From Mobula hypostoma (lineage: Eukaryota): DNA of 64,000 nt. The notes under the pieces are model-generated. The model worked only from the letters and a program-made list of their open reading frames with translations. It was not told where the DNA came from and ran no database searches. How positions within the stretch are numbered: the first letter of the stretch is position 1; every line of letters starts with the position of its first letter. Below are positions 1 to 64,000 of the stretch, one piece after another. A program made the translations under genes and the position numbers. The DNA is taken from NCBI RefSeq assembly GCF_963921235.1, contig NC_086107.1, positions 95,792,001 to 95,856,000 of the forward strand, read 5' to 3'.

Positions 1-1113
1 GATCTGTTGGAATTCTTTGAGGAAATAAGATACAGGATAGACAAAGGAGAGTCAGTGAAAGTTGTCATTTGGATTTTCAGAAGACTTTTGACAAGGTGTT
101 GCATTCGAGCCCATGGTATTACAGGAAAGGTACTAGTATAGATAGAAGATTGACTGACTGACTGACAAGAGGCAAAGAGTGGGATAAAGGGGGCCTTTTC
201 TGGTTGGCTGGCAATGAGTAGTGATGTGCCGCAGGGGTCAGGGTTGGGACAATTTCTTTTCATGTTCTACTGTATGTCATTAATTTGGATGAAGGAATTG
301 ACTGCTTTGTGACCAAGTTTGTAAATGATACTAAGATGGGTGGAGGGGCAGGTGGTGTTGAGGAAGCAGGGTGTCTGTAGAAGGACTTGAACACATTGGG
401 GGAATGGGCAATGAGTGATTCTAGGGAATAATACCTACCCCATCAATTCTCCGTTAATCACCAGTTCACCTTCCCATCCCTCCCATAACAGAAATGTACC
501 ACCACTCCTACCTTCTCACTGTTGTTACAGAACTCAACACACCCATCAACACAGCTTGGCTATAATCATGTCCTCTGGGTACAGTCGCAGCCAGTTGTCC
601 CTCCTCCTGTACAGCCCCTTCCCACCCAGGGCAGTTACAATCAAGCCTCCTGGGACACTGTCACTGTCAGGTCCCTTCAGCAGCTACTGAGAATTGAACA
701 GTGCTGGACGAGAGGAAAACAAAGCCTTTCAGATCCCAGTCTCGTACTGACCTGCAGGTTTAGCGTCTCGCCACTATGATTGAGGTTTCTGAAGCAGTAA
801 ACAAGGTCGATAAGGGTTGGTTAGTTGTGGTGTTTGTAGACTTCAGTCAGTACTTTGATAAGGTCCTACGTGGTAGACTGCTATCTGGTTGCATGGGATC
901 CAGGCAGAGCTGTCTAAGTAGATCCAGAATTGGCCTGATTATAACAAGCAGAGGATGATGAAGGGAGGATGTTACTTTCAGACTGGAGGGCCGTGACTAG
1001 TGGGGTGCCTCTGTTCAGAGAACATTGAATATAGAACAGTACAACACAGGAACAGGCCCTTGGCTCACAATGTTGTACCAAACTAATTAAACTAGTAATT
1101 GAAAGCCTAACTA

Positions 1114-1414
1114 GGGCCGGCTGGTGGCGCAACGACATCAGCGCCAGACCCGGGAGCGGAGGTTCCAGGGTTCGAAACTAGCTGGGTCCACTCCCGTGTA
1201 CACTTTCCATCCATGCCGGGTTGAGTGTCAAGATCGCAACTCGACCTCATAAAATAAAGGGAAAATACTGCGAAAATGTCTGTGTAAGGAGTGGCGCACC
1301 ACGCAGTCTCTCTCTCTCTCTCACTCTGCGCCTTGTAAAAGACATGAAAAAGACATCATCACGGACGCATGTACACGCACAAACTCGCACGCACGCAGGC
1401 ACACAACAAAAAAA
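1114..1414 (+). mobile_element. tRNA-derived SINE, family A
   Basis: A-box TGGCGCAACG, B-box GGTTCGAAAC, poly-A tail, TSD AAAGCCTAACTA (1102-1113 / 1415-1426). Confidence 0.85.
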
Positions 1415-1612
1415 AAAGCCTAACTAACCAATCCCTTTTGCCTATAGAAGACCTTATCTCTCCATCTCTCTACATTTGTATACCTATCTTAGAGCCTCTT
1501 AAACGCCTCTATCACACGTGCCTCCACCACTACCCCTGGCAGTGCATTCCAGACACCCACCGTTTTGTGTAAAAGAACTTGCCCTGCACATTTAATTGAA
1601 CTTACTTTAAAT

Positions 1613-1652
1613 CAGGAATTCCTAACTTGGGGTCCATGGCATAAAAGCCCTG
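1613..1652. mobile_element. 40-bp deletion derivative of the same hAT MITE
   Basis: CAGG...CCTG ends, shared GGTCCATGGCATAAAA core, perfect TSD CTTTAAAT. Confidence 0.7.
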
Positions 1653-2504
1653 CTTTAAATGCATGCCCTCAGGTATTAAATTTTTCAACCTTGGGTAAAA
1701 GATGCTGTATGTCTACTCTATCTATTTTCAAACTCAACACCTTGATTAATAAAGGCAAGCATGTCACATGCCTTATCATCCGTTCAACCTGTGCATTCAC
1801 TTTCAGGGAATTATAAATCCCTAAATCCCTCTGTACACCAACACTGCTAAGGGAGCTGCCATTACTGCATACTGTCTTTTATTCACATTTGCTTTCCCAA
1901 AGTGCAACACCGCATGTTTTGTCGTGTTGACTGCATGACTTTAACTTCGAGCCCAATAAAATCATCTTCACTTCATTGAACACACCATCTCGCAACTCAT
2001 ACTCTGTAACCATCTGATGCTGGGTGTGTCTGCCACTTCAATACCATCCCAACATCTATGGGAAGAAACATGAACTAATGAGAAGATGCCGAGAATCAAT
2101 ATTTGGGCCTGGCCTGGCCTCTGGTTAATGAGAGTGAATCACATCTCATCTTCCACGTCTACATCGCTCATTAAAGGACAGCTTTTAATTTGCACAGAAT
2201 ACACACAATCTGAACCATATTTGAGGAAACAGAATATCATCTTTTAATGTTCAAGAGTCGTGGCAACCATTCTTTCATGTCCACTTCAAAGATTTAAATG
2301 AAATGGTTGCTGAGTTTTCTTCTACAACAACAGGGACTTGACACACAGAAGGTTTATTAAAACCAAGTTCAGGGCAAGTGATTTGAAACCAAGGGAATTT
2401 AGTGACTTGCCCCGAGTTTCTGTTCCCACAGCATCCTCATTATCTCCCAGCTGTCTTTTGAAATGGATTTTTATAAACTTTAAAGAATGGCATTGTTAGA
2501 ATTT

Positions 2505-2580
2505 TATTTCCCTAATGAGTTTATTGATGTCACTATCTCTGTCCCTGAGTCTTATATAAACCCAGTAGCACAGGGTCGAG
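2505..2580 (+). promoter_or_regulatory. PTH2/TIP39 core promoter
   Basis: TATATAAA at 2553-2560; CRE-like TGATGTCA at 2525-2532; lies just upstream of a short exon ending in a consensus donor. Confidence 0.65.
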
Positions 2581-2581
2581 C

Positions 2582-2681
2582 ACACACTGACCAACACTGA
2601 GACCAGCTCACGCCGACTGACATCCATCCACTACCACTAAGACACTTGTCTGATATCAAAGACTGAAACACAGTATTTCTG
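2582..2681 (+). other. PTH2: PTH2 non-coding exon 1 (5' UTR); start approximate
   Basis: Start inferred ~30 nt downstream of the start of the TATA box; no ATG; ends CTG|GTGAGT (GT at 2682). Confidence 0.65.
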
Positions 2682-3874
2682 GTGAGTACAATGTTTTCTT
2701 TGCGAAAGTGAAGTCAGAACTGAAATGAATATGAAAGTGAATAGATACCTCACTGCGATGCTTTTCAGAGATCTGCATTAATCCTTTGATCAGCAGGGAA
2801 ATCCTGCATCCATTGGTGCTTGTAACCCAATCCTCCATCACCATAGTCTTCCTATCAGTGGCTCCCACCCACCAGAACCCAGTGGTCAGCTGCACCCCAA
2901 AGGGTTCAATGATTGACATATTGGACTGCAACCAGAATTTCACCATTGATCCGGAGATGTGAGTTGGAACCCTAGAAATTCCCATGCAAGTTATATTGTT
3001 AATCTGGAATTTTTATCTTATAAAATACTTCTTTCAGTAATGGTGGATGTTATTTAGTTCATGATGTCCCTTGGAGAAGGAATGCTGCTGTCCTCACTGG
3101 GATGGGCTCATACGTGATCCCAGACCGACCTGTAAGATTTACTCTCAACAGACCTGTTGTTTAGGGGTATCTAGGGATGAATCCATTCTCCTCAGTTTCA
3201 TCCTCCCAGTGACATTCTCCTCTCCCAACCCTCCCTGCTGCTTACCGAGCTGCCTTGAGCTCCTTCCCAGTTCTGACAAAGAGTCTTTAATGTGAAAAGT
3301 TTCTCTCCTCACAGATGCTGCCTGATCTGCTGAGAAATTCCAGGATTTTCTGCTGTTATTTCAGATTTCCAGTAGCAGATGGAGTCTGTGGAGATGACAT
3401 GGTCCATTAGACTGGTACCACTAACAATGTATGGTAATCACTCCGGGAGTCCCACTGACAACCTGCGACTTTGGACTGCCGGACAAGATAGACTAAGTGC
3501 TTACAACCCAGTTCTTGAGCGGTGTGTGGGTGGTTGAAAGAGGTGTACGTGTGTCTATGTCAGTGTGTGTATCCAACGTCATTTGCGGTGTATTACCATT
3601 ATATCAGCGTGCTTTGCATTGTGCATATAAAGATATAAGATGTTACATGCAGGTTGGGGTGTATATATCAAAATTCAAAGTAAAATCAGGGTATAGACAC
3701 TTCACCACATGCAACCCAGAGGTTCTTTATCCTGTGGGCATACTCAGCAAATCTATAGAATAATAATTGTAAACAGGATCAATGAAAGAGCAAGAGCAGA
3801 GAAGACAATGAACTGTTGAAATGCAACTGTAAATAAATAGCAATCAATAACAAGAGCATGAAATAACAATCACA

Positions 3875-4440
3875 GACAAGAAAAAATCTGGCAGATGCTG
3901 GAAATCCGAGCAACACACAAACTGCTGGAGGAACTCAGCGGGCCAGGCAGCATCTCTGGGGAAAGAAAAGTACAGTCGACATTTCGAGCCGCGACCCTTC
4001 AGCAGGACTGGAGAAAAAAGGTTGAGGAGTAGGTTTGAAAGATGAGGGAAGGGGAGAGAGAAATGCCAGGTGATAGGTGAAACTTGGAGCGAGAGGGATG
4101 AAGCAAAGAGCTGGGAAGTTGTTTGTGAAAGAGACAGAAGGCCATGGAAGAAAGGGAAAAGGGGGGGCCGTGGGGGTGAGGAGCACCGGAGGAAGGTGAT
4201 GGGCGGGCAAGGAGATAACATGAGAGAGGGACAAGGGGATAGGAAATGGTGAAGGGGTGGGGGGAGGGGAGGCATTACTGAAAGTTTGAGAAATCGATGT
4301 CCACGCCATCAGGTTGGAGACTACCCAAACGAATATTAGGTGTTGCTCCTCCAACCTATGTATGGCCTTATCCCGACGGGGGAGGAGGCAATGGATGGGC
4401 ATATTGGAATGGGAATGGAAGTGGAATTAAAATGGGTAGC
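3875..4440 (-). mobile_element. Older Penelope-like 3' fragment
   Basis: RLEEQHLIF remnant plus a 3' tail with a degenerate hammerhead (3974-4009). Confidence 0.8.
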
Positions 4441-5042
4441 CAATAACAAGACAAGTGAAATCAATGGTTGTGGGAACATCTCAATAGATGAGTGCAATTA
4501 TCCTCTTGTTCAAGAGCCTGATGGTTGAGGGGTAGTGACTGTTCTTGAACCTGGTGGTGCGAGTCCTGAGGCCCTTGTACCTTCTACCTGATGGCATCAG
4601 TGAGAAAAGAGCACGGCCTGAGTGGTGAGGATCTTTGATGATAGATTTTGCTTTCCTACGATCGTGTTTCATGTAGATGTACTCAGTGGTTGGAAGGGAT
4701 TTACCCATGATGTACTGGACTGAATCGACTAGCTTCTGTGGGATTTTGTAGAACTACATGCTCTATTGTATGATTAGGTGTGATTTGGTGCAGGTGATTT
4801 AAGTATGTGTGTGTTGCTACTGGGTGTGAGATTCTGCATACGTGTGTCTGGGTGTGAGTCACTATCGGGTGTGTGTCTGGGTGTGAGTTGATTGCCAGGT
4901 ACATCCTTGAGGAAGAACCAGTCCCGTTGGCAGAATGTAACTCCACTGGTTTCACACAAGCTGCAGCCCCAACCTGCCCTGTGTTTTACTGTGGGCCTGA
5001 AACGAACATTCAGGCCGTTGTTTCTTGTTTCTCTCACAGGTC

Positions 5043-5155
5043 ATGGAGCCTTGGTCCTATGCTCGAGTGCTGCTGATGGGACTGGTACTGGGACTGAGCT
5101 GTATTCCACCCCCGTGTGCTGAAGCTGTTCCTGCCTCGGCTCGACACTCAGAGAG
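5043..5155 (+). CDS. PTH2: PTH2/TIP39 precursor, first coding exon (signal peptide)
   Basis: Acceptor TTGTTTCTCTCACAG| at 5039, ATG at 5043, MEPWSYARVLLMGLVLGLSCIPPPCAEAVPASARHSE(R) with hydrophobic core and AxA cleavage motif. Donor AG|GTAAA is phase 2 and matches the next exon. Not in the ORF track. Confidence 0.85.
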
Positions 5156-6377
5156 GTAAAATCCCCTCAGCAACAGTTGTTGTTGCCCACGTGCCGTCTG
5201 TATTAAACGTGGAGAAGGTCATGGGAGCTCGGGAATTCAGGGAGAGAATAGTGATAGCTTGGATCATGTCCACGAGAAGAGAGAGGAGGTGCAGGTGGTC
5301 TTAACTCACAAAAAGGTGGTTGAATCCCCAGGGGCCTAACCAAGTGCATTATGGGAAACCAGGGGAGAAATTCCAGGAGCCCAGGTAGAGATAGTTATAT
5401 CGTCAGCAATAGGAGAGGTGCCAGAAGACTGGAAGATGGCAAACATTGTGTCTCTATTTAAGAAGAGAGGCAAGGACAAGCCAAGGAACTCCAGACTGGT
5501 GAGCTCATCAGTGGTGTCAAAGTTACTGGAAGTGATTCTGAGGGGCAGGATCTAGGCTGCATTTGAATGACACATGGAGTTTAACTCCGACAAGTGAGAA
5601 GTGCTGCATTTTGGATTGTTAAACCAGTGCAGGACTTCAACAGAAACGGGGGAGCATTGTCAGCAGAGCTATAGTGTTACAGTTACGTAGTTCCCTGAAA
5701 GTGGTGACAGAGGGAGGGAGGGTGAAGAAGCTCTTTGGTCAGGGGATTGAGTACAGGGGTTGGAATGTCATGTTACAGCTGTATGAGACACTATTTCTGG
5801 CAACTCATTTAAATTACACACCAGCCTGTGTGTGATGAAACTGCCTCTGACATCCCTATTAAATATATCAGCCTTGATCTTAAACCTATGCTCTCCAGTT
5901 TATAGTAATCCTTCCCTGAGAAAAAGATAGTATACTTTTCCCCCGTCCAAACCCATTATGATCTTGGGTACCTTTATCATGTCACCCTCAACCCCTTACA
6001 TTCCAGGGAATAAAGTCTGAACCTACAGCCTAGTTGAAAATCAGTGTGAGTGAGGGCTTTTCTCCTTGTAATGTCAGAGGATGAGAGGAGACGTGATGGA
6101 GGTGTACAAGATAAGAGACATTGATAGAGTGGACAGCCAGAGACTTTTTCCCAGCAATGGCTAATAACAGGGGATACTTTTATGTTGATTGGAGGAAATT
6201 AAGGGGGGGGTGTCAGAGGTGGGTTTTTTTCCACTCAAGAGTGGCGGGTGTGTGAAACGCCCGGCCAGGGGTGGTGGTAGAGGCAGATACATTAGGGACA
6301 TTTAAGAGACTCTTGGATAGACACATGGATGATAGAAAAATGGAGGACTATGTGAAAGGGAAGGGTTAGAAAGATCT

Positions 6378-6653
6378 TTTTTTTGCACATGTGTGTGCGA
6401 TGTTGGTGGGACGATGTCTTTTTCCTGCCTTTACAAGGCGCGGAGAGAGCGAGAGAGAGACTATGTGGCGTGCCACCCCTCACACAGCCATTTTGCAGTA
6501 TTTTTCCCTTTATTTTACGAGGTCGAGTTGCAATCTTGACACTCAACCCGGCACGGATTGAAAGCGTACTCAGGAATGGACCCGGCCGGGTTCGAACCCG
6601 GGAACCTCCGTTCCGGAGTCCGGCGCTGATGTCATTGCGCCACCAGCTGGCCC
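6378..6653 (-). mobile_element. tRNA-derived SINE, family A
   Basis: Inverted homolog of 1114-1414; degenerate TSD AGGGTT.GA.AGATCT. Confidence 0.85.
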
Positions 6654-7814
6654 AGGGTTGGACAGATCTCAAAGTAGGTTAAAAGATTGGCATATCACTG
6701 TGGGTCAAAGAGCCAATGTTCTATGCATCCTCTCCTTGTAATTCACACCCCCAACTCCAGCCAAAATCTTTTTGTACTGTTGCTAGTTTAACAACATTTT
6801 TCCTATAACAGGATGACTATAACTGTATATAATGCTCCTCACCAATAACTTAAATAATTGTAACAAAGCATCTGAACTCCTATACTCAGTGTCTAGACTG
6901 ATGAAGATTAGTACACCAAATACTATCTTCAGCACCCTATCTATCTGTGACGCGCTTTCAACGAGCCTTGCACTTGTAATCCTAGGCCCCTCTTTCATAC
7001 CACTCCCTAGGACCGAAGGATTCACTGGACAAGTCCTCTCTGGTTTGATCTCCCAAAATACAATACCTCACATTGCTCTGGATGGAAATCCATTTGCCAA
7101 GCCTCGGCCCTCACACCGAGCTCATCAATATCCCATGTAGTTTTTCATAACCTTCTACCCTATCTATAAACCCACCTATTTTTATATCATCTACAAACTT
7201 TATACATTCACATCCAAGTCATTCATATAAATTATAATCAACAGAGGTCCCAGCACCGACTCCTGTGACAGGCTTCCAGTCTGTGAAACAATCCTGAACC
7301 ATCACCCTCTGCATCCTCCCACTGGGCCAATCATAAACCTGTTCTGCTATCGTCCCCAATTCCCATGTGATCTAATCTTGCAGAATAGCCTGTCATGGAG
7401 GACCTTGTCAAAGGTCTTGCTATAGTCCATATGGACAATCTGCAGCCTACCCTGATCTAGCCTCTTAGTTACCTCCTCAAAGAACTCCAAGAGATTTGTT
7501 AGACACCAAATCCCATACACAGAGACACACTGACCGGAATCAGATCCTGTCTCTCCTGATGTTTTAGATCCTGTCTCTCAGAATTCCCACAGCAAATGGA
7601 GGAGTTCCTGTGGCCATCTGGTCCATCATTCCACCTAATCCTGGCTGATCTCCATACCAGTTCCCCATTTTCCTCATTTCTCTGATCTTTCTAAATTGTG
7701 ACTCCCTGAACACAATGCCCTGCAGAGAGCACTCTACAAAGGCTGTTTCTATCACTGGAAAACACTTGATGTGAAAGGTTTGCAGGAGCTGAGATTTGCT
7801 TTGTCCATGTCTAG

Positions 7815-8250
7815 GTCTGGGACAATTACGAAGCGGCCGGGTATGATGGGAGACGAGCAGTGGGGGAGCCTTCTGCAGATCATCATGGGCTGTCATGCCT
7901 CTGGCCCAGAGTGTGGGAGCAATGTGAAGGAAATGGCAACCCTTGCTGGTGCCAGAGGTCTCCCAGGAAAAGACTCTGGGACCTGGCAGATTTCGGCATT
8001 AAATTCAAGAGAAGGCCTCGATGGGACCTCGCTGGAGCGCAGCACTTCTGACAGTGGAGCAGGGGGGACTGGGGCTCTGCTGGACAAGAGCTGGGGCTCT
8101 GACTGGCTGGAGCCCAGCACCAAAACAGAAGCAAAGCGAAGCACTGTGGTGGCGGATGATGTGCTTTTCCGAGAAAAGAGCAAGTTATTGGCTGCTCTGG
8201 AGAGGCAAAAATGGCTGAAGTCAATGATAAGCCGCCTTGTGCTTACCTAA
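7815..8250 (+). CDS. PTH2: PTH2/TIP39 precursor, last exon (propeptide + mature peptide 8140-8247)
   Basis: Acceptor TTGCTTTGTCCATGTCTAG|G. Ends ...EAKR|STVVADDVLFREKSKLLAALERQKWLKSMISRLVLT*, matching the TIP39 signature ADDxxFRE..LL.A.ER..WL after a dibasic site. Confidence 0.93.
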
Positions 8251-8305
8251 TTGTGCAGTCTCCAGAAAGTCTCAATGTCTCCACGTGGATTCACTCCTGA
8301 ACTCT

Positions 8306-8311
8306 AATAAA
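8306..8311 (+). terminator. PTH2 polyadenylation signal
   Basis: AATAAA about 55 nt after the stop codon. Confidence 0.6.
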
Positions 8312-11300
8312 TTTCTCTGCAACGACATTGTCTCCTGTATGCTTTAGAATTGCAAACAGCAGCTTATGATTGACAGCTGATTTGGGGTGGATTCCAACCC
8401 ACAGCCCTCTGTGGGTACTGGGGTGCAGGTAGAGTAGAGGGGCCCAACAGAGGAGGGTGTGGGCAGTGGGTGTGTCCAAGGAGTCAGCAGCTGGGGAATC
8501 ACATTGGGAATGGATGAGTGTGACAGAGGAATGGGAAGTCAAGGAGGGGCTGGATTAGGGGTAAGGAGGGAGGTAACAATGAGGGAGGGGAGGTAAGAGT
8601 GGGGGCAAGAAAGTGAGGCCATTGGATGTCGGTCAGAGAAGGGGAAAGGTGGAAGGACAGAGAGAGCAGGGTGATGTAGCTGAGCGAGGGTCGGGATTAC
8701 ACAGGAAGACAGGTAGGGCTGGAAAGATAATTTACAGGACTGTGTAGAGTCTGGAAAACTCTTTGAACAGTGAAGGAGATTTACAGAGGCACCTCATTCT
8801 GAAATGTGCAAGAAGAATACAGATAAATTATTTCCAGTGGCAGAGGACAAGTTACAGAGGCCGGGAAAGGAAGTTTTCAAGCAGAGAGTTGTGAAATGGA
8901 ACGCACTTCCCAAACGGGCAGTGAAAGGAGATTCACTGGGGAGGGGCTGGGGTAAATGGTGAAGGTAGAGGGAGGGAGGGGTGGAGGGAAAGAGTGACAT
9001 CAATGGAATCATCCTTCCTCAGGACATCCCAAAGACGTGTAGCTTGATGGGTTAAATGGCCTCTGTAACCTGCCCCGTGGGTGTTGAGGAAGGGTAGAAT
9101 CCGGGGACAGTCAATGAGAGTGGGAAGAGAAGAAAGGAGGATCAGTTTAGGTCGGTGCACAATGGTCAGCACAGAATGAATGGGGCAAAAGCCCTGTTTC
9201 TGTCCTGTGTGAAAATCTATTAAAGAATAAGGGGCTTGGCCTGGCAGACAGTGGAGTGTCTGGGTTCAAAGGTTAATGTGAACCCCATGACCTTGAAACA
9301 GACCTGTACTTGATGCGGGAGCAGAGTCCAACACTCATCGACCTATGTAAGTGAACACCATACGGGCCACTAGACTGAGGGGAGACACTTCGTACTGGTG
9401 CATTGGGCAGGGGTCAGGGGTTTTCTGTAACTGGGTGCTGTCACTGTGGGAAGGGTTGCACCGGACACTGGTGCTTCTGGGAATAGCATCTGAAGGAATT
9501 CTGAGAAGAGGGCATCCAGCACTGGTTTCACACATTGGGAAGAGGCTTGCAGAATTATTCACAGAGAATGTGATTCATCGAAAAAGTTACCGTCTGTACA
9601 GAGGTGAACATTAAATCATCCACACCCAGAAATCATCACAGCATTTACTGTACACAGTTAAAGAAAGATACTCATTGAGTTGGTGATAAACCAGGAAGGC
9701 TGCAGAATGAAAGAGAGAGATCAGGTTTGGTGCAGAATGGGGATTGCCAGGACTGAACGATGGGTTCACATAAGCACTGGCTTTTTGAACTTGCTTCTTC
9801 ATCTACCAATCAGGTCCCAGAAGGATCGCTCATCAGATGGGACACTTCCATCCTGTCACAAGCTGTCAAACACTGCCCATTAAATCAACTTTCACGGAAT
9901 AAACAACGGCCTTGGCCAGATGGCGTGAAAGGCACTGCTGCTGCAGCTTCTGCCCTTTATAGAGAGGCCTGTGTGCTAAGCCCACGACAATGTCCGGACC
10001 CCAGTGATGGCCTGATCACACTGGCTGGATGTGTACCCCTGGTTTCCTGCTGAGGTCTGACTGAAAAGACCAAACTTTACAGATTTTACAATGGCTTACG
10101 AATACAACAGCTCTCCAGATTGAGCACAGGAATGGTGAAAGGACACAAGCTATGAGATTATAAACATAGATACAAACTCATATGAACAGACCTCAGTTAC
10201 TTGGCCCCTCAAACTGGATCCGCTACTGAATAAGTTCACACCTTGTGTGACTGTAACTTGGAGCCCTGGTGACTCTCCGAGGAAAAAAAACACGAAGAGA
10301 GTCATAGAGCCAGTGAGCCATGCCAAGCATTGAGGTCCCACTTACACTATCCCTACATATATTAATAGAAGCCCTTTGGCCCACATTGTTGAGTCAAATC
10401 TATAACCTGCTCTAAGATCAATCTAACCCTTCTCTCTCACACATCACCCTCCACTTTTCTATCATCCATGTGCTGATCAAAGAGTTTCTTACATGCCCCC
10501 AATGTATCTACTTCTACCACCACCCGTGACAGGGCAATCTATGCATCCACCATAACTTGTTAAAAAAAAAATTACCCCTGATGTCCCCCCTATATTTTCT
10601 TTCAATCACATTAAAATTATGCCCCTTCCTATTAGCCGTTTGCACTCTGGGAAAACGCCTCTGATTATCCACTCAGTCTATGCCTCTTTATCATCTTGTA
10701 CACCTCTATCTCAACCTCCTTTTCTCCAGAAAGCAAATCCCTACCTTACTCGACCTCTCCTCACAAGACACGCTCTCTAGTCCAGGCAGCATCCTGGTAA
10801 ATTTCCTCTGCAGCCCCACTACAGCCTCGGCATCCTCCCTAGAATGAGAACTAACCTCAATATTCCACGTGCAGTTGACCAGTTGCAACATTACCTCATG
10901 CTCTTGAACTCAGTCCCTCAACTAATATCAAACTATCAACATCTACGGCAACATTGAGGGATCTATGGACACTGACCCCAAGATCTGTCTGTTCCTCCAC
11001 ACTGCTAAGAATCCTGCCATTAACCCTGTATTCTGCCTTCATTCTGTTTGATGCCTTAATTTCCTGACTGGACAACTCCTTCATTTTAAAAAGAATGAAA
11101 TATTTTTGAGGATTTGGAGGGTTTGAGGAAATAACGAGGCTTGAACTGAATAAATTAATGGTCAAAACTGAATGAGACAAAACAATTCAGTGAGAAGGGA
11201 AAGTGCAAGAAGAACACAGAAGAGGTGAGAGAGCTTGTACTGAATTCTCATTGGATTTCACCTGGCTGTGACATACTCGTGTGGGGATGAAAATACCTCT

Positions 11301-11592
11301 CTAACCCAGCTGTCCAGCAGAAACCAGACCAGCGTCCCATTCCTTGCTTGAAGAAATGAGCAGCACCCCAATCTCCTGAAACGGATAATAATTTAACTTC
11401 TGGTAACACGAGGGGAAGTTTGAAAGGGTTTTGAATACAGGACTGAAGGTATTATATTTGAAGGCCCACAGTATACAGAATAAGGTAAATGATCCTGTGG
11501 TACAGTTAGAGATTGGCAGGTATGACGTTATGGGCATCTGAGTCGTGGCTGAAAGAAGATCATAGTCGGGAGCTTAACATCTAAAGACACAT

Positions 11593-12118
11593 TCCCATTC
11601 TGACATGTCTATCCACGGCCTCCTCTACTGTAAAGATGAAGCCACACTCAGGTTGGAGGAACAACACCTTATATTCCGTCTGGGTAGCCTCCAACCTGAT
11701 GGCATGAACATTGACTTCTCTAACTTCCGCTAGGCCCCACCTCCCCCTCGTACCCCATCTGTTACTCATTTTTATGCACACATTCTTTCTCTCACTCTCC
11801 TTTTTCTCCCTCTGTCCCTCTGAATATACCTCTTGCCCATCCTCTGGGTCACCCCCCCCCCGTCTTTCTTCCCGGACCTCCTGTCCCATGATCCTCTCGT
11901 ATCCCCTTTTGCCTATCACCTGTCCAGCTCTCGGCTCTATCCCTCCCCCTCCTGTCTTCTCCTATCATTTTGGATCTCCCCCTCCCCCTTTCAAATCCCT
12001 TACTCACTCTTCCTTCAGTTAGTCCTGACGAAGGGTCTCGGCCTGAAACGTCGACTGCGCCTCTTCCTATAGATGCTGCCTGGCCTGCTGCGTTCACCAG
12101 CAACTTTGATGTGTGTTG
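11593..12118 (+). mobile_element. 5'-truncated Penelope-like element inserted in a CR1 remnant
   Basis: Encodes the GIY-YIG C-terminus (…RLEEQHLIFRLGSLQPDGMNIDFSNF); flanked by the direct repeat ATCTAAAGACACAT (11579-11592 / 12119-12132). Confidence 0.9.
12021..12056 (+). ncRNA. Minimal type-I hammerhead ribozyme motif (Penelope 3' region)
   Basis: AGTC-CTGACGA-AGGGTCTCGGCCT-GAAA-C-GTC-GACT: core CUGANGA/GAAA/NUH, stem I AGUC/GACU, short stem II, palindromic ACGU stem III. Confidence 0.75.
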
Positions 12119-15100
12119 ATCTAAAGACACATGTTGTATTAAAAGAACAGGCAGGTAGAGGGGTTGGTGTGGCTCTGTTGGGAAGAAACGAAATCAAATC
12201 CTTACATTGAGGTGACATAGATTGGAAGATGTAGAATCCTGTGGGTAGAGTTCAGAAACTGCAAGGATAAAATGACCCTGATGGGAAAATGATGCTGAGA
12301 GATAGTTATAGGGAACAACACAAATGGCAGACGAACTTAATCAGCATGTTGCATCAGCCTTTACTGTGGAAAACACTAGCGGTATGCTAGAAATTCAAAT
12401 GCATGTCAGGGGGCAGAAGTGAGTGTAGTTGCTATTATTAGGAGAAGGTACTTGGGAAGCTGAAAAGTCTGAAAGTAGTTAATTCACCTGGACTGGATGG
12501 ACTACATCCTAGGGCTAAAGAGATTATGAGGGCTTTAGTCATGATTAATAGTGTCTATGTTATCAGAAAGATACTGGCATGGAGAGGAGGTTGGCATTAG
12601 TGTCGTAAGGCTGAAGCCTTATAAGGCATTGGTCAGACTGCACTTGGAGTACTGTGAACAAGTTTGAGCCTCTTTTTGAAGAAAAGGCATGTTGGCATTG
12701 GAGATGGTCCATAGGATGTTCACAAGAATGATTCCGAGAATGGAAGTGATAACATATGAGGAGCGTTTGATGGCCCTGGGCGTGTGCTTGCTGGAGCTTA
12801 GAAGAATGCGGGGGATCTCACTGAACCTATTGCACAGTGAAAGGCCAAGATAGAGTGGATGTTTCCTATAGTGGGTGAGTCTGTGACCAGAGAGCAAAAC
12901 CTCAGAAAAGAGGGATGTCCATTTAGAACAGCGATGAAGGGGAATTTCTCTAGCCAGAGGGTGGTGAATAGGTAGAATTTGTTGCCATAGACAGCTGTGG
13001 AGGGCAAGTCATTGGGTATATTTAAAGAGTAGGTTGATAGGTTCTTGATTAGCCAGGGCATCAAAAGTTATGAGAAGGTATGAGAATGGAAATAATAAAT
13101 CAACCATGATGGAATGGTGGAGCAGACTCGTTGGGTCAACTGGCCTGATTCAGTTCCTGTATCTTAATGTCTTATGGCTGACTGGCAGGAGACAAAGAAT
13201 GGGAATAAAGGGTACCTTTTTTGGTTGGCTAGCGGTGACTAGGGGTGTTCTGCAGAGCAGGTGTTGGGACAGCTTCTTTTCATATTATATGTCAATGATT
13301 TGGATGATAGAATTGATGGCTTTGTGGTGAAGTTTGTGGACAATACAAAGGTAGGTAGAAGGGCAGGTAGTGTTGACGAAGCAGGGTCTCTGCAAAAGGA
13401 CTTAGACAAATTAGGAGAATGCACAACAAAGTGGCAGATGGAATCCAGTGTAGAGAAGTGTATGGTCATGCATTTTGATAGAAGGAATAAAGCAATAATT
13501 ATATTGTAAACAGGGAGAAAATTCAGAAATCAGAGGTGCAAAGGGACTTGAGAGTCTTCATGCAAGATCCCTTTAAGATTAACTTGCAGGTTGAGTCAGT
13601 GGTAAGAAAGGCAAGTATTAGCATTTATTTCTAGAACACGAGAATATAAAAGCAAGGATATAATCCTGAGACTTTACAAGACATTGTTCAGACCACACTT
13701 AGAGTATTGCAAGCAGTTTTGAGCCCCTTAGCTAAGAAAAGATGTGCAGGTATTGGGAAGGGTCCAGAGGAGGTTCATGAGAATGATCCTGGGATTGAAA
13801 GGGTCAACGCATGGGGAGCGTTTGATGGCTCTCGCCTGTACTTTCTGGAGTTTAGAAGAATGGTGGTGGTGGGGGGGGGGGTTGGAATCTCATTGAAAAT
13901 TAACAAATAGTGAAAGGTTGAGATACAGTGGAAGTGGAGAGAATGTTTCCTATAGTGGGGGTGTCGAGAACCAGAGAGCACAGCCTCAGAGTTGAAGGCA
14001 GTCCATTTAGAGCAGATATGTGGAGGAACTTCTTCAGCCAGAAGGTGGTGAAACTGTAGAATTCATTGACACAGATGGATGTGGAGGTCAAGTCTTTGGG
14101 TATATTTAAAGTGGAGGTTGATAGACTCTTGATTAGGAAGGGTGTCAAAGGTTACAAGGAGAGGGCAGGAGAATGGGGTTGAGAGGGATAATCAATCGGC
14201 CATGATGGGATGGTGGAGCAGACTCGATGGGCTGCATGGCCTAATTCTGCTCCTAGGCCTTCTGATCTTATGGTCTTGACAGAGGGCGCAACACTGGACC
14301 CCTCGCATGCAATGTGATTGGACAAGTGAATGAAGTGTCAGAGGGACCATAAGACAGAACAATTCAACACTGGAACAGGGACCTTGCCCCACAATGTTGT
14401 AGTGAAGTTTCTGCCTGCTCAATGTCCCACATCCCTCCATTCTCTGCAGTCTCAGTTATGTATCCCTGTGGATCACAGCTAGTCACCGACCTCTATCCAG
14501 AATATCCCATTGACCACACCCTGTCTTCTACAGACAAGACACTTCCAAGTCCAAACAGCCAAGTCACTGTAGATCCCATGCATGTTAATCTTCTAGATCA
14601 GCTTTCCATGCTGGACCTCGTCAAACACCTTACTAAATTCCATGTGAACAACATCCACAGCTCTACTTTCATCAATCAACTTTGAAAAATGTAATCACAC
14701 TAGGAAGATGTGACTTGCTCTACAGAAAACAAAAATATGCTGACTGTCCCTGATTAGGCCACAATTTTCCAAATGCTCATAAATCCTATCCACAAGAATC
14801 TTTTCCAATAGCTTCCATTCTGATGTGGGAGTCACTGTTCTATAGCTTCCAGGGTTATCCTCATTTCGCTCTGGGAATAATGGAACAACATTAGCTGCTC
14901 ATCGGTCCTTTGGGATGTCACATGTGACTGAAGAGAACATGAAGATCTTGGCCAAGGCCCCAGCAATCTCATCTCTTGCCTCTCTCAGGAGTATATCCCA
15001 TCAGGCCCTGGACACCTATCCACCTTAATGATCATCAAGAGACTCAACACAACTTCTTTCTTCATCTCAAAACACCTCATCATCCACATGCTTCAGATTG

Positions 15101-16261
15101 GCAAATCCTGATGCAAAGTATTTACTGATTTTGGACTTGGACCACATCTTCCACCCCCAAGCACATGTTCTCTCCATTATCCTGAGTGGTTCTATTTTCT
15201 CCCTATCCCCTTGTTCTTGATATCTGTATTGCAGAGAGCTGTAGACAGGGTCCAGTCTAACATGGAAACCAGCCTCCATTTCACAGAGTCTTCAGAATCA
15301 GAATCAGGTTTATAATCACCGGCATGTGACGTGAAATTTGTTAACTTAGCAGCAGCAATTCAATTCAATACATAATCTAGCAGAGAATAATAATAAAAAA
15401 ATAAATAAAGTCAATTACGTATATTGAATAGATTTCTAAAAGGAGCAAAAACAGGAATACTGTATAGTAAAAAGTGAGGTAGTGTCCAAAGATTCAACGT
15501 CCATTTAGGAATCTTTCAATACTTTATGTTCTAAAAGCAGCCAACATAATTGAAGATCCCTCACACCCGGGGCATTCTCCCTTCTTCCCCCCTTCCAATG
15601 GGCAAAAAACACAAAAACTTGAAAACACACTGCCAGACTCAAAGGCAACTTCTATCCCACTGTCATAAGACTTCTGAAATGACCTCTTATGAGAAATTCT
15701 TAATCTTTCAATCTTGTTGTGGCCCTTGCATCTTTATTGCCTGCCTGCGTTGCACTTTTCCTGTAACTGTAACACTTCATTTTGCATTCAATTACTGGCT
15801 ACCCTTGTGGCATTGGACGTACTGATGCGATGAAATGATCTGTATAGATGGCATGCAAAATGAACATTTTCACACTATCTTGGTACATGAACTAATAACT
15901 AATTACCAACTGATGTAAGACTGACTGGGCTGTATTCCATTCTTTATCATTTTGACACTGACTGTTTTCTAATCTGTTGAAACTGCTCCAGGAGTGAAAG
16001 AGAGAATTCTGCAAGACATTGCAGTGGCTCAGTACGTTATTACTGTTGTCTTATACTTACAGTTAGATGAATACGGTCCCAGTCTCCAGTTCTTTCTGAG
16101 TGGAGTTTGCACATTCTCCTGTGACCCTGCTCGGGTATTCCACTTTCTTCCCACGTCCCAAAAACAGGTGTTTGGTAGGTTAACACTACTGTACGTTACC
16201 CCTTGAGAAGGTGGCTGGAAGGAGAATCTGAAATAAGTTATAGAGAGAGAATAGGTTATAG

Positions 16262-16340
16262 CAGGGGTTCCCAACCTGGGGTCTACAGACTCCTTACTTA
16301 ATGGCATTGGTCCATGGCATAAAAAAGTTGGGAACTCCTG
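16262..16340. mobile_element. 79-bp hAT MITE
   Basis: TIRs CAGGGGTTCCCAAC / GTTGGGAACTCCTG; 8-bp TSD GGTTATAG/GGTTACAG. Confidence 0.8.
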
Positions 16341-19300
16341 GGTTACAGGGTAATTACCAAGGAACGGGATTAATCTGACAACTAGCTCAGACTTGTCCAA
16401 TCACTAGCCTAACCTTTTGAAATTCTCAGAGGCAGACGTACATTTGTAGGCATTTTGTCAGCCTCCAGTTTCATCTCCTTGCCCAGTTATTTTCCTCTCA
16501 TGACACCCATTTTCAGAGCCCTCATTCCCCTTTACCTTCTGGTTAACAGCTATTTTGGTTTGATTTCATTGCATTTTACTGCAGAGAATATCTGTAACTG
16601 TTTAGCTACAATTAAATCTTTTGAACTGCTCTCCAAATATCATTTATCCAACATCCCACAAACTAATTTCATTACTTAAGCTTAAGACTCACAAAAATGA
16701 TTTTCTATCCATATCTAATTTATAAAGGCTACAGCTTGTAATAGGGCATGGGACCCCCTTAAGCTGCATCACCTGGCTTATCCTCAGTGGTTGAAGGGTC
16801 ATGTCCAGAGAGCCCCTCACTTGGGAGTGCCTCATAATAGAAGACACGTTCTCCACGAACTGTCACACCTAGGTACAGGTTGCAAGGACCAGATCCTATT
16901 TTTCAGTACAAAATAACTTTATCCGAGTGTGGTAATCCAATCACAAACAAAAGAAAACCTGCAGATGTTGTAAATTCGAGCAACACACACAAAATACTGG
17001 AGGAAATCGGCAGACCAGGCAGCAACTAGGAAACTGAAGGATTTCGGCCCAAAACGTCAACTGTACTCTTTTCCTAGATGCTGCCTGGCCTGCCAAGTTC
17101 CTCCAGCATTTTATGTGTGTTTATCCAAGTCTGGGCTGGGCTGACACCAGTCAGCTGCCCAACTTGTTTATTGGCCCATCCATATGAACCAGGTGATATT
17201 TACCATTCACTTGATCTTGATAAATGAGACTGGACATTCAGTAGCTGGGTCAGAATAAATTGAGGAAGCAGCAGGACTTTCCTTGTGTCTCTTTATTGGG
17301 AACCAGTAACAATGATGGGAGCCTCAGGAAGTCTGGTTGTGTTACTGGTGATTGTTGCTTTGTGTAATTCTCAGCTTGTTGTAGGTAAGGTCCATTCAGT
17401 TCCTGGGTACAAATCCTGCTCTGATTATATGGTTTGTCAATCCTATTCTTCTTCACTTTAGTGATGGGTTAATTAAGAATTGAGCTGCATTGGTGTGTTG
17501 TGATTTGCAGGCTGGACTGGATAAGGATGTGAGATTGACTATAAAGCCCAACAATGGCCAGTATAATAGTAGAGCTGCTCCTCTGGGTTCAGCCACAATG
17601 TTCTGTATGTATGGGAAGTGGGCTAGTACAGTAAAACATTTTTACCAAATGTTAACCATTGTACAGTTTGGGCAACTCGCAGTGTGGAGCAATGAACTGA
17701 GCCTTGAACTTGAATGTGTGCACTCAAAAGCCTGCGCAAAAAGAGAGCTTCAAGGGTGTAGGAACCTCAATTGATTCACAGCACAATCAATTGACAGGCA
17801 TGCACAACCACTTGGTTTCATAGATTGGGCCTATACAAAAATGGGTCATCCATTCCATGCTTGTACCTGTGAACACTGATTCCCATTTCCCAGCACTTGT
17901 TTTTTAACTTTTCACTTAACTGCTCATTCAAGCTGCTTGGAAGATTAATTGGGCAGTTTAAATTGCCTCTTGTACATAGCAGCAGCAACTTGTGGCAAAA
18001 ATAGAGATGAGGTTATTTTTGGAAAAATTAGTAGAAGGTGTGGAGGGTTTTGTTCTGTGAGCAGACAAAGCCCTGGTGGGTGAACACCTCAGAAACTGAA
18101 CCAGGTAAGAATATTTTAAAGCAATCCTCTGACCTGATCTTGTAGCTGTAGTTTGTGAAAACTCCCTACTGGAGAACTCTGTAGGTAAAGCAGCTTTTTT
18201 GGGGGGGTGACGGGGAAGATATCCAAGAGAAAAGGGTGGAACAAGGGCCAGTAGGTGATGGGAGGGCCGATTAACAGTGAGAGGATGACAGTAGGTGTGG
18301 GTAAGAGGATGGAGAAAGGGTGACAAGTGGGGGCAGAGTTTAAGGTAGGTGATGATCAGGAAAAATTCTGGCTAATGTGAGCAGGTGGAACAAGATGGAG
18401 AGGGAGATTCAGTGGATAAACTGAGTAGATGGTACTGTAAGGGGAGGGCTGGAAGAGTATGAGAGAGCAGGATTGGGAGAAATTGGAGCACAGTGTAGGT
18501 TACCTGAAGTAGGAAAATTGCAGTGTTCATGTTGTTGGGTTGTAAGTTACTTGGGTAGAATGAGGTTTTCCCGTGGCTTGTTTAGCCTCTCCAAGGTGGA
18601 AGACCGATAGATTAATATGGGAAGGAGACTGAACGGCCACGTGAACAGCTCAAAATGTCCATTATGGACAAAGCACAGGTGCTCCACAAACCAATCTCCC
18701 AGTGTGCTTGGTCCTTACAAATGCCACAAGGCCACATTGTGAGTATTGGAGGAGGCCCCTGGATGCAGAAAAGAGAGAAGATGTAGGGAGAAGTTGCAAG
18801 TGGAAGTGCTGTTGTCAAGGAGGTTCAGTGGGGAGGGCTGAGTGGACCAGGAAATCAGTGGTCACTGCAGAAGGTGCAGATGGGTGGGGAAGGGGAGGAT
18901 ACGGTGGATTTTGTTGTCTTCACCCCTCCTGCAAGTAGTGGTGGTTCGACCAACAGATCAGGGTAGCTGTCCCCAGCTGAGCTGCTGTTCTGTGGTGATG
19001 CTTCCAGGATGTTGATGGTGGAAGATTTGATAATGAGAATCACATTGAATGTCGGCGATTGATGAGAAGACTCCGGAGATGGTCATTGATGGGTAATTCT
19101 GTGCTGTCAGTGTTAAATGCTAGTTATCAATGCCTGAATGTTGCCTAGAGTTTAAAGTACATAGGTGTCTACTGCTTCACTTGTATCTCCCTAGTGTAAA
19201 TATCTGGTCCAAGTGTTCTGGGACTGTTTGCAATCTCTCAATCCCACCCTGAAACTTCAGTCTAGTGACTGGAAATTCCAGCTTGTTATTAGTGCAACAC

Positions 19301-21128
19301 TGCTTTGACATGAGCGCTGTGCTCTCCCCCAGACTACAACATTGTGCCTTACAGTGGAGACTTGTCATGCTTGTAACTGTGGTGTGGTTACGTCCTGCCT
19401 ACTGCCTGTTTGAAACATGGACTGCTCAGACACCTGACTGGATGGTCAGTCCTCATTCTTCAACATCCATTGTGGTTGATATTTTGAGAGAAGGTGAGAC
19501 TTTGCTGATCTTGAAGCATTTGTATTGGTAATGGGCCTGGATTGCAGAGCAATGTTTGACTTGAAGGATCGTATTAATGAAATCCCATCTCTCTGCTTTC
19601 TTCAGTGGACAATGGCACTTTTGTCCTGCCCCATAAATATCCAGAGCCTCATTGCAATTACTTCTCTGAACCACCAGTGGCCGCCTATCAAATGGGGCCC
19701 AGGATTGTTTGCAAGAATGGCCCCTGCATTGAGAAGGTATTGCCAGGGCAGGCTTTCAAGTAAGTGTTGCAAGTCAGAAGAATATTCCCCTTGCTCAACA
19801 AATGTTGGCCAAGTCTTTTGCTAGGCAAAATAATCTGAAATAACTTGTTTTAGTCACTAATTAGACTTTCTTGACCATATTGAATCTTGCATTTTTTTTC
19901 ACATTTGTATTTCGAGGATATAATGATTGAGGAGATCCAGTAACCTGTTAATTCTTAGAGTTAATAAGTGGATATCCAAGATGGAGATCTAATGGCCGCC
20001 TTCACTTCTTGCCTTCTCAGAATTCTCTATGTACTTCTGGATGTATCTGGAAAATCCCTGATTATGACACAGTGGTCTGACTCCATCCTGACAAGATGTG
20101 AGGAAATCTTTCTACAAACTAATTTTGAATGGCTGCTAAAGTGGGAGATTGTTTTTGTAGCCTGACAGAGGACTGAAGGGCTAACTTCTGCACTAAATTG
20201 CCTAGCCATTCTCTGCTGCCAGGGTTGTATGCCATTAATGGAAAACAGTTGATGTTTTGGGCTGAGACCCTTCATCAGGATTCAAAGTCTAGATGAATGG
20301 TCTCGGCCTGAAATGTCAACTGTGTACTTTTTTCCCCTCCATAGATGCTGAGTTCTTCCTTTTGTGTGTGTATGTTGCTTAGATTTCTAGCATCTGCAGA
20401 TTTTCTTGCGTTGTATACCATTTATCAGCCAATGACCTGATGTCTATGGCTTAAAAGTTCATTTCACTGTGCACTGATCCTTAAGGTAGCTTGGGTGGAA
20501 AAGCTGCTGAAGGCAAACATCCCATACCTTTGACTGTAGCTGTAAATAAGAGCAAGTACGGTTTAACCAGGCCGAGATGTTTTGTGATGGTGTAGGGAAG
20601 ATTTATCAGACTGTAGCTATGAATGGGGACTTTAGGCTGGGCTAGGGAGAGGAGACTAAGGAATGCAAAATTTGAAGGAAATTGATCATGTAGAAAACAC
20701 TTTTTTTTTCTTGTACCTTCCCCTACAAGAGCATACATTTGAGTGGTAGGTAGTTTAGAGGGGATCTGACAGGGAATATTTACTTAGAGACACAGAACAG
20801 ACCCTTATGGACCAATGAGCCACAACACCCAGAAACCCTGCTATTCAACACGAGCCTAATCACATGACAATCTCCACAATGGCCAATCAGTACAGCTTTG
20901 GACTGTAGGAGGAAGTCGCAGCACCCGGAGTAAACCCGCATGGTCATGAGAAGAACATGCAAACTCCTTACAGATGTCACCAAAATTGAACTCTGAACTC
21001 TGGAATGCCCTCATCTATGCTACAATGGATGGCCAGGAAAGCACTGCCTGAGATGGGGGTGGAGGCAGAAACAACACAAGCTCTTGAATTATAAGGTAGA
21101 GAAGGTGGATAAACAGGATCAGTATGGA

Positions 21129-21780
21129 GAAACACAAAATGCTGGAGTAACTCGGCAGGTCGGTCAAAATGTATGGAAGGAATAAACAGTTGACACTGGT
21201 GGGGAGAATACAAGCTGGATAAAGGTAGGTGAAACTATGAGGGGAGGGGGGGATGAAGTAAGAAGCTGGGACATGATAGTTGGAAGAAGTAAAGAACTAA
21301 AGTAAAGGAGTGGACCAAGGGAAAAAGGGACACCATGGGGAGGTGATGAGCAAGTGGAAAGGCAGGTTAGAGGAAAACCTGAATGAGGAATAGAAAAGGG
21401 GGAGAGGAATGAAATTACAGGAAGTTGGGAATCTATGTTAATACCATCAGGTTGAAGGCTAACCAGACAATGAGGTGTTGCTCCTCCGATCTGAAAGTGG
21501 CCTCATTGTGACCGTAGAGGAGGCCAAGTACTGACATGTCAGAACGGGAAGCAGAATTAAAATGTTTGGCCCCCACTCACCCACCTTCCCCTCAACCTGG
21601 CTTCACCTGCCAGCTCGTACTCTTTCCCCCACCTTATTCTTGATCCTTTCCCCTTCCTTTCCAGTCCTCGTAAAGAGCCTTGGCATGAAACATTGACTGT
21701 TTCTTCCTTCCCAAAGATGCTGCCTGACCTGCTGAGTTCCTCCAGCATTTTGTATGTGTTGATCAACATTTCCAGCACGT
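21129..21780. mobile_element. Degenerate Penelope-like inverted pair
   Basis: Minus-orientation 3' fragment joined near 21570 to a plus-orientation 3' fragment. Confidence 0.7.
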
Positions 21781-21890
21781 CTTGTACTTGTGTTCAGTAC
21801 GGATGAGATCACATGTGCCTGAAGGGTTTACTTCTGTGCTGTACTAATTCTAAACTGCATGTTGTAGCCTCATGAAATTGCGGCACTTAC

Positions 21891-22078
21891 CTAAACTACA
21901 TCTCTTACAGGTGACCATCTGAGCTACCTCTATCAATATGTGGGATGCTGGACTGCGATCTTCCAACGATTGTGATCACTGTGCTCTTGCCAGTTGCCCT
22001 CTTCAACTTGATTGTTGGATTTGCTGCCACCGTAGTTGCTGGTTGGAAATGAAATTTCTTGTCAGTGGTCTTAATGTT
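21891..22078 (-). ncRNA. Putative exon of a minus-strand, probably non-coding transcript
   Basis: Unique sequence bounded by a strong acceptor (TTTTTTCTTTAG|) and a consensus donor (TAG|GTAAGT) on the minus strand; stops in all three frames. Confidence 0.45.
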
Positions 22079-23955
22079 CTAAAGAAAAAATAAAGCACTG
22101 GATTATAACAATTAATACTAGAAACCACTGGTTGCATGTAGCAAGCTTCTATCAGAAAGCAATTTCAAGCTGTTGGATTTTATTGCCACTGGTGCAAGGC
22201 CATTACTAATTGTGCCACTGGACATTCCTCACTCAGCTACTCCAATCTGTGAAGCTGTTTCCAGTCCGGGAGTAGCAATATTCATACACATACCACCTTC
22301 TGTTTGAGAGGGGAAAACTTGCATTTGGGCTTTAAATCTTCACCTATCAAAAAGCAACTATCTAGATTGCTTCTTTCCAGCCTATGCCACCTTCCACTGG
22401 GCAGATTTAAAAGCTTAAAAATGCACCATCAGGCTCAAGGACAGCTTTTACCCCATTATACGACTCCCGAACAGACCTCTTGTACAATTTTAAAACTTTC
22501 CCTCAAACTTCCTTGTCATTGACCCTTGCACTTTGCCTGCCTGTGCTGCATTTAACACTATATTCAGCATTGATATTGCTTTACTCTTGCTCTGGTTTGC
22601 AATTCTGCTTGGATGCTTACAAAAGTTTTTCCACTCTCTCAGTACAACATTCCAATTCCCTTTCTGAACTTCTGAGTCCAGCAGATATTCTTGTCTAAAC
22701 TGGCTTTGCACTTAAAACTTTACCACAGAACCCTTTGAAGAGTTGACCTTGCAGCTTTCCTTCCTGGCATTGAGTAGTGATGTTGTTCTTTCTTTGGGCA
22801 CTGTCCCTCAGATGTACAGCTATTTGTCACATCAAGTCAATGTTGGCTTTCTTTGTCCATCTATACTATTCCCATCATATCTTCCTGCCGCTGTAATAGT
22901 GATGGTTCGTCTCATCCTTAGTTACCACCCCATCACCCTCCACATCCAACACATCATCTCCACAGCTTCTGCCATCTTCAAAAGGATCCTACCATCAAAC
23001 GTGTCTTTACCTTACCCCTCCCCACTGCTTTCCCCAGGGGTTGCTCCTTCCGTGATTCCCTTGTCTATTTGTCTCTTCCCACTAATCTCCTTCCAGGCAC
23101 TTATCTCTGCAAACAAAAGAAAATCTGCAGATGCTGGAATTTCAAGCAACACACATAAAAATTGCCGGGGAATGCAGCAGGCCAGGCAGCATCTATAGGA
23201 AGAAGTACAGTCAACGTTTTGGGCCGAGACCCTTTGTCAGGACTAACCGAAAAAAGAGATAGTAAGAGATTTGAAGGTGGCAATGGCAAACAGTTTCTGT
23301 AGAGAAAATTGCCAAAAATAATCATGGTCAAGACCATGATTGCCCATGTCATATGACATGGCACATAATGATGATGAATTTTCTTTGGTGGGGAGGAGAG
23401 GAAACAGAAGAGAGGAGCAGGATGCCTTTCATCTTTTATTTTAAAAGGTCTCCCCTACCCCCTTTGCTCCAAGGAAAAGTCTCTCTCATAACTAATCCAA
23501 GATACCATCCTGGCGAGTTTTCTTTACACTCTCCCCTGTTCAGCATACCCACCTGACATTCTCTTTCTTCTCTCCTCCTCCCTCCCCCCCCCTTTACTCT
23601 AAGATACTTGACCACTCTTTCCTTGCAACCAAACATACTGGGCCCCTAATAAAAATGATTATGTAATGGGGCCTCGTTTGTACACATCTCACTGGAACAT
23701 CATTGAACACATTGTTACTTTAGCAACATAATGGTTCCAGCCACCCGCAATAATTCAGGCAAAGGTATCTGCTCGCTTTCTGCTTCCGCTCACCCATGGT
23801 GCTGGCACTTGCTGTCATCCAGCTTATGGTACAACAGTTTAGTAGTTCCCCTCCCACTGGACCAAAGGTGGCTGAGGGGTTACCTTATAGCGCTGTATAA
23901 ACTTATGAGGGGTACAGATAGGCTGTACCATTCACCCTTTCCCCCGGAGTAAGGT

Positions 23956-24200
23956 GAGAGGGAGGGAGGGAGGGAGGGAGAGAGGGAGGGAGGGAGGGAG
24001 GGAGAGAGGGAGGGAGGGAGGGAGGGAGGGAGGGAGGGAGGGAGAGGGGGAGAGGGAGGGAGAGGGAGGGAGGGAGAGAGGGAGAGAGGGAGAGAGGGAG
24101 AGAGGGAGAGAGGGAGAGAGGGAGAGAGGGAGAGAGGGAGAGAGGGAGAGAGGGAGAGAGGGAGAGAGGGAGAGAGGGAGAGAGGGAGAGAGGGAGAGAT
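23956..24200. repeat. (GGGA)n/(GAGAGGGA)n polypurine microsatellite
   Basis: Directly visible ~245-nt pure G/A tract. Confidence 0.97.
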
Positions 24201-24599
24201 AGATATTTAAAGGGCAGCTGTGGGCGTATGGAGCCAGCGGCCAGAGGAAGTGGCGGGGCGGGTATCTGAGGCAGTTGGACGTGTGCATGGATTAAAAGGG
24301 ATTTGGGCCAAACACAGGCAAATGGCTCCAGTCCATGCCTACCTGAGGGAGTGGGTCAGGTAGGTCCTGTTTCCGTGCTATATAACCCCGACCATGACTG
24401 AAATGGTTAAAACATCAGCGATTCTCTCCTACGCTATGATTCCCTCTCATTGGTCCTGTCCAATTTCTCACCTCTTTTGACAGCATCTTTCCACATGTAC
24501 TCGCCCAACTCTTTCCACACACATTCATTGCTCCTAAAAATTTGCCCAACACCCCCAAAAAATTGCATATTAATGTTAAAAGAACATTTCTTTCCCATC

Positions 24600-24930
24600 C
24601 CCGTCCGGGACCCGCCACGTCTCCCTCTGTCCCGGAAAGCAGCTACCGGTTGAAGAACGAAGGGAACCGAACCCTCAACCATCCCATTCCGTTCGCGCCC
24701 TTATATAAATATACCGGAAATACACGCCGCCGCAGCCTCGGGCTTTATGACGTAATTATCTGCCAATCACAGTAGGCACATGTTGCCCTTCTCGTGCTTC
24801 TGATTGGATGAACGTTCGCATCGGACCGCTGATTGGTTGTGCAAACCCTGACAGCGGCGATGATATAGGACAACTGATTGTTCTCGGAATTTAAGGCGTC
24901 ATCCGTCCCCCCGCCGACCCGCACCCCATC
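24600..24930. promoter_or_regulatory. CpG-rich, probably bidirectional promoter upstream of GYS1
   Basis: Local CpG enrichment; TTATATAAATATA 24701-24713; ETS-like CCGGAA 24714; CRE/ATF-like TGACGTAA 24748-24755; CCAAT 24763, ATTGG 24803 and 24832; 350-700 nt upstream of the GYS1 ATG. Confidence 0.75.
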
Positions 24931-25283
24931 CCATCCAGAGAGAATACCTACCGGTATCTGCCATCTCCCCCCTGGCCACAGACAACACCTGTCGGGACCT
25001 GTCATCTCTTCCCAGGCCAAAGAAAACACTCATCCATCCCTCTCCAAGCCAGAGATAGCGTTGACCAAGAGTTAATATCTTTCCCCAGCTACTGAACAAT
25101 ATTGGCATTTGTCAGAAGCAATGGTCTAATCTTGGTCAGGAGTTAGTACCTCTCCCGATGTATTGAATAACATTCACCGGAGCTCGTCCCTGGCCGTAGT
25201 ACAATTTTGGGTTTACATGAAGTGAGGACAGCGTGCAAATCCGAGACTGCTCCTCCTCCCCTCCCATTCCGTTGTGATGCATC

Positions 25284-25425
25284 ATGAGTGCCGTTCCCAG
25301 AGGATCGATGATCTCCCTGCTTAACAAACCATCCGCTGCCTCGATCAATCGAACAGATAGCCTCCGGACGCTGGTTCAGGAAGATGTGATGCTGGTCGAG
25401 GTAGCATGGGAAGTGGCCAACAAAG
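25284..25425 (+). CDS. GYS1: Glycogen synthase, muscle type, coding exon 1
   Basis: MSAVPRGSMISLL...VMLVEVAWEVANK, donor AAG|GTGAG; EVAWEVANK is the glycogen synthase N-terminal motif. Confidence 0.92.
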
Positions 25426-26499
25426 GTGAGGATCTAGATAGGTATAATTATACAGCTGTGACATGACATAAACTGAACAACACAGGTCCCTGTGGCACAC
25501 CCACTGGTCACAGGTGTCTAATCTAAAAAACAACAATCCACCCTTGCCCCCCAGCCATTTAGCTAGCTTACCCTGGATCCCATCTTCCAGCCAGCCTACC
25601 ATGTGGAACATTGCAAGGATGTTCATTACCCCTTTTTGCCATTCTGATTCCCTTTCCCGGGATATTCCTGCATCCCTTACGCTCCTTAGGGGCTCCAGTT
25701 GATCCCATATCTGCATACCTGATATTTGTCTCTGTTTTCCCCACCAGAACCTCAATATTCATCAACCAGGGTTCCCAAATCCTCCCAGCCTTGCCATTCA
25801 CTCTAAAAGGAGCACACTGGCCCAGAATTCTCCCTATCTCACTTTTTAAATGTTGTAATTTCACCTACCTCTTGTCATGTAAAAGCCTCTTACCCTGCTA
25901 AATGCCTTTCCCAGTCAAACTTTCCAAGCTCCTACCTAATGCCATCAAAATTAACTTCAGCACCATTTAGGATTTTAACTTGCGTACCAGTACTTTGCTT
26001 CCATGACTATTTTTAAAACAGTTCAATTATGGCCACTGTTCCCAAAGTGCTCTCCCACTGACACAATGGTCACTTACATAATCTTTTTCTCAGGAAGAGT
26101 CAAGTTCAGGTTGCCTCCTCGCTCGTAGGGACCTATAGATAATGCTCCAGAAAACTTTTCTGGACATAGTTAACAGATTCTGCCCCATCCAATCACTTAG
26201 CATTATGACAGAGCCAGTCAATATTAGGGAAATGAAAATCATGAACTGCTATGACCCCACTAAGGAACATACACGTAGGCAGACAAGGGAAAGGAGAAAA
26301 CACAACAGGATAATGGCTTCAACTTCCCCAGTGTAGCCTGGGAGGAGCCCCTTTGTGCAAAAGGTTTTTATATATAGGCATCCGTTAGTCTCATGAGACC
26401 ATGATTTGCGCCTTGGAAGGTTTCCAGGGTGCAGGCCTGGGCAAGGTTGTGTGAAAGACCGGCAGTTGCCCATGCTGCAAGTCTCCCCTCTCCACGCCA

Positions 26500-28800
26500 C
26501 TGCAAAAGGTTTATATGGGGTAGTTTGTTAAGTGCATTCAAAAGTAATACTTAAATCGGTATCAGTGTGAGGTGTTGCACTTCAGTAGGACCAACCAGAC
26601 TTAGACAATGAACAGTAGGGCACTGAGGAGTCCGGCAGAACAAGTAGATCTGGGAATACAGGTCCATAATTCATTGAAAGTAGCGTGGCAGGTAGATAGG
26701 GTCGTTAAGAAAACTTTTGGCACACTAACCTTCATGAATCAGAGTATTGAGTACAGGAGATGGATGTTATGTTGAAGTTGTAGAAGATATTACTGGGGCC
26801 TAATTTGGAGTATTGTGTGCAGTTTTAGTCACCTACCTACAGGAAAGATGTATATAACGTCGGAAAAGTACAGAGAAAATTTGCAAGAATGTTGCCAGGA
26901 CTGGAGGACTGAGTTAAAAGGAAAGATTAAATAGGTTAGGACTTTATTTCTTGGAACATAGAAGACTGAGGAGAGATTTGATAGAGATATTCAAAATTAT
27001 GAGGGGTATAGATAGGGTAAATGCAAGCAGGCTTTTTCCACTGAGGTTGGGTGGGACTACAACCAGAGATTAAGAGTGAAAGGTGAAAAGTTCAAGGGGA
27101 ACACGAGGGGAAACTTCTGCTCTCAGAAGGTTGTGCGAGTGTGGAATGAGCTTCCAGCGCAAGTGGTGCATGCAAGCTTGATTTCAACATTTAAGAGACG
27201 TTTGGATAGGTAGATGGATGGTAAGGGTATGGAGGGCTATGGTCTGGGTGCAGATTGGTGAGACTAGACAGTTTAAATGGTTTAGCATGGACTAATTGAG
27301 CAGAAAGGCCTGTTTCTGTGCTGTACTTTTCTACGACTCTATGTAAAGGGACCAGGTGTTGGGAAATGTGTCTGTCCAGGTGACTGAACATAAGTACTTT
27401 GCATCGGTATTCACCAAGGAAAGCATCATGAGATCAGTGTGGAGATGGTAATATGCTCAAGTACTTTGAGATAAAGAAAGAGGTAGTGTTAATATTTTTT
27501 GAATAATATTAACTTATTAAGTCTGATGAGATACACCAGGTTATTGAGACAGGCAGGAGATAAGATTGCAGGGCCCTTGACCAAGATCCTTGTGACCTCT
27601 CTAGTCACAGGCAAAGTCCCGGAAGACTGTTTTGTAGCTAATATTGTTCCTGTGTTCAATAAAGGAAACGGGGGAATCCTGGAAACTTTAGACCAGTGAG
27701 TCTCATATCAGTGGTACAGAAGTTATTGAGAAGTTTATTAGAAAAACCATGACCTAGGTAAGGACAGCAAACGTAGCTTTGTGCAGGGCAAGTTATGCCT
27801 TACTAGCTTGATTGAGTTTTCTAAGGAGGTAACCAAGGTGCTTGAGGAAGGCTAAGCTGTGGACGTTGCCTACATGGATTTTAATAAGGCATTTGACAAG
27901 GTCCCATATGGGATGCTCATCCAGAAGATTAAGGTGCATTGGTTTCATGGTAACTTAGCTGTTTGAAGTCAGAGTTGGCTTGTCCATAGAAGGCAAGGGA
28001 TAGACGTCAATGGGACTTACTTTGGATGCGGCCTGTGCCTGGTGGTATTACCAAGGACCCATACTGGGACCTTAGCTACATATAAGTCCCATGAATGTAA
28101 ACATGGATGGGGAGATTAATAAGTTTGCTGATGACACAGATTGTTGGTGATGTGGATAATGTTAAAAATTGCCAAGGATTACAGTGGTATATAAATCAGT
28201 TGTCAATAATTCAACATTTAAGAGAAGTTTGGATGAGGTGTGTAGATGGTTATGGTCCATGTGAGGGTCGATGGGACTAAGCAGAGTAACAGTTTGGCAT
28301 AGACTAGATGTGTTGAAGTTTTTGTTTCTGTGATATAGTTCTCTATAACTAAGGACAGAGGAATGGCAAGAGTGTGATTTTGCATTGCACAATTAATGGC
28401 AGGACCTTTAACAGTATTGATGTACAAAGAGATCTTGGCATCCATGTCCATGGCTCCCCGAAAGTGATGGTACAAGTTCATAGGGACATAAAGGAAGAGT
28501 TTGGCATTCTTGCCTTCATTAGTTGAGGCACTGAGTTTAGGAGTCAAGATGTTACATTGCAGCTTTATAAAACTCTGGTTAGGCCACATCTAGAGTATTG
28601 CATTCAAGTCTAGTCACCCCTTTATCGGAAGGATGTGGAGGTTTAGGAGAGGATGCAGAAGAGGTGTATCAGGAGGCTGCCTGGATTAGATGGTATGTGC
28701 TGTAAGGTTATGTTAGACAAACTTAGGATGTTTAGAGTGGTGGAGCCAGAGGAGAGACTGTATAAATTTATAAAATTATAAGGGGCATAGAATAGACATA
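26500..28800 (+). mobile_element. Degraded CR1 LINE fragments
   Basis: RT and 3'-end CR1 motifs (ANIVPVFNKG, MDFNKAFDKVP) with many stops. Confidence 0.8.
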
Positions 28801-30207
28801 GAGGGTCTCTTTGTTTCCAACTCTTTGATGTTACTCTTTATTTCTGTCTTAACTGTCCACACAGTAATATCCCTGAGTCCAAATGATGAGTTTCGACCTG
28901 AAATATCATCTGTCTATTTCCCTCCATAGATGCTGCTTGACTTACAGTTACGCCGGCATTTGTTTGTTTCTCCAGGTTTCCTGCATCTGCAGAGGCTTTC
29001 ATGTCTCCCTTGTACCCACTCATGCCATAAGTCCATGCTTCTTGCATTTAAGTAAATGTAGTTCAGCCCATCAGACCTTCCTTGTTCCTGTCCTGCCTGA
29101 TCTGCCTACGGATCTTGCTCACTTTAACTTCTATATTGCTCTACGTTCCCATCGGCATCACTGCTACTTTGGATCCCACGTCTTGTCAGGTTAAACCTTC
29201 CCAGGTACAATTAGGATATTTTGCCAGGATATTAGTCCCCTTATAATTCAGGTACAAAATGCCCCTCTCCTTCTATGGGTCACCTCTACTCCAGAAGAGA
29301 TCCCGATGGTCCAAAACCATGAATACACCCCTCTTACACCAGACCTTCCACCGCAAAAAAAAAAGTAGTGGATGCAGCCCAGTCCATCACAGTAAAGCCC
29401 TCCCCACCATTGAGCACATCTACACAGAGCGTTGTCAGAGGAAAGCAGCATCCATCATCAGGGAGCCACACCACCTAGATCATGCTCTCTTCTCATTGCT
29501 GCCATCAGGAACAGGAACCTCAGGACTCACACCAGCAGGTTCAGCAACAGTTATTACCCCTCAACCATCAGGCTCTTGAACCAAAGAGGGTAACTTCACT
29601 TGCCCCATTATTGAAATGTTCCCACAACATATGGGCTCACTTTCAAGGACTCTTCGTCTCACGTTTTTGATGTTTATTGCTTATTTATTATTATGAATTC
29701 TTCTTTCTGTATTTGCACAGGTTGTCATCTTTTGCACACCGGTTGAATGCCAGTTGGTCCAGTCTTTCATTTATTCTATTATGGATTTATTAAGTATGCT
29801 TGCAAGAACATGGATTTCAGGGTTCTATGTGGTTATATATATGTAGTTTGATAATAAATTTACTTGAACTTTGAACATACATTTACTCCATTGTTGCTCT
29901 TACTAGCACAGAGCACAGGTGCAGAATCCAGAGTTTGCAATTACTGAGGTCCTACTTTATAACCTTCTATTTAACTCCCTATGGTCATTCTGGAGGACCC
30001 TCCCACTATTTGAAACCCTTCTGGCAAGTTCCGGTTTCTGAGTGTATTATCCCACATAGGCAGGTGACCTCATACTGAGGAATGCAACAGCTCAGAACAG
30101 AGCATGCTACACTTCTTGAAGACAAATTCACCAATATTGTATGTGTCCTGGAGTCTGTCTTTGGGTCCTCTGTGGATATTTTGTAATGTCTCACTTTCTG
30201 TTTCCAG

Positions 30208-30389
30208 TTGGAGGTATCTACACCGTGATTCAAACAAAGGCAAAGCTCACGACAGACGAATGGCAAGAGAATTATGTGCTGATGGGTCCATATTTTGAGC
30301 ATAACGTCAGAACACAAGTGGAGCTGGTGGAGCCACAGAACCCTGCTATCAAACACACCATTAACTCAATGAATTCCAAGGGCTGTAAG
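30208..30389 (+). CDS. GYS1: GYS1 exon 2 (182 nt)
   Basis: (V)[64 protein letters not shown] borders; phase consistent. Confidence 0.97.
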
Positions 30390-31834
30390 GTATCGGATAC
30401 TTGGGAGGGAGTAAGACCTGAATTCGCATTGGCTTTCAACAGGGAGATTCATGACTTCCACATTAATGTTCACTCAACACCAATAATGAACTAAAGCTTC
30501 TGTCATTTTGAGGCATTTATGAGAAACTTTCCTTTTTCGGAGGGAGTTAATGTCTCTTTAACAACAGTAAGGTGGATGAGTCCCCAGAGCCAGATAGGAT
30601 ACACCCCAGGTTATTGAGAGATCAAGAAATGAGATTTCTGGAGCCTTGATGAAGTTCCTTGAGCTCTGTCTGCCACAGCTGAGATTCTGGAAGACTGACG
30701 AGTAGCTAATATTTGTTCCATTATTCAAGAAAGGAAATAGGGATAATCCTGTGAACTATGAGTCTCACATCAGTGGTGGGGAAGCTACTGGAGAGAATTT
30801 TCAGAGATAGAATTTGTGCACCATGAGTAATCGGGGCAGAGAGCATGTGTTTGATGGTTTCTTACTAATTCGATGAATTTTTCGAGGGGGTGATGAAGGT
30901 GATTGATGAAGGCAGAGTTGTGGATATTGTCTACACTTTATAAATCCCTCATAGGATGCTAATCCAGAAGGTTAAGAAGATCATGGTGATTAGTCTGTAT
31001 GGATTCAGAACTGGCTTCCCGTAGAAGATAGGTATCTGTGGGACTATTCTGGCTGCTGATCCATGCCAAGTGAATCTTTGCAGTTTGTGATATATATTAT
31101 TTATTATTTAGGGATACAGCACGGTAACAACCCAATGAGCCCAAATTGCCCAACTACACCCAGTGACCAATTAACCAACTAACTCGTATATCTTTGAAAT
31201 GTGGGAGGAAACCAGAGCATCTGGAGGATACCCACATGGACCCGGGACAATGGCCCAGATACAACACTCAGTTTAAACTGTAGGCGGGTAGATTAGTTGG
31301 GAAATGATCCAAAGCTTGATGGGTGTTGTGGATAGTGTAGAAGATTGCCAAAGGAAACAATAGGATATAGATCAGTTTCAGATATACGTGGAGAAATGGC
31401 AGATGGAGCTTAATCCAGTCTGTTAGCAGCCTTTTTTTTATTATTACTGTCTTCCTGGTGTCTCCATTATTTGGTCTCCTGTCATTACCATAGGCATTGT
31501 TATAACAATCATTGTGATATTTCCTGTGTTTTCTTCATGCATGCTTTCTGATAACTCTCTCTGAAACGTTTTTGAGTATGCTGATCCCCATCACAAATCT
31601 TTCCTTATTCTTTCTATTCTTCATGAATTCATCTGCCTGATCCAAGCTCTCCATCAAATCCTGTGAAGTTTGGTCTTGTTTAATTGTCTTTTTCACTTTC
31701 CACAAAGTTTATATGTTCTCCCTGTAGCCACGTGGGTTTCCTCGCACATCCCATAGGCTAAAAGGTCAGTAGGTAATTGGTCACATGTGCAATTAGGCAA
31801 CGTGGGTTCATAGGGCCTGTTACTGTGCTGTATA

Positions 31835-32330
31835 ACCATATAACCATATAACAATTACAGCACGGAAATGGGCCATCTCGGCCCTTCTAGGCCGTGCCGA
31901 ACTCTTATTCTCACTTAGTCCCACCGACCTGCACTCAGCCCATAACCCTCCATTCCTTTCCTGTCCATATAGCTATCCAATTTAACTTTAAATGACAACA
32001 TCGAACCTGCCTCAACCACTTCTGCTGGAAGCTTGTTCCACATAGCTACCACTCTCGGAGTAAAGAAGTTCCCCCTCATGTTACCCCTAAACTTTTGCCC
32101 TTTAACTCTCAACTCATGTCCTCTTGTTTGAATCTCCCCCACTCTCAATGGAAAAAGTCTATCCACGTCAACTCTGTCTATCCCCCTCATAATTTTAAAT
32201 ATCTCTATCAAGTCCCCCCTCAATTTTCTATGGTCCAAAGAATAAAGACACAAACTGTTCAACCTTTCTCTGTAACTTAGGAGATGAAACCCAGGCAACA
32301 TTCTAGTAAATCTTCTCTGTATCTCTGTTT
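31835..32330 (-). mobile_element. Relatively young CR1 3' end
   Basis: LSYRERLNSLCLYSL...RGDLIEIFKIMRG...TRGHELRV...NFFTPRVVAMWNKLP; short tandem tail. Confidence 0.88.
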
Positions 32331-33001
32331 ACATTCTAGTATCTCAAAATGATAATAAATAAATATGATGTGTTACACTTGGGGAAACCAAAGGTAAAGG
32401 GTTGGGGGGAATATGTAATTAATGACAAGATTTCTTAACAGTTCTGGTGTATAGAGGGATCTTGGAGTCCAAGTCTTTTCCAAAGTCGAAATGTCTAACA
32501 GTAGAGGGTAGGCATTTAAGGTAAGAAGGGGTAAGCTCAAAGGAGATGTTTTTTTGTACAGAGAGTGGTGGAATGTTCTGGAAGTTGTGATGGTGGAGGC
32601 AATACGATAGAGGGATTCAAGAGTCTCTTAAGATAGATACACGAATGTGCAGATAATGGAGGGCTTAAATTACACATGGATTGCAAGGAGGAAGGGGTCT
32701 GTTTAGTTTGGCATTTACGTTTTAATTTAATTAGTTTGGCACAGCATCATGGACCATATGGCCTGTTCCTGTGCTGTCCTCTTCTCTCATCTGTGGTCAG
32801 CATCTACACTTTACCAGCAAGACCAGTGTTTATTGCTCATCCAATGTCCTGTATAAGTGGTGTTTCTGTGCTTTATTGTAAATGGAGATCATCAAGGTAA
32901 AATCAGAATTATTATCACTGATACATGTCATGAAAATTGTTGTTTTATGGAAGCAGCATGGTGCAAACATGAAAATTATTCTAAGTTACAATAGATAGAT
33001 T

Positions 33002-33322
33002 GGCGCATGTTGGCGTGTAGCCAAGTGGTTAAGGCGTCGGTCTAGTGATCTGAAGGTCGCTAGTTCGAGCCTCAGCTGAGGCAGCGTGTTGTGTCCTCGA
33101 GCAAGGCACTTAACCACACATTGCTGTGTGACGACACTGGTGCCAAGCTGTATCGGCCCTAGTGCCCTTCCCTTGGACAACATTGGTGTCGTGGAGAGGG
33201 GAGATTTGCAGCATGGGCAACTGCCGGTCTTCCATACAACCTTGCCCAGGCCTGCGCACTGGAAACCTTCCAAGGTGCAAATCCATGGCCTCACGAGACT
33301 AACGGATGCCTATATAAAAAAA
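33002..33322 (+). mobile_element. tRNA-derived SINE, family B
   Basis: tRNA-like head (TAGCCAAGTGGTTAAGGCG...GTTCGAGCC), core GTGTCCT.GAGCAAGGCACTT, A tail; homologs at 61001-61300 (-) and, partially, 26377-26500 (-). Confidence 0.85.
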
Positions 33323-33499
33323 GGTAGATAAATAATAAATAAATAAATGGCAATCGCTCTCTCGATAAAACCCAGACCCCAGATGGATTGTTGCAAAGCT
33401 TTATTCAATCTCCTGATACTTCACTGTGATTTTCAGCTCCTCCATTTGCTGTCCTGTTGGCACGGATTTGCCAAGAGCTCAGTAAAAGGATAAGTTCAG

Positions 33500-34520
33500 T
33501 AATTTACAAGATAGTCTTCCTATAAAGACGGTGACCTGTGGTGTTCAGTGGGGATCTGTTCTGAAACCCCTGCTTTTTTGTCATTTTATAAATGACTTGG
33601 CTGAGGAAGTGGGAGGGTGGGTTTGTATGTTTGCAGATGACATGAAGGTTGGTGGAGTTGTGGATAGTGTGTTGTAGGTTACAGCGGGACACTGACAGGA
33701 TGGAGAGCTGGGCTGAGAAGTGGCAGATGGAGTTCAACCCAGAAAAGTGTGAAATGATTCATTTCGGAAGGCCGAATTTGGAAGAGAAATGCAGGGTTAT
33801 CGGCAGAATTCTTAGCTGTGTGGAGGAACAGAGGGATCTTAGGGTCCTTGTCCATAGATCCCTCACAGTTACTATGCAAATTGATAGGGTTGTTAAAAAG
33901 GCGTATGGTGGGTTGGCTTTCTTTCGGCAGGGAATTAAGTTCCATAACCGTGAGGTAATGTTGCAGCTCTATAAAACTCTGGTTAGACCACAATTGGAGT
34001 ATTATGTTCAGTCCTGGACATCTCATTATAGGAAGAATGTGGAAGCTTTAGAGAGGGTGCTGAGGAGATTTACCAAGATGCTGACTGGACTAGAGGACAT
34101 GTCTTATGCAGCTAGGTTGACTGCGATGGGGGTTTTCTCCTTGGAGTGAAGAAAGATGAGAGGTGACTTGATAGGTATACTAGATGCTAAGAGATATGAA
34201 TTGAGTGGATAGCCAGAGAATTTTTCCCAGGGCAGAAGTGGCTAATACAAGGGGGCATAATTTTAAGGTGATTGGAGGAAAGTATAAGGGAGATGTCAGA
34301 GGTAAGTTCTTTACACAGGGAGTGGGTGGATGTGTCAAATGCCCTGCCAGGGATGATGGTAGAGGCAGAAACATTAGGGGCATATTAGGAACTCTTAGGT
34401 GGGCACATGAAAGTTAGAAAAATGGAGGGCTATGTAAGAAGGAAGGGTTAGACTGAAATTAGAGCAGGATAAGAGGTTGGCAGTGAATGGCCTGTACTGT
34501 ACTGTGCTGTCATGTCTGAG
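33500..34520 (+). mobile_element. CR1 LINE 3' portion
   Basis: WAEKWQMEFNPEKCEMIHFG...LYKTLVRPQLEY...ALERVLRRFTKML. Confidence 0.88.
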
Positions 34521-35253
34521 GTCTATAAAAATGCCATGAGAAGTTTGTACATTGAGGCATGAATGCGGGTTTTTATACAACTACTTGAAAAGTTATCGAC
34601 CCTAGAGTGTAACTCAAATAATTTGTTCAAATACATATTTCAAAATCATACTGGACATTAAAGTTATAATTACAGGCTGCACTATTTTTAAAAGATGGAG
34701 TTCCAGAGGGCAGTGACCTCGGCCCAACTATCTGTACCTAGCTCACCACTGCCCTTTCTTTCAACCCTGGAAGATTTTATCTTCTGCATTAATTACATGC
34801 GTAGGTTGGCATTTTGTAAATATCTTACAATCTAGAATAATAGTATCTCAAAGTAGTGTCCTGTTTCTGCCTGGTTTACTGCCTGTGTGAATCGTTCTTG
34901 GTGCTGAGGTGCTCAGCCATCGTGAGGACATGTCTGGACACCGAGGGTCCTATGGGTCTCAAGATCCTCAGGATTCGATGCCCTGTGAAGTGGTATCGTG
35001 GGATCTGTAATGTGCACTTGAGGGGGGTAGACATTCCATCTAGCAGGCTGTGCCTCTGATAGTGCAGTGCTCCCTCGTGCTGTGGTAGACTGTCAGACTG
35101 TGCAGTGCTGAACTTGGGCTGGAGTTTATAACCTTCTCACCCTGAGCAGATTAAGTGATTGGGAAAGCCTGTTTCTCCCAAGGATACAGAGTCACTCCAC
35201 AGTAACCACGCTCAGTAATTGGTCCTGTTTTATTGTTTTGTTTCTACATGCAG

Positions 35254-35445
35254 GTGTACTTTGGGAAGTGGCTGATTGAGGGGAACCCATCTGTTGTCCT
35301 GTTCGATATTGGTGTTTCAGCTTGGAACTTGGACCGCTGGAAAGCAGAGCTGTGGGATTGCTGCTCCATCGGGGTCCCCTGGTACGACCGAGAAGCCAAT
35401 GATGCTGTTCTCTTTGGTTTCCTCATCACTTGGTTCCTGGGAGAG
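35254..35445 (+). CDS. GYS1: GYS1 exon 3 (192 nt)
   Basis: [82 protein letters not shown] is GYS1-type rather than GYS2-type. Confidence 0.97.
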
Positions 35446-36169
35446 GTCAGTGAAATCCATGTGGAGTTATCCCGGGTACTGGACTCTACGTCATCCGTGT
35501 AAAGTTCAAAACAAATTCATTTTCAAAGTACCATATACTACCCTGGGATTCATTTTCTTGCACGCATTCAAAATGAGTAGAAAGAACCATAAAAGAATCA
35601 ATGAAAAATTGCACACGGCGAAGATCGACAAATAACCAGTGTGCAAAAAAACAACAAACTGTGCAAATACGAAAAAGAAAAGAAATAAAAATAATAAGAA
35701 AAACAAACAAGAAATAAATATCAAGAACATGAGTAGTAGAGTCCTTAAAACTGAGTCCATAGATTGTGGAATCCGTCCAGTGTTGGGTGAAGTTAAAGCC
35801 TCTGGGTCAAGAGCCTCACACACAAAATGCTGGAGGAACTCAGCAGGCTGGCAGCATCTAGGAAAAGAGTACAGTCAACGTCCTGGGCCAAAACACCGAC
35901 TGTACTCTTTCCCGTAGATGCTGCTTGGCCTGCTGAGTTCCTCCAGCATTTTGTGTGTGTCTCTCGGATTTCCAGCATCTGCAGATTTTTTCTTGTTTGT
36001 GGGTCAAGACCCTAATGACTGAGGGGTAATAACTGTTCCTAAGCCTGGTGGCATGCGACATGAGGCTCCTGCACCTCCTTCCTGATGACGGCAATGAGAA
36101 GAGAGCATGGCCTGGATGGTGGGGGTCCTCGATGATGGATGCTGCTTTCCTGCATCAGCGCTCCTTGTA

Positions 36170-37730
36170 AATTGCAATCCGTATAGGGTTTATGACCTCA
36201 CTATTGTTTTGCCTCAGTTCTATAGACTCCGTGTCAGTCTTTAGAGTAAATACAGATGCAGTAAGTCCACTTAAGGCTTCCCCCATCTCCTTCAGCTCCA
36301 TGCATGGTGAAGGAAGGTCCAAGGATTTCTACTGGTATAGCAAGAACAAAAGGACAGCAAGGGACAAAATTGGTCCACTGGAAGAGGACCAATTTTGTCC
36401 CTTGCTGTCCTTTTGTTCTTGATATACCAGTAGAAGCCCTTGGATCTTCTTTCACCTTGCCAGCCAGAGTGGTCTCATGCCTTCTTTCAGCCCTCCTGAT
36501 TTACCTCTTAAAAGTTCTTTTTCATTTCTTATACTCCTCAAGTTCCTCATTTGTTCCTTGCTGCCTATAACTGCTATGTACTTCCTTCCTCTTAGCCAGG
36601 GCCTCAAATTCCTTGAAAATCAAGGTTCCCTAAACCTGTTAGCCTTTCTTTTATTCTACCAAGAACATAAAAACTCTGTACTCTCAATATTTCACTTTTG
36701 AAGGACTCCCTCTAACCAAACATGCCTTGCCTTTAAACAATGTCTCCTAATCCACAACTTTCTGACGTTATTAGTATTAGCCTTTTTCCTATTTAGAATC
36801 TCAACCCAAGGACCAGCCCTATCCTTCGTAATTATCTTGAAACTATGATCACTAGATGCCGAGTATTCCCCTACATAGGCTTCTGTCATCTGTCCTGTTT
36901 TGTTCCTTAACAGGAGATCTAGTAGCACACTCTCTCTAGTTGGGCCCTCCATGTATTGATTAAGGAAACTTTCATGAACACATTTGACAAACTCTATCCC
37001 ATCCAGTCCTTTTACAATATGGGAGTCTCAGTCACTATGTGGAAAGTTAAAATCACTTACTATCACAACCTCATTTTTCTTGCAACTGTCTGTACAGTAT
37101 CTACAAATTGGCTCCTCTAAATTCCACTGACTATTGGGAGATCTATAATATATAATGTGGTTATCACTTTCTTTATCCTCAGTTCCACCCATATAGCCTC
37201 AGTAGACAAGCTCTCCAGTCTGTCCTGTCTAAACACTACCATGATATTTTCCCTGTCACCTCTCCCCTTTTAATCTCTCCTCCTCTTTCATGCCCAAATC
37301 AACCCCAGAACACTGAGCTGCTAGTCCTGCCCTTCTCCAACTGTCTCACTAATGACTACAATGTCATAATTCTATGTGCTGACCCATGCTCTAAGCACAT
37401 CCACCTTACTGACAATACTCCTTGCAGTGAAAGAGAGATCAACTCAGAACATTACTCCCACCATGCTCAAACTTTTGATTCCTGTCTTTATATGTAGGCT
37501 TAACATCATCTTCCCCAACAACCACTCCACTATCTGCCCTGACACCCTGGTTCCCAACCCCCTGCAGCTCTGGAGCAGCATTTGCAAACTTTCCCACAAG
37601 GATATTGGTCCCCCTTCAGTTCAGGTACAAACTGTCCCATTTGTACAGGTCCTTCCCTGGAAGGGAGCCCAATGATCCAAAAATCTGGAGCTCTCCCTGT
37701 TGCACTATCTCCTTAGACACATGCTTAACT
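36170..37730 (-). mobile_element. CR1 LINE endonuclease-proximal fragment
   Basis: PTRESVLLDLLL...SSDH APE-domain motifs. Confidence 0.75.
36306..36456. repeat. Near-perfect inverted repeat (~71-bp arms, 9-nt spacer)
   Basis: ...CAAGAACAAAAGGACAGCAAGGGACAAAATTGGTCC-ACTGGAAGA-GGACCAATTTTGTCCCTTGCTGTCCTTTTGTTCTTG... Confidence 0.93.
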
Positions 37731-37739
37731 GTAACACTA

Positions 37740-38260
37740 GGGTGGCCACTGGGAAATCCCACCTTTTATGGCAGATGGAACAAAGGTGCTCTGTGAAGCA
37801 GTCCCCCAATTTACGTCTGGTCTCACCGATGTAGAGGAGGCCACACCAAGAGCACTGGGTACAGTGGATGACCCAGACTGTTGAAGTGTCACCTTACCTG
37901 GATAGTTTGGGGCCCTCAGTAGCAGTGAGGGAAGAAGTATACAGGCAGGTACAGCACTTGTCCCACTTGCAGGGATGAGTACCAGGCGGAAGATCAGTGG
38001 GGAGGGACGAATAGATAAGGGAGTCACATAGAGAGTGATTCCTGCAGAAAGCGGTCAGAGGGAAGAAGAAAATATGTGTTTAGTGGTAAGATCCCTTTGA
38101 GGATTGCGGAAGTTATGAAGAATGATGTGCCAGATATGAACGCTTGTGAGGTAGTAGATAAGGACAAGGGGATCTCTATGCCTGTTGTGGCAGTGGGAAG
38201 ATGGAGTGAGGGCAGGTGTTGCTCTAGATTTCCAGCAACTGCAGAATCTCTTATGTTTAT
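37740..38260 (-). mobile_element. Degenerate Penelope-like GIY-YIG fragment
   Basis: PLVLIYY...HIILHNFRNPQRDLTTKHIF, homologous to the ORF at 46-47 kb. Confidence 0.75.
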
Positions 38261-39596
38261 GATTTGCTACCTCACAAACCAAACCCTTGGCACTTTGATT
38301 CACACGGTGCCTACACCTCCCGAAAATAGCCACTCCACTGGAGCCTACCTCCCTTTCATTCCTGAAAACAATTTGTAAACACTGCTGGCTCCTTCCAGCT
38401 GCTGATGAGACTGCAAAACACAGTTGAACAAGCGAGGACTTTTCCGTTTGGAGAGAAGGAGGGTGAGAGGTGACTCATTCAAAGTGTACAAGGTGATAAG
38501 AGGCATAAGAGTGGACAGCCAGAGACGTTTTCCAGGGCGAAAGTGGCTAATATGAGGGGGCATAACTTTGAAGTGTTCGAGGGAAAGTACAGAGGGGATG
38601 TCAGAGGTAGGTTTGTGTGATCCACGGTTTGATAGTTCCATGAGGCATTGACTGATCCCAAGCCTGAGCTCTGTTCTCTAAATGTTGAAGCAGTTAAGTT
38701 GAGCTATAAGCGGTTTGAAGAATGGTATGTGTTGCCAGGGGTGGTGGTAGAGACAGATACATTAGAGATATTTAAGAAACCCTTAAATGAAGATGGATGA
38801 AAGAAAAAATAGAGGACTAAGGGTTAGATTAATCTTGGAGTAGGTGAAAGGGTTGGCAATACATTGTGGACTAATGTGACCAACATACAACCTTGAGTTT
38901 CATCTCCTTACTGGCAGCCACAAAACAAAGAAACACAATAGAACCTATTTTTTAAAAAAGGCCATCAAACACCCAGTGTGCAAGGGGAAAAACAAACAAA
39001 TTGTGCAACTGATAAATGTAAGCAAATAACATTCAGAGCTGAAGTTCACGAAAGTGAGTCGACAGCCACGAAGTCGGTCATCACTGCAGCCGATTCAGGA
39101 GCCCATTAGTTGCAGAGTACAGCCTCAGTTCAGCGCAGAGACGAGTAAACCTCACCTCTGGCCCCAACTCCCTGACCTTTTCAATCTGGTCTGGCCCTTA
39201 AATTGTCCAAACCTTGGTTTGCTTCTCACTCTCATACCCAGGCCCTGCCACTTTTTGTGACCACGTAGGTTCCCACAAAGTGCCCTAGTTTCCTCCCAAA
39301 CAAAGATATGTGGGATGGTGGGTTAACTAGCCAATTTAAATTGACCCTAATATATAGGTAAGTGGCAGAATCTACGGAGTTAGATGGGAATATGGGGCGA
39401 ATAATATGGGATTAGCATGAAAGGCATACACAAGTCTGAGATAAACAGTCATTTTCCCAGCATGGAAATGTAAAATGCTAGAAGACACAGTTATAAGATG
39501 GGTAAATTATAAAGAAGATTTTTTAGCAATTTTTTTTTCCAAAGAAAGCAGTAGGTACCTGGAAGGTGGAAGCATTTAGACCATGTGCAAGTAGAT

Positions 39597-39870
39597 TTTA
39601 TTTAGAGATACAGTGTGGAACAGGCTCTTCTGGTCCAGTGAGCCACACCACCCAGCAACTCTAGCCCTAGCCTTATCACAGAACAATTTACAATGACCAA
39701 TTAACCTACTAACCAGTACGTCTTTGGACTGTGGGAGGAAACCAGAGCACCCAGAGGAAACCCACACCCTCAAGGGAAGGATGCACAAACTTCTTACAGA
39801 GGTCACCAGAATTGAACTCTGAACCCTGACGCCACAAGCTCTAATAGTGTCACACTAGCCACTACACTAC
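39597..39870 (-). mobile_element. V-SINE/HE1-like SINE, family C
   Basis: Core GGTTTCCTCCCACAGTCCAAAGACGT; related copies near 20780-21020 and 31106-31250. Confidence 0.65.
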
Positions 39871-40068
39871 ACACAGATGTACAGCTTAAATTCGTATCAT
39901 GGTTGGCACAGACATCATGGCCCTATGCTCTGGAGCATAAGTTGTCAGCTTTCCCCTGGTAACCACTGCTCCTGAGATGCACTGGCTGATGTACACCAGC
40001 TGGTGACTTTGAATAATTCTGTAACGGTGTTTTCTGTCCATGTCTAACCCGATGCTTTTGCTTTTCAG

Positions 40069-40257
40069 TTTGTTTCCCAGTGCAAGGAGAATTGTCCATT
40101 TATCATCACTCACTTCCACGAGTGGCAGTCCGGTATTGGTCTGATCATGTGCAGATTCCGCAAGATTCCTGTGGCCACAATCTTTACAACACACGCCACG
40201 TTGCTGGGACGGTACCTGTGTGCTGGGAATGCCGATTTCTACAACAACCTTCCAAAC
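40069..40257 (+). CDS. GYS1: GYS1 exon 4 (189 nt)
   Basis: [63 protein letters not shown]; an alternative in-frame AG ends at 40080. Confidence 0.95.
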
Positions 40258-40471
40258 GTGCGTAAACATCCTTCCATTTCTGTTATGGCACGGTTCGGAA
40301 CTCTGTCCAGTATCCTGAATCGTGCAATACTCCCTCAGTTTCACTCAGAATCAGGCTTAATATCACTGATGTAGATTGTGAAATTTGTTGTTTTGTGGCT
40401 GCAGTACATTGCAATACATGAAAAGACTATAAATTACAATAAGAAATATATATAAAGAATTAATGTAGATA

Positions 40472-40865
40472 AAGCAACACACACGAAAGGCTGGAGGAAC
40501 TCAGCAGGCCAGGCAGCATCTATGGAACTGAATAAACAGCCAACATTTGGGGCCGAGACCCTTCTTCAGGACTGGAAAGGAAGAAGGAAGACGACAAAAT
40601 AAAAAGATGGGGGGAAGGGGAAGGAGGATTGCCAGAAGGTGACAGGTGAAGCCAGGTGGGTAGGAAAGGTAAAGGGCTGGAGAGGAAGGAATCTGATAGG
40701 AGAGGAGAGAGGACAATAGGAGAAAAGGAAAGAGTAGGAGACCCAGGGGGATGTGAAGGCCAGCTGAGAATAGGAAAGGGGCCAGAGTGGGGAATAGAAG
40801 GGGGGGGAGGAAAAATATTTGTTTTAACGGAAGGAGAAATTAATATTCATTCTATCAAGGTGGAA
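40472..40865 (-). mobile_element. Penelope-like 3' fragment
   Basis: Same 3' tail (GCTGGAGGAACTCAGCAGGCCAGGCAGCATC) and a degenerate hammerhead. Confidence 0.7.
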
Positions 40866-41329
40866 TAGTGAGGTAGTGCTCATGGGTTGGTTCGTTGTCT
40901 GCTCAAAAATCTGATGGTGGAAGAGAAGTTGTAACTAAAATGCTGAGAGGCTCCTTTGGGCCCTCGTACATCCTCTCTGATGGCAGTCGTAAGAAGGGAG
41001 CACGTCCTGGGTGATGGATGCCAACTTTTTGAGGCATCGCCTTTTGAAGATGTCCTCGGTGTTGGGGAGGCTAGAATCCATGATGGGTCTGCAACCTTCT
41101 GCAGCTTTGGCAAGTTCAAGTTTAGTTGCCACTCAACCGTACACATGTATACCGACAAACAAAACAACATTCCTCTGGGGCCAAGGTGAAAAACACAAAA
41201 CATATATCACATAGAGTAGATAAAATAATATGAACGCAATAATATTAACATTCTGTAGATGTGCACATTAACATAGTGTATGTACAATATAGAGTTAAAC
41301 ATACAACAGTATAATGCTACTGGCAGTGT

Positions 41330-42055
41330 CATAGATAGTGTGTACTGGGTGGTAGCCTGGGGGAAGAAGCTGTTACCCTGCCTTGTTCTTTTCCTGTGGC
41401 ACTTTCTACCTAACAGTAGGAAGTCAAAGAGATGGGTGGGAGGAATTCTGGACAATGCTGAGGGTGCTGCGAATACAGAGTTTCTGATACGTGTCCTGGA
41501 TCGTGGGGGGGGGATGCGTGTGGGGGAGAGACCCGATGACTCTCTCAGCAATCCTCATAATCCATTGCAGGGTCTTGCGGTCTTGTCGTGTTGTTCCCAT
41601 ACAAGTCGGTAATGAAGCTGGTCAGGGCACTCTCGATGGTGCTTTGGTAGAATATAGTTAGAATGGAGGTGAGGAGCCTCACTCGACTCAATGTTCTCAG
41701 GAAATAGAGGGCTGCTGTGCTTTCTCGACTGAAGAGGTGTTGTTGAGGGACCAGGTGAGATCTCCAGATGTGCTCTCCAGGAAACTTGGTGCTCCTGACC
41801 CTGTCCATGGAGCAGAGGTTGGTGTGCAGCAGGGAACGGTCAGCCAGTGGCTTCCTGAAGTCCACAGTCATCTCTTTGCTCTTGTCCACATTGAGACCCA
41901 AGTTGTTGGTGTTCACCCCAGTCCACAAGCCACTTGACCTCCTCTCTGTATGCTGTCTCATTGTTGTTGCTGATGAGGCCAGCCACTGTTGTGTCATCAG
42001 CGAACTTGACGATATGATTAGAGCTGGAGCTCGCAGTACAGTCAAGCGTCAGCAG
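41330..42055 (-). mobile_element. Rex1/Babar-like LINE RT fragment
   Basis: IVKFADDTTVAGLISNNNETAYREEV; LNVDKSKEMTVDFRK; FYQSTIESALT. Confidence 0.8.
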
Positions 42056-43214
42056 TGTGAACAGTGGCGGGCTTTTGGGCCGGGTTCTGGTCCCGTGCAG
42101 TGGCCCCGACTCAAAATGTAGAGGCTTGGGATCGGTCAATGCACCGTGGAGCTATCACACCACGGGTCACCGCCAGGCACAGGATGAGCAAGTCAGCTAA
42201 AGACAACATTCATCCAGAGATGGGGCTTTTTAAAAATATCTGAAAGATAGAGAGGGTTTGGGTGGGGATCCAGCTCAGAGGAGTGATAGGGATCAGTGAG
42301 GAGAGGGATAAGGTGGGTAGGTGGTGATGGAGTTAGAGGGCAGGAGGAAGGTAGCTGAAACAGTCAGCTCCAGGTAACAAAGGCACAAATGATGGTTACA
42401 GCAGCAGAGGAAAGGCCAGACAGAGGGAGAAGGAAGGATCTCAGTGATGGAATCATAGCGTTATACAGTACGGAAGCAAGCCCTTTGGCCCAACTGGTCC
42501 ATGTTGCCCCAGGTGACCGTATTCCTCCAAACAATTTGCTATCCATGTACCTGCCCAACTGCCTTTAGAAAGTTGTTATTGTACCTGCCTCAGCCACTTC
42601 CTGACAGCTCATACCATACCAACACACACAAAATGCCGGAGGAAATCTGCTGAGTTTCTCCAGCATTTTGTGTGTGTTGCTCGTATTTCCAGCATCTGCA
42701 GATTTTCTCATTCCATACACTCACTAGCCACTGCTTGAAGAAGTTGCCCCTCAGATCTCTTTTAAATTACTGAAATTAATTCTGTGTCTTCTTGTTTTTG
42801 ATTCCCTTTCCCTGAGAGAGGAAAAGAAACATCCCCCTCATGATTTTATGGACTTCTATAAAGTCACCCTCGGATTCCTACCCTCCAAGAAATAAATGAT
42901 ACTGCTGATGGTGATAATCTCTGCAAACCTCAGCTGGTGCCAGGAGGAGACGGAGTGGGTGGCCCAGGTACAGACTCAATGTGAACTGACAGTCATCTTC
43001 TTGTCACTCCATTCTGATTGCCGAGCTTTTGACATCCAACCTTCAACTCTAAATGCAGGTTGTTCATTCTTCAGTGAAAGGTGTGATCCATAAAGTAATC
43101 CCTGGGGATTTCAGCCTGACATTGGCTTCAGAAGTATTCAATTATCACAGATAATTGATGTCTCCATGAAACCATTTCTCTGTCGCTTTCAATATTCTTC
43201 TCCTCATAGTCTCT

Positions 43215-45186
43215 TTATAGAAGTACAGCACTTAAACAAGCCCTTTGGCCCATCTAGTCCATGCCGTAACCATTTAAGCTGCCTACTCCCATCAACCTGC
43301 AGTGGGATCACAGCCCTCCGTACTCCTACTATCAATATACCTATCTAAACTCTCTTAAACTCTGAAATCAAGCTCGCATGTACCACTTCTGCTGGCGGCT
43401 CATTCCACACTCTCACAGCCATCTGAGTGAAGAAGTTTCCCCTCATGTTCCTCTTAAACTTTTCAGCTTTCACCCTTAACCTATGACCTCTGGTTGTAGT
43501 TACACCTAGCCTCAATGGAATAAGCCTGCTTGCACTTACCCTAGCTGTACTCCTCATAATTTTGTATACCGCTATCAAATCTCCTTTCAATCTTCTACAT
43601 TCTAAGGAATAAAGTCCTAACCTATTCAATCTTTACTTATAACTCAGGTCCTCCAGACACGGCAACGTCCTTGTAAATTTTCTCTGTGCTCTTTCAACCT
43701 TGTTTACATCTTTTCTGTAGGTAGGTGACCAAAACTACACACCATTCTCCAAACTACACCTCACCAGTGTCTTACACAACATCTCCCTGTGACACCACTT
43801 CCAATGAATTTTGGACCTGTATTTCCCGATCCCTTTGTTCCCCCACACTTCTCAATGTCCTACTGTTCACTGTGTATGACCTACCCTGGTTAGTCCTACT
43901 GACGTGCATCATCTCACACTTGTCTGCTTTAAATTCCATCGACTATTTTCAGCCCATTTTCCCAGCTGATGCAGATCCCTCTACAAGCAATGATAGCCTT
44001 CCTTGCTGACCACTATACCACCAATCTTGGTGTCACACACAAATTTGGTGATCCGGTTAACCGCATTAGCATCTGGATCATTGATATAGATGACAGACAA
44101 TAATGGACCCAGCACTGATCCCTACAGCACACTACTAGTCACAAGCCTCCAGTCAGAGAGGCAAACATCTTCTACCACTCTCCAATGTCTAATGTCTAAT
44201 CCAATTTACTACCCCATTTTGAATACCGAGTGACACAAGCTTCTTGACCAACCTCTCATGTGGGAGCTTGTCAAATGCCTTGCTAAAGTTCATGTAGACA
44301 ACATCCACTGCCTTGCCCTCATCTACTTTCTTGGTAACTTGCTCGGAAAACTCTATAAGATTGGTTAGACATGACCTACCATGCACAAAGCCATGCCGAC
44401 TATCCTTAATCAGTCCGTGTATATTCAAATACTTTTATATCCAATCCTTTAGAATACAGTACCTTCCAATAACTTTCCCACAACTGATACCAGACTTGCC
44501 ACCTGAAAATTTTCTGCTTTATGCTTGGAGCCTTTCTTAAACATTGGAACAACATATCCTCCAATCCTCTGGTAAATCTCCCGTCACTAAGGATGATTTA
44601 AGTATCTCTGCTAGGGTCCTGGCAACTTCTGCACTTGCCTCCCATAGGGTTGTCATCCACCCTGATTTGCCTCAGGATAGCAAATACCTCCCCCTCGGTA
44701 GTCTGTACAGGATCCATGAAGTTGATGCCACTTTGCCTCAGTTTCATAGACTCTGTGTCCATCTCCTGAGTAAATACAGATGCAGAAAAAATATTTAAGA
44801 TCTCCCCCATCTGTTTTGGTTTACCATTCTAATCTTCCAGAGGACCAGTTTTGTCCCTTACAGTACTTTTGCTCTTAGTATATCTGTAGAATCCCTTAAG
44901 ATTCTCCTTCACCTTGCCTGGTAGAGCAACATCATGCCTTCTTATAAGTTAAGTCCTGTCGAAGGGTTTTGGCCCAAAACGTCGACTGTACTTTTTTCCA
45001 CAGATGCTGCCTGGCCTGCTGAGTTCCTCCAGCATTTTGTGTGTGTGTTGCTCAGATTTCCAGCATCTGCAGATTTTCACTTGTTTGCCTTCTGGTAGCC
45101 CTCCTGATTTCTTTCTTAAGTATTCTCTTGCATTTCTTATACTCCACAAGCAGCTCATTTATTCCTACCTGCCAATACCTGCTATG
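43215..45186 (-). mobile_element. CR1 LINE fragment
   Basis: HGFVHGRSCLTNLIEFSEQVTKKVDEGKAVDVVYMNFSKAFDKLPH plus the 3' end. Confidence 0.88.
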
Positions 45187-45285
45187 CAAACAACAGGAAT
45201 TCTGCAGATGCTGGAAATTCAAGCAACACACATCAAAGTTGCTGGTGAACGCAGCAGGCCAGGCAGCATCTCTAGGAAGAGGTAC

Positions 45286-45321
45286 AGTCGACGTTTCAGG
45301 CCGAGACCCTTCGTCAGGACT
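45286..45321 (-). ncRNA. Minimal hammerhead ribozyme motif
   Basis: Reverse complement of the same 36-mer as 12021-12056. Confidence 0.75.
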
Positions 45322-47546
45322 AACTGAAGGAAGAGTTAGTAAGAGATTTGAAAGTGGGAGAGGGAGGGTGAGATCCAAAATGATAGGAGAAGACAGGAGG
45401 GGGAGGGATGGAGCCAAGAGCTGGACAGGTGATTGGCAAAGGGGATATGAGAGGATCATGGGACAGGAGGCCCAGGGAGAAAGACAAGCGGCGGGGGGGG
45501 GGGGAACCAAGAGGATGGGCAAGGGGTATAGTCAGAGGGACAGAGGGAGAAAAAGGAGAGTGAGAGAAAGAATGTGTGTATAAAAATAAATAATGGATGG
45601 GGTACGAGGGGGAGGTGGGGCATTAGCAGAAGTTAGAGAAATCAATGTTCATGCCATCAGGTTGGAGGCTACCCAGACGGAATATAAGGTGTTGTTCCTC
45701 CAACCTGAGTGTGGCTTCATCTTTACAGTAGAGGAGGCCATGGATAGACATGTCAGAATGGGAATGGGATGTGGAATTAAAATGTGTGGCCACTGGGAGA
45801 TCCTGCTTTCTCTGGTGGACAGAGCGTAGATGTTCAGCAAAGCGGTGTCCCAGTCTGCGTTGGGTCTCACTAATATATAGAAGGCCACATCGGGAGCACC
45901 GGATGCAGTATATCACCCCAGCCGACTCACAGGTGAAGTGTCGCCTCACCTGGAAGGACTGTCTGGGGCCCTGAATGGTGGTAAGGGAGGAAGTGTAAGG
46001 GCATGTGTAGCACTTGTTCCACTTACAAGGATAAGTGCCAGGAGGGAGATCAGTGGGGAGGGATGGGGGGGACGAATGGACAAGGGAGTCGCGTAGGGAG
46101 CAATCCCTGCGGAAAGCAGAGGGGGTGGGAGGGAAAGATGTGCTTAGTTGTGGGATCCCGTTGGGATCAGCATCCTTCGCTACATCGACGACTGCATTGG
46201 CGCTGCTTTCTGCACGCATGCTGAGCTCGTTGACTTTATTAACTTTGCCTCCAACTTTCACCCTGCCCTCAGGTTTACCTGGTCCATTTCCGACACCACC
46301 CTCCCCTTTCTAGATCTTTCTGTCTCTATCTCTGGAGACAGCTTATCTACTGATGTCTACTATAAGCCTACTGACTCTCACAGCTATCTGGGCTATTCGT
46401 CTTCTCACCCTGTCTCTTGCAAAAACGCCATCCCCTTCTCGCAATTCCTCCGTCTCCGCCGCATCTGCTCTCAGGATGAGGCTTTTCATTCCAGGACGAG
46501 GGAGATGTCTTCCTTTTTTAAAGAAAGGGGCTTCCCTTCCTCCACCATCAACTCTGCTCTTAAACGCATATCTTCCATTTCACGCACATCTGCTCTCACT
46601 CCATCCTCCCGCCACCTCACTAGGAATAGGGTTCCCCTGGTCCTCACCTACCACCCCACCAGCCTCCGGGTCCAACATATTATTCTCCGTAACTTCCGCC
46701 ACCTTCAACGGGATCCCACCACTAAGCACATCTTTCCCTCCCCCACCCCTGCTTTCCTCAGGGATTGCGCCCTATGCATCTCCCTTGTCCATTCGTCCCC
46801 CCCCATCCCTCCCCACTGATCTCCCTCCTGGCACTTATCCGTGTAAGTGGAACAAGTGCTACACATGCCCTTACACTTCCTCCCTTACCACCATTCAGGG
46901 CCCCAAACAGTCCTTCCAGGTGAGGCAACACTTCACCTGTGAGTCGACTGGGGTGATATACTGCGTCCGGTGCTCCCGAAGTGGCCTTTTATATATTGGC
47001 GAGACCCAACGCAGACTGGGAGACCGCTTTGCTGAACATCTACGCTCTGTCCGCCAGAGAAAGCAGGATCTCCCAGTGGCCACACATTTTAATTCCACAT
47101 CCCATTCCCATTCTGACATGTCTATCCACGGCCTCCTCTACTGTAAAGATGAAGCCACACTCAGGTTGGAGGAACAACACCTTATATTCCATCTGGGTAG
47201 CCTCCAACCTGATGGCATGAACATTGACTTCTCTAACTTCTGCTAATGCCCCACCTCCCCCTCGTACCCCATCCGTTATTTATTTTTATGCACACATTCT
47301 TTCTCTCACTCTCTTTTTTCTCCCTCTGTCCCTCTGACTATACCCCTTGCCCATCCTCTTGGTTCCCCCCCCCCCGCCGCTTGTCTTTCTCCCTGGGCCT
47401 CCTGTCCCATGATCCTCTCATATCCCCTTTGCCAATCACCTGTCCAGCTCTTGGTTCCATCCCTCCCCCTCCTGTCTTCTCCTATCATTTTGGATCTTAC
47501 CCTCCCCCTCCTACTTTCAAATCTCTTACTAACTCTTCCTTCAGTT

Positions 47547-47582
47547 AGTCCTGACGAAGGGTCTCGGCCTGAAACGTCGACT
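47547..47582 (+). ncRNA. Minimal hammerhead ribozyme motif (sense to GYS1 intron 4)
   Basis: Identical 36-mer. Confidence 0.75.
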
Positions 47583-47909
47583 GCACCTCTTCCTAGAGAT
47601 GCTGCCTGGCCTGCTGCGTTCACCAGTGGCCATTTCACTTGCCCCTGCATTCCTTTTATTTGTCCTTGCTAATCATTCCCAAATGCTGATTGGTTGCTGG
47701 TCAAAGTTAAAAAAAAAAGCTACCGTGAGTCACAGCCTTTAATACTTGACCAGTGAACCTGTGAATTCCATCCCCTCAAGCTTTTGATCTCAGTAATTGG
47801 TCACTGGTCAATGCTTTAGTCCAGTCAACTCAAGCAATTTCTAATAGAGAACATTGTCACCTGTTTTCACAAGGCCTGATCTATACATTTTATTTAAATC
47901 CCCTCTCAT

Positions 47910-48047
47910 GTCAGTCAGTATCTGTGGAGGGAGAAACAGACAGCTGGTCAGTCAGCGTCTGTGGATGGAGAAACAGACAGCTGGTCAGTCAGTATCTGTG
48001 GAGGGAGAAACAGGCAGCTGGTCAGTCAGTATCTGTGGAGGGAGAAA
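47910..48047 (+). repeat. ~37-bp minisatellite, about 4 copies
   Basis: Unit GTCAGTCAGTATCTGTGGAGGGAGAAACAGACAGCTG. Confidence 0.9.
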
Positions 48048-48371
48048 TAGGAGAAATAAATTTTCAACCTCTGCCTGTCTTGCTCGGGTTTTCAGCAGTT
48101 CCTGTTTCTTTTCTGGAAATGCTTTGATGTTCGGCTGCACAGTAAGAGGTGTCTGTGCAATGGTTTTGGATGGTTACCAACTGTTAGATTTAGGGGTGCC
48201 AATGAAAGGCAGGCGTTTGTTTCTTTTGCACATTCTTGAGTCTCTCCTGAAGCAAACAGCTTCACAGATGCTGTCTGACCTGCTGTGTGCTTCCAGTGTC
48301 TTGCATTTTTAATCTCAGATTTCCAGCATTTGGAGTTCCTGCTGTTCACGCTATGACAGTGTCTATTTCAG

Positions 48372-48516
48372 TTTGATGTGGACCGTGAGGCAGGTGAGAG
48401 GCAGATTTACCATCGATATTGCATGGAGCGTGCAGCTGTCCATTGTACTCACGTCTTCACCACAGTGTCAGGGATCACAGCCATGGAAGCAGAACACCTG
48501 CTCAAGTGCAAACCTC
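48372..48516 (+). CDS. GYS1: GYS1 exon 5 (145 nt)
   Basis: [54 protein letters not shown]| and |GTGAGT. Confidence 0.97.
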
Positions 48517-48609
48517 GTGAGTAACCTCTGCCACCCCGTGCGAAATGTACCCCTCAGCTCCAGCTTCGAGACTATGGTCTCAAAGCCTTTACAGAAACTT
48601 GATTAAGAG

Positions 48610-51330
48610 AAAGACAGCACTGGATACTTAATGCTGCACTGTTTAAGTGATTTACAAATGACAGAGAGCTAAAAGTAGGGAGGGGAGATGCACTATTAAT
48701 CGGAGACAATTTCACAGCTGCACTCAAAGGGGACATCCAACTAAGTCTATATGGTTCGAACTAAAAATTAAGAAAGATACAATCACTCTGATGGGATTAT
48801 ACCACTGAGCCACCGGAACATTGAAGAATAGATAGGAAGGCAGTTTAGAGAAAGGTACAAAATCGACAGTGTTGTTGCAGTGGGTGACTTCAACTTTCCT
48901 AATATATAGTAGATTGGGACCTCTGTAGTGCAAGAGGTTTGTAAATGTTGCATCTAGGAGAGTTTCTTAAATCAATATGTAGATAGACCAAAAAAAGGAG
49001 TAGCCATTCTGGACTAGGTATTGGGAAATGCGCCTGGCCAGGTGGCTGAACCTTAAAGTAGAGAACAGTTAGATAACAGTGACCACAATTCCCTAAGTTT
49101 GAAGATAAAGATAAATACAGAACTTGCAGGAGAGTATTAATTTTAAGCAGGGCAAATTACGAGAGTATTAGGCAGGAACTAGGGAATGTGAATTGGGAAC
49201 AGCTGTTTAAGGGCAAGTTTATAATCTGACACATGAAGGGTGTTGAAGGACCATCTGCACAGAGTACAGGACAGATGTGTGCCAGAGAGAAGGGAGGACG
49301 TACGGAAAGGGTAACAGAACCTTGGAATATGAGAAAGGTAGTGAATTTTCAGGAAGAAAATGGAAACATAGGTAAGGTTTAGGAAGCTAAAATTGAACAA
49401 AGCTTCTGGAGGATTATAAAGAAGATAGAAAAGAACTCGGAGAGGGAATTAGGAGACCCAGTAGGGGCCATGAAAGCCCTTGGCAATTCAGATTAAAGAG
49501 AATATCAAGCCACAAAAGGATAACTAGGGAGGGGGTAGGAACATGAAGAATAGAGGGAGCGTGTACTTGGAGGCAGAGGATGTGGATGAGGTCCTGAATT
49601 GGTAGTTTGCATCAGTATTTACCTAGGAAAAGGGCATGGAGGATAGAGATCAGTGTGAAGGAAATGCCATATTCTATGGCATTTTGACATAAAGATGGGG
49701 ATAGTATTGAGCCTTTTAAAGAAAATTAAGATGGATAAGTCCCCAGGGCCTAATGGGATATAGCCTACAATATTGAGAGAGGTAAGAGATGAGATTGCTG
49801 GGGCTTTGACATGATTTTCTGTTCTCTCTTTCCATATGCAAAGTCCCAGATGATTGGTGAGTAGCTACTATTGTTCCTTTATTCAGGAAAGGAGATAGAG
49901 ATTATCCCAGAAACCAGAGACCGGCTCGTCTTGTGTCAGTGATAGGGAAGCTACGGGAGGTCATTCATATGGACTAGATTTATGAGCATTTGGAAAACTA
50001 TGGCCTAGTTAAGGACAGTCAGCATGGCTTTGTGTGGGGTAGGTCACGTCTTACTGACTTGTGTTTTTTGAGAAGGTGATGAAGGTGATTGGTAGCGAAA
50101 GATCTGTGGGTGTTGTCTACATGTACTTTGGTAAGGCATTTGACAAGCTCCTTCATGGGAGGCTCATCTAGAATATTAGGATGCATTGGATCCACCGTGA
50201 CTTTGCCATTAACATTTAGAATTTGCATGCTCATAGGAGAGGGTAGTGGTCGATGGGATTTATTCTGGTTGGAGGTTTGTGACTAATGATGTTCTGCAGG
50301 GTCCATACTGGGATCTCTACTGTTAATGATGTCTTTCATTCATTACGTGCCGTGTCATATGGCGTGGGCGATCATGGTCTTTCCTTGACCATGATTGTCC
50401 TAGGCAACTTTTTCTACAGAAGTGGTTTGCCATTGTCTTCTTCTGGGCAGTGGCTTTGCAATACAGGTGACCCCAGACGTTATCAATATTCTTCAGAGAT
50501 TGTCTGCCTGGTGTCAGTGGTTGCATAACCAGGACTTATGATATGCACCATATGCTCATACGACCATCCACCACCTCCTCCCATGGCTTCATGTGACCCT
50601 GATCGGTGGGGGGGGGGTGCTAAGCAGGTGGTACACCTTGCCCAATGGTGACCTGCAGGCTAGCGGATGGAAGGGGTGCCTTACACCTCCTTTGATAAAG
50701 ATATATCTCCACCCCATTTATGATATACTGCACAGAAATGACCTGGATGAAAGCGTAAGTTCTCTGACCATACTAGGACAGGTGATAGTGTAGAAGATGT
50801 AGGTTAGTTGCAGATATAGACGGGAAATTGACAGATGGAGTTTAATCTGGTCAACTACGAGGTGTTGCAGTTTGAGCAATCTAACATAAAGGGACAATAC
50901 GGAGTTAACAGTGTTGATGCACCGAGGGATTTTGGGGTTCAAGCCTATAGGTCCCTGAAAGTAGCTACCTGGGTTGATAGAGTGGTAAAGAAGGCATATA
51001 GCAAGCTTGGCTTTATTAGCTGAAGCACTGAGTTCAAGAATCACAATGCTGCAGATTTATAAAGCTCTAGTTAGACCACATCTGGAGTATTACATCCCAT
51101 TCTGATTGCCCCATTACAGGAAGAATGTTGAGGATTTGGGGGAGGGTTGAGAAGAGATTTACCAGGACACTGCCTGGGTTAGAAGACATCTTCCATAAGG
51201 AGGGGCTGGATAAAATTAGGGTGTTTTCTCTGGAGGGGCCGTGGCTGAGATGAGACCTGATAGCAGTTTGTAAGACTACAAGCATAAATTAAATAGGCAG
51301 CCAGTATCTTTCTCCTAGTGTCAAAATGTT
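48610..51330 (+). mobile_element. Long degraded CR1 LINE with an internal insert (~50325-50720)
   Basis: Collinear APE-RT remnants with many indels; the insert has an RTE/BovB-like tail (TGGCAAACCACTTC on the minus strand). Confidence 0.75.
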
Positions 51331-52315
51331 AAGACCATAAAATATAGGAGCAGAAGTAGGCCATTTGGCCCATCGAGTCTGTTCAATCATGGGCTGATCT
51401 AATTCTTCTGGTCATCCCAACTCCCCTGCCTTCTCCCCATACCCTTTGATGCCCTGACTAATCAAGAACCCATTTTTCTCTGCCTTAAAAACACCCAATG
51501 ACTTGGCCTCCACAGCCGCTCATGGCAACAAGTTCCACAGATTTACCACCCTCTGACTAAAATAATTTCTCCGCATCTCTGTTCTAAATAGATGTCCTTC
51601 AATCCTGAAGTCGTGCTCTCTTGTTCTAGACTCCCTACCATGGAAAATAACTTAGCCATGTCTAATCTGTTTTGGCCTTTTAACGTTTGGAATGTTTCTA
51701 TGAGATCTCCCCTCATTCTCCTGAACTCCAAGAGCTGCCAGACGTTCCTCATACAGTAACCCTTTCATTCCTGGAATCATTCTCGTGAATCTTCTCTGAA
51801 CCCTCTCCAACATCAGTATATACTTTCTAAAATAAGGAGCCCAAAACAAGTTAAGCATTTATTTAAGGTGAGAGATGAGTGGGACAAGTATTTTCACACA
51901 GTGGGTCCCTGGAATGCACTTCCTAGGTGGTGGTGGGGAGATGCAATGGTCGGGTTTAGAAGCCCTGGCCAAGAGTCCCTTTAATTGGTTCCATTTAATT
52001 AGACTGAGGAGACGGGTGGTGCTAGATTGGAGTGTTGCTGACTGGCAAATCAATGGGTTGAGGTCACTCTTAGACTGGGGTTGTCTGGGACTGGTTGGGA
52101 TGCAGAAATATCAGGATAGGTACTGTCTCCATACTGGGCAGGTTTTAGCCTGGGATCGTGTTCGGCTGTTGGTCTCAGAAGTGGTGGGGAGGGGTGGGGG
52201 TGAGGGTCCCTCTCAGGGTTGTTGATATTAGCGTCCATTATGCTTGGAATTGATTAAAACTTCCTGTTCCAACACAGACTCTCTGAGTTAATAACTTTCT
52301 GCTTTCTTTCCACAG

Positions 52316-52433
52316 ATGTGGTCACTCCAAATGGATTGAATTTGAAGAGATTCGCTGTAATGCATGAGTTCCAGAATTTGCATTCTATAAGCAAGATGCG
52401 GATTCAGGAGTTTATACGAGGCCATTTCTATGG
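52316..52433 (+). CDS. GYS1: GYS1 exon 6 (118 nt)
   Basis: (H)[38 protein letters not shown](G); CACAG| and |GTAAG. Confidence 0.97.
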
Positions 52434-52490
52434 GTAAGAGTGTCTCTTCTATTGTTACTGTCTCTGTGGAGCTGTGGTATTCCTCTAAGT

Positions 52491-52680
52491 CAGGGGTGGC
52501 CAACCTTTTACATTCCATGCATCAATTTTTTCACACATGAGTTCAGATGTGCCATACAACTCTTGTACCCCAACAATTCTTGTAAAAATATGTTAATATA
52601 GAACTTGTACGTGAAAAAATCGCATCTGAACTCGTGCATGAACAGATTGACGCATGGAATGTAAAAGCTGGCCACCCCTG
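52491..52680. mobile_element. hAT (Charlie-like) MITE
   Basis: Long imperfect TIRs CAGGGGTGGCCA.../...TGGCCACCCCTG; 8-bp TSD CTCTAAGT/CTCTAAAT. Confidence 0.85.
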
Positions 52681-53134
52681 CTCTAAATGTCCATCTCCAG
52701 TCTCCTGACTTCACTGTAGACCCTTCAATACATTGCTCCACATGTCAATCCTGTCCAAGGCAGTAATTAATATTTAACAGAGAGCTGGTTGCCAAGTTCA
52801 CAACCTGGTTCTGAATGGCAGTTTGGTTTGTGATTCTTGTTCTCACAGGAAATAATTTTACATAGATTCTCAAGTGCTTTCACAATGTCTGCCTACCTCA
52901 GTGTCGCAAGAGATTCTGCAGATGCTGCTAATCTTGAGCAACACATACAAAGTGCTGGAGGAACTCAGCAGGTCAGCCTGCATCTGTGGTGAGGAATGAA
53001 CAGTCGATGTCAAAATAAGAAATAGAATCAGTTTTATTATCACTGGGGCGTGTCATGAAATTTTTTGTTTTGCAGAAGCAGTACAGTCCAATACATGATG
53101 ATAACACCATAAAATTACAATAAGATGGATAGAC

Positions 53135-53715
53135 TGATAGAGACTTTATTGATCCCAGAGGAAATTGTAGTGTCACAGTGGCATTACAAATGCACAGATA
53201 TAAGTATTAGAAGAGAAGTAGAAAGAATAAAAAATAAAATGTTACCACAAACAGTCTACCAGGAGGGGGTCATCACTTCCCCGGCTATAGGTTGACTCAT
53301 TATAGAGCCTAATGGCCGAGGGTAAGAATGACCTCGTATAGCGCTCTTCGGAGCAGCACAGTTGGCTTGGTCCATTACTAAAAGTGCTCCTCTGTTTAGC
53401 CAAGGTGGCATGCAAAGGGTGAGACACATAGTCCAGACTTGCCAGGATTTTCCGTAGGGTCCTTTGTTCTACGACAACCACCAGTGTGTCCAGTTTGACT
53501 CCTATAACAGAGCCAGCCTTTCTAATGAGTTTATTGAGCCTGTTGGCATCGCCTGTGTTGATGCCATTGCCCCAGCACACCACGGCATAGGAGATTGTAC
53601 TGGCGACAACAGACTGGTAGAACATGTGAAGGAGAAGGCCTGTATACTCCAAAGGGCCTCATTCTCCTCAGGAAGTAGAGACGACTCTGGTCTTTCTTGT
53701 GCACAGCTTCTGTGT
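53135..53715 (-). mobile_element. Rex1/Babar-like LINE 3' fragment
   Basis: FYQSVVASTISYAVVCWG...RLNKLIRKAGSVIG...RSFLPSAIRLYN. Confidence 0.8.
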
Positions 53716-56194
53716 CAATAAGAAATATATGTTTAAAAAAAACAAATTAGTGCATAAAGAGAGTGAAAAATAGTGAGATAGTGTACGTGGCAGTATAATG
53801 ACTTGGGCCAAGACCCTTTATTAATCCATTTCAGAATCAGAATCAGGTTTAATATGACTGACATATGTTATGAAATTTGTTGTTATGTGGCAACAGTACA
53901 TTGCAACACATAATAATAAAAAGTATAAATTATATTAAGAAATATATATTAATTTAATTTTTTTAATATATTTTAAAAAGTTGAATTAAATCAGTAGTGC
54001 AAAAAGAGGGAAAACAGTAGTGAGGTAGTGTTCGTGTGTTTAAAATCCATTCAAAAATCTGATGACAGAGGGGAGGAAGCTGTTCCTGAATTGTTGAGTG
54101 TGCGCTTTCCTCCCTGATGGTAGGAATGAGAAGAGGTGATGGGGGGTCCTTAATGATGGATACTGCCTCTACAGATGCTCCACTATGCTACTGTGGCCCC
54201 CTTTGGTTATCAAAGTTTGTAAACTTTAAGGTGGGTGCAGTTGTTACTGTGAGCAGATACAATTTGTGAGTTGGTAGTTTACTTTTGTTGTAGAATAGGA
54301 TTGAGCCAAGCTGTCAATTTAGCACAAACGTAGGTCTTCAGCCTACCTAATCTGGCATTGACCCTCATTAATCCTATTTCAGTCTTATTCCAATCAACTC
54401 CCTCCTTGCCTGCACACTGGGGCAATTTATAGCTGCCAGTCAACCCATCAGCTGGCACCTTTGCATTATGGGTAAAAAAACAAAGCGTCCAGTGGAAACC
54501 GATGTAGTCAAAGGGGGAATGTGCATTCCACACAGCACACAGTTTAGGATTGAACCCAGTCAGTGAAACTGAGGCAGAAGCTCAACTAGCTGCCAGCGAT
54601 GATAGAAAAAAGGAGAGGGATATGTAGGAAGGAAGTGTCAGATTGATCTTAGAGTAGGTTCAAAGGTCAGCACAACATCCTGGGCTGAAGGGCCTGTTCT
54701 GTGCTGTTATGTTCTATAAACCTAGAGTTCAATATTAAGGCTGCACTGTGCCCAGGTGGAGTGTGAGATGTTGTTTCCTGGGCTTGCGTGGGTCTGGTTG
54801 TAACAGAGCAGGAAGTCACAGACAGAGAGAACAAAGTGAAAGTGGAATGGTGAATTCAAATGGCCTCTGTGGATAAGGACAGGTGCTGAACAGTGTGATC
54901 ACCCAGCCCGCATTTGTCAAGGAAACCACACTGTGATGCAGTGCATTGAATGACCATAAGATACAGGAGCAGAATTAGGCCATTTGGCCCATCGAGCCTG
55001 CTCTACCATTTTATCATGGCTGATCCATTTTTTCCTCCCAGCCCCATATCCTTTCATGCCCTGACCAATCAAGACTCTATCAACCTCTGTCTTAAATATA
55101 CATAAAGACTTGGCCTCCACAGCTGCCTGTGGCAACGAATTCCCCAGAGAAATTCCTCCTCATCTCCATTCGAAAAGGACACCCCTCTATTCTGAAGTTG
55201 AGCCTTCTGATATTAGACTCCCACCATAGGAAACATCCTCTCCACATCCGCTCTATCAAGACCTTTCACCATTCGACAGATTTCAATGAGGTCACCCCTC
55301 ATTCTTCTGAATTCCAGTGAATACAGGCCCAGAGCCATCAAACGCTCCTCATATGACAAGCCGTTTGATCCTGGAATCATTTTCATGAACCTTCTTTGAA
55401 CACCCCTCCAATTTCAGCACATCCTTTCTAAGAAAAGGGGCCCAAAACTGCTCACGATACTCTAAGTGAAGCCTCACCAGTGCTTTATAAAGCCTCAAAG
55501 TTACATCCCTGCTTTTATATTCTAGTCCTCCTCAAATGAATGCGAACATCCCATTTGCCTTCCTCACCACCAACTCAACCTGCAATTTAACCTCTAGGGA
55601 ATCCTGCACAAGGATTCCCAAGTCCCTTGGTGTCTCAGACTTTTGTATTTTCTCTCCATGAGAAAATACAAAATGAGAAGAATACAAGTTAATTCCTGCT
55701 TTACCTGGGGAGAACATTTGGTCCTGGGGTGGTGGGAAGAGAGGAGGTGAAAGGGCAGGGTTGTACGATGGGGAGTGGTTGGTGGGGACAGAAAAGTGTG
55801 CAATGGAGTCACAGAGGGAGTGATCCCCGTTAAGTGCTGGAAGGGAAAGAGAATGTATCCAGTGATGGAATCTTGTTGGGGCTGGTGGATGTTGTGAAGG
55901 GTGCTCCTGAGGTCAGCGCCGTGCCTCGTCCCTCATCTGTTTACCTCCACCTTACTCAACTTTCCCCTCTGATCATCGCTCTGTGTCCAGCACAGCGCAA
56001 GTTCCACCACTTCTTCCTCGACTGTGCCTGTACTGGCGGAAGTAAGGTCCGGTCCGTAGCATCCCGGTAGCACTCAAACAGAGGAGCTCTCCGAGCAGCG
56101 GGAAATGCTCCTGAGTTTGCAGTCACGGCAAATAGAATTAATTGTCCAAGCAGTGAATACTAAACCTTAACTGGCTTTCTTTTGATTTGTTTAG

Positions 56195-56315
56195 CCATTT
56201 GGATTTTGATCTGGATAAGACCCTATATTTCTTCATTGCTGGCCGTTATGAGTTCAGAAACAAAGGGGCCGATATATTCCTTGAGGCCTTAGCACGACTC
56301 AACTATCTCCTACAG
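56195..56315 (+). CDS. GYS1: GYS1 exon 7 (121 nt)
   Basis: [45 protein letters not shown]| and |GTGAG. Confidence 0.97.
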
Positions 56316-56594
56316 GTGAGACCCCTCTCTGACTCTGTGTGAAACAATGTGTGATTCTACTGGTGAGCAGAGGTGGAGGGTACATCTCTCATTATGCCTT
56401 CATTGATCCCGGGAGTAAGAAAAGGAGTCTGGAGAGAAAGACTTCAGCTTTATCTGTAAACAAAGCAGTAACTGGGCAATACTGTGACATGCAAATACAT
56501 CGCAGCAGATTGTCAACAGCAACTCCAAAGCCACCACAGAGAAGGACAAGGACAACTGAGGCCGGGAAGGACCATCACCTGCTAGTTTCCCTAG

Positions 56595-57235
56595 CAAGGT
56601 TGAGGGGGTGAACAGCTTTAAGTTCCCTGGCATACACATCACCGAGGATCTCACATGGTCTGTACGTACCGGCTGTGTGGTGAAAAAGGCACAACAGCAC
56701 CTCTTTCACCTCAGACAGTTGAAGAAGTTTGGTATGGGCCCCCAGATGCTAAGAACTTTCTGTAGGGGCATAACTGAGAGCATTCTGACTGGCTGCATCA
56801 CTGCCTGGTATGGGAACTGTACTTCCCTTAATCACAGGACTCTGCAGAGAGTGGTGCGGACAGCCCGGTGCATCTGTAGATGTGAACTTCCCACTATTCA
56901 GGACACTTACAAAGACAAGTATGTAAAAAGGGCTGAAGAATCATTGGGGACCTGAGTCAGTCCCACCACAAACTGTTCCAGCTGCTACCATCCGGGAAAC
57001 AGTACTGCAGCATAAAAGCCAGGACCAACAGGTTCCGGGCAGCTTCTTCCACCAGACCATCAGACTGCTTAATTCATGCTGATGCAACATATTTCTATGT
57101 TATATTGACTGTCCTGTTGTACATAATATTTATTATAAATTACTATAATTTGCACATTGCACATTTAGACGGAGACGTAACGTAAAGATTTTTACTCCTC
57201 AGGTATATGAGGATGTAAGTAATAAATTCAATTCA
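56595..57235 (+). mobile_element. Rex1/Babar-like LINE 3' fragment
   Basis: SFKFPGIHITEDLTWS...VVKKAQQHLFHLRQLKKFG...ESILTGCITAWYGN. Confidence 0.8.
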
Positions 57236-58335
57236 ATCCATACCCCACAGCACCTTGACTTGGAAACCCTCACCCTTGCTGGGTTTAAATCCTGGAAATT
57301 TTCCTTCCCTCCCCCCCACCTCAAAAACACCATAGGAGCACCTGCACCAGAAGGTCTGTGCCAATGCAAGATGGTGACTCACCACTGCCCCCTTAAGGAC
57401 AGACTGGGATGAAGTAAATGCTGGCCTTGCCCGTGATGAAACAGAACATTGAAAGGAACCAGAAGATCTGCTGAGGAGCTACAACTCATCGAGACATAGA
57501 GTTATACAGCATGAAAACAGGCCTTACAGCCCAGCTGGTCCATGGTGACCAAGATGTTGATTATACTAACCCACATTGGCCCATACCTCTCTAATCTCTT
57601 TCTATCCCTCTACCTGTCCAATTCAGTTTTGTATTTTATAAGTGTTCCTGCCTCAGACACTTCTTCTGGAAACACATTCCAATTACTGTGTGGAAACCAC
57701 GCCCCACATGTCCCTTTGAATCTTTCCCCTCTCACCCTAAACCTATGCCCTCCAGTTACTAATTCCTCAATGTTGGAAAAAAAATTCTGCATTGTGCTCC
57801 AAAATTTTCTTTCTTTCTTTTTCAATCTTTTTATTAATTTCAGCATCATAAACATTACAGAAAATAGATACAGAGCAATTGGGATTATATTATTGATAAT
57901 TAGTTTATACAAGTATAAACTCAATTGACACATAATTAACGACCCTCCCAAAATCTCACAAAGTACAAATATAATATAGGAAAAATATAAAGTGAAAATA
58001 TAAAAATATCATGAAAAAGAAAAATATATATATATACCCCAAAAGAAAAAAATCTAAACCAACTAGAAGAAAACTAAACTAAAGAAAAAAAAAGAAAAAG
58101 AATGGGCTATTATGATACCGCAGATAAGACCATTAGTGTCGTTAACTCTGCTCCTCTCCCCGTATATAGAATAACAAAATAGAATTAGAAAGGGTCAAAT
58201 TACATCATATGAAAGTATTGAATAAATGGTCTCCAATTCTCTTCAAATTTAATAGAAGGGTCGTAAATGACGCTTCTAATTTTTTCTAAATTTAAACGAG
58301 ACATAGTTTGGGAAAACCATTGAAATGTAGGAGGA

Positions 58336-59610
58336 ACATACATCAAAGTTGCTGGTGAACGCAGCAGGCCAAGCAGCATCTGTGTAGGAAGAGGTGCAGT
58401 CGACGTTTCAGGCCGAGACCCTTCGTCAGGACTAACTGAAGGAAGAGTGAGTAAGGGATTTGAAAGTTGGAGGGGGAGATCCAAAATGATAGGAGAAGAC
58501 AGGAGGGGGAGGGATGGAGCCGAGAGCTGGACAGGTGATTGGCAAAGGGGATACGAGAGGATCATGGGACAGGAGGTCCGGGAAGAAAGACAAGGGGGGG
58601 GGTGACCCAGAGGATGGGCAAGAGGTATATTCAGAGGGACAGAGGGAGAAAAAGGAGAGTGAGAGAAAGAATGTGTGCATAAAAATGAGTAACAGATGGG
58701 GTACGAGGGGGTGGTGGGGCCTTAGCGGAAGTTAGAGAAGTCGATGTTCATGCCATCAGGTTGGAGGCTACCCAGACGGAATATAAGGTGTTGTTCCTCC
58801 AACCTGAGTGTGGCTTCATCTTTACAGTAGAGGAGGCCATGGATAGACATGTCAGAATGGGAATGGGATGTGGAATTAAAATGTGTGGCCACTGGGAGAT
58901 CCTGCTTTCTCTGGCGGACAGAGCGTAGATGTTCAGCAAAGCGGTCTCCCAGTCTGCGTTGGGTCTCGCCAATATATAAAAGGCCACATCGGGAGCACCG
59001 GACTCAGTATATCACCCCAGTCGACTCACAGGTGAAGTGATGCCTCACCTGGAAGGACTGTTTGGGGCCCTGAATGGTGGGAAGGGAGGAAGTGTAAGGG
59101 CACGTGTAGCACTTGTTCCGCTTACACGGATAAGTGCCAGGAGGGAGATCAGTGGGGAGGGATGGGGGGGACGAATGGACAAGGGAGTTGTGTAGGGAGC
59201 GATCCCTGCGGAATGCAGAGAGAGGGGGGGAGGGAAAGATGTGCTTAGTGGTGGGATCCCGTTGGAGGTGGTGGAAGTTACGGAGAATAATATGTTGGAC
59301 CCGGAGGCTGGTGGGGTGGTAGGTGAGGACCAGGGGAACCCTATTCCTAGTGGGGTGGTGGGAGGATGGAGTGAGAGCAGATGTACGTGAAATGGGGGAG
59401 ATGCGTTTAAGAGCAGAGTTGATAGTGGAGGAAGGGAAGCCTCTTTCTTTAAAAAAGGAAGACATCTCCCTCGTCCTAGAATGAAAAGCCTCATCCTAAG
59501 AGCAGATGCGGCGGAAACGGAGGAATTGCGAGAAGGGGATGGCGTTTTTGCAAGAGACAGGGTGAGAAGAGGAATAGTCCAGATAGCTGTGAGAGAAATC
59601 AGCTGTGTGA
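58336..59610 (-). mobile_element. Penelope-like element, same young family, inserted in an L1 fragment
   Basis: Near-identical to 46370-47624; 15-bp TSD TGAAATGTAGGAGGA at 58321-58335 / 59611-59625. Confidence 0.92.
58398..58433 (-). ncRNA. Minimal hammerhead ribozyme motif
   Basis: Reverse complement of the identical 36-mer. Confidence 0.75.
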
Positions 59611-61000
59611 TGAAATGTAGGAGGATTAATCTCTTTCCAATTCAATAGTATAGATGTTCTAGCCATTAGTGTAACAAAAGCAATCATCCGACAAGCTGAG
59701 GAAGTCAGATGATGTTGTTCTATCATTGGTAAACCAAAGATTGCAGTAATAGGATGGGGTTGTAAATCAATATTCAAAACAGTTGAAATGATATCAAAGA
59801 TGTCATCCCACTATTTCTTCAATAAAGGGCAAGACCAAAACATATGAGTTAATGAGGCTATCTCAAAATGACATCTATCACATACAGGGTTTATATGAGA
59901 GTAATAACGAGGTAATTTATCCTTAGACATATGAGCTCTATGTACAACGCATGTTGCTCCAAAATTTTATAAACATCTCTAAAATCACCTTCATTCTCTT
60001 ACACACCAATGAATAACTTCTTAGCCTGAACAACCTCCTTCTATAACTGAGTTCCTCAAGTCCCAGCAACATCCTCTCAAATATTCTCTACACTCGTTCC
60101 AGCTAACTGGCATCTTTCCTGACCAAAACTGAACACAATATTCCAAACACAAACAAGAGAAGGATTGCAGATGCTGGAAATCGAAGCAACACACACAAAA
60201 TGCTGGAGGAACTCAGGAGGCCAGGCAGCATCTATGGAAAGGAGTACAGTCGACGTTAGATGCCAAGACCTTTCCCAAATGTGGCCTCGCCAATCTCTTA
60301 TCCAAATCCAGCACAACAGCCCACCTTCTATACCCAGTGCCTACTGATGAAAGCCAGCACACCAAAGCTGCCTCAGCCACCCTATCTACCTGTGATGCCA
60401 CTTACAGTGATCTGTGTGCTTGTACTTCAAGGTCACTCTGTTCTACAGCATCTTCCAGGGCCCTACCATTCACTGTGAAAGTCCTGCCCTTATTTATCTT
60501 CCCAAAATACAAGCCTCGCTTATCCAATTTAAATTTTATTTACCATTCTTGGCCCACTTACCTCGCTCATCAAGGTCTCTCTTTAATTTCTGATAACTCT
60601 CTTCATTATCCACTCTACTGTCTATTTTAGTGTCGTCTGCAAACTTACTAACCTTGCCTTGTACATTCTTATTCAAATTATTGATATAGTAGATGACAAA
60701 TAGTAGTGGGCCCAGCACCAGCCCCTGAAGCACACCACAAGCTACGGGTCTCCAGTCTAAAGAAACAATCTTCTACCATCATCCTAGAACATAGAACATT
60801 ACAGCACAGTACAGGCCCTTCCGACAGCAATGTTGTGCCAACCTTTTAATCTACTCTACGATCAATCTAACCCTTCTCTTCTACATTTTTCTATCATCCA
60901 TGTGCCTATCTAAGAGTTTCTTAGATACATTAAAAGTTTCTTAAATACCACTAATTTATCTGCCACTACCTCCACCCCTAACAGATTCTATATATATTCT

Positions 61001-61300
61001 ATAGGCATCCGCTAGTCTTGTGAGACCATGGATTTGTGCCTTGGAAGATTTCCAGGGCGCAGGCCTGGGCAAGGTTGTATGGAATACTAGCAGTTGCCCA
61101 TGCTGCAAATCTCTCCTCTCCACACCACCGATGTTGTCCAAGGGAAGGGCATTCGGACCCATACAGCTTGGCACCGGTGTCGTCGCAGAGCAATGTGTGG
61201 TTAAGTGCCTTGCTCAAGGACACAACACGGTCCCTCAGCCAAGGCTCGAACTAGCGACCTTCAGATCACTAGACGAACACCTTAACCACTTGGCCACGCG
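61001..61300 (-). mobile_element. tRNA-derived SINE, family B
   Basis: Inverted homolog of 33002-33322. Confidence 0.85.
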
Positions 61301-61789
61301 CCCTGACAGATAAGACCATAAGATATAGGAGCAGAATTCGGCCATTTGACCCATCGAGTCTGCTCCACCATTTCATCATGGCTGATTCATTTTCTCTTTC
61401 AGCCCCAACCTCCTGCCTTCTCCCCGCATCCCTGAATACCCTGACCAACCAAGAATCTATCAACCTCTGCCTTATCTTTCCATGCAGCTACCATCCTCTG
61501 CTTTCTACCATACAGATCCAATTAACCAGCTCCTCTTAGATTTCATGCGATCTAACTTTTCGTAGCAGCCTACCAGAACCTAATAAAAGCCCATACAGAT
61601 CCTAACAATGGCACAGATAATGCAAGGAAGGGATGATTGCCAAACATCTATGCATTTATTATTATAGCTGGTGTTCTGAGAAATGACGTGAGGCCGTTGA
61701 ATTGTATTTGTCATCAGCCAGGATGCAGTCCATTCATTTCCTGTTCACTTCATGCAAAATGATTCACGTCATTAAACTTGCTGTTTCAG

Positions 61790-61896
61790 ACCCATCAGAG
61801 TGTCGTGACTGTCATTGCATTCTTCATCATGCCCGCCCGGACCAACAACTTCAATGTGGAGTCGCTGAAAGGTCAGGCAGTGCGGAAGCAGCTGTG
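61790..61896 (+). CDS. GYS1: GYS1 exon 8 (107 nt); gene continues beyond the window
   Basis: [35 protein letters not shown](W); TTTCAG| and |GTGAGT. Confidence 0.96.
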
Positions 61897-64000
61897 GTGA
61901 GTACCTGGACCAGTAGAGAGGGAAGTGTTAGACCCTGCAACGATGCCAGATTGAAGCCGCGGGAGGCAGCTCATAGCACAGAGTGTGCTGATGACCGCTT
62001 GCTGTCTGACTGCTGGTTCAAAGACACAACTGTTGGCATCAGGGCACCTTGCATTAAAATAGTACGCAGTAAAGTTGCAATAATGTTAAATATAAAGGCC
62101 ACAGAATCCAAACCCAAGTGTCTTCCAAATTCTTTGTAATACCTTCTTATTTCTTCATGATCCACACACTCTGCCAATCCAGTCTCTCATCGTAACTGAA
62201 ATATTCCATCCCAGGCAATATCTCCTGGATCACAAAAGATAGTATAGCAAGAAACGGACCCTTTGGCCCGTGATGTTGTGCTGAACTAATTAAATTAGTA
62301 ATTAAATGTGTAATTGAACTAATTATTTCTGCCTACACAATGTCAATTTGCCTCCATTCCCTTCATGTGCCTAACTAAGAGTCTCTTAAATGTCCGTATC
62401 ATCCCTGCCTCCACCACCACCAGTGTATTCCAGGCACCCAATCAATCACCAGTGTATTCCAGGCACCCACTGCTCGATGTAAAGAAACTTGCTCCACACA
62501 TCTCCTTTGATGTTACTTCTCTTGTCTCTCAGGGTCTCTTTCTGTGGTGTGCAACTCGCCACTGGCTCCCATTCACAGAATTAAATGTTCTGCCGTCACC
62601 CCCTAGCTCCCATCACCAAGACCATTTTGGGTCCATTTTACCATTTTACCTTTGATCCTGAGGGGCCCAGTGCCCTATGTGGCACCCTGTCAAAGGCTGT
62701 TCAGAAGTCCACAGAAACCACTGCACTTGCCCGTGTTAATAACCCTGTGATTTTTTTTGAAACATTCATTGAGCTTAGTCAAACAAGAGCTCCAGTTAAT
62801 GAAGGGGAGGGTGCAAGATGTGAAATTAATACTTCACACCAGTATTCAGCAAGTAGAAAGGCATGGACGTAGAGAAATAAGGGAACTGTATGCTGATTTT
62901 CCCAGAGTATAATGATATAAAATGGAGGAAGTATTAGGTCTTTTAACAGTAAGAAGGCATGCTCTCAGACAGGGTCAAACGAAGATGTTACTGTCTTTTT
63001 AAGCATATTTTTTACAATTGCAAGACCCTGCTGGACATTAAGAACATAAAGTCCTGTAGGTCTACCCCATCAGCGAGTTGCTCGTTGGCGGAGAAACTGA
63101 AGGAACTGGACCTTGTGCTGCGTGCTACAAGAGGGATGTCAGGGTCAGTGCGTGAAGGTAGTGTGCGATAACAGCAAATGTTGTCTGAGTCGCTTTTCTT
63201 GTGATCGCAAGACCCTGTCGGACATTGGTGATGTGAAATGCTGTAAGTCCGGTTCACTGGTTCATTGGCAGATCCAGTGGCAGGAGAGCTGTGTGGCCTC
63301 AGTTAGAGCAAGGACTAGGCTTCAAGCCGCTGTGTTGCCTGTTTGCGGCTGTTTAGGACAGAGGTGTGGGGAGGTGGTATGGCAGGGTGTCCATGCTGGT
63401 GTCGGAGCTCCCTCTAGTGTTTGCTCGGTGGACGACTAGGCCTCAAGCCACAGCATTGCCTGTTTGCAGCCATCCAGGAGAGAGTATCGGAGTCGATGCT
63501 GGACGCACCTACTGGCTTTGGTGCTGCCCTCCAGTGTTTGCTCAATGGAAGACTACTGCAACATGGACTCAGGGACTTGGACTATATTTTTTGTGTGACT
63601 GTATTTTACTGCTGTCTTATATATGCTATATGTACCTTGTGCTGTGTATGACTTTTGGTACTTTGTTTTGTACCTTGGGTCCACAGTAACTCAGTTTTGT
63701 TTGGCTGTATTCATATATGTTTGAATGACAATTAACTTTGAACTTAAAACTGGATAAGTCCTGATAGGATTGATCCCAGGTTATTGAGAGACAAGAGATG
63801 ATATATCAGGGGTCTGGAGAATTACAAGTGTTGCTCGTTTATTTAAGAAGGGAAGTAGGGGCACACCAGGTAATAAGCCAGTAATCCTTAAGTCAGAGGT
63901 AGGAAAATTACTGGTGACAATTCTTAGCGATAGGCTTTGCTCACATTTGGAAAAGCATTTGGAGCAGTGCCCAATCAGAGATCGGAAGCCTAAAAAGATG

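Follow-up and report, generated by a model that had tools for sequence, protein, structure and literature searches.

A probable single-copy PTH2 orthologue with a predicted 36-residue TIP39-type peptide in a cartilaginous fish

The window analyzed here, a stretch of DNA of 64,000 nucleotides, very probably carries the only PTH2 gene, an orthologue, of a cartilaginous fish that is most likely a ray (batoid). Its product would be a precursor of the neuropeptide TIP39. Joining of nucleotides 5043-5155 (113 nt) and 7815-8250 (436 nt) gives an open frame of 549 nt, the translation of which is a precursor of 182 amino acids followed by TAA at 8248-8250. The hydrophobic core of the predicted leader comprises residues 8-19, a Lys-Arg pair occupies residues 144-145, and the stop codon immediately follows a peptide of 36 residues, compared with the 39 in the name of TIP39. 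This splice, the precursor length, the Lys-Arg site and the 36-residue peptide with its stop had been proposed in an earlier note on this DNA, the coordinates and sequence of which proved to be exact upon translation.

Gene model and identity of the peptide

The positions of the features are collected in Table 1. The introns of the PTH2 model are bounded by GT and AG: an acceptor AG (5038-5039) lies directly 5' of the start ATG (5043-5045), and intron 2 begins with a donor GT at 5156-5157 and ends with an acceptor AG at 7813-7814. Since exon 2 holds 37 codons and two further nucleotides, intron 2 is in phase 2; in three DNA runs of relatives, its repeats at 6070-6420 are covered by contigs to a depth of more than 10^5. 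The N-termini of nine annotated precursors from cartilaginous fishes can be aligned with the product of exon 2. No ATG was found in the putative exon 1 by pattern scan. Position 2553, where the earlier note had begun the gene, is the first base of the TATATAA box and not the transcript start, which probably lies about 25-30 nt 3' of this box. The known TIP39 gene layout, as outlined in part of PMC4354418, consists of three exons, the last of which encodes the peptide; in the corresponding layout here the coding junction finds support in a spliced contig from a relative, while exon 1 is a sequence-based guess.

Table 1. Features of the PTH2 locus and the downstream glycogen synthase gene (window numbering).
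Feature	Position	Strand	Basis
TATATAA box, candidate core promoter element	2553..2559	+	pattern match
Putative non-coding exon 1; donor GT 2682-2683	2553..2681	+	sequence only
Exon 2: 3-nt leader, ATG 5043, signal peptide and start of propeptide	5040..5155	+	sequence, translation, alignment
Intron 2, 2,659 nt, GT..AG, rich in high-copy repeats	5156..7814	+	sequence
Exon 3, coding part: propeptide, Lys-Arg site, mature peptide, TAA	7815..8250	+	translation, Pfam, relative's contig
Lys144-Arg145 codons, predicted prohormone-convertase site	8134..8139	+	translation, motif
Mature 36-residue TIP39-type peptide	8140..8247	+	translation, Pfam, PDB match
3' UTR; AATAAA 8306-8311, transcript end near 8322	8251..8322	+	signal and end of relative's contig
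Muscle-type glycogen synthase, seven exon-bearing frames, runs off window end	30120..61897	+	Pfam PF05693
Glycogen synthase frames	30120-30491, 35206-35499, 40048-40371, 48357-48521, 52258-52434, 56157-56339, 61763-61897	+	

The spliced contig (622 nt, depth 45.3) stems from X16, a probable RNA run on a related organism, and covers about 5040-5137 and 7813-8322 with the intron skipped. It joins 5137 to 7813 with AGAG in between, which corresponds to the junction 5155/7815 once an in-frame deletion of 12 nt in this relative is taken into account. Its coverage of exon 2 begins at about 5040, it is unbroken over 7813-8322, and it ends about 11 nt past the AATAAA; by arithmetic, it appears to hold about 30 extra letters 5' of exon 2, outside the compared stretch. 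The junction 5155/7815, for which the earlier note had asked for reads, is supported by this contig and is probably used in a transcript of the related organism, the RNA nature of X16 being a guess. An identical joined contig would also arise from a processed DNA copy in the organism of X16. In three probable RNA runs under the species label of the window, next to none of the exon words were found, a result that is silent on expression either way.

When compared with the Pfam TIP39 profile (PF14980, cut-off 27), the exon-3 product scored 61.1 bits (E 9.5e-17) and the 36-mer alone 54.5 bits, a match that is, by these scores, far beyond chance. Human TIP39 (PDB 7F16 chain P) was matched with an E value of 1.4e-7. 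A PTH/PTHrP gene was considered and rejected, since the PTH chain of 6FJ3 reached only E 0.56. The Met-His-Asp motif is absent from the 36-residue peptide of the window; part of On et al. (PMC4354418) likewise describes TIP39 as lacking this motif of the PTH, PTHrP and PTH-L peptides.

In the alignment to 7F16 chain P, Asp6, Asp7, Phe10, Trp25 and Leu26 are retained, all but the last having already been named as kept in the earlier note. Phe10 and Leu26 are taken by us to be receptor-contact residues of TIP39. Asp6, Asp7 and Trp25 are given as such in part of PMC8364112, where Ala9 of TIP39 is also equated with Leu7 of PTH. The proposed pairing of Leu9 with PTH Leu7 was recovered by HMMER with the PTH chain in 6FJ3. 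PTH(1-34) belongs to the same superfamily, with PTH Trp23 corresponding to Trp25 in addition (PMC8364112, in part), but its similarity to the window peptide is marginal at the E value given above.

The short peptide among cartilaginous fishes

The peptide was compared with those of nine annotated precursors, from Callorhinchus, Heptranchias, Heterodontus, Scyliorhinus, Mustelus, Pristiophorus, Chiloscyllium, Leucoraja and Narcine. The peptides comprise 36-38 amino acids, as opposed to 39 in four bony vertebrates examined alongside, and eight of the nine have 36 after removal of terminal Lys/Arg; that of Narcine has 36 counted from its Lys-Arg. A length of 39 residues is therefore not family-defining. 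Val8 and an altered C-terminus occur in all nine, and the dibasic Lys-Arg is found at the aligned position in eight, Leucoraja having Trp-Arg. Judged from these predicted precursors, TIP39 of sharks, rays and chimaeras normally has about 36 residues, and since the short form is typical of cartilaginous fishes, the window gene is routine. The alignment bears out the earlier observation that positions 8-9 are Val-Leu and that the tail after Trp-Leu is rewritten and three residues shorter than in the bony-vertebrate form. Of the lineage-specific 'TIP36' derived from it, however, the short C-terminus, Val8 and the tail after Trp-Leu are common to all nine, and only Leu9 and some tail residues appear particular to the window gene; its novelty is largely removed, since the form is already annotated. 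No paper stating that TIP39 has 36-38 residues in cartilaginous fishes was found in a literature search. The literature found on shark TIP39 notes merely a putative gene.

The TIP39-like protein of Narcine bancroftii (XP_069765790.1) and that of Leucoraja erinacea (XP_055487551.1) are products of the same gene as that of the window according to the tree described below (bootstrap 91 for the window plus Narcine and 70 for the batoid group). They share with it Trp-Leu-Lys after Gln/Lys24, a Ser/Thr-Arg-Leu tail and Ala-Ala at 18-19, and their peptides are similarly short (36 and 37 residues). However, only 24-25 of the 36 residues are identical, and their precursors (110-115 residues) are devoid of the middle of the propeptide, whereas the window precursor with its 182 residues keeps it. 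Position 9 is Leu in the window, Val in Narcine and Ala in Leucoraja, and the Narcine peptide begins one residue later.

The precursors of the sharks and the chimaera (Heterodontus, Scyliorhinus, Mustelus, Pristiophorus, Chiloscyllium, Heptranchias and Callorhinchus; 160-233 residues) have the same leader as the window precursor, Trp-x-Ser-Asp-Trp-Leu-Glu-Pro before Lys-Arg, Val8 and 36 residues after removal of terminal Lys/Arg. In contrast, their peptides are identical to that of the window at only 22-25 of 36 positions, while the sharks are nearly invariant among themselves (28-36 of 36), and they retain a propeptide Asp-Trp motif that is degraded in the window. With human TIP39 the window peptide has Asp6, Asp7, Phe10, Leu16-17, Ala18-19, Leu20, Glu21, Arg22, Trp25 and Leu26 in common, besides the same precursor logic and, with exon 1 being putative here, the three-exon layout (PMC4354418, in part). 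It differs in that 18 of 36 residues are identical, three residues are missing, and Ala8-Ala9 is replaced by Val-Leu. In place of human Arg23, the bonding partner of Gln130 in the human receptor according to part of PMC8364112, the window peptide has Gln, as do the frog, teleost and shark peptides with which it was compared.

Proposed action, receptors and alternative readings

As inferred from the family, removal of the leader would accompany entry into the secretory pathway, probably by cleavage after Ala28, and a prohormone convertase would cut after Lys144-Arg145 to free the C-terminal 36 residues; the stop codon follows directly, and an amidation signal is absent. A helical conformation is expected, in which the C-terminal half (Trp25, Leu26 and the hydrophobic tail) would bind the extracellular domain of a class B1 receptor of the PTH type and the N-terminal part (Asp6, Asp7, Leu9, Phe10) would enter the transmembrane pocket and lead to Gs/cAMP signaling, as in the solved structure of human TIP39 bound to PTH2R. 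The 7F16 model contains TIP39 residues 1-34 only, with Trp25 contacting the extracellular domain (PMC8364112, in part), and the shortening by three residues compared with bony vertebrates would affect the tail that is unresolved in this structure.

A search of the genome with the 7tm_2 profile gave 104 exon matches, and 20 TM3-type exons were retrieved and clustered. One triplet of TM3 exons, on contigs C1, C18 and C91, best matches the PTH receptors in the PDB, with PTH1R and PTH2R within 1 bit of each other. In the TM2 exon, the genes on C1 and C91 favor PTH1R by 10.3 and 9.2 bits, respectively, while that on C18 does so by only 2.0 bits. The genome thus contains three PTH-receptor-type genes, near 143.6 Mb on C1, 141.1 Mb on C18 and 10.57 Mb on C91, which are candidate receptors with no firm PTH2R assignment; the near-equal scores of the C18 gene make it a candidate PTH2R.

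We consider it rather doubtful that TIP39 of rays and skates evolved faster than that of sharks with receptor-facing changes (Ala9 to Leu/Val, the rewritten tail that would bind the extracellular domain, loss of the propeptide motif) that could reflect a receptor shift, in which Leu9 could permit action on PTH1R/PTH3R. If true, the peptide could, through Leu9, act on PTH1R/PTH3R instead of being a ligand for PTH2R alone.

Alternatively, constraint may be relaxed in batoids, the gene heading to loss or to an altered receptor pairing, so that the peptide may no longer be a PTH2R agonist, in parallel to the birds without TIP39 and PTH2R; loss of both in chicken is reported in part of PMC3483286. 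Divergence is indeed greatest in the batoid peptides, which match Callorhinchus at 20-24 of 36 residues, compared with 26-29 for shark peptides, the propeptide motif kept from sharks to frogs is degraded in the window and missing in Narcine and Leucoraja, and no receptor exon is clearly assignable to PTH2R. On the other hand, the gene has kept its frame, splice sites, dibasic site and poly(A) signal intact, Asp6, Asp7, Phe10, Trp25 and Leu26 are retained, the relative yields a spliced contig of depth 45, and the third PTH-receptor-type gene scores nearly equally against PTH1R and PTH2R. Comparison with contigs of four related organisms points in the same direction: among the best-supported differences listed (444 more exist, so that a synonymous-only count is incomplete), those in the mature peptide, at 8145 and 8208, are both synonymous, while three synonymous and three replacement differences fall in the exon-3 propeptide. 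Relaxed constraint is accordingly regarded as improbable.

The earlier note had also raised the possibility of a distinct PTH2 paralogue and had suggested a paralogue count and a tree. Such a paralogue would coexist with a second, canonical gene for 39-residue TIP39 at another locus. The low identity of the peptide to other cartilaginous-fish TIP39s (22-25 of 36 residues) could be read in this way. However, the profile search of the 3.48-Gb assembly found a single TIP39 locus above the Pfam cut-off, the one match among 16 scored candidates. In a further PF14980 search of the genome, one of nine listed matches exceeded the cut-off and the other eight had E values of 0.6-9.5; none of the seven of these that were translated is PTH-like, six belonging to one repeat family resembling retrotransposon pol and one being unrelated. 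A neighbor-joining tree (17 sequences, 157 columns, 200 bootstraps), a method weaker than maximum likelihood on short sequences, supported the cartilaginous fishes with 90, batoids plus the window with 70, the window plus Narcine with 91 and sharks with 98, so that the position of the gene inside the batoids follows the species tree. Moreover, no 39-residue form is present among the nine annotated cartilaginous fishes. By search and tree, the window gene is a single-copy PTH2 orthologue and not a paralogue; the paralogue reading is close to refuted, and we give it very little credence.

That the short C-terminus reflects an assembly error at the stop codon, a caveat of the earlier note with nothing specific in its favor, is the least credible reading. 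All 52 words sampled from 7815-8330 occur in four runs of the possible source sample, which are not independent of the assembly. The stop site is also spanned by contigs of four other organisms, with no difference there among the best-supported ones listed, and the peptides of Heptranchias and Narcine also have 36 residues, that of Leucoraja ending one residue later.

Genomic neighborhood and annotation

The single-copy PTH2 orthologue is followed, 22 kb downstream, by a gene for muscle-type glycogen synthase, the frames of which match positions 10 to 360 of the PF05693 profile in order. Its exon at 35248-35478 is 98% identical to 'glycogen synthase, muscle-like' of Mobula hypostoma. The annotated genes for TIP39 and muscle-like glycogen synthase share one contig (27,685,257 bases) in Scyliorhinus canicula, and PTH2 and GYS1 are presumably linked on human 19q13.33; no paper on a PTH2-GYS1 linkage was found in a literature search. 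Nothing besides TIP39 was detected by Pfam near PTH2, neither in 110 plus-strand frames of at least 55 amino acids (1-30075) nor in the first 110 of 266 minus-strand frames of at least this length (3-30365).

The large protein collections searched returned no protein near-identical to the window precursor, and the description of the gene as hidden, in the sense of unannotated, therefore seems right. Among the proteins returned were muscle-type glycogen synthases of three rays, Mobula hypostoma, Hemitrygon akajei and Pristis pectinata, but no TIP39 of these species; PTH2 may thus have been missed in ray annotations.

The practical value of these results is an annotation fix, for an ordinary gene that annotation seems to have skipped. 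For the evolution of the PTH family, the locus is a further instance, from a cartilaginous fish, of PTH2 adjoining muscle-type glycogen synthase. Finally, 36-38 residues are predicted in all nine annotated cartilaginous fishes for a peptide named after 39, and the missing part corresponds to the tail not seen in the human receptor complex.

Gene model, family assignment and transcript evidence

The splice proposed in the earlier note, 5043-5155 to 7815-8250, was reproduced by joining and translating the two segments, which yield 549 nt (182 codons plus stop), with the intron interrupting codon 38 after the second base. The precursor has a hydrophobic core at residues 8-19. Lys-Arg occurs twice, at residues 44-45 and 144-145; the 36 residues C-terminal to the second pair, encoded at 8140-8247, form the predicted mature peptide (P0003). 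The gene start placed at 2553 needs qualification: a TATATAA box begins at this base, and the candidate exon 1 that follows contains no ATG. On et al. (2015; PMC4354418) state in their text that TIP39 is a three-exon gene from mammals to teleosts.

Predicted features of the PTH2/TIP39 gene (window positions)
Feature	Position	Strand	Basis
TATATAA box	2553 (first base)	+	pattern match
Candidate exon 1	up to 2681	+	sequence
Candidate exon 1 donor GT	2682-2683	+	sequence
Exon 2 acceptor AG	5038-5039	+	sequence
Start ATG, good context	5043	+	sequence
Exon 2 donor GT (AGAG/GTAAAA)	5156-5157	+	sequence
Exon 3 acceptor AG, preceded by pyrimidine-rich stretch	7813-7814	+	sequence
Stop TAA	8248-8250	+	sequence
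AATAAA	8306-8311	+	sequence

The exon-3 product matched the Pfam TIP39 family (PF14980) with 61.1 bits (E 9.5e-17; cut-off 27), and the 36-mer by itself scored 54.5 bits. In the PDB, chain P of 7F16, which is human TIP39, came out on top (E 1.4e-7); a PTH chain (6FJ3_B) was a marginal match (E 0.56). The PDB alignment confirmed that Asp6, Asp7, Phe10 and Trp25 are retained and that Leu9 lies opposite PTH Leu7, as read from the sequence beforehand. Searches of the protein collections gave no match exceeding 72% identity, and the window TIP39 appears to be absent from these collections.

The exon was not found in RNA runs from the window's own organism. Contigs from four other, related organisms (runs X5, X9, X10 and X16) were aligned on 4900-8400 at 80% likeness. 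One X16 contig (622 letters, depth 45.3) spans 7813-8322 and is joined to 5137 via AGAG. Because exon 2 closes with the six letters AGAGAG and the final two intron bases are AG, this join corresponds to the 5155/7815 junction combined with a 12-nt in-frame deletion in exon 2 of the X16 organism. X16 depth is about 0-5 across the non-repeat parts of the intron versus 36-45 on the exons, exon 2 coverage begins at about 5040 (bin depth), which is the predicted acceptor, and the contig terminates 11 nt past the AATAAA. By arithmetic, some 30 letters are left over upstream of exon 2, which fits what an upstream non-coding exon would give. Depth, start, upstream letters and 3' end all agree with a spliced transcript, X16 being guessed to be an RNA run; the same joined contig would also result from a processed DNA copy in the X16 organism. 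In the DNA-type runs X5, X9 and X10, both exons and the intron are covered.

Repeats of very high copy number occupy 6070-6654 and 7357-7590 in intron 2: summed over contigs, depth there climbs to 10^4-10^5 in three DNA runs from relatives, and 6154-6270 shows numerous variants with internal deletions. ARAGORN found no tRNA-like gene over 1-9000.

Differences from the four relatives were counted among the best-supported ones, with 444 more unlisted. Among those listed, the mature peptide carries two (8145 and 8208), both synonymous, the exon-3 propeptide six (three synonymous, three replacement) plus a 12-nt deletion in X16, and exon 2 six (two synonymous, four replacement); none touches the stop codon. 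Over the listed differences, an incomplete count, the pattern fits selection on the peptide.

The TIP39 propeptide has a second conserved block, Pro-Ser-x-Ser/Thr-Leu-x-Asp-Trp-x-Ile/Leu-x-Met, which lies outside the Pfam model. Comparison of window positions 7860-7960 with the precursors P0004, P0061-P0064, P0017, P0022 and P0033 showed that the block is common to sharks, the coelacanth, a teleost and a frog. The window has a degraded version without Asp-Trp, and the two annotated batoid precursors and the mammal lack the block. It might serve in sorting, or be processed into another peptide.

Orthology and genomic neighbourhood

The reading of this gene as a distinct PTH2 paralog was rejected, the assembly holding a single locus above the Pfam TIP39 cut-off and the gene tree matching the species tree. 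In the 3.48-Gb assembly (200 contigs, window on contig 45), a six-frame search with the exon-3 product returned the window locus alone (one match among 16 scored candidates). The Pfam TIP39 profile gave 62.9 bits at the window locus and eight further matches with E 0.6-9.5; seven of these eight were translated and are not paralogues, six belonging to one repeat family with the look of a retrotransposon pol and one being unrelated. Annotated TIP39 precursors came up in protein searches for nine cartilaginous fishes: Callorhinchus milii, Heptranchias perlo, Heterodontus francisci, Scyliorhinus canicula, Mustelus asterias, Pristiophorus japonicus, Chiloscyllium punctatum, Leucoraja erinacea and Narcine bancroftii. 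A neighbour-joining tree (17 precursors, 157 columns, 200 bootstraps) grouped the cartilaginous fishes (bootstrap 90), the sharks (98), the two batoids with the window (70) and the window with Narcine (91). We conclude that this is a genuine PTH2/TIP39 orthologue from a ray, present as a single copy.

Downstream, seven plus-strand frames at 30120-61897 match Pfam glycogen synthase, with profile positions 10 to 360 in order; the exon frames of this gene cover at least 32 kb and it extends past the window end. One exon shares 98% identity with Mobula hypostoma "glycogen synthase, muscle-like" and 89% with the Hemitrygon akajei counterpart. Its named matches are nearly all muscle-type (one is liver-type). 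The neighbour is therefore GYS1-like, and the window falls within or close to the myliobatiform rays. A contig of 27,685,257 bases carries both the annotated TIP39 and the muscle-like glycogen synthase of Scyliorhinus canicula. Human PTH2 and GYS1 are presumably both at 19q13.33. Literature searches returned no paper naming PTH2 together with GYS1. GYS1 goes unmentioned in the main text of Pinheiro et al. (2012; PMC3483286), whose Additional file 3 is described as comparing TIP39 gene environments. No other Pfam domain was found in the plus strand at 1-30075 or in scanned minus-strand frames within 3-30365 (frames of at least 55 aa).

The glycogen synthase introns are packed with transposon remnants. 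Inverted-orientation copies of an element whose frame resembles a GIY-YIG nuclease occupy 45590-47280 (both strands) and 58690-59650; the plus-strand frame 46314-47243 matches PF01541 (E 2.7e-5), and similar translations occur on the opposite strand at 45626-46309 and at 58725-59641. These copies may belong to a Penelope-type retroelement. Among transposon-like frames, 56560-56952 (plus strand) matches PF09004 (ALKBH8_N, E 5.8e-9) and probably belongs to a repeat, not to a host gene. A long purine-rich simple repeat at 23880-24360 gives Gly-Arg-Glu repeats when one strand is translated and Ser-Leu-Pro repeats from the opposite strand.

The receptor side

As described in the text of Wang et al. 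(2021; PMC8364112), the solved human TIP39-PTH2R complex holds only TIP39 residues 1-34. The receptor extracellular domain clasps residues 22-39, with Trp25 touching Ile34 and Ile38; Asp6 is bonded to Tyr152 and Arg190, Ala5 and Ala9 touch Leu399 as do Ser3 and Leu7 of PTH, and TIP39 without residues 1-6 is an antagonist. Every contact position named for human TIP39 is present in the window 36-mer, Leu9 being the residue that PTH has at the Leu399 contact, and the three absent residues lie beyond the resolved part. Since the contact positions are present and the missing residues fall outside that part, the peptide would behave as a normal agonist on a class B1 receptor of PTH type, signalling via Gs/cAMP.

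A 7tm_2 search of the genome gave 104 exon matches, and clustering of 20 TM3-type exons yielded one triplet with PTH receptors as best PDB match, on contigs C1 (143.6 Mb), C18 (141.1 Mb) and C91 (10.57 Mb). TM3 exon scores for PTH1R and PTH2R differ by at most 1 bit in all three genes. The TM2 exon scores PTH1R over PTH2R by 58.7 to 48.4 bits for C1, 59.9 to 50.7 for C91 and 60.6 to 58.6 for C18. PTH1R, PTH2R and PTH3R are reported from elephant shark in the text of Pinheiro et al. (2012; PMC3483286). By these scores the C18 gene is a candidate for PTH2R, not an established one.

The three genes lie at C1:143597592-143599106, C18:141110316-141136817 and C91:10569346-10570228 of the same genome. 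In the C18 gene, the sole one not clearly PTH1R-like, 26 kb separates the TM2 and TM3 exons. Large 7tm_2 clusters at C81:21.9-23.1 Mb and 30.1-31.2 Mb and at C2:29.6-30.1 Mb and 53.0-53.2 Mb, C2 having five full-length frames of 468-536 aa without introns, suggest local expansions of adhesion- or secretin-type receptors.

The short peptide across cartilaginous fishes

Pinheiro et al. (2012; PMC3483286) described a putative TIP39 gene for both the elephant shark and the lamprey, as restated by On et al. (2015; PMC4354418); the text of these papers, figures and supplements aside, gives no length for the cartilaginous-fish peptide. We compared peptides anchored on Ala-Asp-Asp, with Narcine counted from its own Lys-Arg site. 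The peptide has 39 aa in the four bony vertebrates compared, 38 in five sharks (ending Lys-Lys) and Callorhinchus (ending Arg-Lys), 37 in Leucoraja, and 36 in Heptranchias, Narcine and the window. Without terminal Lys/Arg, all the cartilaginous-fish forms have 36 residues except Leucoraja with 37. If carboxypeptidases trim the terminal basic residues, as general prohormone processing would lead one to expect, eight of the nine annotated forms would come to 36.

Val8 is present in all nine annotated peptides, and in all nine the bony-vertebrate Tyr29 and Lys-Leu-Leu-Val-Val tail are replaced. The suggested lineage-specific "TIP36" thus becomes a property of the class, its short length, Val8 and changed tail being shared by the nine annotated species, and most of its novelty is gone. 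What sets the window gene apart is Leu9, a position occupied by Ala in eight annotated forms and by Val in Narcine, together with a batoid-type tail (Trp-Leu-Lys-Ser ... Ser-Arg-Leu).

The window peptide is identical to those of cartilaginous fishes at 22-25 of 36 positions, to teleost and frog at 22 and to the mammal at 18. Batoid peptides have diverged further than those of sharks: the chimaera shares 26-29 of 36 residues with sharks versus 20, 21 and 24 with Leucoraja, Narcine and the window, respectively, and sharks share 28-36 with one another. The batoid acceleration, together with Leu9, may have some small bearing on receptor pairing.

Follow-up and report, generated by a model that had tools for sequence, protein, structure and literature searches.

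Copies of a Penelope-like element in the window

The window, by which we mean the whole 64,000-nucleotide stretch of Mobula hypostoma DNA that was analysed, carries fragments of a Penelope-like element (PLE) over about 12% of its length. In order, the element comprises the end of the reverse transcriptase (RT) part, a CX4CxxC linker, a GIY-YIG endonuclease, a UTR, a putative hammerhead ribozyme (HHR), and two alternative 3′ ends, and the HHR lies ~290 nt downstream of the GIY-YIG ORF. As an earlier note on this DNA had stated, an identical 36-mer occurs at 12021–12056(+), 45286–45321(−), 47547–47582(+), and 58398–58433(−); no extra copies with ≤3 mismatches were found in the window, and there were none in 100 shuffles. 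No full-length tandem element (pLTR-ORF-pLTR) was present in the window, where all young copies are 5′-truncated and none of the four young motifs has an intact tandem partner.

Copy A (11590–12118, +) retains the last ~48 endonuclease codons, a ~290-nt pyrimidine-rich UTR, the HHR (12021–12056), and a short 3′ end at +98, and is flanked by a 14-bp duplication (11579–11592/12119–12132) sharing three bases with the element. Copy D (58335–59595, −) has a stop within the endonuclease, the HHR (58398–58433), and a short 3′ end (+97); its duplication is 15 bp long (58321–58335/59611–59625). Arm B (45186–46163, −) is inverted and 5′-truncated and contains the linker, an endonuclease in which YIG reads YIS, the UTR, the HHR (45286–45321), and a long 3′ end with a ~38-nt tail (45186–45224). 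Arm C (46174–47626, +) starts at about the RT YIDD motif, is frameshifted between the RT part and the CX4CxxC linker, and continues through the endonuclease (stop at 47244–47246), UTR, and HHR (47547–47582) to an early end at +80. Because 45186–46163(−) and ~46174–47626(+) abut head to head, their motifs probably represent the two arms of one inverted unit, so the four copies of the earlier note, correct as a count of 36-mers, probably correspond to three insertions; a target-site duplication was looked for at this B/C unit and none was found. The three young insertions belong to two subfamilies with 2–6% divergence. Mixed AT-rich loose ends were seen at the arm B terminus (45186) in contigs of two sequencing runs, and 11,000–125,000 contig pieces per sequencing run aligned to one 1-kb stretch.

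The endonuclease domain matched PF01541 (E = 6.7e-6 in arm C), and its presence together with a YIDD-bearing RT part is characteristic of EN+ PLEs. It bears a CCHH motif: the interval from GIY to YIG contains a pair of cysteines (arm B, GVIYCIRCSRCGLLYIS; arm C, GVIYCVRCSRSGLLYIG), and HFNSTSH follows downstream. The RT part and linker, frameshifted in copy C, form an uninterrupted frame in relatives, P0001 and P0007 among them. The CX4CxxC linker was found between RT and endonuclease in B, C, and D, and the motif was invariant in 11 of 11 aligned proteins. Since a CX2–5CxxC linker has been defined for Neptune and described as absent from Penelope and Poseidon (PMC8557442), the element is of the Neptune type, and our first reading, the Poseidon clade, was dropped on sight of this motif. 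Nematis also has the linker motif; a vertebrate survey found only Neptune and Poseidon. Furthermore, the endonuclease shares 43–46% identity with loci including L019, L031, L040, and L043, whose HHR is the published Acropora Neptune motif. Judged by linker motif and by this likeness, the clade is probably Neptune, which narrows the young Penelope family of the earlier note while leaving its association of the motif with a GIY-YIG ORF of a Penelope-like element in place. The nearest named proteins came from Mobula and Hypanus, the best matches ranging from 95% (Mobula hypostoma) to 66% (Rhincodon) identity.

Six older sites had been listed at 3974, ~17035, ~20250, ~23210, ~40540, and 44952, and all six exist, at 3974–4009(−), 17036(+; 5′-truncated within the core), 20247–20282(−), 23209–23244(−), 40538–40573(−), and 44952–44987(+), with a second arm at 20286–20321(+) beside 20247–20282(−). 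Additional relics, overlooked at first, were located at 3269, 21663, 28875, 35884, 53010, and 60274. The old copy at 3872–4442(−) retains the endonuclease end, UTR, decayed HHR, and long tail; a close older relative (23108–23280, −) has a long tail and a decayed HHR (G8A, G12A, and C17U, with C at 11.1); and an old copy of a second lineage (40471–40575, −) has a decayed HHR and a short end. Another old copy (21661–21780, +) has a decayed HHR (21663–21698), and 5′ of it lie its UTR and an inverted endonuclease fragment (21430–21550, −). Shorter still are the old copies at 44947–45088(+), which extends from just 5′ of stem I to the long tail and has an 8-bp duplication; at 60149–60275(−), which begins at about +10 of the HHR and has a long tail; and at 52905–53011(−), which begins at about +28. 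Short head-to-head pairs occupy 20241–20411 (both arms beginning at stem I and only the right one tailed), 16943–17128 (long end left, short end right, the right arm beginning inside the core), 35811–36000 (with an exact 10-bp duplication; each arm begins inside the HHR, and the left one has the short end, the right one the long end), and, without an HHR, 42619–42709 (short end left, long end right).

The motif and its conservation

The young motif consists of CUGACGA, an extra A, stem II (GGGU/GCCU) with the loop CUCG, and GAAA, followed by palindromic ACGU, GUC, and stem I (AGUC/GACU). The catalytic core (C3 U4 G5 A6 N7 G8 A9/G12 A13 A14 A15.1/U16.1 H17) is complete in 4/4 young copies, all 12 positions being unaltered, and cleavage is predicted after C17 of GUC, at 12052 (A), 45290 (B), 47578 (C), and 58402 (D). 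Minimal hammerheads (min-HHRs), described in the pseudo-LTRs of metazoan PLEs by Cervera and De la Peña (2014; PMC4209133), are recognized by an extra nucleotide between 9 and 10.1, a palindromic 15.2–16.2, and the absence of helix III, and are thought to act as dimers; the young motif has the extra nucleotide (A), the ACGU palindrome at 15.2–16.2, and no helix III. The word "intact" in the earlier note holds for the core, but not for stem II, which contains two G·U pairs, one of them a G10.1·U11.1 wobble found in 4/4 young copies, whereas 10.1/11.1 is G-C in 28/28 descriptor matches of relatives and C occupies 11.1 in 5/7 old copies. The wobble was rejected as a surprising variant because it occurs in several published min-HHR rows (PMC4209133); the literature passages available contained no direct measurement of its kinetic effect.

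Excess conservation of the motif was marginal among the young copies: 0/36 motif columns vs 42/479 other columns were variable (P about 0.04), a statistic affected by the choice of the motif for being identical. A 61-nt identical run also occurs inside the ORF of the young copies. CpG sites varied at 0/4 positions within the motif vs 9/11 outside (Fisher p = 0.011). The core mutations ascribed to the older copies were confirmed, with the core changed in 7/7 old copies spanning the whole motif; 8/15 of these changes were CpG-type transitions, and N7, 11.1, and the CpG-decayed G12 were the sole positions at which the old-copy majority departed from the young sequence.

Scanning 93 loci of relatives (40–52% endonuclease identity) with a min-HHR descriptor gave 28 matches, which were distributed downstream of the endonuclease as 22 sense and 0 antisense and upstream as five antisense and one sense; shuffled sequence gave 0 matches in 14.1 Mb. 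A sense match lay within 1 kb in 20 of the 80 loci having at least 300 nt downstream, and 9/28 matches were identical to the published Acropora digitifera Neptune min-HHR. Run on these relatives, the covariation check proposed earlier was borne out, mainly for stem I. In a search without any stem requirement, the stem I pairs formed in 21/23, 20/23, and 20/23 distinct cores, with compensatory changes at all three core-proximal pairs, and the covariation score was 0.60 vs 0.225 (0/500 shuffles) and at most 0.094 when slid; changes in stem II were mostly one-sided, with one pair compensatory. The fold is conserved across distant families, and the ~100 nt 3′ of the motif are likewise conserved between families. 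The earlier assignment to the minimal type-I hammerheads is upheld by the sense-only matches downstream in relatives, stem I compensation, and agreement with the published consensus. The suggested covariance-model search did not bear it out: an Rfam scan at E ≤ 10 gave 15 matches in the window, none of them a hammerhead. Motif pattern scans gave 0 matches in viral contigs and 0 in metagenome contigs, and a protein scan of viral contigs confirmed 0/9 candidates.

Like the min-HHRs of PMC4209133, especially that of Acropora digitifera Neptune, the ray motif combines CUGANGA with one extra nucleotide and a short, G-started stem II; it also shares with them the GAAACGUC palindrome, a 3–4-bp stem I, and a sense-strand position behind the endonuclease, and its element resembles theirs in that 5′-truncated copies carry another HHR on the other strand and that decayed solo copies are numerous. 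It differs in having AGUC/GACU as stem I and two G·U pairs, including 10.1/11.1, in stem II, and in its host, no cartilaginous fish appearing in the accessible part of the published alignment; the UTR is ~290 nt long vs 95–218 nt in relatives, measured there from where the protein match stops. Because the hammerhead class, dimer model, and pseudo-LTR place are already published, the finding is correct but unsurprising; it adds a young, very abundant ray family to the PLEs known to bear minimal hammerheads. A literature search for shark or elasmobranch PLE hammerheads found no devoted paper, which is weak evidence of absence.

Folding, predicted cleavage, and possible role of the motif

A recently active Neptune-type PLE of a batoid (ray) genome probably carries this motif in its pseudo-LTR as a minimal type-I hammerhead. 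Lacking its own helix III, the hammerhead would need either pairing of two copies via ACGU or an element protein that chaperones the fold in order to cut after GUC. Cleavage would be slow and would occur on tandem transcripts of master elements located outside the window. Reverse transcription would initiate ~65 or ~105 nt 3′ of the motif and then copy through it, and copies spanning the cut site would therefore have come from uncut (or religated) RNA. The copies in the window would be dead 5′-truncated products in neutral decay, largely at core CpGs.

In a nearest-neighbour model, the monomer favoured an inactive fold (−10.0 vs −6.0 kcal/mol for the open-core form), as did the dimer (−28.3 vs −9.5 kcal/mol for the active swapped form). 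Predicted stem probabilities in local context did not exceed 0.08 for any of the four copies, a blocking hairpin was predicted between the motif and the upstream pyrimidine tract, the G10.1·U11.1 wobble weakened the predicted stem II (−2.0 vs −3.7), and the folding z-score of the motif was −0.37. Lünse et al. have reportedly worked on dimeric PLE hammerheads. When Xenopus PLE hammerhead dimers were tested, 8/9 failed to cleave. For the anole Poseidon element, cleavage by the HHR requires protein, insertion uses RNA that has not been cut as its substrate, and mutants with a dead HHR still insert in vitro (PMC11167929). No variant in the motif was among the 40 listed from four sequencing runs (214 further), which is not counted as evidence, and no clean splice joint was among the 15 joints listed from four runs (890 further).

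The predicted inactive folds and blocking hairpin could also mean that the motif, though of hammerhead descent, has ceased to cut in this family and either serves the pseudo-LTR in some other way (protein binding, internal promoter, or splice signal) or is a mere passenger. The loss of G10.1-C11.1 fixed in 4/4 young copies, the likewise conserved ~100 nt after the motif, the absence of a 5′ end at the cut site in 24 copies, the insertion of HHR-dead anole mutants, and the success of Naiad PLEs without canonical HHRs are consistent with such a loss. We nevertheless consider it unlikely: 12/12 core positions are kept in the young copies, the old-copy majority departs from them at only the three positions named, and the core persists with a compensated stem I in distant relatives. 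Moreover, the S. mansoni family-1 row is also G·U at 10.1/11.1, and dimers of that family cleaved, if weakly (PMC4209133).

The element also resembles the Anolis carolinensis PLE Poseidon_Ac (PAc; Frangieh et al. 2024, PMC11167929), which likewise carries an HHR in the pseudo-LTR, has two 3′ ends 30–40 nt apart (tail), and makes copies from uncut RNA; PAc inserts into AT-rich targets, and the ray element has mixed AT-rich flanks at its 3′ terminus. Unlike the ray element with its Neptune-type linker, PAc is a member of the Poseidon clade, with an ORF that begins at stem II. An ATG is absent from the young ray motif, and the one at about +52 lies outside any conserved open frame; the possibility that the ORF starts within the HHR or immediately 3′ of it was rejected because reading frames differ among copies. 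Such a high-copy young family offers material for genome-wide measurement of 5′-end clustering at the ribozyme and of the effect of the fixed G10.1·U11.1.

Insertion ends and the short copies

PLEs have been described with 5′ truncation, an inverted 5′-truncated partner, and a 30–40-bp tail at one end, and the copies in the window show 5′ truncation and five head-to-head pairs, with the long end (tail) on one arm only in 5/5. Among 25 matches, 12 had the long 3′ end, six the short, and seven another. The 5′ breakpoints, read by eye, were scattered from −5 to +93 of the motif rather than fixed. They fell between −5 and +32 in 9/24 copies, five of these nine being arms of inverted pairs, and the rate of stopping there was 9/19 vs 1/10 over the adjacent upstream 38 nt (Fisher p = 0.05). 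Copies starting at +33, as templates cut at C17 would give, were rejected (0/24). At the motif's 5′ border, one sequencing run contained 29 contigs with mixed AT-rich loose ends, together with an opposite-strand joint.

The excess of 5′ ends, the share of inverted-pair arms among them, the one-arm tails, and these loose ends and joint together raise the rather improbable idea that the hammerhead shapes the insertion product, beyond trimming the transcript. Reverse transcription of two element RNAs joined by the ACGU dimer might start on the two opposite strands at a single target cut, with a different start site used for each RNA, and the folded or dimerized hammerhead might stall the enzyme, which would produce head-to-head insertions that join within the motif and bear the tail on a single arm. 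If true, this would give PLE hammerheads a role.

The same 5′ ends and loose ends might instead indicate that the ~140-nt ORF-less copies, from HHR start to tail end, constitute a non-autonomous family of their own, resembling retrozymes or SINEs and having one fixed 5′ end, close to the retrozyme-like behaviour suggested in the earlier note. By definition, retrozymes consist of tandemly repeated units that each contain a hammerhead, and they give circular RNAs (Cervera and De la Peña 2020, PMC7229834; Li et al. 2026, bioRxiv 10.64898/2026.07.22.740005). Non-LTR retrozymes, reported from one chondrichthyan genome, resemble the ray copies in their type-I hammerhead, kinship with PLE pseudo-LTRs, and short ORF-less copies. 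However, none of the 10 tandem-repeat rows in the window covers an HHR, and same-strand motif relics lie 1.4–17 kb apart, so the retrozyme proposal is unsupported. In contrast to tandem units, the short copies are single or inverted, with cores damaged or missing in all of them, and their 5′ ends are spread rather than fixed. Both spacer types of the long copies recur in them (by eye), and they share target-site duplications, head-to-head inversions, and the ~38-nt tail on one arm with the long copies. A separate family is therefore very improbable, and the short copies look like ordinary 5′-truncated, often inverted PLE insertions. Finally, a chance hammerhead resemblance inside a repeat, to which the missing Rfam match and the z-score of −0.37 might point, is refuted by the strand- and position-specific matches behind related endonucleases, the stem I pairing and covariation, the match-free shuffled sequence, and the fit to the published consensus.

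Hammerhead motif and its host element

The 36-nt motif, a candidate minimal type-I hammerhead (min-HHR), occurs exactly four times in the window, at 12021 (+), 45286 (−), 47547 (+), and 58398 (−), as the earlier note had claimed, with no further matches at ≤3 mismatches and none in 100 shuffles. A min-HHR descriptor run over the window matched the same four sites and no others. The motif comprises the stem I 5′ strand AGUC, the core CUGACGA, one extra A, and stem II (GGGU/GCCU) with the loop CUCG, followed by GAAA, CG, UC, and the stem I 3′ strand GACU; C17 of the first copy is position 12052. The covariance-model search proposed in the same note did not recover it: the 15 Rfam matches in the window at E ≤ 10 included no hammerhead. 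A profile search identified 25 relics of the 3′ region of the Penelope-like element (PLE) in the window, and every site named previously as a decayed older copy is present.

Each motif belongs to one PLE copy. Copies A (11590–12118) and D (58335–59595) are clean 5′-truncated insertions with target-site duplications of 14 and 15 bp, respectively. Copies B (45186–46163, −) and C (approximately 46174–47626, +, with an early 3′ end) adjoin in head-to-head orientation and probably arose as a single insertion; no target-site duplication was found around B/C. The copies form two subfamilies, A/D and B/C, with 2.1–2.4% substitutions within and 5.3–5.9% between them in the shared region, and coding damage comprises a frameshift in C, an endonuclease stop in D, and a YIG-to-YIS change in B. 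Broken ORFs at 31915–32328, 33646–34149, 41545–42048, 53242–53658, and 56560–56955 resemble the C-terminal parts of LINE reverse transcriptases, possibly CR1/L2-like; LINE-like repeats apparently host insertions A and B and that at 44947. Long inverted repeats at 36302–36461 and 52488–52682, with sub-threshold plant-miRNA Rfam matches, are probably inverted repeat fragments or a small inverted-repeat element.

The assignment to a Penelope-like family with the motif downstream of a GIY-YIG ORF was borne out: the upstream ORF contains this domain (PF01541, E 6.7e-6), and a pyrimidine-rich UTR of approximately 290 nt separates its end from the motif. The longest copy starts at about the reverse transcriptase (RT) motif YIDD. 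Among the 16 longer relatives found (P0001–P0016) were gene models from Mobula hypostoma (95%, continuing into the same UTR), Hypanus sabinus (76–91%), and Rhincodon typus (66%), which makes a ray the most likely source of the window. The RT–endonuclease linker carries CX4CxxC, which all 11 aligned proteins share without change; Craig et al. (2021, PMC8557442) describe the motif in Neptune and Nematis and state that Penelope/Poseidon lack it, and a vertebrate survey lists Neptune and Poseidon only (bioRxiv 10.64898/2026.07.22.740005). Because of this linker, and because the vertebrates surveyed hold only these two clades, we call the PLE of the window Neptune-type on motif grounds.

The PLE ORF makes up part or most of several public ray gene models among P0001–P0016, which would reflect misannotation or exon capture; these models bear the names mucin-2, divergent protein kinase domain 1C, chitinase domain-containing protein 1, or receptor-transporting protein 3-like. 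Splice-acceptor-like signals lie beside the motif (12000–12022; 45320–45341, −) and at approximately +38 to +51 after each motif: the first comprises a word resembling a branch point, a pyrimidine tract, and an AG at stem I, and the second another pyrimidine tract with an AG, then ATG. An intron end at helix I is described for D. virilis (PMC4209133). The AG at stem I is mostly missing in invertebrate relatives, and no spliced joint appeared among the joints displayed in the sequencing-run contigs.

Relatives and covariation

An endonuclease-alignment scan supplied 93 loci, namely the best 80 of 538 confirmed metagenome-contig loci and 13 from genome contigs, in which the descriptor gave 28 hits, with none in 20 shuffled sets (14.1 Mb). 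Downstream of the endonuclease, 22 hits were sense and none antisense; upstream, five were antisense and one sense. A hit lay 95–218 nt behind the endonuclease match at 20 of the 80 loci having at least 300 nt downstream. L018, L027, and L029 each have their own motif again antisense upstream (in L027, it is the family motif), an inverted layout that is also that of B/C. Nine of the 28 hits are identical to the Acropora digitifera Neptune min-HHR (Cervera & De la Peña 2014, PMC4209133).

Cores gathered without a stem requirement gave 23 distinct cases; pairing holds in 21, 20, and 20 of these at the three positions of stem I, and the stem I letters differ per family. We aligned the window motif with 12 of 16 distinct relatives, all preselected by the descriptor, leaving out four whose stem II length or palindrome differed. 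In this alignment, 85.5% of cells were paired, versus 65.0 ± 3.0 in shuffles, and the covariation score was 0.60 versus 0.225 (0 of 500 shuffles), falling to ≤0.094 when partners were slid. The proposed covariation, assessed across the window motif and these distant relatives, consists of compensatory changes at all three core-proximal pairs in stem I and of mostly one-sided changes in stem II, with one pair compensatory. The hammerhead identification is right, and the class is already published; the window motif adds one member to it. The examined part of the published min-HHR alignment (PMC4209133) contains no cartilaginous fish; several of its rows, S. mansoni family 1 among them, have a G·U pair at 10.1/11.1.

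Eleven of the 13 genome-contig loci (L082–L090, L092, and L093) come from one bacterial MAG record with many PLE endonucleases of animal type, in some cases accompanied by min-HHRs, which points to host DNA inside the bin.

Motif conservation and insertion products

Motif identity may weakly exceed what the youth of the copies would give. None of the 36 motif columns is variable, versus 42 of the 479 columns outside it (P about 0.04). Varying CpG sites number 0 of 4 inside versus 9 of 11 outside (p 0.011), or versus 16 of 25 outside when the longer region of B/C/D is used (p 0.03). These figures are suggestive at most because identity was the criterion by which the motif was selected. A 61-nt stretch in the ORF is likewise identical among copies. 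In the seven old copies spanning the motif, CpG-type transitions make up 8 of 15 core changes, as would be expected from neutral decay. The majority sequence of these seven departs from the young motif solely at N7, 11.1 (C in five of seven), and the CpG-decayed G12. One old copy (21132–21195, −) seemingly lacks the hammerhead middle, with the stem I start joined directly to the cleavage triplet.

The suggestion that short ORF-less derivatives are retrozyme-like was rejected within the window. Tandem HHR units are the defining trait of retrozymes, and no tandem repeat in the window contains an HHR; a PLE tail, inverted pairs, and duplications were found instead. Of the 25 3′ ends, 12 are long, 6 are short, and 7 lie elsewhere, and the approximately 38-nt difference between the two groups is the PLE tail (as in PMC11167929). 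Each of five head-to-head pairs has a long end on a single arm, with the exact long/short pattern in three; among the short pairs, one has an exact 10-bp duplication and three have approximate duplications (by eye). Outside these five pairs, an ORF fragment stands head to head with a 3′-end fragment in two more old arrangements, at 37742–38258 and 21430–21780. A 37-bp minisatellite at 47910–48047 (3.7 copies) resembles the segment just past the hammerhead (profile E 0.007) and looks like a ribozyme-free satellite born from the PLE pseudo-LTR.

There is a low probability that the hammerhead itself shapes the insertion product, with ACGU-dimerised RNAs and RT stalling at the HHR yielding head-to-head insertions whose junctions lie inside the motif. 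This reading draws on the 5′ ends and on mixed loose ends at the motif 5′ border. With the motif's first base as +1, 9 of 24 5′ ends lie at −5 to +32 and none at +33; the proportion ending in this zone is 9 of 19, versus 1 of 10 for the 38 nt upstream of it (p 0.05), with all breakpoints read by eye. All 24 listed runs consist of contigs, none recorded as RNA, and their loose ends carry no information on RNA ends. In the four runs examined, with 11,246–125,302 pieces on a 1-kb stretch, loose ends occurred at the PLE 3′ terminus 45186, with mixed, AT-rich flanks in two runs, and at both motif borders (45284 and 45320/45321), the points at which other families diverge; the 5′ border had 29 contigs with mixed loose ends, in one of the four runs.

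Folding and cleavage

Helix III is absent, and a second copy is therefore needed, joined by four pairs via ACGU (PMC4209133). No upstream direct repeat occurs at A, B, C, or D, so none of them has an intact partner in cis with which to cleave as a dimer; the nearest same-strand relic ahead of an intact copy is 1.85 kb off and decayed. Published min-HHR dimers cleave weakly (PMC4209133) and Xenopus dimers in one of nine cases (bioRxiv 10.64898/2026.07.22.740005). The HHR of the anole Poseidon element needs that element's protein to cleave, is not required for insertion in vitro, and shows no ends at its cleavage site in RNA-seq data (PMC11167929).

In the energy model, which omits tertiary and protein contributions, an inactive pairing of core and cleavage strand is favored in the 36-mer (−10.0 vs −6.0 kcal/mol), as is an inactive form of the dimer (−28.3 vs −9.5). 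Once at least 10 nt of the upstream tract is included, the core is predicted to be taken up in a hairpin, with stem probabilities ≤0.03, and in the wider context, these probabilities are ≤0.08 in all four copies. The most likely picture is that the motif is a latent ribozyme. It would be off in the 3′ repeat while reverse transcription runs, and we infer that tandem transcripts of master elements may be trimmed by it. For copies that span the cut site, the sequence implies an RNA template that was uncut or religated.
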